Assembly: GCA_009779295.1 (NCBI GenBank)
Contig: WREN01000002.1
Location: 1-38,111 of the forward strand
Source: Oscillospiraceae bacterium
GTDB taxonomy: Bacteria; Bacillota; Clostridia; Oscillospirales; CAG-272
Direction of reading: 5' to 3'
DNA length: 38,111 nucleotides
Position 1 is the stretch's first letter. Each line of letters starts with the position of its first letter. The notes beneath the pieces were generated by a model that searched no databases, was not told the DNA's origin, and saw only the letters and a list, made by a program, of their open reading frames with translations. Of the stretch, positions 1 to 38,111 are shown one piece after another. The position numbers were made by a program, and so were the translations under genes.

Positions 1-540
1 GAAATCCGAATCTTCTTTATACATTAAATTTGCAGGTAATCTGTCCCATTCCGTATTATCTAAATTCTTCAATTTTTTCTCATCTTCAGAAGAAGCAAGA
101 ACGATTTCCACACCATCCGGTATAACAAGTTTCGGCAGGTTTTGCTCGGATAAAAGCGCGAATACTCCATATTCAATTGTATTAATATCCGAAATATTAA
201 AATATTTCAAAATAGTATTATTTTTCATTAAATGAATATTCGGCGTGCTGATTCGGATAACTTTATATGATTTATAAATTTCTATAATTTTCTTGCATGT
301 CTTTTCAATAAAATTATCAGAACTTGTATTAATATACACGACTAATTCATCAAACAAATTTTCAATAAATTCAACATATTCAAGACTTGGTTTGCTTTCT
401 TCCGGAGTATAAAATTCAACTTTTTTTATACCGTATCCTTTTTTTCCTGCATTTACACTATTGCAGCAAGTATAATAAAACCGAATTTCGTTATTCGATT
501 GAAAAAATTTCAGCATTTCATTATTATCGATTTTATACAT
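1..540 (-). CDS. Hypothetical protein, partial (runs off the window start), AT-rich
   Basis: Manually translated open frame from ATG at 540: MYKIDNNEMLKFFQSNNEIRFYYTCCNSVNAGKKGYGIKKVEFYTPEESKPSLEY...NLMYKEDSDF, 180 codons with no stop. GGAG-like SD lies in the 3' end of the upstream gene. Not in the ORF track because it is truncated. Confidence 0.75.
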   Translation of the reverse strand, partial: MYKIDNNEMLKFFQSNNEIRFYYTCCNSVNAGKKGYGIKKVEFYTPEESKPSLEYVEFIENLFDELVVYINTSSDNFIEKTCKKIIEIYKSYKVIRISTPNIHLMKNNTILKYFNISDINTIEYGVFALLSEQNLPKLVIPDGVEIVLASSEDEKKLKNLDNTEWDRLPANLMYKEDSDF

Positions 541-542
541 AT

Positions 543-1961
543 TCAATCTCCCAACACCCAGCTCTTCCCGCCGTGTTTCGTCACAGATGATCCCGTTTCT
601 CTCTCGATAATCGCGGCAACCCGCATCGAGCAGAAACCGCCCTGACACCTGCCCATTCCGGCGCGTGTGCGCCGTTTCACCGCGTCCAAGTCTAATGCGG
701 GTATCGGGCGGTTGATCGCGTCGATTATCTCGCCTTCTGTTATTGTTTCGCAGCGGCAGACGATTTTAGCGTAGTTTGGATTCGATTCAATCAACTTCCG
801 TTTACCTTCGTCATCCAAATAATTGAACTTCAAAATCGGCGGCCTTGCACCTGTATAATCCTCACGCTTCTCTAATTTCAAACCAGTTTCCTCAAGTTTT
901 TTCACGATATAGTTCCCCAAAGCCGGGCCGCACGCGAATCCCGGCGATTCTATCCCGACCGCGTGAACAAGCCCGACCACTGTTTCCGACGGTTCGATAA
1001 AGTAATCGTGGGCGTTCGGCGTGGGTCTGATTCCCGAAAACGACGTGATAACCGTTTTCAGATTCAAGCTCGGCACAAGCCGCACCGCGCCATCGCTGAT
1101 TTCCTTCAAGCCGTCGGCGGTTGTGGATTTATCCTCTTTGTCATCGATGGCGTAAGCGTTCGGTCCGACGATAACGTTGCCGTGAACTGTCGGCGAAACG
1201 AGGATTCCCTTACCTTTCTCCGACGGAATACTGAACAGAATGTGATTCGCAGTGTCATAACTTTTGTCGAGAATCATATATTCGCCGCGCCGTGGAGTTA
1301 TACGGATTGGGAAATCTTGTTCGCCGGCAACGCTGGCGATATAATCGCCCCACACTCCGGCGGCGTTGACGATCCTATACGCCTGCAGGCTGCGATTATC
1401 ACAACTCACCGTAAACACATCATCCGTTTTCGTTATCTTATTAACCCTGAAATTAAAATAAAAATCCGTTCCATGCACCGCTGCCGATTCCGCCGCCGCT
1501 ATGGTCAAACCCCACGGACAAATTATCCCGCCCGTCGGAGCGTACAAAGCGGAGACTACGTCCCGCGACAGGTTAGGCTCCATTTTATGTAATCTCTCGC
1601 CGCGCACTATTTCTAAGTCCGGAACGCCGTTCTTAATACCGCGGTTATATAATTCTTTTATTTTTTCCTCTTCTTTTTCGCTGAACGCCGAAACCAATGA
1701 ACCGCATTGATTGTACTCAACGTCGAGCAGTTTCGCCAAAGCCGGCATTTCCGCGCACGCTTCGACGTTCAGCTTAGCTTTCAACGTACCGCACTCAGCG
1801 TCGAACCCCGCGTGGACTATCGCGGAATTGGCTTTCGTCGCGCCCATCGAGACGTCGCCGTAAGCCTCGACGACGGCTGTCTTTAATTTGTAAGCCGCAA
1901 GCCGGTACGCCGTCATACATCCGGTTATTCCCGCTCCGATTATCAAGACATCGTATATCAT
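543..1961 (-). CDS. FAD-dependent oxidoreductase (GlpA/LhgO-like) with C-terminal BFD-like [2Fe-2S] domain
   Basis: N-terminal DVLIIGAGITG dinucleotide fold, ATKANSAIVHAG, C-terminal VCRCE...RTRAGMGRCQGGFC. Start taken as ATG 1961 (track starts at 1973). Confidence 0.88.
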   Translation of the reverse strand: MIYDVLIIGAGITGCMTAYRLAAYKLKTAVVEAYGDVSMGATKANSAIVHAGFDAECGTLKAKLNVEACAEMPALAKLLDVEYNQCGSLVSAFSEKEEEKIKELYNRGIKNGVPDLEIVRGERLHKMEPNLSRDVVSALYAPTGGIICPWGLTIAAAESAAVHGTDFYFNFRVNKITKTDDVFTVSCDNRSLQAYRIVNAAGVWGDYIASVAGEQDFPIRITPRRGEYMILDKSYDTANHILFSIPSEKGKGILVSPTVHGNVIVGPNAYAIDDKEDKSTTADGLKEISDGAVRLVPSLNLKTVITSFSGIRPTPNAHDYFIEPSETVVGLVHAVGIESPGFACGPALGNYIVKKLEETGLKLEKREDYTGARPPILKFNYLDDEGKRKLIESNPNYAKIVCRCETITEGEIIDAINRPIPALDLDAVKRRTRAGMGRCQGGFCSMRVAAIIERETGSSVTKHGGKSWVLGD

Positions 1962-1980
1962 AAATTTTATCACCCATCAT

Positions 1981-2009
1981 ATTATAGCACACCCTGCTAA
2001 AAAATTCAA
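1981..2009 (-). promoter_or_regulatory. Sigma-70/A promoter for the oxidoreductase
   Basis: Minus strand TTGAAT-17 nt-TATAAT with an extended TG (gtgcTATAAT). Confidence 0.65.
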
Positions 2010-2042
2010 CACGTTTTTTTACATAAAAAATAAAAAATACAG

Positions 2043-2071
2043 TTGTAATTTTATATTTAATATGTTATAAT
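2043..2071 (+). promoter_or_regulatory. Sigma-70/A promoter for the moxR operon
   Basis: TTGTAA(2043)-17 nt-TATAAT(2066) with extended TG, divergent from the previous promoter. Confidence 0.6.
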
Positions 2072-2110
2072 AGAATAAAATATTTTTAATTGCGGAGGTT
2101 CAATCAACCG

Positions 2111-3082
2111 ATGAATAAAGAACATGACGAGCAATTTGAAGTTGCATACGGCATGTCTGACAGCATAATCAACGAAATTGAAAAAGTTGTTTTGGGCAAG
2201 CACAACGCCGTTTCTATGCTTGTCACCGCTATGTTTGCGGGCGGACATGTACTCATCGAAGACGTTCCGGGTGTCGGAAAAACCACACTCGCGGCTTCCC
2301 TTGCGAAAGCCGCCGGGCTGAATTTCAAGCGCGCCCAATTCACGCCGGATGTTATGGCGTCAGATATCACGGGTTTCAACATTTATAACCGCCAGACAGA
2401 GAGCTTTGATTTTAAGGAAGGGCTCGTAATGTGTAACATTCTCCTCGCGGACGAGATCAACCGCGCGTCGCCGAAAACGCAGTCGTCGCTTCTTGAGGCG
2501 ATGGAGGAAAGCCGCGTCACAGTTGACGGCGTGACTTACGAAGTGCCGAATCCGTTCATGGTAATCGCGACACAGAACCCGACGGGGTTTGTGGGAACGT
2601 ATCCGTTGCCGGAAGCGCAGTTAGACCGCTTCAGCGCGCGGATCACTATGGGCTACCCTTCGATCGACGAGGAAGTTGATATTATATCGGCGCGCAAAAC
2701 GGTTAATCCTGCCGATAAAATATTATCCGTTTCTTCGCTCGAATATATTACCGCAATCAGAAAACTTACCCAGCTTGTAAATGTCAGCGACGAATTGTAT
2801 AAATATATCGTACTGCTGACGTCCGTTACGCGCAGGAACGAAAACCTCGCTCTGGGCGCAAGCCCGCGCGCATCTCTCGCGCTTATGCGCATGTCTCAGG
2901 CTTACGCGTTCACGCACCACAGGAATTATGTCGTCCCCGAAGACATCTGTTCGGTATACAAGCAGGTTATCGCCCACAGGATAATTTTAAAGCAGGAAGC
3001 CAAACTAAACCGCATAACAGCCGACAACGTATTGAGCGAAATTATGCGCAAAACCGAAATACCGTTCAAATCAAAAAGATGA
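2111..3082 (+). CDS. moxR: MoxR-family AAA+ ATPase
   Basis: GHVLIEDVPGVGKT Walker A, QFTPDVMASDITG, ILLADEINRASPKTQSSLLEAM, ATQNP, YPLPEAQLDRF, GASPRAS. ATG 2111 follows GGAGG. Confidence 0.95.
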   Translation: MNKEHDEQFEVAYGMSDSIINEIEKVVLGKHNAVSMLVTAMFAGGHVLIEDVPGVGKTTLAASLAKAAGLNFKRAQFTPDVMASDITGFNIYNRQTESFDFKEGLVMCNILLADEINRASPKTQSSLLEAMEESRVTVDGVTYEVPNPFMVIATQNPTGFVGTYPLPEAQLDRFSARITMGYPSIDEEVDIISARKTVNPADKILSVSSLEYITAIRKLTQLVNVSDELYKYIVLLTSVTRRNENLALGASPRASLALMRMSQAYAFTHHRNYVVPEDICSVYKQVIAHRIILKQEAKLNRITADNVLSEIMRKTEIPFKSKR

Positions 3083-4347
3083 AAAAAACCGTTAAATTTA
3101 TGCCGCCTAAAAAGCGAAGAAAGTTTGCCCTGACAAGCGGTTTCAATTTTTATATTTGTATTTTGGCTGGAGCTTTGGTATTTACACAGGCTTTGCGGTC
3201 TCCTTTGTCGTCTTTGATGTTGGTTTTCGTGCTGATCCTGCCTGTAATCAGCTTTTTGTATATGCTGACGGCATTGGTCGCTATAAAGGTTTACGTCAAA
3301 GACAGCAGCATCGAAACGGTAAAGAATATTCCCGTCGATTACAATATTAAAATCATAAATGACGCGATCCTGCCGTATCCGTTCATAGAAGCCGACCTTA
3401 TCATGCCGAACGACGACATTGTCCGCTGCGTTGAGAAGCGCGTCGGATTGAGTCTTGCGCCGTTCGGGTTCTACAGAATCGCAGAAAAGCCTGTTTTCAA
3501 ATACCGCGGAAGTTATCAGATAGGCGTTAAAAAAATATATATTTCGGACCTTTTCCGCATTTTCAGAATAAGTTTAAATATCGACGTATACACATCTGTT
3601 TTTGTCGCGCCGCGCCGTTTTGTGCTTGAGGCGAAGGCAGGGACTTCCGCGTCTGACGTCAATACCGACTCGACTAAGAATATCATAGGCGTCGACCGCT
3701 CGGAACTCAACGAGATACGCACGTATCTCACCGGCGACCACATGAAGAATATCCACTGGAAACTGTCGTCGAAAACGCAGGAACTTATGGTCAAAGAATT
3801 CGCCATGAATTCGGGGAAAACGATTTATATTTTCGTCGATATGGCGGCGAATTACACCACCGAGGATAAGACATATTCTGACGATATTAACGAATTTGTC
3901 GCGGACGGCGTTATCGAAACGGCGCTGGCGGCGGCATTGCGCGAATTGCAGGAGGGCAACGGATGTACTATCATTTGGTACGACGAGCGAATCGAAAGCG
4001 GCGCGCAGATATGCAAATTGCAGACGGCTTCCGACCTTGATCGCGTGTTCAAAATGTTCGCGACGGCGGAGTTGTGCGGCGCGGATAAAGAAGTCACGCG
4101 GCTCGCCGCTTTAGCGACGGAAACGCAGGCGGTAACGATGATATTCGTCACCGGAATGATCGATCAGGACGTTGTAGCGGATCTGACGGGAATCGCGGGC
4201 TTACAGATCAACGTTGAACTGTATCATTTTTCCGCGGCGGAGAAAGTTGCCGACGAGAAAAAGTTGGATGCGTTCGCAGAACGTGAAAAAGCGTGCAGAG
4301 ATCAATTGGTGCTTAACGGCGTTAATGTGTATGAGACGAAATTTTAA
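3079..4347 (+). CDS. DUF58 domain membrane protein
   Basis: Two N-terminal TM segments, RGSYQIG, EIRTYLTGDHMKNIHWKLSSKTQELMVKEF signature. Overlaps the moxR stop (ATGA). Confidence 0.9.
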   Translation: MKKTVKFMPPKKRRKFALTSGFNFYICILAGALVFTQALRSPLSSLMLVFVLILPVISFLYMLTALVAIKVYVKDSSIETVKNIPVDYNIKIINDAILPYPFIEADLIMPNDDIVRCVEKRVGLSLAPFGFYRIAEKPVFKYRGSYQIGVKKIYISDLFRIFRISLNIDVYTSVFVAPRRFVLEAKAGTSASDVNTDSTKNIIGVDRSELNEIRTYLTGDHMKNIHWKLSSKTQELMVKEFAMNSGKTIYIFVDMAANYTTEDKTYSDDINEFVADGVIETALAAALRELQEGNGCTIIWYDERIESGAQICKLQTASDLDRVFKMFATAELCGADKEVTRLAALATETQAVTMIFVTGMIDQDVVADLTGIAGLQINVELYHFSAAEKVADEKKLDAFAEREKACRDQLVLNGVNVYETKF

Positions 4348-4368
4348 TTTTTAACAAGGATTGATAAT

Positions 4369-7131
4369 TTGAAAGAAGAAAAATTACAAACAAAAAAACA
4401 AAAACCAAGAAACCCGTTTGAATTCATATATTCGCCGTCACGGCAGATTATTTCTAAGGGCGCCGTTTTTTCGGCGTATTTTATGCGCGCGGTCGTAACC
4501 GCGACGGCTGTATTCGGTCTGTTGATATTTATTGCCGACGCTTTTCAATTTCAGATTTCAAGTATTTCCATATTTGTCATATCTTTGGCAACTTCGGTGG
4601 TATTTGCGGTAATACAGATCGGCATAATTCCCGCGCTCGTTGTACTCGGATTGACGGCAATAACCGCGTTGTTGCTGACATTTTTCATCGAAAACATAAT
4701 TGATTTTATCGTTTTATCGTTTCAGACGGTAATAAATCTGATGATGAAACGGCTCGAAGACGCCGGATATAAGTCATTCCGACCGTTTTTGTTCACGGAA
4801 TTCGAGCCGGACGCAAACGAATCTACTCTGATTTTAATCGTTTTTATATTTACAGGCATCCTGCTTACCGCTATATTCAGCGCGTGTATAATGCGGAAAA
4901 CGCGCTTTTTACCCTGCCTTATAACAGGATTATTCATCTGTTCGACGGTTTTTACATACAACATCAGCACTTCTAATTTCGGATTCGCCCTGATTCTCGC
5001 GGCGCTCTGCGCGATTATAGTTTTGAAACTTTACGACTCCTACTATATCAACTATATAGAGCCGGAAAATAAATTCGGGTATTTCAAAAAGCACGCGCTC
5101 GGCGGGTTCGCGGGGTTCGCCGCATTGCTGCTTGCGATAGTTATAATTTCTATACCCGCGATGACTATTACGAAACGCTGGCGGGAAATTGAATTTATCA
5201 ACGACCGTCTTGAATACGCGCGCGCTATGATCTCGTCCGTTATCATCGGCGATATGCCCAACATGTCGGATCTGGGATTCGTCGGGAATATGGACACGCT
5301 TAACCCGCGCAACACCCGCGCGGAAAGCCGGTCATTCTCCGGAAAAGTGATGATGACTGTCGAATCGGGTTATAATACGCCCGTTTACATGAGGAGCTGG
5401 GTCGGTTCGTATTACCGCGGCGACAGCTGGTATTCGGCGACGACCGATGAAGTGGAGCGATATAACAATATGTTCACGCCCAACTTCACGCCCGAACAAT
5501 TGACATATAATTTTTACAACGCGATTAATCCGCGGTTCACGTCGTTCAGTTCTTCGTCATACGGCAACTTCATTGAGCACGGGTTCATCACGGAAGCGGT
5601 GGATATCAGCGGGATCAGGTCAACATCCAACCTCCTCTACGTGCCGTCGATAATGAACGCGAGCGTGAACCTGCTTGAACACGGTTCGCGCGACAGAGTT
5701 CCGTATTCAAGCTCGTGGACTCCGTATCATGAAGGTATCGTAACGACGAGCTGGTTCAATTTCAACAGAAATTACCGCGTATTGGCGTTCGTGCCGATTT
5801 ACCGCCATCCGGAGTATCTCGACAATTTGTATAAAAATATGTTTTATTATAATGTTTCCATGAGTACGATAGGCGCAAACATAAACGCCCGGGAAACAAA
5901 TATAAGCAGTATAATTTTCAATTACAAATCGGTTCTTGACAGTTACGAAATCAAATACGCCGAGCCGACGGTTGTCGAACGGTTTTTCGAAATGGATAAC
6001 GTCGAACGGCAGATGTTTATCTATGAAAACATCGTGCTGCGCGAATTATATTCGCAGTACGTGCGCGAACATTATCTCGCGCTGCCGGAAGCGGATCTGT
6101 ACACGGTGATTGTGCCGATAGTAAATACACTTCCAAGGTCAATCGGAAGGTACTCAGATTCTGCAAGCGTTGTTTATATACATAATACGGTGTTGAAAGT
6201 GGTTAATTTTCTAAACGACAACTATAATTACACATTGTCGCCGGTCGAACCGTCGCCGGAATTTGACGACGCGTCAGCGCTCGCTATATTCTTAAACGAC
6301 ACCAAAGAAGGCTATTGCGTTCAGTTCGCAACCGCAGCGACGATGATTTTGCGCGCGATGAACATTCCCACACGATATGTGGAGGGCTACGTCGCGTCGG
6401 ATTTCAGGCGCAACGACGCCGACAACCGCGCGGGCAACTACATCACCGAGGTACACGATTACAACGCGCACGCGTGGATTGAGGTATACATCGACGGTAT
6501 GGGGTGGATGCAGTACGAGGCTACGCCGACTTATTACACGCAGATGTACGTACCGTATGAAGTTTCTCCCCCGCGGACAAATTCGGAATCATCACCGGGC
6601 GAAATGATGCCGGAACCTGAATACGAAGAAATCGAATTTGAAGAAAACCCGCTTACCGTTGAAGAAATTGCCAACGGATTTAGAATTATCAGCGGTTTAA
6701 TATTGGCAGTTCTGGGTATCATTGGTACGTTGATAGTGATTAAAATCCGAATCAATTCCAAAAACGAACTCGTCAAACGCTATGCGGCGATCAATATCGC
6801 CGAAAAAAGCGCGAATCTCGAGCCGGAGGAAATCCGCGAACTCACAAAGCAGCTCGCCGATTACATCATGGAAATACAATCTGCCGGCGGTTATATCCCC
6901 GAAACAGGAGAGTTGCCTGCGGAATATGCGCGGCGCGTTTCCGAATCTATGACTGACACTGAGTTCAACGATATAATGTTCTACATGGAAAAAGAGGAAT
7001 TCGGACCGGGCTGCTCGCGCGGAGAACTCAAAAAGATCGGCGTTTACCTGCGTGGTCTGTGGGATAGAATTTATTACAATATGAACCGGCCGAAGCGTTT
7101 ATGGCTAAGACATATAAAAAAGGTGATTTGA
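4369..7131 (+). CDS. Multi-TM transglutaminase-like (TgpA-type) protein
   Basis: Several N-terminal TM helices, GYCVQFA (Cys), NIPTRYVEGY, AHAWIEVY (His), YEATP, and a C-terminal TM. Third gene of the known MoxR-DUF58-transglutaminase triad. Confidence 0.9.
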   Translation: MKEEKLQTKKQKPRNPFEFIYSPSRQIISKGAVFSAYFMRAVVTATAVFGLLIFIADAFQFQISSISIFVISLATSVVFAVIQIGIIPALVVLGLTAITALLLTFFIENIIDFIVLSFQTVINLMMKRLEDAGYKSFRPFLFTEFEPDANESTLILIVFIFTGILLTAIFSACIMRKTRFLPCLITGLFICSTVFTYNISTSNFGFALILAALCAIIVLKLYDSYYINYIEPENKFGYFKKHALGGFAGFAALLLAIVIISIPAMTITKRWREIEFINDRLEYARAMISSVIIGDMPNMSDLGFVGNMDTLNPRNTRAESRSFSGKVMMTVESGYNTPVYMRSWVGSYYRGDSWYSATTDEVERYNNMFTPNFTPEQLTYNFYNAINPRFTSFSSSSYGNFIEHGFITEAVDISGIRSTSNLLYVPSIMNASVNLLEHGSRDRVPYSSSWTPYHEGIVTTSWFNFNRNYRVLAFVPIYRHPEYLDNLYKNMFYYNVSMSTIGANINARETNISSIIFNYKSVLDSYEIKYAEPTVVERFFEMDNVERQMFIYENIVLRELYSQYVREHYLALPEADLYTVIVPIVNTLPRSIGRYSDSASVVYIHNTVLKVVNFLNDNYNYTLSPVEPSPEFDDASALAIFLNDTKEGYCVQFATAATMILRAMNIPTRYVEGYVASDFRRNDADNRAGNYITEVHDYNAHAWIEVYIDGMGWMQYEATPTYYTQMYVPYEVSPPRTNSESSPGEMMPEPEYEEIEFEENPLTVEEIANGFRIISGLILAVLGIIGTLIVIKIRINSKNELVKRYAAINIAEKSANLEPEEIRELTKQLADYIMEIQSAGGYIPETGELPAEYARRVSESMTDTEFNDIMFYMEKEEFGPGCSRGELKKIGVYLRGLWDRIYYNMNRPKRLWLRHIKKVI

Positions 7132-7132
7132 A

Positions 7133-7492
7133 ATTAATAATTATACAAATTCCGCGTTGGCGTATCTCGGGGACGCCGTGATTGAATTGATGACGCGCGC
7201 GATGCTGATTAAAAATTTCCATACTACGGCGGGAAATCTCAATGAAATTTCACGAAATTACGTGACGGCGCAGTCGCAGAGCGCGGCGGTCGAGCGGATA
7301 ATCGGCGTGCTGACGGAGGATGAACTGGCGGTCTACAAGCGCGGGCGCAATATCAAAGACGCGAACGTTCCCAAAAGCGCGACGGCTATGGAATACAAGC
7401 GCGCGACCGGGCTTGAAGTGCTGTTCGCGACGCTGTACCTTGATGGGAAACATGAGCGGCTGAGCGAGCTTTTTGATATAGCGTATGGGTAA
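7133..7492 (+). CDS. mrnC: Mini-ribonuclease III
   Basis: ALAYLGDAVIEL, YVTAQSQS, VYKRGRN, EYKRATGLEVLFATLYL. Start uncertain: ATT 7133 behind AAGGTGA, or TTG 7157. Confidence 0.9.
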   Translation: MNNYTNSALAYLGDAVIELMTRAMLIKNFHTTAGNLNEISRNYVTAQSQSAAVERIIGVLTEDELAVYKRGRNIKDANVPKSATAMEYKRATGLEVLFATLYLDGKHERLSELFDIAYG

Positions 7493-7518
7493 AAACACCC
7501 GTAGGCGGCGGGTGTTTT
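7493..7518. repeat. Collapsed remnant of the double-hairpin repeat family; hairpin that may act as a terminator
   Basis: AAACACCC-GTAGGCGGC-GGGTGTTT(T). Equals the left end (aaacacccg) joined to the right end (cccgtaggcgggggg tgtttt) of the doublet at 35252-35364. Confidence 0.7.
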
Positions 7519-7542
7519 AATTTAAAAGGAGGCTACATAACA

Positions 7543-7998
7543 ATGAAAAAACCAAAAATCTTCGACGACTTTAAAAAATTCGCTTTCAAAGGCAACGTCA
7601 TGGACATGGCAATCGGTATTATCATCGGGTCGGCGTTCACGTCGATAATCAATTCGCTGGTCAACGATATAATCATGCCTGTCATTGGCAAATTCACCGC
7701 CGGACTCGATTACAGCAAGCTGGAACTTGTTATATCCGAAGCGGTTATCGACGAAGCCGGCAACATCATAACCCCTGAAACGGCAATCAGATACGGGATG
7801 TTCATACAGAACATCGTGTACTTTCTGCTTGTCGCGATTTCGTGTTTCATCGCGATAAAACTTATCGTCGGCGGCATGAATAAATTAAAACATCCGCCGG
7901 AACCCGCGCCGCCTCCGCCGCCCCCCGAAATTCCCGCGCAGGAAAAATTACTTACGGAAATCCGCGATATATTAAAAAATAATAAACAAAATTTATAA
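7543..7998 (+). CDS. mscL: Large-conductance mechanosensitive channel
   Basis: FKKFAFKGNVMDMAIGIIIGSAF, SLVNDIIMP, YGMFIQ, LLTEIRDIL. SD AGGAGG. Confidence 0.97.
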   Translation: MKKPKIFDDFKKFAFKGNVMDMAIGIIIGSAFTSIINSLVNDIIMPVIGKFTAGLDYSKLELVISEAVIDEAGNIITPETAIRYGMFIQNIVYFLLVAISCFIAIKLIVGGMNKLKHPPEPAPPPPPPEIPAQEKLLTEIRDILKNNKQNL

Positions 7999-8024
7999 AT
8001 AAATTCGGGAGGAATAAAAATAAT

Positions 8025-8969
8025 ATGTATTATATTGGTATTGATTTAGGCGGAACGAATATTGCCGCCGGAATCGTTGACGAGAATTACAAAATCATCA
8101 AAAAAGGCAGCACTCCCACGCTCGGCAACCGCGACCCTAAAGAGATTATCCGCGACATGGGCGCGCTTTGCGCGCGCCTTGTGGAAGAGTGCGGGCTTAC
8201 GTTCGATGATATCGAATACGCAGGCATCGCCGCGCCGGGCACGGCTAACGCCGCTACGGGTATGATCGACTTCGCGAACAACCTGCCGTTCCTGCACTTC
8301 CCTATCTCGGAAGTATTGATGAGTTTTATACCTGTCAAGAAAGTCTACATCGACAACGACGCTAACGCCGCCGCTTGGGCTGAGGCTATAGCGGGCGCGG
8401 CTAAGAATGTCGCCAACTCTGTCTTCATCACGCTCGGAACGGGTGTCGGCGGCGGCGTTATAATCAACGGCAAGCTGTACGCGGGGTTCAATTACGCCGG
8501 AGCCGAACTCGGTCATATGGTTATCGAGTACAAAGGCCGTCCCTGCACGTGCGGACGCTACGGCTGCTGGGAAACTTACAGCTCCGCGACGGGGCTGATC
8601 AACATGACGCGCGAAAAAATGCTCGAAAACAAAGACTCGGTGATGTGGGATATGTGCGAAAATTCCATTGATAAGCTGAGCGGCAAGACTGCGTTCGCCG
8701 CAATGAAGAAAGGCGACAAAGCCGCGAGCGAAGTCGTCGATATGTACATAAAATATCTTGCGTGCGGTATCGGCAACATCATCCTGCTGTTCCAGCCGGA
8801 GATACTCTGCATCGGCGGCGGCGTATGCAACGAAGGCGACTATTTGATGAAACCGCTTATGGCAATTTTGAATAACGAACCGGCAATCGAAAGAAGAAAA
8901 ACGCAAATAAAAATAGCCGAGTTAGGAAACGACGCCGGTATCATCGGCGCGGCGGTGCTTGGATTATGA
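8025..8969 (+). CDS. ROK-family sugar kinase (glucokinase-like)
   Basis: IGIDLGGT, DNDANAAA, TLGTGVGGG, ELGHM..CTCGRYGCWE zinc motif, LGNDAGIIGAA. No N-terminal HTH. Confidence 0.92.
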   Translation: MYYIGIDLGGTNIAAGIVDENYKIIKKGSTPTLGNRDPKEIIRDMGALCARLVEECGLTFDDIEYAGIAAPGTANAATGMIDFANNLPFLHFPISEVLMSFIPVKKVYIDNDANAAAWAEAIAGAAKNVANSVFITLGTGVGGGVIINGKLYAGFNYAGAELGHMVIEYKGRPCTCGRYGCWETYSSATGLINMTREKMLENKDSVMWDMCENSIDKLSGKTAFAAMKKGDKAASEVVDMYIKYLACGIGNIILLFQPEILCIGGGVCNEGDYLMKPLMAILNNEPAIERRKTQIKIAELGNDAGIIGAAVLGL

Positions 8970-9514
8970 ACGTAGTTTTGCTCGGCGATTCGATTCGCAT
9001 GAATTATCAGGCTAAAGTCAGATTTTATCTCGACGGCGTCGCGGATGTCTACACCCCGGATGAAAACTGCCGCTGGAGCAGTTATACTTTAAAATTCCTT
9101 TTTACATGGTTTGCGGCGTTTCCGAAAGATATTGACGTTGTGCATTGGAACAACGGGCTTTGGGATGTTTCCACCGTTGAAATTGACAACAATACGTTTT
9201 CATCAATTTATACCTATATGGATTACATGTCGCGTATATTAAGAATCCTGCGCACAAAAACCCGGAAAATTATATTCGCGACTACAACTCCGGCAATAGC
9301 AAATCACATACGGAACGAAAACGTAAATTTATTCAATTCCGTTATAACAGATTTTATGAATAAAGAAGGCGTGCCCATAAACGATTTAAACGCCTTGATA
9401 ACCGCAAATACCGATAAATATTTAGTTGAGGACGGCGTTCATTTAAGCGAAGCGGGAATGGACGCGTGCGGCAAAGCGGTTGCGGATAAGATTATTGAGG
9501 TTTACAATTCATGA
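8966..9514 (+). CDS. SGNH/GDSL hydrolase
   Basis: LLGDSI block I, WNNGLWD block III, DGVH block V. Confidence 0.88.
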   Translation: MNVVLLGDSIRMNYQAKVRFYLDGVADVYTPDENCRWSSYTLKFLFTWFAAFPKDIDVVHWNNGLWDVSTVEIDNNTFSSIYTYMDYMSRILRILRTKTRKIIFATTTPAIANHIRNENVNLFNSVITDFMNKEGVPINDLNALITANTDKYLVEDGVHLSEAGMDACGKAVADKIIEVYNS

Positions 9515-10551
9515 TGAACGATAACATGAAAAAATACAAGCCGGATTGGACCGAAGCGAAACAGCGCATGACCGATTGGTGGAACGGCAAAAAAGTAGAC
9601 CGCGTCGTCGCGAGCGTCCGCGCGCCGAAACCTGTTGATAACCTTCCGCCGTACATCGGCCGCGTGCCGGACAAATACACCGATCACGATACTGTGTTCC
9701 ACAACTTAGACCGCGCGCTGAATTCCACTTTATACTATGCGGAGGCGTTCCCGTTCCATTTCGTGTACTTCGGACCGATGTTCACGGTCACGTATTTCGG
9801 CGCGGAACCGACGTTCACCGAAACTACTACTTGGTACAAGCCGAATTTTCAAACGCTCGATGAGATAATCGCGTACAAGCCGGATTTTCCCAACAATAAA
9901 TGGTGGAACATAAGTATGGATATCCAAAAAAAATCCGTCGAACGCGCCGACGGCAGCTATTTGGTTACGGGGATTGGGTTCAGTTCGTACATTGATATCC
10001 TGGACGCTTTGCTCGGCACGGAAAAACTGTTGTGCGCGATGGTCCAAGAACCGGAAAAAGTCATTGCGGCGCGCGATAATTTGATAAAACATACCGCAAT
10101 CGAACGTGAAAACGGCGACGGAAGTATAAGCTGGCTCGGAATTTGGACGCCGGACAAAACGACGTGCAACCAGTGCGACCTGTGCGTCATGATTTCGCCG
10201 GAAATGTTTGACAGGTTCGTGTTCGACGATTTGAAATCCACTTACGATCAGCTTGACCGCGGAATGTATCACCTTGACGGCGAAGAGGAGATAAGACATT
10301 TGGATTCGCTGTTCCGTTTGGAGAAACTGCAAATGATTCAGTGGGTGCCGAACAGAAACCATGACCCGTTAAACTGGATCGACTTGTTCAAGCGCATACA
10401 AAACGCGGGTAGAAGCGTTCTCATCAGCACGCCGTACACAAGAGTCCGGGAACTCTTGGATAAACTCGACCGCGATCTGGTGTACCTTGACGTGTGGTGC
10501 CCGAACGAGGAGGAAGCAAATCAAGTCATGCGCGAACTTGAGAGAAAATGA
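9511..10551 (+). CDS. Uroporphyrinogen decarboxylase/methyltransferase (URO-D-like) family protein
   Basis: QCDLCVMISPEMFDRFV, YHLDGEE, IQWVP motifs typical of the clostridial URO-D-like family. Substrate unknown. Confidence 0.7.
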   Translation: MMNDNMKKYKPDWTEAKQRMTDWWNGKKVDRVVASVRAPKPVDNLPPYIGRVPDKYTDHDTVFHNLDRALNSTLYYAEAFPFHFVYFGPMFTVTYFGAEPTFTETTTWYKPNFQTLDEIIAYKPDFPNNKWWNISMDIQKKSVERADGSYLVTGIGFSSYIDILDALLGTEKLLCAMVQEPEKVIAARDNLIKHTAIERENGDGSISWLGIWTPDKTTCNQCDLCVMISPEMFDRFVFDDLKSTYDQLDRGMYHLDGEEEIRHLDSLFRLEKLQMIQWVPNRNHDPLNWIDLFKRIQNAGRSVLISTPYTRVRELLDKLDRDLVYLDVWCPNEEEANQVMRELERK

Positions 10552-11075
10552 GATTTGACGTTACGTAAACGCCCTTTATAAACTTCATGGAGTTCCGGCA
10601 GATCGCAGAAATCGGCCGGCTTGATGAGGTTTATTTTTTTCGGGAATTTCAGCGCGCCGTTGGTGTAAAGGATGTGCGCGACGAACTGCGAACACACAAA
10701 ATGATACCGCCGCTCGATAGAAATGCCGAAGTTGTACATAATCAATCCGATAAGGTTGTATTTGTACGCGTCGTAGTTGTTCAGCATATCGCCGATCCGC
10801 GATTTGATGGATTCGTATGTATCTTCGTTGATTTCGAGCTCATAAAGCGCGCAAGGCGCGTCGCCGTTACGGGCGAAAATTCCCGTGTCGATGTCTTCAT
10901 GGATGAATCCGGCAATAAGCGGAAAGTGGATGTTACGCCGCGCGAAACTGTAAAGTTCGTTGAGTTCTTTATCGAGCGCAATCGATGCGTGGGAGTATGT
11001 ATCGCCGTTCACCTTGCGGATAATCCGGGCGGGGAGCGTATTTGTTTTTGTCAGCAGGATGTAAACCGATTTCAT
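10521..11075 (-). CDS. Permuted papain-like (NlpC/P60, YiiX-like) protein
   Basis: YSHASIA (His) precedes FVCSQFVA (Cys), the permuted order. YKYNLIGL. Overlaps the convergent gene by 31 nt. Confidence 0.7.
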   Translation of the reverse strand: MKSVYILLTKTNTLPARIIRKVNGDTYSHASIALDKELNELYSFARRNIHFPLIAGFIHEDIDTGIFARNGDAPCALYELEINEDTYESIKSRIGDMLNNYDAYKYNLIGLIMYNFGISIERRYHFVCSQFVAHILYTNGALKFPKKINLIKPADFCDLPELHEVYKGRLRNVKSHFLSSSRMT

Positions 11076-11147
11076 AAATTATTATCACCTGTGGGTATTA
11101 TATCACAGATTTGCTACGTTGTAAAGGGAGAAAATATATTTTGGATA

Positions 11148-11176
11148 TTGACAAGTATTTTAAATTATGGTATATT
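11148..11176 (+). promoter_or_regulatory. Sigma-70/A promoter of the mlrC-SBP cluster
   Basis: TTGACA-17 nt-TATATT with extended TG. Confidence 0.75.
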
Positions 11177-11187
11177 ATGATGTAACA

Positions 11188-11199
11188 GCAAACGTTTTC
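11188..11199. promoter_or_regulatory. Possible LacI-family operator
   Basis: GCAAACGTTTTC, an imperfect palindrome with a central CG just downstream of the predicted TSS. Confidence 0.45.
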
Positions 11200-11207
11200 A
11201 AAAATAA

Positions 11208-11273
11208 AAACACCCGGCGCTACGGCGCCACCCTCTTTACCCGCGCCAATAAATTGGCGCTAAAGAGGGCAAG
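11208..11273 (+). repeat. Double-hairpin REP-like unit (singlet) with an inserted palindrome
   Basis: 11208-11240 matches 35252-35284 at 32/33 nt. The second hairpin CCCTCTTT..AAAGAGGG carries the insert GCGCCAATAAATTGGCGC. Confidence 0.85.
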
Positions 11274-11284
11274 GAAGTAATGCC

Positions 11285-12637
11285 ATGAAAATTTTTATAG
11301 GCTCAATACAAATGGAAGTAAACACGTTAAGCCCGCTTCGGAATACCATCGAAGCGTTTAATTTCGTCGAAGGCGACAGGATGTTAACAAAAACGCCCGC
11401 GACGGAAGTTTTCGCCGAATGTGAAGTAATCCCGTCAATTTACGGCAACGCTTTGCCTTCGGGTCCGCTCGCGAAAGAAGTGTTCGGCGAACTGTTGGGC
11501 AAGCTCGTCACATCGCTCAAAAACGCCGGTAATGTTGACGGCGTTTGGCTCTATCTTCACGGCGCGCTCGAAGTGGACGGCGCAGGGAGCGGCGACCTCG
11601 CGATCGTCAAAGCGCTGCGTGAAGTAACCGGCTACAACATTCCCTATGCGGTCGCGCTGGACTTTCACGCCAACAACGACGAGGATATCGTCAACCATTG
11701 CAATATCATCTGCGGTTACCGCACGGCTCCGCACGCCGATATGGAAGCAACGCAGATCAAAGCCGCCAAACTGCTGCTGTATTGCCTGCGCAACAAAATA
11801 ATGCCGCGATGTATCATCAAAACCATCCCGGCGATTGTCGCGGGCGACACGATAATCACGGCCGAAACACCCTATCAAATACTCGACAAGCGTCTGCGCG
11901 AGATCGACAACGATTCGCGCATACTGAACATTTCGTTTTTCAGCGGGCAGAATTGGGCGGACGTTCCCAACAACCACGCGAGCGTAGTCGTATGCTACGC
12001 AAACGAACAGGAGAATATCGCTGTTGCGAATGGTTATGCCGGTGAGATTGCCGGCATATATTGGAACATCAAAGCCAAATTCAAGTTTCAGGTCGAAACT
12101 TACATGCCTGAAGAAGCGTTGAAGCGCTGTATGGAATATACGGATTCGCCTGTATTTTGCAGCGATTCCGGCGACAACGTAACCGCGGGAGCGGGCGGCG
12201 GAAGCACGTTATTGCTGTCTTTGGCAATCAAACTTGGTATGAAAAAAACTCTCTTCGCGGGCATTTACAGCCCTGAATTATACGAACAATGTAAACGCGG
12301 CACAATCAACGGCGCGACCGTCAAAAAGCATTGTGAAATATTGAGCTGGAGCGACGAACCGGCAGGCGGAGGATTTTTAATCACGATGGGAGGTATTGAC
12401 GTTATCGTTACTGAAAACCGCTGCGGATTCATCTCGCCTGAAATCATCGAATCCGGCGGCGTTAAAATCGGCGAATATAATATTATTGTAGTCAAACTTG
12501 GATACTTATATCCAAAACTTGCTGAAATCGCGAAAAAAGCGATTCTTGCGTTCACGCCCGGCGACAGCTGCGTGGATATCAAACAGTTGAAATTTAAAAA
12601 CATTAAAAGACCGTGTTACCCTTTTGATGTTTTTTGA
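11285..12637 (+). CDS. M81-family metallopeptidase (MlrC-like)
   Basis: EVNTLSP, LYLHGAL, ALDFHAN, YRTAPHAD, SDSGDNVTAGAGG, IVVK. Confidence 0.88.
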   Translation: MKIFIGSIQMEVNTLSPLRNTIEAFNFVEGDRMLTKTPATEVFAECEVIPSIYGNALPSGPLAKEVFGELLGKLVTSLKNAGNVDGVWLYLHGALEVDGAGSGDLAIVKALREVTGYNIPYAVALDFHANNDEDIVNHCNIICGYRTAPHADMEATQIKAAKLLLYCLRNKIMPRCIIKTIPAIVAGDTIITAETPYQILDKRLREIDNDSRILNISFFSGQNWADVPNNHASVVVCYANEQENIAVANGYAGEIAGIYWNIKAKFKFQVETYMPEEALKRCMEYTDSPVFCSDSGDNVTAGAGGGSTLLLSLAIKLGMKKTLFAGIYSPELYEQCKRGTINGATVKKHCEILSWSDEPAGGGFLITMGGIDVIVTENRCGFISPEIIESGGVKIGEYNIIVVKLGYLYPKLAEIAKKAILAFTPGDSCVDIKQLKFKNIKRPCYPFDVF

Positions 12638-12677
12638 TGAAAATTTATAAATTTAAATATTAAATGGAGGAAAGATT

Positions 12678-14153
12678 ATGTTCAATTTAAAAAAGGCGTT
12701 ATGTTTCGCGCTGATTTTATGCTTTTTAGTTACGACGGTACTTGCGGCATGTTCCAAAAGCGAAGAACCATTAAATGTCAATACTGGGGGGGGGCAATAC
12801 CTTCCCGACGACGTACTCATTGACAGCCTTGAAGCGAGACGGTTTGTTTCAGACGAGGTTCCCGCGATGAATTTCAACGGAGCGGAATTCAGGATAGTGA
12901 CCCAGACGCATGAATCAGGTAATATTATTCAGGAAGAAGCTACCGGAGATACAATTAAAGACGTAATTTACGAAAGAACCGTCGCGGTTGAAGACAGGTT
13001 CAACATCAAATTTGTATTGATCCCTGACACATACTGGGAAAATAACAATTATGTAACTAAAGTCGTTATGGCGAACGAGGACGCGTTCGATTTCTTTTAC
13101 GGTCAGGGCGTGTCAACTTCCGAAGTGGTTTTGAAAAAGTTGATGCTGTCGTGGGAATATATCCCATACGTTGATTTTTCCAAACCGTGGTGGTCTTCGA
13201 GTACGGTTGACGACTTGTCGGTACTCGGCAAGACCTATTTAGCGATCGGCGACTTTTCGCTCTCATCGCAAACAACGACATACTGTATGTATTACAACAA
13301 AATGCACGCGGAAAGATATATGCTTCCCGATATGTATGACGTTGTTAAAAAAGGTCAATGGACGGCCGATAAACTTCTTGAACTCACAAAAGACATTTAC
13401 GAAGACCTTAACGGCGACGGCGTAAAAGATTCCGAAGACTTTTTCGGTTATTCGGGTTCTCCGCTCAGTCCTATCAACGCGTTCCTTCAGTCGTTTGACA
13501 ACCCGATCATGAAGAAAGACGAAACCGGTATCCCGCAGGTAGTATTGAAAACGCCGAAAATGACGGATCTCATTGAAAAGCTCAAATATCTGCACTTTGA
13601 AAACCCGGGTTCATGGTGCGATAAAAACGATGATTATTCTAAAGGCAACAGCGGGTCGGTGCTTTTCGTCGGAAGCCGCTGCATATTCATAACCGGCGGG
13701 CTTAACTATGGTTTCCGCGCACTTGAAGAGGATTACGGAATTATCCCGTATCCGAAGTGGGACGAGATTCAGGACAGATACAAAACTATGTCGGACGGAG
13801 GCATGTCTCTGTTCGCGATACCGATAACCGCGAGTAACCTTGAGATGATCGGCGCGGTAACGGAAGTTCTGAACGCGGAGAGCTGGAAGTATCTGATGCC
13901 GGCATACTACGACATCGCGCTCAAAGTCAAGAGCGTCAGGGACGAGCAGTCGATCGAGATGATCGAGCTTATCATGGACGGGCGCGTATACGATTTCGGC
14001 TACACGTTCGATAACTGGCAGGGTATGGGGTTCGTCGTCGAATGGCTCTTGCGGAGCGAGCAGAGTTTCGAAACATGGTACGCGGCGAACGAAACTAAAG
14101 CTCTGACGCATTATACTAAGATGGTCAATGTGTTCTTGGGGATAGAGGATTAG
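12678..14153 (+). CDS. Extracellular solute-binding lipoprotein (carbohydrate ABC SBP-like)
   Basis: Lipobox LAAC, DFSKPWW, GQWTADK, DLNGDGVKDSED loop, YGIIPYPKWDEIQ. Confidence 0.85.
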   Translation: MFNLKKALCFALILCFLVTTVLAACSKSEEPLNVNTGGGQYLPDDVLIDSLEARRFVSDEVPAMNFNGAEFRIVTQTHESGNIIQEEATGDTIKDVIYERTVAVEDRFNIKFVLIPDTYWENNNYVTKVVMANEDAFDFFYGQGVSTSEVVLKKLMLSWEYIPYVDFSKPWWSSSTVDDLSVLGKTYLAIGDFSLSSQTTTYCMYYNKMHAERYMLPDMYDVVKKGQWTADKLLELTKDIYEDLNGDGVKDSEDFFGYSGSPLSPINAFLQSFDNPIMKKDETGIPQVVLKTPKMTDLIEKLKYLHFENPGSWCDKNDDYSKGNSGSVLFVGSRCIFITGGLNYGFRALEEDYGIIPYPKWDEIQDRYKTMSDGGMSLFAIPITASNLEMIGAVTEVLNAESWKYLMPAYYDIALKVKSVRDEQSIEMIELIMDGRVYDFGYTFDNWQGMGFVVEWLLRSEQSFETWYAANETKALTHYTKMVNVFLGIED

Positions 14154-14158
14154 GGAAC

Positions 14159-14300
14159 GGAATCCCCCTTGTCAAACGCCAACAAGTTGGCGATGTGACA
14201 TCCCCCCTTTAGCAAGGGGGGCAAGAAAGAGAAAGAAACGGAAATCGCAACCTCCTTGCCTCCATTGCCAAAGGGGGGTGCCCGAAGGGCGGGGGGATTC
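14159..14300. repeat. Inverted doublet of double-hairpin REP-like units
   Basis: Left GGAATCCCCC-TTGTCA..TGACA-TCCCCCCTTTAGCAAGGGGGG. Right unit inverted, ...AAAGGGGGGTGCCCGAAGGGCGGGGGGATTC. Confidence 0.85.
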
Positions 14301-14319
14301 TACAAAGGAGTATGATAAA

Positions 14320-15423
14320 ATGAAAACCTTAACAACAAGAGAAAGATTCATCCGCACATTAACAGGTCAGGAAGTAGACCGCGTGCCGTTCATGAAAGTA
14401 TTCGGCGGCGACGCCGCGGTTATTCCGCCCTGGCTGGAAAAATATCCGAGCCTGCCGCGAATCATCGACGAACTGTTGAAATTCGAGGGCGGCTACAGAG
14501 GCTGGAGGATCACGCCCGTAAACTTTAATCTGTGCGGTCCGGTCACTTACGAAGTTATCGCCGAAACCGACAATGACCGAACCGTGAAAAGCAGTATCGG
14601 GCAAGTAACCATACAAAATAAAAGCGGCAATTTTCACTCCCACCACGTCGAATACCCTGTCAAAACCCCAAACGATTGGGACAGGATAAAATCGACGTAT
14701 CTCGACCCATACGACCCTGCGCGTTTCCCCAAAGACTGGGAATTATACGCGCTGTTATACAAAGACCGCGAGTTCCCGCTGCAGCTTACGCACGGCGGCG
14801 TTTACGGGTTCGCCCGCAACATGATGGGCGACGAGAACCTGTGCTACGCCATCTACGACGAGCCGGAACTGGTGCGCGACATTATGGACACGTACACCGA
14901 TATGTGTTTAAAACTCTGGGAAATCATGTGCCGCGACGTGCAGTTCGATTTAGTCGAATTCTGGGAGGATATGGCGAGCAAGACGGGCTCGATCATTTCG
15001 CCGGATTCGTTCAACGAGTTCATGGCTCCGAATTACAGAAAAGTCTGTGATTTCGCCGCCGCGCATAAAATCCCGATCCTGCTCGTAGACAGCGACGGCT
15101 ACACCGACGAACTCGCGCACCTGATGGCGGCTAACGGCGTCAACTCGCTTTATCCGTTTGAAGTCGGCGCGGGCTGCGATACGTTGAAAGTCTTGCGCGA
15201 ACTCCCGACTATGAGCGCGATAGGCTGTCTTGAGAAGAACGCCTGCGCATTAGGCAAGGACGCAATCGACGAGCAAATGGAAATCGCGCGCAAGCTCATC
15301 AAAAATGGGCGCTGCATACCCGGCACCGACCATTTCGTAATGTACGACGCGTCGTTTGAGAACTACAAATATTTCATGAATTCACTGCGCGAAGTTATTT
15401 TAACTACAAAACCGGGAGGATAA
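14320..15423 (+). CDS. Uroporphyrinogen decarboxylase-like family protein
   Basis: MKTLTTRERF..VDRVP, GDENLCYAIYDEPELV, EDMASKTGSIISP, VDSDG, IPGTDH. True start ATG 14320 behind AAGGAG. Confidence 0.8.
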   Translation: MKTLTTRERFIRTLTGQEVDRVPFMKVFGGDAAVIPPWLEKYPSLPRIIDELLKFEGGYRGWRITPVNFNLCGPVTYEVIAETDNDRTVKSSIGQVTIQNKSGNFHSHHVEYPVKTPNDWDRIKSTYLDPYDPARFPKDWELYALLYKDREFPLQLTHGGVYGFARNMMGDENLCYAIYDEPELVRDIMDTYTDMCLKLWEIMCRDVQFDLVEFWEDMASKTGSIISPDSFNEFMAPNYRKVCDFAAAHKIPILLVDSDGYTDELAHLMAANGVNSLYPFEVGAGCDTLKVLRELPTMSAIGCLEKNACALGKDAIDEQMEIARKLIKNGRCIPGTDHFVMYDASFENYKYFMNSLREVILTTKPGG

Positions 15424-15427
15424 TAAA

Positions 15428-17950
15428 ATGATAACATTTGAAAACAAATATTTGCGCTATTCTTTTGAAGAAAACGGCAATATAACGGAATTTACCATCG
15501 GCGGCAAGAATCTTTCAACGAGCGGAAATTTCGCCGCGCTTTACAAAGAGAAAGGTTCCGCGGCGTTGACTCCGACAATTTTACTCAACAATAATATCTT
15601 AACCGTCAGTTTCGGCGACATTTCGTTTGAGATTGAAGTCACGGTTTATGATGAGTACATCACCTATAAAGTTATTTCCGCGTCCGAAAACGTTTACAAA
15701 TTCGTGTACGGCGCGGTCAACATCTCCGGCGGCGGCACGATGCTCGCGCTGAATAATTTCACCGAAACGCTCGGTTTTCCCGGTAAAACGAAACTCATCG
15801 GCGCTATGTGTTTCGGCAGAACGGGTATCGTCGGTTCGCAGGCGGCTTTGATAGCCGTTCCGCAGGAACGTTTGATCCCTCTTATGAAGGAGATATTAGA
15901 ACCTATCGAAATCGGCACGATGACCGTTTCCAGAGCGGGCGGTCCTTGGGCGGGCAGCGTCGAGGGCGCGAACGGCACGTACATCATTTCCGGCGAGTGT
16001 CCGGCTCCCGAGAAAGTGGACGCGCTTCTGGAGTATTACCGTTCGCTGAAGATAACGCAGGTGGATTTCCATCAGGGCGGGATGTTCAGGCAGGGGGATT
16101 TCCACTTCCATTTCCCCGGCGGGATAACGGAGTTCAGGAAGTTTTCCGACAAGCTCAAAGAGTACGGAATGATGTCGGGCTTGCACACATACGCACAGTT
16201 TATCGACCCGATGTCGAAATACGTCACGCCCGTTCCGTATAAAGAATTGGACGCGATAAAAGTTTACACGCTCGCCGAAGATATATCCACTACGGCGGAT
16301 ATAATAAAAGTATTGGAAGATACATCAAGTTTAAACACGATAACCGGCTTCTTCGTCAGGAATAGTTTATACATTCAAATCGGCGACGAAATGATAGTTT
16401 TCAGAAACGTTGACGCGGAAGGATTCAAGAACGTCGAGCGCGGCGCGCTTGGAACGAAAGTCACGGCGCATAAAAAAGGCGCGCAAGTCAAACATATGGC
16501 GCACATGTTCTGCCTGTTCGTGCCGAAGATGGATTCGGAGCTGTTTCTTGAGATCGCCCGCAACACCGCGCAGGCTTATAATGAGGGCGGGTTCGACATG
16601 ATCTATCTCGACGCGCTGGACGGCACGCCGAGCATGATAGACGATTATGAGTTCACGTGGTATTATTCCGCGAAGTTCGTAGCGGAGATTTTGAAGTACA
16701 CACAAGAAAAGCCGCCGATTCTCGAATACAGCATGATGACGCCGAGCCTTTGGTACGGGCGCACGAGAATGGGCGCGTTAGACACGCCGTTCACGGGCTA
16801 TAAGCAGTTCATTAAAGGGCATATTCACTACAACCAAAATATGGCGGAAGCGATGTATCTGTCCGGTCAGCTCGGATGGATTTCCGTTTATCCGACTACG
16901 CTTTGCCCGCTTGATTTGCTGACAGGTTATTCGACCAGATTTTTCTTCGAGGACGACGTTGATTACCTCGGCGCGAAATCGATAGCGTACAACACGGGTA
17001 TGTCTTACATCGTCGTGGCGGCGCAGGATCAGGACAAGTGGCCGGCGCTGACTAAGAATACTGAGTTGATAGGCACGTATGACAAGTTAAGGCTTGAGAA
17101 TTATTTCGCCCCGCACATAATTGAGCAATTGAAGGATTTGGACGCGGATTTCAAATTGATCGGCAATGAGTTCTACCGTATGTTCTATCCGACAAAGAAG
17201 TTGTTCAGCCCGGGCGACGATACGTTCGTCATTGACAATCCGGTGTGCGAACAGGATGCGGGTTTGCGGATTGAAAGTTTGTATTCGCTGTCGAATGAGG
17301 AAGAAGTTACGTTGCTTGAATTAGATGAGAATGAAGTCATTACGGAAGTCAAGAAGGATTTAGCGGTCACAGGTGTTCCGCTGGGAATGGGCGTTTGGAT
17401 TTACGGCAACAACGAGGGGTCGTATGTTTCAATCAAACTCAAGAGCCAGCCGCATATCGCGCACGGGATTCTTGAAAGATTGATTAAAGTCGATTTCAAC
17501 GGCTGGAAGTATTTCGAGCTCGTTGAAACCGATAACGGCGAGATTCCCGAAGCGCGCGAAGGCAAAGTCAGCTGCGATTACTCGGAGTTCAGGGAGTTCC
17601 CGCCGAATTTGAACTCGCTCGTGTATATTCACGTCAGGGTTATCGGTAAAAACGACGGTATCAAGATGCGCGACATTAAGGCGGTTTCAACAAAGGAGAA
17701 CGTGATCGTGAATCCGTCGCTCGGCGGGATTTCGTTCAAAGCTGCCATCAAGAGCGGGGAGTATTTGGATTACAGAGCCGGCGAAACTACGGCGAATGTT
17801 TACGATAAGTTCGGTAACGTCGTTGAGGTCGCTGATGTAAGCGGATATTTGAATTTGAAAACGGGCGCGAATACGACGAAGTTTAAGAGTGAAACGGAAG
17901 GCGCGAGAGTTAAACTGACGGCGATTATTAAGGGAGAGAAGATAAAATAA
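15428..17950 (+). CDS. Large hypothetical protein (840 aa), possibly glycoside-hydrolase-like barrel
   Basis: Long ORF with SD GGAGG and host-like codon usage. GLHTY and GFDMIYLDALDG recall barrel-type GH catalytic strands, but the family is not assigned. Confidence 0.6.
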   Translation: MITFENKYLRYSFEENGNITEFTIGGKNLSTSGNFAALYKEKGSAALTPTILLNNNILTVSFGDISFEIEVTVYDEYITYKVISASENVYKFVYGAVNISGGGTMLALNNFTETLGFPGKTKLIGAMCFGRTGIVGSQAALIAVPQERLIPLMKEILEPIEIGTMTVSRAGGPWAGSVEGANGTYIISGECPAPEKVDALLEYYRSLKITQVDFHQGGMFRQGDFHFHFPGGITEFRKFSDKLKEYGMMSGLHTYAQFIDPMSKYVTPVPYKELDAIKVYTLAEDISTTADIIKVLEDTSSLNTITGFFVRNSLYIQIGDEMIVFRNVDAEGFKNVERGALGTKVTAHKKGAQVKHMAHMFCLFVPKMDSELFLEIARNTAQAYNEGGFDMIYLDALDGTPSMIDDYEFTWYYSAKFVAEILKYTQEKPPILEYSMMTPSLWYGRTRMGALDTPFTGYKQFIKGHIHYNQNMAEAMYLSGQLGWISVYPTTLCPLDLLTGYSTRFFFEDDVDYLGAKSIAYNTGMSYIVVAAQDQDKWPALTKNTELIGTYDKLRLENYFAPHIIEQLKDLDADFKLIGNEFYRMFYPTKKLFSPGDDTFVIDNPVCEQDAGLRIESLYSLSNEEEVTLLELDENEVITEVKKDLAVTGVPLGMGVWIYGNNEGSYVSIKLKSQPHIAHGILERLIKVDFNGWKYFELVETDNGEIPEAREGKVSCDYSEFREFPPNLNSLVYIHVRVIGKNDGIKMRDIKAVSTKENVIVNPSLGGISFKAAIKSGEYLDYRAGETTANVYDKFGNVVEVADVSGYLNLKTGANTTKFKSETEGARVKLTAIIKGEKIK

Positions 17951-17953
17951 AAC

Positions 17954-17977
17954 AGGGACACGATACCACGTGTCCCT
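17954..17977. terminator. Palindrome between convergent genes, likely bidirectional terminator
   Basis: AGGGACACG-atacca-CGTGTCCCT, a perfect 9-bp stem followed by TCTTC. Confidence 0.65.
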
Positions 17978-17998
17978 TCTTCATATAAATTTTATACC

Positions 17999-18742
17999 CT
18001 AATTGGAATTATCCATCATTCCGAAACCGTCAACGTTCGCCTTCTGCATCGCTCCGAAAATCCGGTGTTTCAACCCTTTGTTTTCGCGCTCCAATTTATC
18101 GAGCATCACTTTCATATTTTCACGTTCCGTGTTCTCGTCTTCGGGGCACGGATTCTTTATCAACGGAAGCGGCGGATTGCGGTTTATAAAATAACGTATT
18201 TCTTTTTCGCGCACATAAATAAGCGGCCTTATCATAGTTATATTCTTGCGGCTCAAATATGTTACGGGCGAAAACGCGCCGATCCTGCCTTCGTTGAACA
18301 AATTCAGCATAAAAGTTTCGACGGCGTCGTCGAAATGGTGCCCGAGCGCGATTTTGTTACAGTTCATGGCGACAACCGCGTCGTGAAGTATGCCGCGCCT
18401 CATCCGCGAACATAACGAACACGGGTTAGATTCTTTGCGCGTTTCAAAAATTAGTTTTGCGAGTTGGGTGGGGATTATTTTGTATTCGATTTCAAGTTCG
18501 GCGCAGAATTTTATCAGCGGCTCAAAATCGATTCCGAATCCCATGTCAACCGTTACGGCGCAGAGTTCGTATCGTTTCGGATAGAACAAACGCATGTTGT
18601 AAAGCATACACAGCAGCGCGATCGAATCTTTTCCGCCCGACAACCCGACCGCTATGCGGTCGCCTTCGGCTATCATGCCGTAATCCTCAACCGCTTTGCG
18701 TCCGTGGCTTAAAATACGACGGATATTATTAAATTGAATCAC
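17999..18742 (-). CDS. ttcA: tRNA 2-thiocytidine biosynthesis protein (TtcA family)
   Basis: PP-loop SGGKDS, PCSLCSRMRRG, IALGHHFDDAVET, IRPLIY. Confidence 0.88.
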   Translation of the reverse strand: MIQFNNIRRILSHGRKAVEDYGMIAEGDRIAVGLSGGKDSIALLCMLYNMRLFYPKRYELCAVTVDMGFGIDFEPLIKFCAELEIEYKIIPTQLAKLIFETRKESNPCSLCSRMRRGILHDAVVAMNCNKIALGHHFDDAVETFMLNLFNEGRIGAFSPVTYLSRKNITMIRPLIYVREKEIRYFINRNPPLPLIKNPCPEDENTERENMKVMLDKLERENKGLKHRIFGAMQKANVDGFGMMDNSN

Positions 18743-18751
18743 TTTTTTACT

Positions 18752-19840
18752 TCACATCCTAATCAGACTATCCAAACCGTTTTTTAACTCTATAATAAAT
18801 CTGTCGATTTCCTCGATTGTATTAAACGCGCTCAAACTGATCCGCAGCGAACAATCCGCTTCCATTTCATTTAATCCAAACGCTAAAAGAACATGGCTCC
18901 GTTTGTTTTTCGAACACGCTGAACCGCTCGATACATAAATTCCTTTGCCGGAAAGATAATGCAGCATGGTTTCGCTTTTGATCCGCGGCAGTGTGATGCT
19001 GATGATGTGCGGGGCGTATTCGCCATGCGGAATATTTACTTTTACAGGCAAATTTTCAATCAAATGATCTCTTAAATTTATATCCGCCTTATATTTCACA
19101 GCTTCGCCGAAACCCGCGATCCCCGCCGTGTTTTCCGTTCCCGACCGGAATCCACGCTCCTGGCCGCCTCCGTATATGATCGACACCAACCGTTTCGATG
19201 TTATCACCTGTTCTTTGCAGAACAACGCTCCGATTCCTTTCGGACCGTGTATCTTATGCGCGCTCAATGTTATAAGATCGGCGTTAATTCCGCAAACCCT
19301 CCCAAAACCCTGCACCGCGTCGCAATGCGTGACGGCTGCGGGGTTGATCCTTTTGACAGCGTCGAAGATGGTTTTCACGTCGTAAACCGCGCCGGTTTCG
19401 TTGTTGACAAGCATGACCGAAACGAGCATGGTATCTTCGTTGACGGCGTTCTTCACTTCTTCAATGTCGATAACGCCGTGTTTCGTCGAGAGAAACACGA
19501 CTTCAACGTCATCCAATACTTTAACCGCTTCAAGAATCGACGGATGCTCGCTGTCGGTGGTGACGATGCGTTTGACTTTGCGGTTCTTGGCGCGGATAGT
19601 TCCGGACACGGCAAGATTGTTCGCTTCGGTTCCGCTGCCGCAGAAGATTATCCGCCCCTGCATTTTCAACGCTTTTAATATGTTACGCCGCGCTTCGGTG
19701 ATAACGTTCTCCGCCTCAAATCCGGCGGCGTGCAATGACGAAGGGTTGCCGTGGATGTTTTCGTAAACGTGCGTCATAACGTCAATGACTTCGCGGCGTA
19801 TCGGCGCGGACGCGCTGTTGTCAAGATATATTTTATTCAT
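18752..19840 (-). CDS. iscS: Cysteine desulfurase (IscS/NifS family)
   Basis: IYLDNSAS, GNPSSLH, GTEANN, HCDAVQ, SAHKIHGPKG (PLP Lys), SSGSACS (catalytic Cys). Confidence 0.93.
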   Translation of the reverse strand: MNKIYLDNSASAPIRREVIDVMTHVYENIHGNPSSLHAAGFEAENVITEARRNILKALKMQGRIIFCGSGTEANNLAVSGTIRAKNRKVKRIVTTDSEHPSILEAVKVLDDVEVVFLSTKHGVIDIEEVKNAVNEDTMLVSVMLVNNETGAVYDVKTIFDAVKRINPAAVTHCDAVQGFGRVCGINADLITLSAHKIHGPKGIGALFCKEQVITSKRLVSIIYGGGQERGFRSGTENTAGIAGFGEAVKYKADINLRDHLIENLPVKVNIPHGEYAPHIISITLPRIKSETMLHYLSGKGIYVSSGSACSKNKRSHVLLAFGLNEMEADCSLRISLSAFNTIEEIDRFIIELKNGLDSLIRM

Positions 19841-20349
19841 TATTTAAATGTGAACCTGTTGATAATTTTCGCGACATCCTCGAGATTCTTCTCATAATTC
19901 TCCGGAACGGCGGTATAGGTCATTATATACACGGTACCCCCATGCAAACGCACTACCTGCATGAATTTGTATGCGGTACCTGTCAAGGTAGCGCTGTACT
20001 CATAACAATTCGCTTCGTAACCGTTCAGAAGTATCTTATTGACGGTCTCGTATTCAATATCGAGGAAAATTGTTTCGAGATCTTTTTTGTACCCTTCCCA
20101 GAATTCGTCGGGCGTCATTTGCTCTTTAGTTTCAAACGCGATGACATTAATACTCGAACGGTCGCTTTCGCTCACGTACGCGCCCATGTAACCGGTTGAA
20201 TCGTCGCTTGTGACGATCCAATCGTCCGGAACATAAAGGTTATACGTAACGAAATTGTTCGAAATCAACTTCATTCCGGCAAGCGTTGCGTCAACTTTCG
20301 CGCACGAAACCAATACCAGCAATAATATTATCATAATAAATTTTCTCAT
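19840..20349 (-). CDS. Lipoprotein, PsbP/DcrB-like fold
   Basis: Lipobox LVSC, VPDDW, YIMTYTA...F.F C-terminal pattern. Confidence 0.65.
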   Translation of the reverse strand: MRKFIMIILLLVLVSCAKVDATLAGMKLISNNFVTYNLYVPDDWIVTSDDSTGYMGAYVSESDRSSINVIAFETKEQMTPDEFWEGYKKDLETIFLDIEYETVNKILLNGYEANCYEYSATLTGTAYKFMQVVRLHGGTVYIMTYTAVPENYEKNLEDVAKIINRFTFK

Positions 20350-20483
20350 GTTTTTACCCCATGTTTTTTATAGATTATAAAATTTTAATAAAATTATACA
20401 ATTAATATATTAATTATTCATGCAATCTTTTATAAGATTAACAAATAGTTTACAAATCGAAGTGCGATATTCAACATTATTTA

Positions 20484-20512
20484 TTGACAAATTATTAACT
20501 GTAAGATATAAT
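20484..20512 (+). promoter_or_regulatory. Consensus sigma-70/A promoter of the pilus-like operon
   Basis: TTGACA-17 nt-TATAAT. Confidence 0.8.
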
Positions 20513-20550
20513 AACTAACGACGAAAATATTTCGTAAAGGATTTTTTTAA

Positions 20551-21798
20551 ATGAAATTATTAAATAGCAAATTTATATTTATATTTTTATGTTTAATATT
20601 GCTGTACAGCTGTAATAAACAAAGCGCTCTGCCGCCTGATATAGAGACTACGGTCGCAGTTAAACCGATAGATTCGGACAGCACTACCTTAATTGAAACC
20701 GCTCCGCCGGAAACTGAAACCACAACGCCGCCTGAGACGACTACAACCAAATCTCCCGAAACTACAACTACCACCGCTGAAACTACAACCAAACCGCCCG
20801 AAACAACCACTACTACAGCTCCCGTTACCACCACTAAACCTCCGGTGACTACTACAACGTCTCCTCCCGTTACGACAACTTTATCGCCGTCAACAACGAT
20901 CCCGCTGGCTGCGCCAGTTAAACCTAAAATAGATGAAGACGCAATTTTCAAAGGGGCGGCTGTCACAGGACTGAAAATGCCTTCCGCCGACGGTAAATCC
21001 CTTGCCTCAAGGGGCGTAGGTATCATTGATTACTCGAACGCTTCCGAAGGTTATGTTATGGTTAAATACGACGGAAAAACTTCAAACCTGCTCAATGTCC
21101 GCGTCTCGTTCGGCAATGAAATTTTAAACGATTATACGGGGATACTGCCCGGTGAATACGCGACGCTGCCTTTATCCGTCGGAAACGGTTCCTACAAGAT
21201 TACTTTGATGGAAATTGTAAACGGTAAAGGTTCCGGAATCGTTGACGTTACGGTTGACGTTAAATTAACTAATGATATTAACGGCTTCACTTATCCGAAC
21301 TTTTACGCTAATTATAACAAAGATTCCAAAGCCGTTAAAATAGCCGCGTATCTCGTAAAGGATATAAAAGACGAACTCAAAAAAATTGAGGCTATTTATA
21401 ATTATGTCATAACAACGTATTCATATGATTACGATTACGCGAAAAAAGTTATAAATAAGGAAGTTTCGTATCATGTTCCGGACCTCGAAAATATCGTAAA
21501 AAATAAAAAAGGCATTTGTTTCGATTACGCCGCGCTTATGGTGTCCATGCTCCGGAGCGTCGGCATACCGGCAAAGCATATTCACGGATATGCTCCTGAC
21601 GGGAAAGGCACTGAAGTATATCACGCGTGGATCAATACTTATACAAAAGAAACCGGCTGGATCAACGGCATTATTCAATTTGACGGCAAAAATTGGAAAC
21701 TGATGGATCCTACATACGTTTCTACAACAAACTCAAGCGACGCCGGTTATAAGCTTATCGGAGACGGCTCGAAATATAGGAATATGAAATATTTTTAA
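20551..21798 (+). CDS. Transglutaminase-like domain lipoprotein with Thr/Pro-rich stalk
   Basis: Lipobox LYSC, PETTTT repeats, GICFDYA (Cys), YHAWI (His), LMDPT (Asp). Confidence 0.88.
   Translation: MKLLNSKFIFIFLCLILLYSCNKQSALPPDIETTVAVKPIDSDSTTLIETAPPETETTTPPETTTTKSPETTTTTAETTTKPPETTTTTAPVTTTKPPVTTTTSPPVTTTLSPSTTIPLAAPVKPKIDEDAIFKGAAVTGLKMPSADGKSLASRGVGIIDYSNASEGYVMVKYDGKTSNLLNVRVSFGNEILNDYTGILPGEYATLPLSVGNGSYKITLMEIVNGKGSGIVDVTVDVKLTNDINGFTYPNFYANYNKDSKAVKIAAYLVKDIKDELKKIEAIYNYVITTYSYDYDYAKKVINKEVSYHVPDLENIVKNKKGICFDYAALMVSMLRSVGIPAKHIHGYAPDGKGTEVYHAWINTYTKETGWINGIIQFDGKNWKLMDPTYVSTTNSSDAGYKLIGDGSKYRNMKYF
20695..20900 (+). repeat. Low-complexity coding repeats (P-[E/V]-TTTT)
   Basis: ETAPPETETTTPPETTTTKSPETTTTTAETTTKPPETTTTTAPVTTTKPPVTTTTSPPVTTT, with synonymous codons diverged. 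Confidence 0.85.
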
Positions 21799-21825
21799 TT
21801 AAAAATCACGGAACGGAGAAAATAT

Positions 21826-22860
21826 ATGAGTACAATTAAAAATCAACTTAAAAAAATACCCGCGCAGCAAATGAGCGCCATTTTCATGGAACTGGGTCTT
21901 ATCATGCAGGCGGGAATAACTATAGCTGACGGACTTTCCATGCTTGCGGAAGACGAGTCCGATAAAAATTTCAAGAAAATCCTCACTTCGCTTTACGACG
22001 AAACCGTAGTAGGCATGCCGCTTTCGGAAGCTCTGGCAAACGTTAAGGATTTTCCCGGTATATTCCCTAAATACGCGGTCGATATGATCGCCGTCGGCGA
22101 AGGGACGGGACGTTTGGAGCAGGTATTTTTCACGCTGTCGGATTACTATTACCAGCGCGACCAGCTCGCAAAAACCATCCGCGGGGCTATATTGTATCCC
22201 GCCATGCTTCTGGGCATGATCGTACTTATCGTTTTGATTCTCATCACTCAGGTGCTGCCGATTTTCAACACGGTTTACAATCAAATGGGCGCGCAGATGT
22301 CCTCGATTGCGAGCGCGCTTATGAATTTCGGGACGTTTATTACGGAAAATATGGCGATTGTAATAATTATGGCGATTGTTTTATTGGCGGGGATTTTCGT
22401 CGCCGGCAGGCTGCTTTTCAGCCGCAGCGGGCTTATGCGCAATATTTCCGTTTCGCGTTTCGCGGCAAGCCTTTCGATGTCGCTCGCAAGCGGGCTCGGC
22501 GTTGACGAATCGTTCGAAATGGCGCAGAAGATAATAGGCGACAGCGTGTTGACTCCGCAGGTCGAACAATGCAAAAAATTTATCGCGGACGGCGAATCTT
22601 TCTCAAACGCGCTTTCCAAATCAAAAATTTTCCCTGTGCTGTATACAAGTATGCTGTCATCGGGATTTAAAACGGGTTCGGCCGATACTATCATGAACGA
22701 GATCGTCCGCCGTATCGACGAATCCGTAAACGACGAAATCGACGAGCTCGTCGCTTCCGTTGAACCGACGCTTGTTATAATCATGAGCGTGCTGATCGGA
22801 TTTATACTGCTGTCCGTAATGCTGCCGCTTATGAATATAATGACCGTTATCGGGGGATAG
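21826..22860 (+). CDS. Type II secretion system F / PilC-family platform protein
   Basis: Two T2SSF repeats: MIAVGEGTGRLEQVF..LSDYY, AILYP, and SGFKTGS..VEPTLVI..VMLPL. Confidence 0.9.
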   Translation: MSTIKNQLKKIPAQQMSAIFMELGLIMQAGITIADGLSMLAEDESDKNFKKILTSLYDETVVGMPLSEALANVKDFPGIFPKYAVDMIAVGEGTGRLEQVFFTLSDYYYQRDQLAKTIRGAILYPAMLLGMIVLIVLILITQVLPIFNTVYNQMGAQMSSIASALMNFGTFITENMAIVIIMAIVLLAGIFVAGRLLFSRSGLMRNISVSRFAASLSMSLASGLGVDESFEMAQKIIGDSVLTPQVEQCKKFIADGESFSNALSKSKIFPVLYTSMLSSGFKTGSADTIMNEIVRRIDESVNDEIDELVASVEPTLVIIMSVLIGFILLSVMLPLMNIMTVIGG

Positions 22861-22866
22861 ATTCAC

Positions 22867-23187
22867 ATGAAAAACAACGTCCGCCATAAAAGGGTCATCA
22901 CGGTCGAAACTGTCGTATCGATAATTATTTTCGCAGTTATACTTATATTATTCATCGGCGGTTTAAGCGACGCGGCCGGTAACAGCGTCGCGGAAGGCGC
23001 GCGGATCGCGAAAATTTCGCTTATGAGGGCCGCCGCAAGCTGTTACGCGTTTGAGGGCGCTTATCCGTCGGATTATCAGTATTTGGTTGATAATTACGGA
23101 ATCAACGTCGACACGGACAAATATATCGTCCATTACGAAGCCATATCGTCCAACCTTATGCCGAACATTAAAATACTTATTAAATAA
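22867..23187 (+). CDS. Small pilin-like membrane protein
   Basis: Basic N-terminus, hydrophobic helix, then AASCYAFEGAYP..YL..NYGI, a pseudopilin-like segment. Confidence 0.65.
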   Translation: MKNNVRHKRVITVETVVSIIIFAVILILFIGGLSDAAGNSVAEGARIAKISLMRAAASCYAFEGAYPSDYQYLVDNYGINVDTDKYIVHYEAISSNLMPNIKILIK

Positions 23188-23210
23188 AATAAACTAAAAG
23201 GTAGCACTAT

Positions 23211-23705
23211 ATGAATAATTCCTCTCACAAAAAAATAAAACCCCGGTCTTTTGATGTTATTTTTACACTGCTTTTGTTTTGCCTGTTCACTTTTACCGTT
23301 ATGACGACCCTTATTTCGGGCGTAAGCGTGTATAAAAACACCGAAGAGCTAATGCTCAGCCGCTATGAGGAACGGACCGCGCTCGCTTATATTATCACAA
23401 AAGTGCATAACTACGATATACAAGGCAATATCACAGTTAAAAAATTCGGCGACACCGATGCGCTTATATTCACTGAAACTATCGGCGGTATCGATTATCT
23501 TACATATATCTACTGTCATGAAGGCTGGCTGCGCGAACTGTTTATAGACGAGTTTGCGGAATTTGAAGCGCATATGGGCGAGAATATCGTCGAAGCGGAA
23601 AAACTTAACTTTACTATGAAAACATCCGATTTGGTGTATATAAGATACGAATCCGACGGCGGAAAAGTCTGCGAAACGCACGTTAACATACGGAGCGGGA
23701 GGTAA
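23211..23705 (+). CDS. Pilin-like protein (resembles DUF4860)
   Basis: Basic leader, FTLLLFCLF TM, RTALAYI..KV..YD, TYIYCHEGWLRELF. Confidence 0.7.
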   Translation: MNNSSHKKIKPRSFDVIFTLLLFCLFTFTVMTTLISGVSVYKNTEELMLSRYEERTALAYIITKVHNYDIQGNITVKKFGDTDALIFTETIGGIDYLTYIYCHEGWLRELFIDEFAEFEAHMGENIVEAEKLNFTMKTSDLVYIRYESDGGKVCETHVNIRSGR

Positions 23706-23715
23706 GTAAAACAAC

Positions 23716-24120
23716 ATGAAACATAAATACGCGTCAAAATCCGCGCTGTTTTTGATGGAACTGCTCATAGCGATACTGGTATTCTCGTTTACGACGGCGA
23801 TCTGTATGCGCATATTCGTCCACGCCAAACTGACGGCGGATTACGCCGGAAATCTGAGCATAGCGGTAACAGCGGCGCAGAACGCCGCGGAATGTTACAA
23901 AGCGAGCGGCGGTAATTTAATACGCGCAGCCGAAATTCTCGGCGTTGAAACGCTGAACGATAAAATCGAATACGCGCTTGAGCACGAAATGACGCTGGAG
24001 CTGACCGAGTCGGGAAGAAGCGGACTCTACACTTCCTGCGAGATTGCCGTTTACTTGTTTAACGGGGACGAGATATACAGGATCGAAGTCGGCGCTATAA
24101 ACGAAAAAGGGGTGAGATAA
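23716..24120 (+). CDS. Minor pilin-like protein with class III-like signal
   Basis: MKHKYASKSA|LFLMELLIAILVF, with Glu at +5 after a putative cleavage at Ala. Confidence 0.72.
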   Translation: MKHKYASKSALFLMELLIAILVFSFTTAICMRIFVHAKLTADYAGNLSIAVTAAQNAAECYKASGGNLIRAAEILGVETLNDKIEYALEHEMTLELTESGRSGLYTSCEIAVYLFNGDEIYRIEVGAINEKGVR

Positions 24121-24593
24121 TGGTAGATTACAGAAATATCAACTTCACACAGGAACGCAAATCATACAAACGCTCGCACGGAGTTAACGCCGGAAGCGTT
24201 TCGGTCATTATGATCTTCACCGTTTTATGTCTCGCCGTGTTCGCGATCCTGACAATGGTTTCCGCCAATGCGGAATTGCGGCTGGCGCAGAAATATTCAA
24301 ATTCCGTAACTAAATATTACGCCGCCGACAACATCGTTTCGCAATTCGTAGCGGAAATCAAAAACGCCCCTTCTCTATCCGTTGCTGAATCCATAGCGCG
24401 TAAATACGGGGCCTCAACCAATTTTTACGACGATGGATTATACATTACCTACGTTGCAGAAGCCGACGAGAGATCAAGGATAACAGTCGAAATGACCGTA
24501 ACGGAAACGGGCGACACGATCACAGCTTATTATCAATTCACCGAGAGCGGTTTTGTTATGGAATTCAGTTTCGGCATATGGATGGGGGAGTGA
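24120..24593 (+). CDS. Pilin-like protein lacking E5 (PilX/GspK/ComGG-like position)
   Basis: NAG|SVSVIMIFTVLCLAVFAILT..SA, then YYAAD. Last of four pilin-like genes. Confidence 0.62.
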   Translation: MVDYRNINFTQERKSYKRSHGVNAGSVSVIMIFTVLCLAVFAILTMVSANAELRLAQKYSNSVTKYYAADNIVSQFVAEIKNAPSLSVAESIARKYGASTNFYDDGLYITYVAEADERSRITVEMTVTETGDTITAYYQFTESGFVMEFSFGIWMGE

Positions 24594-24597
24594 TTTT

Positions 24598-25668
24598 ATG
24601 ATGGATTTGAAAACATTGTTAAAAGCCGCCGTAGATAATTCGGCGTCTGATATATTTATCGTGTCCGGTATACCGCTGTCGATGCGCGTCAACGGCGTTA
24701 TAAACATCGTAGATGGCGACAACGAAAAGGTAATGCCGCCGATCGCGCGTGCGATCATTGATGAAATATACGAGCTTGCCAAACGCGACATTCAAAATCT
24801 GATTGATAAAGGCGACGATGATTTTTCTATAACTATTCCGGGGCTGTCGCGGTTCAGAGTCTGCGCGTACAAACAGCGCAATTCGCTTGCCGCCGTCATC
24901 CGCATCGTCAAATTTGACATTCCCGATTACAAATCTATAGGCGTGCCTGAGGAAGTCATGAACATCGTCCGCGTGAAGCAGAAAGGGCTTATTTTAATCA
25001 CCGGTCCGGCGGGCGGCGGGAAATCGACGACTCTCGCCTGTATGATCAATGAAATAAACAGACTTCAAAAGGGACATATTATCACGGTTGAAGATCCTAT
25101 AGAATTTATTTTCCGCAATGACGGATGTATTTTCAGCCAGCGTGAACTTGCCAGCGATACGGACGATTATATCACTGCGCTGCGCGCGAGCCTGCGCCAG
25201 GCGCCGGACGTTATTTATATCGGCGAAATGCGCGATTTTGAAGCGATCAAAGCCGTTCTGACCGCCGCGGAGACGGGGCATACTATCATTTCCACTTTGC
25301 ACACGGTCGGCGCGGTCAACACCATCGACCGCATTATAGACGTGTTCCCGCCGCAGCAGCAGCAGCAGGTACGTATGCAGCTTTCGAATCTGTTGCGTTC
25401 GGTGGTATCGCAGCAGCTTCTCCCCACAGTTGACGGAAAACTTGTTCCGGCTTTTGAAATTATGAATCTCAACAGCGCTATCTCGAACCTTATCCGCGAA
25501 TCTAAAATCCATCAGATCGACACCGTTATCCAGACGTCTACAGCAGAGGGAATGATCGCCATGGATAACTATATTTTGAAGTTGCTCAAAGAAGAGAAAA
25601 TCTCGAGAGAAAGCGCTTTGAAATATTCAACAAACCGCGACTTGCTTGAGAAACGTCTGGCAAGGTAG
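24598..25668 (+). CDS. pilT: PilT/PilU-family pilus ATPase
   Basis: ASDIFI, RFRV, TGPAGGGKST, TVEDPIEF, LRQAPDVIYIGEMRD, AETGH..STLH, AISNLIRE (AIRNLIRE motif). No PilB N-terminal domain or Zn-Cys motif. Confidence 0.92.
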   Translation: MMDLKTLLKAAVDNSASDIFIVSGIPLSMRVNGVINIVDGDNEKVMPPIARAIIDEIYELAKRDIQNLIDKGDDDFSITIPGLSRFRVCAYKQRNSLAAVIRIVKFDIPDYKSIGVPEEVMNIVRVKQKGLILITGPAGGGKSTTLACMINEINRLQKGHIITVEDPIEFIFRNDGCIFSQRELASDTDDYITALRASLRQAPDVIYIGEMRDFEAIKAVLTAAETGHTIISTLHTVGAVNTIDRIIDVFPPQQQQQVRMQLSNLLRSVVSQQLLPTVDGKLVPAFEIMNLNSAISNLIRESKIHQIDTVIQTSTAEGMIAMDNYILKLLKEEKISRESALKYSTNRDLLEKRLAR

Positions 25669-25690
25669 TAAAACCGTTTATAAACTTCTC

Positions 25691-25719
25691 TTGACAGAAC
25701 GCCTGTTTCATGATATAAT
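25691..25719 (+). promoter_or_regulatory. Consensus sigma-70/A promoter P1
   Basis: TTGACA-17 nt-TATAAT with extended TG. Confidence 0.8.
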
Positions 25720-25741
25720 AAATATATCAGAACAAATGTTT
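25697..25741. promoter_or_regulatory. Two Firmicutes-type LexA (SOS) boxes
   Basis: GAAC-GCCT-GTTT at 25697-25708 in the -35/-10 spacer, and GAAC-AAAT-GTTT at 25730-25741 just after the TSS. Confidence 0.65.
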
Positions 25742-25776
25742 ATATCGGGAAAGGCAAGGGAAAGATTATAAAATTA

Positions 25777-25804
25777 TTGACAAATACCAAAAATATGGTA
25801 TAAT
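25777..25804 (+). promoter_or_regulatory. Sigma-70/A promoter P2
   Basis: TTGACA-16 nt-TATAAT with extended TG. Confidence 0.72.
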
Positions 25805-25839
25805 TGTGTTATAAAAAATTAAAGGAGGCACAGTTTATC

Positions 25840-26745
25840 ATGAGCCGTATGGTTAAAATCGCGACAACATCACTATTAATTGACGATAAATCAAAAACCT
25901 TCGGCGTAGACATTGACAGAGCTGCCGAACTCGCCGAAGCCGCAGGTAAGGAAAACGCCGACATCGTTGTCCTGCCTGAATTGTTCGACGTTTACAGCAT
26001 CGGTCGCCACGATTGGCTGACGCACAGCGGCGAAATCATTCCCGGCGACGGCAGGTTGCAGACGCGATTTGCGGCAATCGCGAAAAAATACAACATGTAC
26101 GTAGTCATCAACATCCTTGAAATAAACGGCGAGAAATTACATAATACTGCCGTTTTATTCAACAGGGACGGCAGTTATAACGGCAAATACCGCAAGACAC
26201 ACCTCGCTCCGGGCGAAGAGGACTACATCACCGCAAGCAACGAATATCCCGTGTTCGAAACGGACTTCGGCAAGGTCGCGATGACAATCTGCATGGATAT
26301 ACACTTCCCAGAACTGTTCCGCATACTGGCGTTGCAGGGCGCGGACATAATCCTTCACCCCACTATGTGGCTTGACTATACCGGCGCGTACTGCGACGTT
26401 TGCGCGTGCGCAAGAGCGATCGATAACGGCATTTATATGGTTACGAGCCATTACGTGAACGTGCCGTTCCTTGCGGGCAGGGCAATGGGTCACGCTGTCG
26501 TCATTGATCCCATGGGGCGGGTTCTCGCCGATACCGGACACAGACCGGGCATAACGACAGCAACCGTTGACTTGGACGAATCGTACGAGTTTTGGGCGGG
26601 AGGCGGCACGGAATTGAAAAAACGCTATCCGACGCTCAAAGACTGCTATTTTAAGATCCGCAAACCGGAAACGTATGGGATATTAACGCGACCGGATGAA
26701 GAGAATGATTGGAAGATAGAGAACCCGACGCTGTATCAGCCTTAG
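25840..26745 (+). CDS. Carbon-nitrogen hydrolase (nitrilase superfamily)
   Basis: Triad LPELF (Glu), YRKTHL (Lys), TICMD (Cys). ATG 25840 behind AAGGAGG. Confidence 0.92.
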   Translation: MSRMVKIATTSLLIDDKSKTFGVDIDRAAELAEAAGKENADIVVLPELFDVYSIGRHDWLTHSGEIIPGDGRLQTRFAAIAKKYNMYVVINILEINGEKLHNTAVLFNRDGSYNGKYRKTHLAPGEEDYITASNEYPVFETDFGKVAMTICMDIHFPELFRILALQGADIILHPTMWLDYTGAYCDVCACARAIDNGIYMVTSHYVNVPFLAGRAMGHAVVIDPMGRVLADTGHRPGITTATVDLDESYEFWAGGGTELKKRYPTLKDCYFKIRKPETYGILTRPDEENDWKIENPTLYQP

Positions 26746-26863
26746 GAATCCCCCCTGTCGCCTGCGGGCGACATCCCCCCTTTAACAAGGGAGGGAAAGA
26801 TAAAACGTTCCTTCCTGCCCACCCTTGCTAAAGGGGGGCTGCCGCCGCAGCGGCGGGGGGATT
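26745..26863. repeat. Inverted doublet of double-hairpin REP-like units
   Basis: GGAATCCCCCC-TGTCGCC(TGCG)GGCGACA-TCCCCCCTTTAACAAGGGAGGG ... CCCTTGCTAAAGGGGGG-CTGCCGCCGCAGCGGC-GGGGGGATT. Confidence 0.88.
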
Positions 26864-26883
26864 TATAGGAGGAATATAAACTT

Positions 26884-28083
26884 ATGAACACCAACACACC
26901 AACCGACCGCGCGCGTTACGGTTATAACGCGTTCAAAAACCTTACGGGCACATTGCCCAACCCATTCCCGCGGATCATGGGACCCAACGCCGGCAAGTAC
27001 GTGCAGGAGGTCGTCGATTCCGGTCTCACCAGCAACATCACCGCGCGGTTCGAGAGCGAATTCGCGCAGGCGCTCGGCGTGAAGTACGTCGTTTCCGCGC
27101 CGGGCTGCTCGAACGCTATCCTCTCGCTCGCCGAAGCGTTGAACTTCAACCGCGGCGACGAAATCATCGTCAGCCCGATCACAGACTACGGCACTATCAT
27201 GGGGATTGTCAAATGCGGCTACGTGCCCGTTTTCGCCGACACCGAGAAGGATAGCTGCCTCATCTCGTGTCAATCCATTACGGAAAGAATCACGCCTAAA
27301 ACCAAAGCCATCCTCTGCGTCCACAAGATGGGCCTTATGTGCGACATGGACAGCATTACCGCATTAGGGTTGCCCGTCATTGAGGACGCCTGCCAAGCCG
27401 TTTTCAGTACATACAAAGACCGCAAAGCCGGAAGTATCGGTTACGCCGGCGCGTTCTCGTTCGACAGCGAGAAGACGATGGGCTCCGACATCGGCGGCTG
27501 TTTCGTCACAAACGACGAGAATCTCTACAACTACGCGCTGTATTTCACGCAGAGCCGCGGCGCGGAGAATAAACCCGGCTACGGGCGTTTGCACGTTGTT
27601 CCCGGAAGCGCGATGAGGATGCCGTCCTGTACCGCAGCTATCAATCTCGCGCAGCTTGAGATCCTGCCGGAGAACGTCGCGACACGCGACAAGATGATCC
27701 GCTGCATATACGAAATGCTCGCGACAATTGACGGTATAACCGTCGAAGCGCCGAAGGATTATCAGGAAGTCTTTTCATGCTGGATGGCTGGGTTCAGGGT
27801 TGATTTACAAAAATTCAACTGCACGCTCGAACAATTCGCCGACGCCTGCGTTCAAAAGGGCTTCACGGGTCTGGGCACGGGGTATTACTATCTGCTCCCC
27901 GAAGCCTGCACGTTCCTGCACGGTTTATTCGGATATGACTACAATATTTCCCAATATCCGAACGCGGTCGATTACTTGTCCAACTTCCTGCGCTGGTCGA
28001 CTTTCTGCGAGAAGTACACCGAAAAAGATTGCGAACTCGTGTATTCGATCGTGAGCGGCGTTGCGGAGGAATTCAGGAAATGA
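26884..28083 (+). CDS. DegT/DnrJ/EryC1/StrS-family PLP aminotransferase
   Basis: FESEFA, PVFAD, ITPKTKAILCVH, VIEDACQA, FSFDSEKTM (PLP Lys). Confidence 0.9.
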   Translation: MNTNTPTDRARYGYNAFKNLTGTLPNPFPRIMGPNAGKYVQEVVDSGLTSNITARFESEFAQALGVKYVVSAPGCSNAILSLAEALNFNRGDEIIVSPITDYGTIMGIVKCGYVPVFADTEKDSCLISCQSITERITPKTKAILCVHKMGLMCDMDSITALGLPVIEDACQAVFSTYKDRKAGSIGYAGAFSFDSEKTMGSDIGGCFVTNDENLYNYALYFTQSRGAENKPGYGRLHVVPGSAMRMPSCTAAINLAQLEILPENVATRDKMIRCIYEMLATIDGITVEAPKDYQEVFSCWMAGFRVDLQKFNCTLEQFADACVQKGFTGLGTGYYYLLPEACTFLHGLFGYDYNISQYPNAVDYLSNFLRWSTFCEKYTEKDCELVYSIVSGVAEEFRK

Positions 28084-29048
28084 TTTTAGATACGACGAAA
28101 TGGAAATATAATAAGACGTGGGTGTATTCCATAACATACGACGAGGCATTGTCTGAACTTCATCGCTTTGTCATCCCCCACCACGAACACTTCGGCATAC
28201 CCGGGCATCTTGAAGCCGTCGTGGGTCACATGGGCGTGGAACGCCAGATCGGCGCGAGCTCTTACAATGGGTTCCATCATATGTCGCCCGCCGAAATGCG
28301 CGAGATGATCGCCGCCGGATGGGGCGTTGGAAACCATTCGTGGAGCCATTTCAACGTCGCCGACGACCCGGAATTGGAACTTTTAAAAGCCCGCGAAGTC
28401 TTGGAAGACGCGATAGGACGCGCCGTAACCGTTTATTGCGCGCCGGGTTCGAACGCGAATCTAACGCCGTTCATCATCGATAAGGCGAAGGAGTACGGAT
28501 ACCTTGCAGGTATGGGCATTTACGACAGGCTGAACTTTCCCGACAGCGAGGATTTGTTCTTCCTGAACCGCCCGCCATTGCATGAAACTTTCAGCGACCT
28601 GTTCGAGAGCATCTTCGACCCGTTCAGGCGGATTCAACAAGCGAAGAAAAATAACGGCTGGATCATAGACTACCTGCACTGCCCGCTTGAAACGGCGGTG
28701 CATGATTATAAAGACTGCTCGGCGGCGCACCATTACGAGCGGTTGGAGACCGTGACGACCGAAGGCAAGTACGACTGCTGGTTCGCGAATCCCGACGACG
28801 TTGTGGATTACAGGTATATGCGGCGGTATGCGAAGTTGCAAGAGACAGACGCAAACACGTTCAAGATAAATCTGGAAGGATTGCCCAAGCAAGTCATGAA
28901 CCGTGAACTCACTTTCACCGTGCAATCACCTCACCCGGTAACAGTTACGTTAAACGGCAACGCCGTTTCGACGTGGCAGTTGGAAAACGGCGTGTGGGCG
29001 TTTAATGCTAAGGTTGAGGATGGGGATGTGGTTAGGGGATTTTATTAA
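28080..29048 (+). CDS. Polysaccharide deacetylase (NodB/CE4-like) family protein
   Basis: SITYDEA, GWGVGNHSWSH. ATG 28080 overlaps the upstream stop. Confidence 0.8.
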   Translation: MILDTTKWKYNKTWVYSITYDEALSELHRFVIPHHEHFGIPGHLEAVVGHMGVERQIGASSYNGFHHMSPAEMREMIAAGWGVGNHSWSHFNVADDPELELLKAREVLEDAIGRAVTVYCAPGSNANLTPFIIDKAKEYGYLAGMGIYDRLNFPDSEDLFFLNRPPLHETFSDLFESIFDPFRRIQQAKKNNGWIIDYLHCPLETAVHDYKDCSAAHHYERLETVTTEGKYDCWFANPDDVVDYRYMRRYAKLQETDANTFKINLEGLPKQVMNRELTFTVQSPHPVTVTLNGNAVSTWQLENGVWAFNAKVEDGDVVRGFY

Positions 29049-29061
29049 GGAGGAAAACAAA

Positions 29062-30507
29062 ATGAAAAAATTTATTGCGTTACTTTTACCTGTCATTATG
29101 ATATTGTCATTTGTCGCGTGCGGCGACCCATCAAAACCCGCGTCCGGCGAAACGACATTGCCGGTCCAGTCAGACATTGCTGAAACAACGCCGCAAGGTC
29201 CGCCGACATTTGAAATGTCCGACTACAAAGGGCGCACGTTTAAAATTGCGTGGCCTATACTGACGCTCAATCAGGATTATTATCTCATACACGAGGAAAC
29301 CGGCGACCAGCTTAACGACGCAGTTTATAACCGTCTGATGAAAATTGAGGAACAACTCAATATTAAATTCGCGCACCGCGACACAGGGGAACTGGAAAAC
29401 TGTAACCATGTTTTACCGCTTCTTCAAAGGCTTGTCGGCGCCGGAGACGCTGAATTTGATATGGTGCTTTCTCATACCGCCGTCGATCTCGGTCCTATCA
29501 TCTACGATAATCTCGTATTGGATTGGAATAATGTAAATTATATCGACCCTACGAAAGAATATTGGAATCACGAAATAAACCGGACGATGAGCGTCATGGG
29601 AAAACAGCCGTATATATCAAATTCCTGGAATATCGCGGAATTTATCGCGATACTGTTCAATAAAAAAATGATAACGGATTATCAGCTTGACGATCCTTTC
29701 GGTCTTGTTCATAACAACAAATGGACGATCGACAAAATGACTGAAATGGCAAAAATAGTTGTTTCAGACATCAACGGAGACGGCGTTTTCACTGACGCAG
29801 ACCAATACGGTTTCGGAACTTCATTGGACTGGCATATGAAAGCGTTCCTTGTGGGATTCAATCAGCAGGTCGTAGCTAAAAATTCCGAAGGGCTGATGGA
29901 ATATGTCGTGATGAATGAACGCATGATAACGATCGCCGAAAAGATGTACAAACTTCTGTACGAAGACAACACCTCGCTGACATGGGTTTATGGTACGTAT
30001 CAGGGAGGGATAATAGTTCCGATGTTCGACGAAGGGCGTATGCTGTTCCTCAACCAATGGATGGCACATTCCGAGAAATACCGTCAGGCAGACGTGGAAT
30101 ACGGAATACTCCCGCACCCGAAGCTCGACGAAAATCAGGAAAAGTTCCGCGCTTATAACAGCGCTTGTTATAACGTTATTCCGAACGTAGCAGGTATAGA
30201 TACCGACCTTGTGGGAAAAGTCCTTGAACTGCTGGGATATTGGGGTTATTATTCCGTTGTTCCGACATATAAGGAAGTCCTGCTCACGGAGAAAGTTTCA
30301 CGTGACAACGAATCCGCGGAAATGCTTGATATTATCTTCAGCAACGTAGTAGTTGATTTAGCGAACGCGTTCGGTTACATGGAGATACTGTACGCGCTGA
30401 TGAACGCAAAGAGTGTGGATGTAGTGTCATGGTACGATAAGAATATGCCCGCGCATGAGAAAACGCTTGAGAAGAGCAACGAAGCCTTCGCGGCTTTCGG
30501 AAAGTAA
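29062..30507 (+). CDS. Extracellular solute-binding lipoprotein
   Basis: Lipobox FVAC, WTIDK, DINGDGVFTDADQYG, YGILPHPKLDENQ. Paralog of 12678-14153. SD AGGAGG. Confidence 0.85.
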   Translation: MKKFIALLLPVIMILSFVACGDPSKPASGETTLPVQSDIAETTPQGPPTFEMSDYKGRTFKIAWPILTLNQDYYLIHEETGDQLNDAVYNRLMKIEEQLNIKFAHRDTGELENCNHVLPLLQRLVGAGDAEFDMVLSHTAVDLGPIIYDNLVLDWNNVNYIDPTKEYWNHEINRTMSVMGKQPYISNSWNIAEFIAILFNKKMITDYQLDDPFGLVHNNKWTIDKMTEMAKIVVSDINGDGVFTDADQYGFGTSLDWHMKAFLVGFNQQVVAKNSEGLMEYVVMNERMITIAEKMYKLLYEDNTSLTWVYGTYQGGIIVPMFDEGRMLFLNQWMAHSEKYRQADVEYGILPHPKLDENQEKFRAYNSACYNVIPNVAGIDTDLVGKVLELLGYWGYYSVVPTYKEVLLTEKVSRDNESAEMLDIIFSNVVVDLANAFGYMEILYALMNAKSVDVVSWYDKNMPAHEKTLEKSNEAFAAFGK

Positions 30508-30541
30508 AACAATCCGTTTACGCATAACGCATGTACGACAC

Positions 30542-30578
30542 GGAATCCCCTCTACCGTTTGGCGGGGGGATTCTTTTT
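30542..30578 (+). terminator. Intrinsic terminator formed from a collapsed repeat doublet
   Basis: GAATCCCC..GGGGATTC stem plus TTTTT. Ends are identical to the outer ends of the 14159-14300 doublet. Confidence 0.72.
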
Positions 30579-30602
30579 AATATGTAAAAAAAATAAATTC
30601 TA

Positions 30603-30631
30603 TTGATTTTAGACACAATATGTGGTATAAT
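30603..30631 (+). promoter_or_regulatory. nrdG promoter with overlapping NrdR box
   Basis: TTGATT-17 nt-TATAAT with extended TG. ACACAATATGTGGT at 30613-30626 resembles the NrdR consensus acaCwAtATaTwGtg. Confidence 0.7.
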
Positions 30632-30663
30632 AATCATATTAAAGAGCGGATAGGGGACAAACA

Positions 30664-31230
30664 ATGTTACATTACAGTACAGGCGTAAACGCCCATAAAT
30701 CTTCGTTATATCAAATAGAAAATTTGCCGATCAGAATTGCCGGAGTCGTCAGGGAATCGATTGTAGACGGACCTGATCTGCGGTTCGTTGTGTTCGTGCA
30801 GGGTTGCCCGCACGATTGTCCGGGCTGCCATAATCCGGAAACTCATGATCCGGACGGCGGGCAATTAACTTCCACCGCCATCATTTGGCGTGAAATCAAT
30901 AAGAATCCGCTCGTGCAGGGGATCACGTTCAGCGGCGGCGAACCGTTCATGTGGGGACATGAACTCGCAGTCATCGGCAGGGCGGCCGCTGAGAAGAAGT
31001 TGAACATCATGACCTACACGGGTTACACATATGAGCAATTATTAATAATGGCGAAAACAGACAATTCCGTGCATGAACTGCTGTGCGTAACGAACTATTT
31101 GAAGGACGGTCCGTATGTTGAGGAGAAGCGCGATTTATCGCTGCAATTCAGGGGAAGCTCGAACCAGCGTATCTTTGACGTCACGTGCTATCCGAACAAC
31201 ACCGCCGCGAAGGAATTGAAAACGCTATGA
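30664..31230 (+). CDS. nrdG: Anaerobic ribonucleotide reductase activating enzyme (radical SAM)
   Basis: ESIVDGPDLRFVVFVQGCPHDCPGCHNP, TFSGGEP, YTGYTYE, DGPY, FRGSSNQR. Confidence 0.93.
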   Translation: MLHYSTGVNAHKSSLYQIENLPIRIAGVVRESIVDGPDLRFVVFVQGCPHDCPGCHNPETHDPDGGQLTSTAIIWREINKNPLVQGITFSGGEPFMWGHELAVIGRAAAEKKLNIMTYTGYTYEQLLIMAKTDNSVHELLCVTNYLKDGPYVEEKRDLSLQFRGSSNQRIFDVTCYPNNTAAKELKTL

Positions 31231-31643
31231 ATAACGACAATCTAACACCCGAACAAAAAGAACAGGCGTTACAGGAGTTTAACGCCAAGAAAGAGAAACA
31301 ATTCGAAATAGGTAAAGTAATCATTATTTGCGTGGTGATTTCGGACATTTTGATGTCGGCTTTATCTGCAATTGTTAATTTGAACATTGGGATATTGATT
31401 ATGTCAATCGTGTTTTCTGTCATGCTCTTCACGGGCAATCCTGTCATAAGATATGTTTTCGCCGCGAAATCGCTTGTGAATATCGGCGTTATTTTCTACG
31501 TCCTGACTTCACCGGAAATCATCGTGCCGACATGGGGGATCGTTGTTTTGATGACGCAATTGGCGTACTGCATAGCCGCGAGCGTGCTGCTGGTCGTGAG
31601 CCAATGCGTGAGCGAATATATGTATAATAAGAAGAATGGGTAA
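31227..31643 (+). CDS. Hypothetical membrane protein (~4 TM)
   Basis: ATG 31227 overlaps the nrdG stop. Four hydrophobic stretches. Confidence 0.7.
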   Translation: MNNDNLTPEQKEQALQEFNAKKEKQFEIGKVIIICVVISDILMSALSAIVNLNIGILIMSIVFSVMLFTGNPVIRYVFAAKSLVNIGVIFYVLTSPEIIVPTWGIVVLMTQLAYCIAASVLLVVSQCVSEYMYNKKNG

Positions 31644-31660
31644 GAACGGAATCCAAAAAA

Positions 31661-31705
31661 AAATTCCCCTCCTTGGAGGGGGTGGCGCAACGCGCCGGGG
31701 TGGTT
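31661..31705 (-). repeat. REP-like unit, left flank of DUF559 gene
   Basis: Reverse complement is AACCACCCC-GGCGC(GTT)GCGCC-ACCCCCTCCAAGGAGGGGAATTT, an inverted copy of 32102-32143. Confidence 0.9.
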
Positions 31706-31747
31706 TTGATGCGATAATTTGAATGTATAATTGGAAAAGGTGAACAA

Positions 31748-32158
31748 ATGCGCAACAGTAAATCCTATTTCACGCTTCCTTTCAACCCCCATCTGCGTGA
31801 ACGCGCCAGAGAACTGCGTAAAGCCGGATATTTATGCGAAGTATTATTGTGGAAGCAACTTCATAATAATAAATTCAAACAATACGATTTCGACCGTCAA
31901 AAAATTATAGGTGATTATATCGTTGATTTTTTTTGTGGGAATTGTAATGTTGTTATAGAAATCGACGGGAAGTCCCATGATAAGAAAGTTTCATATGATA
32001 AGATACGAGATTGTTATCTTGAAGGATTGGGATTAATTGTTATTCATATTCCGGCGATGGATATTTTGAATGATTTGAATAGTGTAATGTCAATGCTTCA
32101 CAACCACCCCGCCCTTCGGGCACCCCTCCAAGGAGGGGAATTTGAACGGGCAGAGTAA
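31748..32158 (+). CDS. DUF559 / Vsr-like endonuclease domain protein
   Basis: LRERARELRK..EVLLWKQL, FDRQKIIGDYIVDF, VIEIDGKSH, RDCYLEGLGLIVIHI. AT-rich. SD AAGGTG. Confidence 0.9.
   Translation: MRNSKSYFTLPFNPHLRERARELRKAGYLCEVLLWKQLHNNKFKQYDFDRQKIIGDYIVDFFCGNCNVVIEIDGKSHDKKVSYDKIRDCYLEGLGLIVIHIPAMDILNDLNSVMSMLHNHPALRAPLQGGEFERAE
32102..32143 (+). repeat. REP-like unit, right flank of DUF559 gene (inside its 3' end)
   Basis: AACCACCCC-GCCC(TTC)GGGC-ACCCCTCCAAGGAGGGGAATTT. Confidence 0.9.
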
Positions 32159-32307
32159 ACGAAAAATGAAATTCAATTATACAGAGGTGAATAAAATGAA
32201 AGACGAATATACCGCAGAAGATTTCGCAAAAGCTGTCAAAAATCCGTTTTTTCATTATGAGCCGCTGTTTAACGGATTATGCCAAAAAACTACAGGAAAG
32301 TGAATGA
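32159..32307 (+). pseudogene. Remnant of a BrnT/BrnA-like toxin-antitoxin pair
   Basis: TKNEIQLYRGE* (toxin-like C-terminus), then SD GAGGTG and ATG 32196 MKDEYTAEDFAKAVKNPFFH. A shifted frame gives IMSRCLTDYAKKLQESE*, consistent with an internal deletion. Confidence 0.5.
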
Positions 32308-33470
32308 TTAACACCATGTCCGACGCTTACACATCACGGGGCGCTTCCGCTACGAAAGAAGACATCCATAAAGCCATAGCACAGCTTGACAAAGGCGTGT
32401 TCAAGGGCGCGTTCTGCAAAATCATCGCCGATCCTTACGGCGACGACACCATGTGCGCGGCTATGCACGCCGACGGCGCAGGCACTAAAGCCGCCCTCGC
32501 CTATCTCAAATACAACGAGACCGGAGATTTCGGCGCGTACTTCGACATCGCACAGGACTCGACCGTCATGAACCTCGACGACCTGCTGTGCGTCGGAGCG
32601 GTGGACAACTTCATCATGTCCAACACCATCGACCGTAACGCCCACCGCATAGACGGCAACGCCATCAAGGCTATCATCGAAGGATATCAGAGTTTCTTAA
32701 ACAAAATGGCTCTTTACGGGATCAACATAACGATGTCGGGCGGCGAAACCGCCGACGTAGGCGATCTGACGCAAACACTTGTTGTGAACACTACGCTGTT
32801 CGTGCGGATGAAACGATCCGACGTTATCAACTGCGACAACATCAGCGCGGGCGACGTGATTGTCGGGTTTTCTTCGTTCGGACAAGCATCTTATGAGGAT
32901 AAATATAACGCAGGTATGGGTTCGAACGGTCTAACCGCCGCGCGCCATTTGTTGCTGTCGAAGTATTACGCGGACAAATATCCCGAAACGTATTCAAACA
33001 CAATCGACAAGAGCAAAGTCTACTGCGGAAAATATCGTCTGGAAGATACGTTGCTCGGAACAAATATGTCCGTTGGCGACGCTATCCTCTCACCGACGCG
33101 TACTTACGCGCCGATTATAAAAGAGATTTTGTACACCAATTCCGAAAAAGTCCACGGTTTGATCCATTGCACTGGCGGCGGGCAGGTTAAATGCCGCAAC
33201 TTCGGTAATGGATTGCATTACATCAAGGACAATTTGTTCGAGATTCCGCCGCTGTTCCGGGCGATTTACGAGAGCGGCGAGATAAGCGAGCGCGAGATGT
33301 ACCAGACGTTCAATATGAGTCACAGGCTTGAGCTGTTCTGCGAACCGCAGTATGCGGATGGATTTATCGCAACGGCAAAGAAGTACAACGTTGAGGCGAA
33401 AGTTGTGGGCAGGGTTGAGAAGAGTGATTCGGACGTGAATACGTTGACGATTGGGAATTTTGAATATTGA
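32304..33470 (+). CDS. purM: Phosphoribosylformylglycinamidine cyclo-ligase (AIR synthase), long-form
   Basis: MHADGAGTK, MNLDDLLCVGA, GGETADVGD, GMGSNG, LSPTRTY, IHCTGGG, EMYQTFNM. Confidence 0.88.
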   Translation: MINTMSDAYTSRGASATKEDIHKAIAQLDKGVFKGAFCKIIADPYGDDTMCAAMHADGAGTKAALAYLKYNETGDFGAYFDIAQDSTVMNLDDLLCVGAVDNFIMSNTIDRNAHRIDGNAIKAIIEGYQSFLNKMALYGINITMSGGETADVGDLTQTLVVNTTLFVRMKRSDVINCDNISAGDVIVGFSSFGQASYEDKYNAGMGSNGLTAARHLLLSKYYADKYPETYSNTIDKSKVYCGKYRLEDTLLGTNMSVGDAILSPTRTYAPIIKEILYTNSEKVHGLIHCTGGGQVKCRNFGNGLHYIKDNLFEIPPLFRAIYESGEISEREMYQTFNMSHRLELFCEPQYADGFIATAKKYNVEAKVVGRVEKSDSDVNTLTIGNFEY

Positions 33471-33498
33471 GGGAAATTATATAATCGGAGGTATAAAA

Positions 33499-33996
33499 AT
33501 GTTTGAACAAAAGATTGAAGACTTTATCATTGAATATCTCGCTGGGGACACACAAAAAAATGCTTTGGAATTCGTTAAATATTTGAGAGAGAATGAAATG
33601 CAGTTTTATAGAGATAAAAATGGTTATTGGGAAGATAAACTCTATTGGTGGATAAAATACAAAGAACAATATTTTTGTTTTATTTTAGTTAACGGCTATG
33701 AAGATGGTCATTGGGGTATTTGGTTTGAAGATGGCGGTTCAGATTGTTATGCAGATTTTCCAGTAACCGAACGGATAAAAGAGATTGCATGGGCAAATGT
33801 TGACGTGTTCAAAGGTGATTGTGGCGGTGGGCAATGTGAAGGATTGCGTAAAGTAATATTTGGAAAACTATTTGAAAGTCTATATCGTACACTAATGTTT
33901 TTCGACAATCCGAATACCGAGGCAGTTGAGTGCATGAAGAAATTAGGTAAAATAAGAAAAGCCGCTATTTTAGAGAATAAAGAATGCACAAATTAA
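33499..33996 (+). CDS. Hypothetical protein, AT-rich
   Basis: ATG 33499 behind GGAGG. Trp/Cys-containing, with no recognised motif. Confidence 0.75.
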   Translation: MFEQKIEDFIIEYLAGDTQKNALEFVKYLRENEMQFYRDKNGYWEDKLYWWIKYKEQYFCFILVNGYEDGHWGIWFEDGGSDCYADFPVTERIKEIAWANVDVFKGDCGGGQCEGLRKVIFGKLFESLYRTLMFFDNPNTEAVECMKKLGKIRKAAILENKECTN

Positions 33997-34027
33997 ACAT
34001 TTTCTACATCTTAAAGGAGGAATAGAA

Positions 34028-34969
34028 GTGTTGAATCCGAGAATTTTAGTAGTCAGCAGCGCTAACATGGACGTTGCGGCCTACACATACAGAACGCCGG
34101 TTGCGGGTCAAACTGTTATCGGCGACACATACGATTTCATTCCCGGCGGTAAGGGCGCGAACGCCGCCATTACCCTGTCGCGGCTCGGCGGCGACAGCGT
34201 TTTCTGCGCCAAGCTGGGTCACGATCCGAACGGCACTGCGCTCATGAAGTTTTATGACACCAGCGGCATCGACACGCGGTTTATTTCGCTTGACCGGAAT
34301 GAAAAGACGGGATTAGCGATTATAATCGTCGAGACTAACGGCAATAACCGTATCATCGTTTATCCCGGCGCGAACTTCAAACTGTCGGTCTCGAACGTCG
34401 AGGACGCGTTTACGTGCTACCCAGACGCATTGTTTCTGCATCTTGAAATACCTGTAGAAACGGTCATCGCCGCGACGCAATTCGCGAAGGATCAAGGAAT
34501 CCCGATATTCATCGACGCGGGTCCGGCTACGAAAGAATTCCCGCTTGAGGAACTCGCGGTCGTTGAGGTTTTCTCGCCCAACGAGACGGAAACGCAGGTG
34601 TTCACCGGAGTCAATCCTACAACTCCGGAAATGTGCGTGAAGGCGTGCATGGCGTTAGCGAACCGAATCAAAGCAAAGTATTACGTTATCAAACTCGGCG
34701 AACGCGGCGCGTTTCTTTACGACGGCAAGTTTTATAAAATGCTCGCGCCGTATGACGTTGACGTGGTTGACACGACGGCGGCAGGCGACGCGTTCACGGC
34801 GGCGCTGACGTTGGAGTACATGCGTTCGGGCGACATCAAGCGCGCGTGCGAATACGCCAACATCGTGGGATCATTAACGGTTTCGAAAGCGGGCGCGTCG
34901 CCGTCACTGCCGACCGCCGCGGAAGTGAAACGGTTTGTGATCGAGAATGAGATAAATTTTAAGTTATGA
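34028..34969 (+). CDS. rbsK: Ribokinase (PfkB family)
   Basis: SANMD, PGGKGANAA, PNETE, KLGERGA, VDTTAAGDAF. GTG start behind AGGAGG. Confidence 0.9.
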   Translation: MLNPRILVVSSANMDVAAYTYRTPVAGQTVIGDTYDFIPGGKGANAAITLSRLGGDSVFCAKLGHDPNGTALMKFYDTSGIDTRFISLDRNEKTGLAIIIVETNGNNRIIVYPGANFKLSVSNVEDAFTCYPDALFLHLEIPVETVIAATQFAKDQGIPIFIDAGPATKEFPLEELAVVEVFSPNETETQVFTGVNPTTPEMCVKACMALANRIKAKYYVIKLGERGAFLYDGKFYKMLAPYDVDVVDTTAAGDAFTAALTLEYMRSGDIKRACEYANIVGSLTVSKAGASPSLPTAAEVKRFVIENEINFKL

Positions 34970-35253
34970 ACCCATTCTACCAAGAAGTCTACGGTATCGT
35001 AGAGCAAATCCCGCGCGGGAAAGTTATCTCCTACGGGCAGATCGCCCGTATGCTGGGACGACCGCATGCAGCCCGAGAGGTCGGACGCGCCATGCACCAC
35101 TGCCCTGAACATCTCCCTTGGCAGCGGGTCGTCATGGCGGACGGTAATATCACAGCCGGCACGTTTGCGGATGAACGCAAGGAATTGCTTGAAGCAGAAG
35201 GAGTGGCGTTTCTGCCTGACGGGCGTGTGGATATGGAAGTTTGTAGGATATAA
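34966..35253 (+). CDS. Alkyltransferase-like (ATL/YbaZ) protein
   Basis: QIPRGKVISYGQIA, AREVG, LPWQRVV (Trp replaces the MGMT catalytic Cys), LLEAEGV. Confidence 0.9.
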   Translation: MNPFYQEVYGIVEQIPRGKVISYGQIARMLGRPHAAREVGRAMHHCPEHLPWQRVVMADGNITAGTFADERKELLEAEGVAFLPDGRVDMEVCRI

Positions 35254-35364
35254 ACACCCGGCGCTGCGGCGCCACCCTCTTTACGAAAGAGGACAAGGAT
35301 AAGAACGAACCAATTCCCAGCCCTCTTTTGTAAAGAGGGTACCGCCCGTAGGCGGGGGGTGTTT
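35252..35364. repeat. Inverted doublet of double-hairpin REP-like units
   Basis: AAACACCC-GGCGC(TGCG)GCGCC-ACCCTCTTTACGAAAGAGG ... CCCTCTTTTGTAAAGAGGG-T-ACCGCCCGTAGGCGG-GGGGTGTTT. Confidence 0.9.
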
Positions 35365-35375
35365 TAGGAGAACTT

Positions 35376-35954
35376 ATGAAAAAATCTTTTGTAATAGCAA
35401 TTGCCGCGGTTTCTGGCGGTGGAAAAACCACGGTTGTGGGCGCGTTGAAGAAACGGCTTAATAATTCCGCCGTGATTTATTTTGACGATTACGGCGACGC
35501 TGTTGACCTTCCTCCCGGACGTGACATTAACGAATGGGCGGCTGACGGCGGCGACCATAATGAGTGGAATACAGAACCGATTACCACCGATATTGAAAGA
35601 CTGTTACACGAACCGTATGAATATATAATTCTCGATTATCCGTTCGGTTACATGAACGATTGCGTGGGGAAGTACATCGATTTGAGTGTTTTTATAGATA
35701 CGCCGCTTGATGTGGCGCTCGCGCGGCGGATTATCCGCGATTTCACAAGCCGCTCAATGGAAAGCGAATTCGGACTTGACGATGTCGGCGAAGTAAATCT
35801 TGAATCACTTGACGAGTATCTCCGCTGGTATTTGGAACATTCCCGCCCGACATACGTTTGGAGTGTTGAAATATCCAAGCCGGCGGTCGATTTAGTTGTG
35901 GACGGCACGAAACCGCCGGATGAAATTGTTGAAAAGATTTTGGAGGCATTATGA
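35376..35954 (+). CDS. P-loop NTPase, uridine-kinase-like
   Basis: IAIAAVSGGGKTT, YFDDY, ILDYPF, VFIDTPLDVALARRIIRD. Confidence 0.8.
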   Translation: MKKSFVIAIAAVSGGGKTTVVGALKKRLNNSAVIYFDDYGDAVDLPPGRDINEWAADGGDHNEWNTEPITTDIERLLHEPYEYIILDYPFGYMNDCVGKYIDLSVFIDTPLDVALARRIIRDFTSRSMESEFGLDDVGEVNLESLDEYLRWYLEHSRPTYVWSVEISKPAVDLVVDGTKPPDEIVEKILEAL

Positions 35955-36478
35955 TAAAAACAATTAACGCAGAAGAAAAATATTATATCTACACACCGGA
36001 GAAAGAAACCCTTCCGAAAGCGATATTGCAGGTTACAAACGATATTGAAGCGGAATTTTTAACGTCGAACGGCGTTATCGTTTGCGGAACCGAAGGTAAC
36101 GATCTGCACGCGCTGTATGAAACCATGCGCAGAAAATACCGCAGTCTGCCGTATATCATGATGGGGCAAGGTATGGGGTCGTATCTCGTGCGCGATTATA
36201 TTTCGGAACACGGAAAAAACATTGACGGCGCGGTTTTGGTTGATGTTAATCCTAAAAAAGATCACTCGTATAAACAAATTATCAAAAAAATTAAAAAAGG
36301 CAAATGGCTGCCTAACGTTCCGCCGAGTCTTTCGATATTCACGGACGATGAAGCGTTAAACGATACCTTCATCGAAGCCGAACTCAATGACGTTACAAAT
36401 AAATCTTATAGCGAAACGAATCTTCTTGACTTTATCAATTATGTTTACGAAGGCGTTATCGCGTCGAAAATATTATGA
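35951..36478 (+). CDS. Shortened alpha/beta-hydrolase (lysophospholipase-like) lacking the catalytic Ser
   Basis: PKAILQV, DLH.L, LPYIMMGQGMGSYLVRDY..IDGAVL, aligning by eye with GHSMGS-type lysophospholipases. Confidence 0.6.
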   Translation: MIKTINAEEKYYIYTPEKETLPKAILQVTNDIEAEFLTSNGVIVCGTEGNDLHALYETMRRKYRSLPYIMMGQGMGSYLVRDYISEHGKNIDGAVLVDVNPKKDHSYKQIIKKIKKGKWLPNVPPSLSIFTDDEALNDTFIEAELNDVTNKSYSETNLLDFINYVYEGVIASKIL

Positions 36479-36894
36479 AGAAATATTTAGGCGTTGATTT
36501 CGGCGAGGCGCGGACTGGACTTGCCGTCAGCGATTCGTTAGGACTAATGGCGCACGGTATCGGTACGGTTAAGACGGGCGGGTTCGCAAATTTGATTCAA
36601 GTCATCAAAGAGAAACTCGCGGAATATAGTATAAACAGCATCGTTGTCGGTAATCCCGTCAACATGAACGGTTCGGTTGGCGAGAAGTCGGGAGTAATTC
36701 AAATGTTAGCGGAACGGATTAAAATGGAATTGGGCGTAGAAGTTATTCTTTTTGACGAGCGTTGCACCACGATGACCGCGCATAAAATCCTCAACGAAAC
36801 CGATACGCGCGGAAAAAAACGCAAAGCAGTTATTGATACGCTCGCCGCCGAAATAATTTTACAAAATTACCTTGATTCGATTTCCAAATTATGA
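36475..36894 (+). CDS. ruvX: Pre-16S rRNA nuclease / Holliday junction resolvase-like YqgF (RuvX)
   Basis: LGVDFGEARTGLAVSD, IVVGNP.NMNG, DERCTT, IDTLAAEIILQNYLD. Confidence 0.95.
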   Translation: MKKYLGVDFGEARTGLAVSDSLGLMAHGIGTVKTGGFANLIQVIKEKLAEYSINSIVVGNPVNMNGSVGEKSGVIQMLAERIKMELGVEVILFDERCTTMTAHKILNETDTRGKKRKAVIDTLAAEIILQNYLDSISKL

Positions 36895-36900
36895 TATAAT
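36872..36900 (+). promoter_or_regulatory. rnpB promoter
   Basis: TTGATT-17 nt-TATAAT with extended TG, 6 nt before the RNA 5' end. Confidence 0.75.
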
Positions 36901-36906
36901 ATAGTT

Positions 36907-37302
36907 GGAACTAAGCTGTGCAATCGCGTGATAGTTGATCGAAAGATTTTATCATGAGGAAAGTCCGGGCTTCGCAGGGCAGGATAACGGATAACGTCCG
37001 CCGAAGGCAACTTCAGGGAGAGTGCAACAGAAATAAACCGCCGTATTATTAAGATGTGGCAAGGATGGAAAGGCGAGGTAAGAGCTCACCCCGCGCTCTG
37101 GCGACTTAGCGCGGCTGTAAACCCTATCCGAAGCAACACCCACTTGGGATTTGTTTGCCCGACGTATAATCCCACGGGTGGCACGAACGCAGCGGCAACG
37201 CTGCGTCCAGATAGATGATTGCAGTCGAAAATGCTTCGCATTATCGACCTGAAAATGCTCCGCATTTTCGGAACACAGAACCCGGCTTACAGGCTTAATT
37301 CC
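36907..37302 (+). ncRNA. rnpB: RNase P RNA (type A)
   Basis: GAGGAAAGTCCGGGCT, AGTGCAACAGAAA, GGTAAGAGC, TAAACCC, AGATAGATGATTGC, ACAGAACCCGGCTTA. The 5' GGAACTAAGC pairs with the 3' GCTTAATTCC (P1). Confidence 0.96.
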
Positions 37303-37313
37303 ACCAAAACTTA

Positions 37314-37352
37314 AACCGGTGTCAAACATAAATGGCATCGGTTATGTGTTTT
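37314..37352 (+). terminator. Probable rnpB terminator hairpin
   Basis: AACCGGTGTCA..TGGCATCGGTT (with G-U pairs) followed by a T-rich tract. Confidence 0.5.
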
Positions 37353-37366
37353 AAGGAGTGAACGAT

Positions 37367-38111
37367 ATGAAAAAATTTTTATTAATTATTTTTATCTGTA
37401 TTCTTTTTTCGGCGTGCAATAAAATAGATTCATTTGTTGAAACAGACGAAACCACCTCCGAGCCGCAAACAATGGAAGAAGATATACCCGTTATTGAAAT
37501 CCTGCCGCCCGAAAATCGAAACGGCGCAGGGAATTTGAGTCAAAGTGGTATGGCGCATATACACGGGGACTGGATTTATTATAACAATTATATAGAAAAC
37601 GGTCATCTTTATAAAATAAATATTCACAATAACGAAAAAATAAAATTAAACGAAGACAACAGTCATTATATACAAATAGTCGGTGACTGGATATATTATT
37701 GTGAAAAAAATATTTATAAAATCCGAATGGACGGAACAGAAAGAACTCAAATAAATGAAGATTCAAGCATCAGCGTAATTGTTTCCGGCGATTGGGTTTA
37801 TTATATTAATACAGACGAAGATTCTTATATTTATAAAATCCGTACCGACGGTACGGAAAGAACTTTATTATTCAATGACAGAAGCGGTATCATTGATGTT
37901 ATCGACGATTGGGTTTATTTTTGGTATTATTGGGATACTTTCATTTATAAAATGCGAACCGACGGTTCTGAAATGACACAAGTAAACAATGAAAGAAGCA
38001 GTGATATTGTCATTGCCGATAATTGGATTTATTATAAAATAGCGGAATCTCCGTATCTGTTATATTATAAAAATCTTTATAAAATGCGTTTGGACGGATC
38101 GGAAAAAACGC
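37367..38111 (+). CDS. DUF5050-like beta-propeller lipoprotein, partial (runs off the window end)
   Basis: ATG 37367 behind AAGGAG. MKKFLLIIFICILFSAC lipobox, then repeated DWIYY...IYKIRxDGTE blades. Confidence 0.85.
   Translation, partial: MKKFLLIIFICILFSACNKIDSFVETDETTSEPQTMEEDIPVIEILPPENRNGAGNLSQSGMAHIHGDWIYYNNYIENGHLYKINIHNNEKIKLNEDNSHYIQIVGDWIYYCEKNIYKIRMDGTERTQINEDSSISVIVSGDWVYYINTDEDSYIYKIRTDGTERTLLFNDRSGIIDVIDDWVYFWYYWDTFIYKMRTDGSEMTQVNNERSSDIVIADNWIYYKIAESPYLLYYKNLYKMRLDGSEKT

Follow-up and report, generated by a model that had tools for sequence, protein, structure and literature searches.

Paired hairpin repeats beside DUF559 nuclease genes in a termite-gut Clostridia bacterium, possible arms of a small REPIN/RAYT-like element

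Described systems and the proposed reading

The BoxC, PIT and TM repeats of E. coli, TM_ECO among them, fold as an intrastrand triplex in vitro (Holder et al. 2015, PMC4666352), and TM_ECO has a three-block pattern like that of the repeat arms analyzed here. The likeness extends to the order of the blocks on one strand, which is pyrimidine arm, purine complement and G-rich mirror block (PMC4666352; earlier BoxC work, including that of Hoyne and Maher, as cited there). Both groups are intergenic, multi-copy and often arranged as inverted pairs, both leave deletion remnants that still form a hairpin, and neither has a transposase nearby. However, the second loop of TM_ECO is 3 nt long (1–6 nt in the search of Holder et al.), whereas a whole variable hairpin of 11–40 nt occupies this place in our repeats. 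Their stems are 7–9 nt long and of other sequence, they fall into three subtypes, and the host is a termite-gut Clostridia bacterium. PMC4666352 makes no mention of an endonuclease (the word occurs 0 times).

REP sequences and REPINs with their RAYT proteins offer a second parallel (PMC3116915, PMC3337134, PMC3733652). Here too the unit is a short tagged hairpin, inverted doublets are the abundant form, subtypes are paired with a low-copy gene that has inverted units on either side, and units lie at the 3' ends of genes. The enzymes differ, RAYT being a Y1 HUH transposase and DUF559 a Vsr-like PD-(D/E)XK nuclease, as do the tags, which are GTAG or CGTC in REPs and a putative triplex third strand in our repeats. 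Unlike RAYT genes, the DUF559 gene is multi-copy, patchy and horizontally spread.

MITEs with an autonomous partner are similar in their terminal inverted repeats, and the short type A and B copies resemble internal deletions of gene-bearing copies of 473 to 499 nt. In contrast to MITEs, our repeats lack a transposase, the short copies show no visible target duplication, and the gene of type C, like that of most other genomes, is located outside the doublet. Finally, the homing endonuclease I-Bth0305I (PDB 3r3p; PMC3239194), with a Vsr-like catalytic domain, is a distant relative of the DUF559 profile (E 0.0034) and likewise a small selfish nuclease gene that spreads by cutting DNA. It sits in a group I intron of a phage and cleaves one unique duplex site, whereas the DUF559 genes are free-standing between repeats that are predicted to fold.

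We assign a probability of about 0.55 to the reading that these repeats form the arms of a small element that exists at the DNA level, is probably mobile and resembles REPIN/RAYT systems, with a DUF559 nuclease replacing the transposase. The products of small DUF559 genes, which lie between inverted arms of their own subtype, would recognise the folded arm and nick it. Nicking would set off the copying of arms and doublets, and at times of the gene too, and doublets without a gene would be non-autonomous passengers, as REPINs are to RAYT. Repeats of this kind have had no partner enzyme, and the DUF559 nuclease may fill that place. We know of no chemistry by which a Vsr-like nickase alone moves DNA, and our literature search found no paper describing a pairing of DUF559 with repeats.

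Repeat arms and their copies in the window

The window, the whole analyzed stretch of 38,111 nucleotides, comes from a genome assembly that is 72% complete. The unit of C-rich tag, variable hairpin 1 and conserved hairpin 2 is real and far beyond chance: allowing at most one mismatch over the tag and both halves of hairpin 2, we found 73 units genome-wide and 1 across three shuffled genomes. With exact anchors there are at least 119 units, and hairpin 1 is present in 114 of 119. The three tag and hairpin 2 subtypes of the preliminary description hold throughout the genome (30 units of type A, 71 of type B and 18 of type C), and the stems and tags that it had named were all found in place. One correction to it is that the units are not stand-alone repeats. 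They form the two arms, in inverted order, of palindromic doublets that measure 96–153 nt and fit tightly into the space from a stop codon to the following gene.

In the type A doublet at 35252–35364 (no strand assigned), the left arm (35252–35292) consists of the tag AAACACCC (35252–35259), hairpin 1 GGCGC/GCGCC (35260–35273) and hairpin 2 CCCTCTTT/AAAGAGG (35275–35292), followed by a spacer. The right arm (35321–35364) contains the purine arm AAAGAGGG of hairpin 2' (35332–35339), hairpin 1' (35342–35355) and the third strand GGGTGTTT (35357–35364). Folded as single-stranded DNA, the doublet reached −37 kcal/mol (z −8.05), and none of 200 shuffles was as good. The same left arm occurs singly at 11208–11269 on the forward strand, with tag, hairpin 1 (11216–11229) and hairpin 2 and without a right arm. 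An extra hairpin (11243–11260) is nested in the hairpin 2 loop, the DNA fold is −22.8 kcal/mol (z −6.08), and a similar copy lies on contig C227.

Two type B doublets, again without an assigned strand, start with the tag GGAATCCCCC. In the doublet at 14159–14300 the left arm comprises the tag (14159–14168), a long hairpin 1 with a nested hairpin (14170–14200) and hairpin 2 (14202–14221). The right arm has a decayed pyrimidine arm, a purine arm (14270–14278), hairpin 1' GCCC/GGGC (14280–14290) and the third strand GGGGGGATTC (14291–14300). This doublet begins 6 nt past the stop codon at 14151–14153, ends just before the ribosome-binding site of the next gene and folds as DNA at −43.1 kcal/mol (z −7.11). 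The doublet at 26745–26864 begins directly past the TAG stop codon (26743–26745) and folds as DNA at −42.1 kcal/mol (z −6.41). Its left arm consists of the tag (26745–26755), hairpin 1 TGTCGCC/GGCGACA (26756–26773) and hairpin 2 (26775–26795), and its right arm of hairpin 2' (26818–26838), hairpin 1' GCCGC/GCGGC (26841–26854) and the third strand (26855–26864).

The type C arms, both annotated on the forward strand, flank the DUF559 gene of the window. The arm at 31666–31705 is read on the G-rich strand, with hairpin 2' (31666–31681, purine arm GGAGGGG), hairpin 1' (31684–31696) and the third strand GGGGTGGTT (31697–31705). The DUF559 start codon follows 43 nt downstream of this arm, whose inverted repeat partner is at 32100–32143. 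Within that partner, the C-rich arm at 32102–32138 consists of the tag AACCACCCC (32102–32110, the complement of 31697–31705), hairpin 1 (32111–32121) and hairpin 2 (32123–32138).

Two smaller features have no assigned strand. A type A remnant at 7492–7518 lacks hairpin 2 and retains the two tags, separated by a piece of one hairpin 1; contig C108 carries an identical copy of 28 nt. At 30542–30573 the type B tags GGAATCCCC and GGGGGGATTC themselves form a simple stem, after which comes a run of T. This may be a remnant or a terminator-like relative; a search for a second copy in the genome returned only the self-match.

Pairing of hairpin 1 and the mirror rule

Hairpin 1 had been proposed to be kept as structure and not as sequence, and a partner-shuffle test bore this out, with changes on both sides that preserve pairing. 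The largest same-length class, in type A, comprised 13 distinct sequences with 5 pairs each. Pairing held in 63 of its 65 cells, and all 5 positions showed at least two Watson-Crick pair types. When the 3' partners were re-dealt, 38.4 ± 3.4 cells were paired, and 0 of 1000 shuffles reached 63. For type B, the 20-nt class had 36/42 paired cells versus 25.9 after shuffling (0/1000) and the 23-nt class 34/35 versus 29.6 (3/1000); six further small classes varied too little to inform the test.

The 263 cells comprised 229 Watson-Crick pairs, 8 G-T pairs and 26 unpaired positions, and 245 comparisons showed both sides changed and paired versus 43 with one side changed and pairing broken. The scarcity of G-T pairs and of such intermediates would also fit a mutational origin, in which intrastrand template switching or gene conversion in quasi-palindromes copies half-stems and no selection acts on the fold. 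Whole hairpin 1 modules are common to types B and C (GCCCTTCGGGC and a 21-nt module), so block swapping occurs, which also favours this process. However, the non-palindromic loop keeps one polarity: with the tag read 5', TNCG occurs in 73 of 111 loops and the reverse CGNA in 0 of 111, which template switching would not preserve. Moreover, the hairpins differ in length and are sometimes nested, yet they always stand at the two loop positions of the proposed triplex fold. We regard a purely mutational origin of the pairing as rather unlikely. The earlier statement that TNCG corresponds to GNA on the other strand applies to the C-TNC-G triloops (32/111) and fails for the c-TNCG-g tetraloops (35/111), which read c-CGNA-g.

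The tag is the mirror image of the hairpin 2 purine arm (with A read as T). This mirror rule is the one that governs intrastrand DNA triplexes of the purine motif. In the window, the rule pairs AAAGAGGG with GGGTGTTT in type A, AAGGGGGG with GGGGGGATT in type B, and GGAGGGG with GGGGTGG in type C. An informative purine/pyrimidine hairpin was present near the gene in 98 of 108 DUF559 loci of other genomes. A mirror-compatible third strand lay 6–55 nt 3' of the purine arm in 91 of these 98, whereas a direct, non-mirrored copy was found in only 27, and 24 different purine 7-mers were represented.

Given the mirror rule, the G-rich DNA strand is likely to be the folded form, with hairpin 1 as a structured linker. 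This would explain why tag and hairpin 2 co-vary while the sequence of hairpin 1 is free. The order on this strand would be pyrimidine arm, short loop, purine arm (together the Watson-Crick hairpin 2), hairpin 1 and the G/T third strand. Since it mirrors the purine arm, the third strand, which is the tag on the other strand, could fold back onto hairpin 2 as a purine-motif (reverse-Hoogsteen) triplex. Hairpin 1 would then stand in for the 3-nt second loop of BoxC/PIT/TM repeats, and as a compact stable hairpin would be the sole need, its sequence could drift and swap while pairing and loop type stay. This fold is predicted from the mirror symmetry; ordinary folding programs cannot score a triplex with a hairpin linker.

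The repeats could instead work as RNA, as structured modules between the cistrons of polycistronic mRNAs that would make upstream messages more stable, define processing sites or adjust how the next gene is translated, their link to DUF559 being incidental. All three full doublets of the window lie between same-strand genes, 0–6 nt past the stop codon and ending just before the next ribosome-binding site, and in 25 of 46 doublets one end and the stop of a flanking ORF are no more than 15 nt apart (heuristic ORFs). The z-scores of −6.4 to −8.1 show strong folds, RNA loops of the c-UNCG-g kind would have very high stability, and E. coli REPs are reported to stabilise mRNA (PMC3733652). Against this stands the mirror rule itself, because purine-motif triplexes cannot form in RNA (Holder et al. 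2015, introduction, PMC4666352). The doublets are palindromic and lie beside genes of either strand, so no RNA strand is preferred, and G-U-type pairs are rare. The tight link to a nuclease gene and the presence or absence between relatives, described below, fit mobile DNA. Thus, we consider an RNA role very unlikely.

DUF559 genes, arm association and signs of mobility

The DUF559 gene of the window (31748–32158, forward strand, 136 aa; Pfam PF04480, E 5.6e-26) encodes a Vsr-like nuclease of the PD-(D/E)XK superfamily, and its last approximately 19 codons read through the downstream arm. A profile of six DUF559 proteins matches PDB 3hrl (E 3.9e-25) in addition to I-Bth0305I, and the D, ExD and H residues are invariant across the six. 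All four DUF559 genes of the genome sit between arms, two flanked by type B and two by type C, one of the latter pair being truncated. The suggestion of one cognate enzyme per subtype is supported at the level of genes, for types B and C in this genome itself. No type A gene was found in this 72% complete genome; such genes occur in other genomes (L017, L029 and L036).

Most DUF559 relatives in other genomes also lie between arms. In 24 loci, stretches within 260 nt of a DUF559 gene, 12,434 bp in total, contained 41 arms, whereas the 49,475 bp lying beyond 400 nt contained 1, an approximately 150-fold difference in density, and flanking inverted repeats were well above shuffled controls in 48 of 79 evaluable loci of named genomes. 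Arm class clusters on the DUF559 tree (25 changes versus 49, minimum 45, in 200 label shuffles), which demonstrates co-inheritance, not co-evolution. The type C hairpin 2 motif was present in 13 of 301 genomes of the order, in up to 136 copies, and 10 of these 13 have a DUF559 gene, compared to 74 of 301 overall.

Another enzyme might move the arms, either an IS transposase acting in trans or host recombination or replication slippage at triplex-forming DNA, with DUF559 as a passenger. To our knowledge, nickase-only mobile elements have no precedent. A long type B element carries a glyoxalase-like gene in place of DUF559, so arms can bracket other genes, and in one genus, three of four genomes have 10–26 copies of the type C motif without a DUF559 match at E 1e-10. 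TM repeats have been tied to local instability without any mobility gene (Holder et al., PMC4666352). However, no transposase adjoins the arms in the loci examined, and the only Y1 transposase of the genome, in an IS200/IS605 copy with tnpB, has no arms nearby. Arm subtype follows the DUF559 tree, and the density of arms beside these genes would be unexpected for a random passenger. We judge movement by another enzyme to be unlikely.

The reading of a REPIN/RAYT-like element with its own nuclease also draws on differences between relatives. The doublet at 35252–35364 is absent from the orthologous site in related metagenome contigs: in L129/L130 (85–86% identical protein) the flanking genes overlap, and a contig of run X4 has 56 letters instead of 176 at this site. 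A related X4 contig lacks 31638–34015, a segment with the DUF559 gene, both arms and the next two genes downstream. Host sequence is directly repeated (56, 28 and 31 nt) on both sides of the gene, and these repeats abut the arms at L041 and L039; no target-site duplication was visible at doublets of this genome. Short type B doublets resemble internal deletions of the gene-bearing copies of 473 and 499 nt. A single scheme of autonomous copy and deletion derivative does not account for every case: types A and B here have the gene within the doublet, whereas type C and most other genomes have it outside, with the tags adjoining it.

DUF559 could also be a host or domesticated nuclease that repairs or controls triplex or hairpin DNA and limits repeat damage, acting against the repeats or neutral to them and kept beside the arms by regulation or capture. 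Its characterised relative Vsr is a repair nickase (PMC3424549), and it is found in only 1–5 copies per genome, in 74 of the 301 genomes, like the single-copy RAYTs (bioRxiv 10.1101/119735). In L030, L032 and L035 it immediately precedes a type I restriction gene, as read from translated frames. The third strand also serves, in many loci, as ribosome-binding site of the DUF559 gene (GGAGGGATTGTAATG), and self-regulation would therefore be possible. A mobile gene better fits the patchy distribution, which reaches distant phyla of gut bacteria, the host-sequence duplications at gene-plus-arm units and the joint absence of gene and arms in a close relative, and a repair or control role thus appears improbable. 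An exact match to TM_ECO lies approximately 170 nt downstream of the gene at an E. coli DUF559 locus.

Architecture and abundance of the repeat elements

The repeat unit, here called an arm, had been described as a C-rich tag followed by hairpin 1, with variable stems, and hairpin 2, occurring in three subtypes (here A, B and C). All of the stems, tags and positions named in that preliminary description are present in the sequence. The order of tag, hairpin 1 and hairpin 2 was also borne out, but the units are not free-standing: the three full copies in the window (35252-35364, 14159-14300 and 26745-26864, 113-142 nt each) are palindromic doublets, in which the tag, hairpin 1, hairpin 2 and a spacer of 20-50 nt are followed by the reverse complements of hairpin 2, hairpin 1 and the tag. 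The window also contains a single arm at 11208-11269, in which the loop of hairpin 2 holds a further, nested hairpin, and remnants at 7492-7518 and 30542-30573 that are reduced to the two tags. The window elements occupy the gap from a stop codon to the next ribosome-binding site. Folding of the doublets as single-stranded DNA with ViennaRNA, in which the scores count Watson-Crick pairs only, gave -37 to -43 kcal/mol (z -6.4 to -8.1), and none of 200 shuffles folded as well. A role of the elements at the level of RNA is a rival to one at the level of DNA. The Rfam search at the gathering threshold showed no match at the elements, the sole match in the window being RNase P.

The genome (2.45 Mb in 371 contigs, 72% complete, 43.7% G+C) was recovered from termite-gut metagenomes and is related to uncultured Clostridia, Acutalibacteraceae, Oscillospiraceae and Ruminococcaceae among them. 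BLAST matched the eight window copies to 76 loci in this genome. With strict patterns we counted 73 units, as compared to 1 in three shuffled genomes. A census allowing one mismatch per anchor (212 units versus 134 in shuffled genomes) was too loose, and the stricter patterns were used. Exact anchors identified 119 units (30 of type A, 71 of type B and 18 of type C), which paired up into 46 doublets (11, 28 and 7, respectively), both counts being lower bounds since repeats break assemblies. Hairpin 1 was present in 114 of the 119 units, in about 85 distinct sequences, and missing from the other five, which may be either deletion products or an older form. The doublets were 96-153 nt long in 43 cases, and the remaining three, all of type B, measured 473, 499 and 629 nt. 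The units are thus multi-copy, over-represented relative to scrambled genomes and intergenic: all 46 doublets lie between ORFs, and in 25 of them one end is no more than 15 nt away from a flanking ORF's stop codon, as judged by a simple ORF heuristic. In four termite-gut runs, the summed contig depth at the arms exceeded the baseline 5- to 100-fold, and arms are therefore very common in that habitat.

Compensatory pairing and a mirror rule within the arm

The stems of hairpin 1 had been noted to differ and yet to pair, and a partner-shuffling test within classes of the same length confirmed that both sides change while pairing is kept. In the 17-nt class of type A, with 13 distinct sequences, 63 of 65 cells were paired, and at least two Watson-Crick pair types were observed at all five positions. 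Redealing the 3' partners reduced this to 38.4 ± 3.4 paired cells, and none of 1000 shuffles reached 63. Pairing was likewise kept in the 20-nt class (36 of 42 cells; 0/1000 shuffles) and the 23-nt class (34 of 35 cells; 3/1000 shuffles) of type B, and six other small classes varied too little to be informative. Over all classes, 229 of 263 cells were Watson-Crick pairs, 8 were G-T pairs and 26 were unpaired, some of the latter being register shifts within a class. Entire hairpin-1 modules are common to subtypes B and C, and small hairpins are nested within hairpin 1 or in the loop of hairpin 2. A rival explanation is that mutation, and not selection, keeps hairpin 1 paired.

The hairpin-1 loops are polar. 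With the tag read at the 5' end, the TNCG loop, which had been put forward as the majority form, was found in 73 of 111 loops and CGNA in none. The proposed equivalence of TNCG to GNA on the other strand held in part, namely for the 32 C-TNC-G triloops, which on the G-rich strand read C-GNA-G, a very stable DNA mini-hairpin motif (PMC13037366). The c-TNCG-g tetraloops account for 35 of the 111 loops.

Tag and hairpin 2 co-vary by subtype, as had been claimed, and the relation between them can be stated as a rule. When the G-rich strand is read, the tag's complement (the third strand) is the mirror image of the hairpin-2 purine arm of its own subtype, with A read as T. In the window, the purine arm AAAGAGGG is mirrored by the third strand GGGTGTTT in type A, AAGGGGGG by GGGGGGATT in type B, and GGAGGGG by GGGGTGG in type C. 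Arms of all three subtypes in the window thus contain a pyrimidine arm, a purine arm and a mirroring G-rich block. At the level of sequence, this relation follows the rule for purine-motif triplexes in which a third strand runs antiparallel to the purine strand.

We examined the mirror rule at 108 loci in other genomes that encode DUF559 (PF04480), leaving out mirror-symmetric purine arms. At 98 of the 108 loci there was a purine/pyrimidine hairpin that was informative in differing from its mirror image; 91 of these had a mirror-compatible block 6-55 nt downstream, as compared to only 27 with a non-mirrored copy. The rule is followed by 24 different purine 7-mers at these loci. Genome-wide, the genome studied here contains 159 mirror versus 98 direct blocks, a count that is uninformative, since a run of G is identical to its mirror image. 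We also considered that the tag directly repeats the first part of hairpin 2 and that hairpin 1 is an insertion that duplicated its target. This was rejected, since the likeness is due to C-runs being mirror-symmetric and other subtypes lack it, for example at locus L033.

Triplex repeats as such are already known. Their first description, under the name BoxC, dates from the 1990s, and such repeats occur in hundreds of genomes and are linked to local genome instability. The BoxC, PIT and TM repeats of E. coli form intrastrand triplexes in vitro (Holder et al. 2015, PMC4666352). The TM_ECO pattern given there, CCCTCNCCC-N3-6-GGGNGAGGG-N3-GGGNGAGGG, matches the block pattern of our arms. The loops differ: the first loop is 3-6 nt and the second 3 nt in TM_ECO, and the ITxF search allows 1-6 nt (PMC4666352), whereas in the arms the first loop is 2-5 nt and the second is hairpin 1, of 11-40 nt, in 114 of 119 cases. 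The arms thus depart from the short loops of BoxC/PIT/TM and represent a variant that the published search (PMC4666352) would miss. Hairpin 1 occupies the place of the 3-nt second loop of TM_ECO; a hairpin joins its own two ends and can therefore replace a short loop with the fold undisturbed. Since hairpin 1 would stand in for a short loop, it is free in sequence yet kept paired. The first loop, which holds the extra hairpin at 11243-11260, is the other place in the arm that would tolerate an insertion. The window thereby gives a structural reason for a variable, always-paired hairpin between two co-varying conserved parts. To this our data add a variant with a hairpin as linker, for which covariation and loop polarity were measured, genes that match its three subtypes, and a site in both its filled and its empty state.

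DUF559 genes lie between arms of matching subtype

The window gene at 31748-32158 (+) matches PF04480 with 91 bits against a Pfam cut-off of 20.6, and D, ExD and H residues are invariant across six DUF559 proteins. A profile of six such proteins also matches PDB entry 3hrl at E 3.9e-25, with a more distant match to the homing endonuclease I-Bth0305I at E 0.0034. We therefore assign it to DUF559, a predicted Vsr-like PD-(D/E)XK nuclease.

The preliminary description had suggested one cognate enzyme per subtype. Our genome encodes four DUF559 genes, all between arms of subtype B or C, and type A genes were found within type A arms in other genomes (L017, L029 and L036). The two type B genes, on contigs C161 and C162, lie in the spacers of the 499- and 473-nt type B doublets, respectively, and at its ends the spacer of these two long copies agrees with that of the short doublets. 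The type C genes are the window gene, in which an arm encodes the last protein residues, and a truncated copy on contig C209; in both, the tags adjoin the gene. The third long type B element (contig C296, 380-1008, 629 nt) has arms bracketing a minus-strand ORF of about 135 aa without DUF559, which from its translation reads as glyoxalase/VOC-like.

A profile built from the six proteins identified DUF559, at 1-5 copies per genome, in 74 of the 301 genomes searched within the order. Flanking inverted repeats were well above shuffled controls at 48 of 79 loci in named genomes. Arm density was 3.30 per kb within 260 nt of a DUF559 gene and 0.02 per kb beyond 400 nt (41 arms versus 1 at 24 loci, four loci with short flanks being left out). 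The two arms that flank a gene have tag and hairpin 2 in common and usually differ in hairpin 1. When arm class was mapped onto a quick DUF559 protein tree (95 of 110 rows labelled; three stop-codon loci and the truncated C209 copy left out), 25 changes were required, as compared to 49 (minimum 45) in 200 label shuffles. The agreement between arm class and protein tree demonstrates co-inheritance only.

Two rival explanations concern the role of the gene in this association: that another enzyme mobilises the repeats, with DUF559 as a passenger, or that DUF559 serves in control or repair. The hairpin-2 motif of type C occurs in 13 of the 301 genomes, in up to 136 copies, and the backwards control contained no copy. 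A DUF559 match is present in ten of these 13 genomes, and the profile search found none in the other three, which belong to one genus. The long copies encode only DUF559 or the glyoxalase-like protein. As a candidate partner, RAYT, the Y1 HUH transposase (PF01797) associated with the inverted hairpin repeats known as REPINs, was not supported: the flanked genes are PF04480, and the sole PF01797 gene of the genome is without arms. The latter is part of an IS200/IS605-type copy (contig C25, 12270-13600; Y1 transposase, E 3.8e-41, followed by a tnpB-like ORF) that is unrelated to the repeats.

At one E. coli locus, a DUF559 gene is followed after about 170 nt by an exact TM_ECO match. At locus L136 (NZ_OL790696.1, 688-816; 4.8 Mb, filed as a plasmid), a second copy of about 24 nt of the DUF559 3' end lies about 100 nt further on, with a degenerate TM_ECO repeat on one side and an exact one on the other. 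In PMC4666352, a mobility function is stated never to have been found beside triplex repeats, and endonucleases are not mentioned. Our literature search on DUF559 (PF04480, COG2852, YcjD) and on Vsr with MITEs or palindromic repeats, with supplements outside its range, found no publication tying DUF559 to repeats. Searches of phage and plasmid collections with the type B protein identified no carrier; matches comprised two metagenomic 'Bacteriophage sp.' records and 36 plasmid-collection records at below 60% identity, and among the matches listed, two of the latter are chromosome-sized E. coli records of 4.8-4.9 Mb.

Other arrangements of the gene were also observed. At L023 (genome G058, contig C2, ~1300-2000), a type C DUF559 gene and both arms are in frame inside a 799-aa open frame, the translated flanks of which resemble a DNA methyltransferase. 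Two DUF559 matches in genome G059 lie within open frames of 539 and 583 aa. At L030, L032 and L035, DUF559 is directly upstream of, and overlaps, a gene with an N-terminus that we read as type I restriction R subunit-like, and arms are present on the upstream side only.

Signs of mobility and a possible mechanism

An empty site was identified for the type A doublet in the window. In two metagenome contigs (L129 and L130), the downstream protein is 85-86% identical and the upstream gene is kept, and the two genes overlap (ATGA) with no element in between. At the same junction, the window has a new ribosome-binding site together with the 113-nt doublet, and the upstream ORF terminates at the TAA that belongs to the element's end. 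The sequence at the empty site (GGGTGGCTTA) is similar to the end of the element itself (GGGTGTTTTA); this comparison of a filled with an empty site is a single case. A contig of about 90% identity from a DNA run (X4) has 56 letters in place of window positions 35239-35414, and another X4 contig of about 90% identity has 61 letters in place of 31638-34015. The latter segment is a small variable island with DUF559, its arms, and ORFs 32304-33470 and 33451-33996. In other genomes, direct repeats of host sequence (56, 28 and 31 nt) flank three gene-plus-arm units, and at L041 and L039 such repeats abut the arms. No target duplication was found in the flanks of the 46 doublets, and the long copies contain no transposase; the elements thus have inverted ends like MITEs but differ from these in both other respects. 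They resemble REPINs in that inverted doublets are the main form of the repeat.

The elements are most likely selfish repeats acting at the level of DNA. We estimate a probability of roughly one in three (0.35) that DUF559 proteins are the missing partner enzymes of BoxC/PIT/TM repeats, namely structure-specific nickases that act on triplex arms in the G-rich single strand, with hairpin 1 as a neutral linker, and whose nicking drives the copying of arms, doublets and their own gene. Within the G-rich single strand, the arm would fold so that the third strand packs onto hairpin 2, with hairpin 1 as a stable linker. The cognate DUF559 nickase would recognise the folded arm, and the nick, followed by repair or replication, would lead to copying of arms and doublets; we infer every step from recognition of the arm onwards. 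Doublets without a gene would be passengers, analogous to REPINs with RAYTs. Both layouts, with the gene inside a doublet or between tag ends, could have arisen from an arrangement in which two full doublets flank a gene; such an arrangement is present at locus L024.

If this is true, the elements would be a new class of mobile element with neither transposase nor integrase. The window itself provides a full case of triplex-type repeats with subtype-matched DUF559 genes, and in it a gut anaerobe carries these repeats in a more elaborate form. Action of the nuclease on the folded arm would also provide a natural example of a protein reading a DNA triplex, and the long-open questions of what the repeats are and what DUF559 does would become testable at the bench, with no more than oligonucleotides and a single small protein.

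Three further features were observed in the window. Just downstream of the studied region, the bacterial RNase P RNA of class A (RF00010, 256 bits) is located at 36908-37305 (+). It is followed at 37703-38109 (+) by 3-4 tandem copies of a 114-132 nt unit, with 68-83% identity to reference copies, in ORF 37358-38110, which looks like a repeat-domain protein running off the window. Finally, 21-nt periodic ACT/ACA/CCN repeats at 20740-20868 (+) in ORF 20551-21798 probably encode the Thr/Pro-rich linker of a secreted protein.

What the first reader, a model, noticed from the sequence alone, without database searches (positions are those of the whole stretch)
31661..32158. DUF559 endonuclease bracketed by inverted copies of a dispersed hairpin repeat: candidate REP/REPIN-like system with a non-RAYT enzyme
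Seen: an AT-rich DUF559 gene sits between two GC-rich inverted units (31661-31705 and 32102-32143). They share AACCACCCC and CCCCTCCAAGGAGGGGAATTT exactly, while the hairpin between these blocks differs in sequence but still pairs. The right unit lies inside the ORF and encodes NHPALRAPLQGGEF. Units of the same architecture occur without any gene at six other intergenic loci. CCCCGCCCTTCGGGCACCCC is shared between the right flank and the reverse strand of the 14159-14300 doublet. Established: RAYT (TnpA-REP, HUH) genes are flanked by inverted REPs, and REP doublets (REPINs) are dispersed in genomes; DUF559 is a Vsr-like, restriction-endonuclease-fold nuclease of unclear function. Inference: DUF559 recognises or nicks these hairpins and spreads or maintains them, making this the autonomous member of a little-characterised selfish or domesticated repeat system.
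Basis: partly seen in the sequence, partly recalled or inferred. Interest (0 to 1): 0.9.

Follow-up and report, generated by a model that had tools for sequence, protein, structure and literature searches.

The report
Nuclease gene framed by hairpin repeats
A small nuclease gene of unknown function (DUF559) sits between two mirror-image copies of a hairpin repeat that is scattered through this and related gut-bacterial genomes, and comparison of genomes suggests that gene and repeats form one selfish DNA element of a kind not yet described.

Summary
A 136-aa DUF559 gene (31748-32158) lies between inverted double-hairpin units (31661-31705, 32102-32143). The right unit encodes the protein's C-terminal tail. 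The assembly holds about 128 such half-units in three families, mostly as 100-150-bp inverted doublets.

- **Own genome:** the three intact DUF559 genes rank 1, 3 and 6 of 1609 ORFs for flanking inverted repeats.
- **Other genomes:** 23 of 41 DUF559 genes exceed the 99th percentile of that score, against 0 of 64 neighbouring ORFs.
- **Held-out genomes:** a covariance model of the unit hits 15 of 17 genomes with a standalone DUF559 and 7 of 125 without. Hits show no link to Y1 (RAYT/IS200) transposases.
- **Co-variation and transfer:** protein clades match repeat families, and cassettes have moved between bacterial families.

Best reading (about 0.5): a REPIN/MITE-like selfish element whose own enzyme is a Vsr-like (EDxHD) nuclease. 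Cleavage, binding and mobility are untested, and no empty site or target duplication was found. A rival is that the gene merely homes into pre-existing repeats. I found no paper describing the association. Four other repeat loci lie in the window, not six.

The parts
31661..31705 (-). Left double-hairpin unit (family A). Read on the - strand it runs C-rich tail, variable hairpin 2, conserved hairpin 1. Its outer end is the left boundary of the cassette.
   Evidence: Covariance model R3 gives 38.0 bits, E 4.9e-07.
31748..32158 (+). DUF559 gene, 136 aa: a Vsr-like / EDxHD-type PD-(D/E)xK nuclease domain (residues 16-116). Residues about 119-132 are encoded by the right unit.
   Evidence: Invariant E71, D73, H77, D84 and R87 in 18 aligned relatives. 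Model pLDDT 86.8; nearest folds 3hrl and I-Bth0305I. 818 homologs at E <= 1e-10.
32102..32143 (+). Right double-hairpin unit (family A), inverted copy of the left unit. It lies inside the 3' end of the ORF, and its outer end is the right boundary of the cassette.
   Evidence: R3 gives 39.8 bits, E 2e-07. The peptide it encodes is nearly invariant in 25 fetched homologs.
11208..11270 (+). Gene-less single unit of family C, with a small palindrome nested in the loop of hairpin 1.
   Evidence: R3 gives 52.5 bits, E 2.8e-10. Sequence.
14161..14299 (.). Gene-less inverted doublet of family B (tails outward). Its right half carries the same hairpin 2 as the right flank of the DUF559 gene.
   Evidence: Single-strand fold -40.9 kcal/mol, z -6.4.
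26746..26864 (.). Gene-less inverted doublet of family B (sub-type B1).
   Evidence: Fold z -7.3. 34 BLAST matches in the own genome.
35252..35364 (.). Gene-less inverted doublet of family C.
   Evidence: Fold z -7.7.

Best explanation
The DUF559 gene and the double-hairpin units are parts of one family of selfish palindromic elements. A full-length copy is a roughly 480-bp cassette: unit, nuclease gene, inverted unit. The 100-150-bp gene-less doublets scattered through intergenic DNA are non-autonomous relatives that keep only the cis sites.

Inferred steps, none shown: the small Vsr-like (EDxHD-type) nuclease recognises its own family of units. It probably does so as a dimer on the two-fold symmetric doublet, or on the four-way junction the doublet forms when extruded or single-stranded, and cuts there. 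The break is then repaired by copying from another repeat copy, with the repeat arms serving as homology (homing-like), or the cut piece is re-inserted elsewhere with host repair functions. Either route would multiply cassettes and doublets within a genome and let cassettes establish after horizontal transfer.

Shown here: the anatomy, the genome-wide dispersal, the enrichment around DUF559 genes, the genome-level co-occurrence, the co-variation of protein clade and unit family, horizontal transfer, and conservation of the catalytic motif.
For: (1) Own genome: 4 of 4 DUF559 matches carry a unit next to them, and 3 of 3 intact genes have inverted units on both sides. Their flanking-inverted-repeat scores rank 1, 3 and 6 of 1609 ORFs of 100 aa or more.

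(2) Other genomes: 23 of 41 DUF559 genes with both flanks available reach the 99th percentile of the own-genome ORF scores, against 0 of 64 neighbouring ORFs in the same loci. Of 53 loci, 47 have a model hit within 200 nt of the domain. For close relatives of the window's gene in named genomes the figure is 7 of 7, including one Bacteroidota genome.

(3) Dispersal: pattern search finds 25 + 77 + 26 half-units of three families. Most form doublets: 30 short B, 11 short A and about a dozen C.

(4) Genome-level co-occurrence in 149 held-out genomes, none used for training: model hits in 15 of 17 genomes with a standalone DUF559, 0 of 7 with only weak or large-protein matches, and 7 of 125 without (odds ratio 134). 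In the 40 nearer relatives the figures are 13 of 13 against 5 of 27, but that model was partly trained on those genomes.

(5) No link to Y1 transposases: 11 of 22 unit-bearing genomes and 77 of 128 others have one. The own genome's two Y1 matches lie on contigs without any unit.

(6) Co-variation: protein clades carry their own unit families. A Mantel test gives r = 0.57, with 0 of 2000 permutations as high. Within this genome the two family-B genes each match one of two doublet sub-types at the inner ends of the spacer.

(7) Mobility of the gene: 91% protein identity between genomes of different families, while a housekeeping neighbour is 66-70% identical within the family.

(8) Protein: the E-x-D-G-x-x-H...D-x-x-R motif is invariant in 18 of 18 aligned sequences. 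The nearest folds are 3hrl and the catalytic domain of the homing endonuclease I-Bth0305I. Its abstract describes that enzyme as homodimeric with a pseudopalindromic core site (PMC3239194, abstract read).

(9) Doublets fold as four-way junctions with z -6.4 to -7.7. Hairpin-2 loops are strictly polar: 94 of 126 begin with T on the C-rich strand, and the reverse complements of the four commonest loop types occur 0 times.
Against: No binding, cleavage or transposition was tested. I found no filled/empty pair, excision joint or target-site duplication.

Among held-out genomes, 7 of 22 with units have no DUF559 match; one of them has 22 hits at 99% completeness. Conversely, 2 of 17 genomes with DUF559 have no hit.

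Family C (26 or more half-units) has no DUF559 in this assembly, which is only 72% complete.

The short doublets of family A have their tails outward, while the family-A cassette has its tails inward. They are therefore not simple internal deletions of the cassette.

A glyoxalase-family gene, not a nuclease, also sits inside one family-B doublet.

From my own knowledge, PD-(D/E)xK nucleases hydrolyse DNA and are not known to carry out strand transfer, so spread to new sites needs further, unknown steps.

Co-variation of gene and flanking units follows from physical linkage alone. The covariance model only sees families resembling those it was trained on. Related genomes are not independent samples. 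Counts are floors, because only 150 or 43 candidates per genome were scored.
Confidence: 0.5

Rival explanations
1. DUF559 is a free-standing homing endonuclease gene that merely parasitises pre-existing REP-like doublets. It cuts gene-less doublets and is copied into them by repair, with the repeat arms serving as homology. The doublets themselves are spread by some other enzyme or process.
For: In family B the gene sits exactly where a doublet has its 19-39-nt spacer. The inner ends of the cassettes match the spacer ends of two doublet sub-types. The fold is closest to an EDxHD homing endonuclease domain. Units occur without DUF559 in 7 of 22 unit-bearing held-out genomes, while DUF559 seldom occurs without units (2 of 17). 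That asymmetry is what a parasite of the repeats would show. The genes are multi-copy and horizontally mobile.
Against: No other candidate enzyme tracks the units: there is no link to Y1 transposases. In the own genome only DUF559 genes, one glyoxalase-family gene and two much longer ORFs (752 and 963 aa, score 38) stand in the top six flanking-repeat scores. The commonest geometry (22 loci with it on both sides, 12 more on the 3' side) has tails inward. The matching gene-less 'empty' form is absent among the 12 family-A pairs of this genome. It appears only once, as a 26-nt-sided joint, in metagenome contigs.
Confidence: 0.25
2. The units are ordinary structural or regulatory intergenic hairpins (terminators, mRNA stabilisers, insulators). 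A mobile and possibly toxic nuclease gene carries them or lands beside them. The association reflects linkage and shared horizontal transfer, not an enzyme-substrate relation.
For: The 3' unit lies at or over the stop codon in the coding orientation in 36 of 53 loci, the place of a terminator or 3' stabiliser. Units lie mostly between genes. Physical linkage alone yields co-variation.
Against: Units lack the T-run of intrinsic terminators (read). Doublets also lie between divergent genes (7 loci) as often as between convergent ones (7 loci). Units were not detected (E <= 0.01) in 118 of 125 DUF559-free held-out genomes of the same class, which is odd for a general regulatory device. There are three sequence families of one architecture, sub-type matching, and strictly inverted pairing around the gene.
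Confidence: 0.12
3. The inverted units mark an invertible segment, so that the DUF559 gene is switched by programmed inversion.
For: 'DUF559 domain-containing protein' is listed as enriched (odds ratio 14.3) among predicted programmed-inversion targets in PMC9881135 (Table 1 in section 27, read). One arm lies inside the ORF.
Against: No recombinase is nearby. The four neighbouring ORFs on the two sides have either no Pfam family or radical-SAM and AIR-synthase-type domains. Inversion of the whole cassette would change neither the ORF nor its own upstream region. The same units form dozens of gene-less doublets. No inverted joint was seen in the contigs laid.
Confidence: 0.03

Closest known systems
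REP / REPIN sequences with RAYT (HUH Y1) transposases
   Same: Short G+C-rich palindromic units dispersed in intergenic DNA, mostly as inverted doublets. An enzyme gene is flanked by inverted copies of the same units. Unit families are matched to enzyme clades.
   Different: The enzyme is a roughly 120-136-aa PD-(D/E)xK (Vsr-like) nuclease, not an HUH tyrosine transposase. Units are double hairpins with a variable inner hairpin. The genes are multi-copy (4 in this 72%-complete assembly) and horizontally mobile, whereas RAYTs are described as single-copy and vertically inherited (abstracts listed). Units show no association with Y1 genes.
EDxHD homing endonucleases (I-Bth0305I, PDB 3r3p)
   Same: The catalytic fold (TM 0.72-0.73 on the target) and the E-D-x-H-D residues. 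A selfish-gene lifestyle and a symmetric target are plausible.
   Different: I-Bth0305I is multidomain and lies in a group I intron of a phage recA gene (abstract). The window's protein is a single domain and free-standing. It is framed by dispersed repeats in intergenic DNA and has no intron or intein context.
Vsr very-short-patch repair endonuclease (PDB 1cw0, 1vsr)
   Same: Same superfamily fold (TM 0.46 on the target).
   Different: There is no Pfam Vsr match at E <= 0.01 and no cytosine methyltransferase next to the gene. Nothing in Vsr biology involves flanking repeats.
MITEs and their parent insertion sequences
   Same: Full-length copies with a gene and short gene-less copies share terminal inverted repeats. 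In family B the short copies look like the cassette without its gene.
   Different: There is no DDE or other known transposase. No target-site duplication was seen. Family-A short copies are arranged inside-out relative to the cassette.
NGO0050-type DUF559 proteins (PDB 3hrl, structural-genomics entry)
   Same: Closest solved relative by sequence (E 2.4e-14) and by fold (TM 0.80 on the target).
   Different: No function is attached to that entry. Its genomic context was not examined here.

Membership tests
DUF559 (Pfam PF04480) | Match to the family profile above the curated cut-off | tested here: met
   E 5.6e-26, 91 bits against a cut-off of 20.6, residues 16-116.
EDxHD homing endonuclease family | Conserved E, D, H, D catalytic residues on a Vsr-like fold | tested here: met
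   E71, D73, H77 and D84 are invariant in 18 of 18 aligned sequences. Fold match to 3r3p, probability 1.00, TM 0.72-0.73 on the target.
EDxHD homing endonuclease family | Residence in a self-splicing intron or intein, with a multidomain DNA-binding architecture | tested here: not met
   The ORF is free-standing, 136 aa and intergenic, with a single domain. Rfam reports no intron in the window. The defining feature is taken from the abstract of PMC3239194.
EDxHD homing endonuclease family | Site-specific double-strand cleavage of an allele lacking the gene | not testable with these tools
   This needs enzyme assays.
Vsr mismatch endonuclease | Match to the Vsr profile and partnership with a cytosine-5 methyltransferase | tested here: not met
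   Only PF04480 and a sub-threshold PF18741 match at E <= 0.01. The neighbours carry radical-SAM and AIR-synthase-type domains or no family.
REP/REPIN-RAYT system | Dispersed palindromic units, mostly as inverted doublets in intergenic DNA | tested here: met
   128 half-units by pattern search. Doublets: 30 short B, 11 A, about 12 C. 97 model hits in the own genome.
REP/REPIN-RAYT system | Units flank an HUH Y1 (RAYT) transposase gene | tested here: not met
   The Y1 matches on contigs C25 and C6 have no unit on their contigs. Across 150 genomes there is no association (11 of 22 against 77 of 128).
REP/REPIN-RAYT system | Enzyme gene single-copy and vertically inherited | tested here: not met
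   4 copies in this assembly. 91% identity across bacterial families, against 66-70% for a housekeeping neighbour within the family. The defining feature is taken from abstracts listed.
MITE / insertion sequence | Terminal inverted repeats shared by gene-bearing and gene-less copies | tested here: met
MITE / insertion sequence | Target-site duplication and a known transposase (DDE, HUH or serine/tyrosine recombinase) | tested here: not met
   No direct repeat outside the ends in the flanks read (by eye only). The only element-borne ORF is DUF559.
Programmed-inversion locus | Inverted repeats with an adjacent invertase, and both orientations present in a population | tested here: not met
   No recombinase domain in the neighbours. 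No strand-changing joint across the gene in four metagenome runs, which were contigs only.

The most novel reading that the evidence does not exclude
This is a new class of prokaryotic mobile element. A roughly 120-aa Vsr-like PD-(D/E)xK nuclease is the only element-encoded enzyme. It mobilises cruciform-forming (four-way-junction) double-hairpin repeats, both its own cassette and gene-less doublets, within genomes and between bacterial families and even phyla. That would give the large DUF559 family its function and add a new enzyme class to the known drivers of REP/MITE-like repeats.
Probability: 0.35. Interest if true: 0.9.

Novelty: new variant of a known kind. Interest (0 to 1): 0.8.

Why it matters
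DUF559 is a large family with no assigned function. In the samples searched here it is common in this class of bacteria: 52 of 300 genomes. The window's subfamily alone has 818 homologs at E <= 1e-10.

If the nuclease acts on the repeats that frame it, three things follow:
- The family gets a function.
- A second, mechanistically different solution to the REPIN/RAYT theme is defined. It lies mostly in gut Clostridia-type MAGs whose source names read Oscillospiraceae, Lachnospiraceae and Defluviitaleaceae, with one relative in Bacteroidota.
- The G+C-rich peptide tails and many short contig ends seen around these genes in metagenome assemblies are explained.

The units are also sequence-specific, structure-forming sites paired with a very small nuclease. 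That makes a compact system to study protein recognition of hairpin or cruciform DNA.

Tried and rejected
- **Rfam:** no family matches the units. The window gives only RNase P at the gathering threshold, and 31600-32250 gives one chance-level hit.
- **PADLOC:** no family for the window's protein. A family-B paralog gives weak matches to methyl-directed restriction and homing endonuclease models. These show the shared fold, not a defence system.
- **First model:** the first covariance model, built from family C only, was too narrow, so I iterated to R2 and R3. MAFFT plus RNAalifold on mixed units gave a useless consensus.
- **BLAST with a family-B doublet:** it finds that family only in the own genome, G029, G027 and one marginal hit. 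Sequence search therefore cannot test presence or absence across genomes.
- **A 15-mer with 37 copies:** it lies inside coding sequence and is unrelated to the units.
- **Orthologous locus:** only two relatives keep the downstream gene. One (G010) has the two flanking genes about 100 nt apart with no cassette, but it also lacks the 152-aa membrane ORF. It is therefore not a precise empty site.
- **Sequencing runs:** no RNA holder was listed. Laid contigs of four runs gave no contig that bridges an empty site. Stretches without cover are not used as evidence.
- **Target-site duplication:** none was seen, by eye only.
- **Dimer prediction:** no result, because the machine was unreachable.
- **Supplements of papers:** not opened. 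The supplementary tables of PMC9881135 may list the individual DUF559 loci behind its Table 1.
- **Literature:** searches for 'DUF559' (25 papers held, 22 listed; passages read in 4), 'REPIN/RAYT/Firmicutes', 'EDxHD / Vsr-like / I-Bth0305I', and 'very short patch / miniature inverted / repetitive extragenic palindromic / selfish' found no description of DUF559 with dispersed hairpin repeats. The library lacks most subscription journals.
Full report
**What is in the window**

An ORF at 31748-32158 (+) encodes 136 aa. It matches Pfam DUF559 (PF04480) at E 5.6e-26 over residues 16-116. It is framed by inverted arms at 31661-31704 and 32100-32143: 44 nt, 75% complementary.

Chance would give 0.00 and 0.13 copies. 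Between the blocks each arm has a different small hairpin, and both pair. The right arm lies inside the ORF and encodes the tail NHPALRAPLQGGEF. The gene interior has 28-47% G+C and the arms 71%.

One detail is off. A covariance model of the unit finds gene-less units at four other loci in the window, not six: 11208-11270, 14161-14299, 26746-26864 and 35252-35364.

**Anatomy of the repeat**

The window is contig C2 of a 2.45-Mb assembly of 371 contigs, 72% complete. Pattern searches give 25, 77 and 26 half-units of three sequence families, which I call A, B and C.

All three share one architecture (alignment). Each has a C-rich tail of 9-10 nt, a variable hairpin 2, and a conserved hairpin 1.

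- **Hairpin 2.** It varies by compensatory changes, and the same variants recur in all three families.
- **Loop polarity.** Its loops are strictly polar. On the C-rich strand 94 of 126 begin with T. The reverse complements of the four commonest loop types occur 0 times in that orientation.
- **Tail.** In every family the tail repeats the C-run that begins hairpin 1.
- **Arrangement.** Most units stand as inverted doublets with tails outward: 30 short B, 11 A, about a dozen C. Spacers are 11-39 nt.
- **Folding.** As single strands the doublets fold into a four-way junction. The arms are a tail:tail stem, two hairpin-2 arms, and a central hairpin-1:hairpin-1 stem. z is -6.4 to -7.7, and 0 of 200 shuffles fold as well.
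- **Known families.** Rfam has no family for the units.

**Association with DUF559 in this genome**

The genome has four DUF559 matches.

| Copy | Repeat family | Flanking units |
|---|---|---|
| Window gene | A | Both sides, inverted |
| C209 (truncated; 80% identical over the 85 aligned residues) | A | Left unit only |
| C161 | B | Both sides; the gene replaces the spacer of a doublet (gap 405 nt) |
| C162 | B | Both sides; the gene replaces the spacer of a doublet (gap 370 nt) |

These arrangements are read.

I scored every ORF of 100 aa or more for a local inverted repeat between its two flanks. Among 1609 ORFs the 99th percentile is 31. The three intact DUF559 genes score 112, 56 and 37, which are ranks 1, 3 and 6. 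Rank 2 is a 134-aa glyoxalase-family gene (PF00903, E 4e-4) that also sits inside a family-B doublet.

Family-B doublets split into two sub-types by the ends of their spacers, and each matches one cassette:
- The first 13 and last 9-10 nt of the C161 cassette interior equal the spacer ends of one sub-type.
- The C162 cassette shares a 5-nt start and an 8-nt end with the other sub-type.

The genome's Y1-transposase matches are an IS200/IS605-type tnpA on C25 and a weak one on C6. They lie on contigs with no unit at all.

**Other genomes**

DUF559 occurs in 14 of 41 genomes of the nearest sample (G000 included) and 52 of 300 genomes of a class-wide sample.

- **Flanking repeats.** Of 49 loci from other genomes, 41 had both flanks. 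23 of these reach the own-genome 99th percentile, against 0 of 64 neighbouring ORFs in the same loci. Eight loci were cut by contig ends, which is itself typical of repeats.
- **Model hits.** Of all 53 loci, 47 have a unit within 200 nt of the domain.
- **Commonest geometry.** This is the window's: tails next to the gene, hairpin 1 outward. It occurs on both sides in 22 loci and on the 3' side only in 12 more, often overlapping the stop codon.
- **Inverse geometry.** This is found on both sides in three loci: C161, C162 and one locus of G029.
- **Outside the class.** The gene is rare, in 7 of 300 genomes at E <= 1e-15, and 4 of 15 loci pass the score.

**Presence and absence**

I built a covariance model in three rounds, from own-genome units and then from units of the nearest relatives.

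- **Nearest relatives.** The model hits 13 of 13 genomes with DUF559 and 5 of 27 without. It was partly trained on those genomes, so this is not a clean test.
- **Held-out genomes.** In 149 class-level genomes, none used for training, it hits 15 of 17 genomes with a standalone DUF559; these 15 span 11 genera. It hits 0 of 7 genomes whose only match is weak or part of a protein over 1100 aa, and 7 of 125 genomes without any match. The odds ratio is 134, with Fisher p 1.4e-13.
- **Y1 transposases.** On the same sample these occur in 11 of 22 unit-bearing genomes and 77 of 128 others (odds ratio 0.66, p 0.48).

Caveats: kin are not independent. The model sees only families resembling its training set. 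Only 43-150 candidates per genome were scored, so counts are floors.

**Co-variation and transfer**

In a tree of 48 proteins the well-supported clades each carry their own unit family. Protein identity and 3'-unit identity correlate (Mantel r = 0.57, 0 of 2000 permutations as high, 37 loci). Linkage alone can produce this, but the sub-type match with gene-less doublets goes beyond linkage.

The tree ignores host taxonomy. Proteins from different bacterial families are 88-91% identical. The housekeeping gene next to the window's cassette is only 66-70% identical within the family.

The window's protein belongs to a very divergent clade (branch length 4.96). It has 818 homologs at E <= 1e-10, most on contigs of 1-5 kb. 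In 20 of the 25 sequences I fetched, the unit-encoded tail (HPALRAPL, then G-G-E or a close variant) is better conserved than the domain, and 10 of them end right after it at 131 aa.

All 7 relatives found in named genomes have both units, with scores of 34-56. They come from Oscillospiraceae, Defluviitaleaceae and Lachnospiraceae MAGs and one Phnomibacter (Bacteroidota) chromosome at 39% identity. Flanking DNA differs from the outer end of hairpin 1 onward, which fixes the cassette ends.

**Locus history**

A same-family genome without DUF559 (G010) has the two flanking genes about 100 nt apart with no repeat. It also lacks the 152-aa membrane ORF, so it is not a precise empty site.

In four termite-gut metagenome runs, the summed word depth over the two units is 100-1000 times that of the flanks. 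Many joints link the right unit's end to the left unit's start over 9-23 nt. These are tails-outward doublets from elsewhere. One 26-nt-sided joint links the units tails-inward over 23 nt. A 95%-identical strain leaves the window's sequence at 31637, just before the left unit. None of this shows excision.

**The protein**

The motif E71-x-D73-G-x-x-H77 ... D84-x-x-R87 is invariant in 18 aligned sequences. The model has pLDDT 86.8, with a low-confidence tail.

| Structure | TM on the target |
|---|---|
| 3hrl | 0.80 |
| I-Bth0305I catalytic domain | 0.72-0.73 |
| Vsr | 0.46 |

The fold comparison is, and 3hrl is also the only sequence match among solved structures. The abstract of the I-Bth0305I paper describes a homodimer whose highest specificity lies in a 14-bp pseudopalindrome centred on the cut (PMC3239194, abstract read).

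**Reading**

The anatomy and the comparative evidence are best explained by one selfish element family. DUF559 would be the element's own nuclease, and the doublets would be gene-less relatives (confidence about 0.5). How it moves is inferred, not shown. I think the most likely route is cutting at the symmetric doublet or its junction, followed by copying between repeat copies, with unknown host help for new sites.

- **Main rival (0.25).** The gene only homes into repeats that something else spreads. The asymmetry of the presence/absence table fits this equally well.
- **Terminator or insulator reading (0.12).** It fits the position of the 3' unit but not the distribution of the units.
- **Programmed inversion (0.03).** A published table lists DUF559 as enriched among predicted inversion targets (PMC9881135, section 27 read). 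That shows the inverted repeats were picked up before, without comment. I find no recombinase next to the gene.

**Comparison with what is known**

The system works like REPIN/RAYT in layout. It fails that family's defining tests: there is no HUH enzyme, it is not single-copy, and it is not vertically inherited. It shares fold and motif with EDxHD homing endonucleases but not their intron or intein context or their multidomain build.

Four literature searches and the passages read found no description of DUF559 with dispersed hairpin repeats. The library lacks most subscription journals, and supplements were closed. From memory only, two parallels are worth checking. Very small nested mobile repeats described in cyanobacteria recall the swapping of hairpin 2. 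Rickettsia palindromic elements recall repeats read as protein. Neither comes from a call.

Noticed in passing
G000 contig C296:380-1008 (locus L092): A 134-aa glyoxalase-family gene (PF00903, E 4e-4) on the - strand sits inside a family-B doublet where the spacer should be (gap 527 nt). It has the second-highest flanking-inverted-repeat score of 1609 ORFs. It may be a passenger gene or two single units that happen to frame it.
   Followed up: partly
window 11208-11270 and 35252-35364; G029 locus L007: Repeat family C (26 or more half-units in the own genome) has no DUF559 gene in this 72%-complete assembly. In G029, a genome of another family of the same order, a DUF559 gene is framed by near-identical family-C units. 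G029 also shares families A and B with the own genome (143 model hits), more than any same-family genome does.
   Followed up: partly
window 14177-14192, 11243-11260; many own-genome units: A small palindrome of 16-18 nt is nested inside hairpin 2 or inside the loop of hairpin 1 of some units. Hairpin-2 variants are shared among the three families, as if small modules are swapped or inserted within the units.
   Followed up: no
own-genome units: Hairpin-2 loops are strictly strand-polar relative to the unit: the T-N-C(G) type lies on the C-rich strand, and the reverse complements of the four commonest types occur 0 times. This hints at a function of one strand as single-stranded DNA or RNA.
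   Followed up: partly
window 36908-37305 (+): Bacterial RNase P RNA class A, 256 bits (Rfam RF00010).
   Followed up: no
window 31185-31643 and 32142-32303: A 152-aa ORF with hydrophobic stretches and a 53-aa ORF, both without a Pfam family, flank the cassette. Together with the cassette they are missing from the orthologous locus of G010, so the whole 1.07-kb interval may be an insertion.
   Followed up: partly
window 31646-31660: Just left of the cassette stands an 11-nt stretch that is also found directly at the outer end of the family-B doublet at 14155-14165. It is followed by a run of A. It may be a remnant of a family-B end next to which the family-A cassette lies.
   Followed up: no
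G000 contig C25:12297-13000: An IS200/IS605-type tnpA (PF01797, E 3.8e-41) is followed by a second ORF, as in tnpA-tnpB elements. No double-hairpin unit lies on this contig.
   Followed up: partly
G000, 37 sites: A 15-mer repeated 37 times lies inside coding sequences in one frame context. It is a conserved protein motif of a paralogous gene family and is not part of the repeat system.
   Followed up: partly
locus L080 (G406) and L048 (G091), L034 (G157): Next to some DUF559 genes the units form tandem arrays of 4-6 copies with a period of about 60-115 nt, rather than single units or doublets.
   Followed up: no
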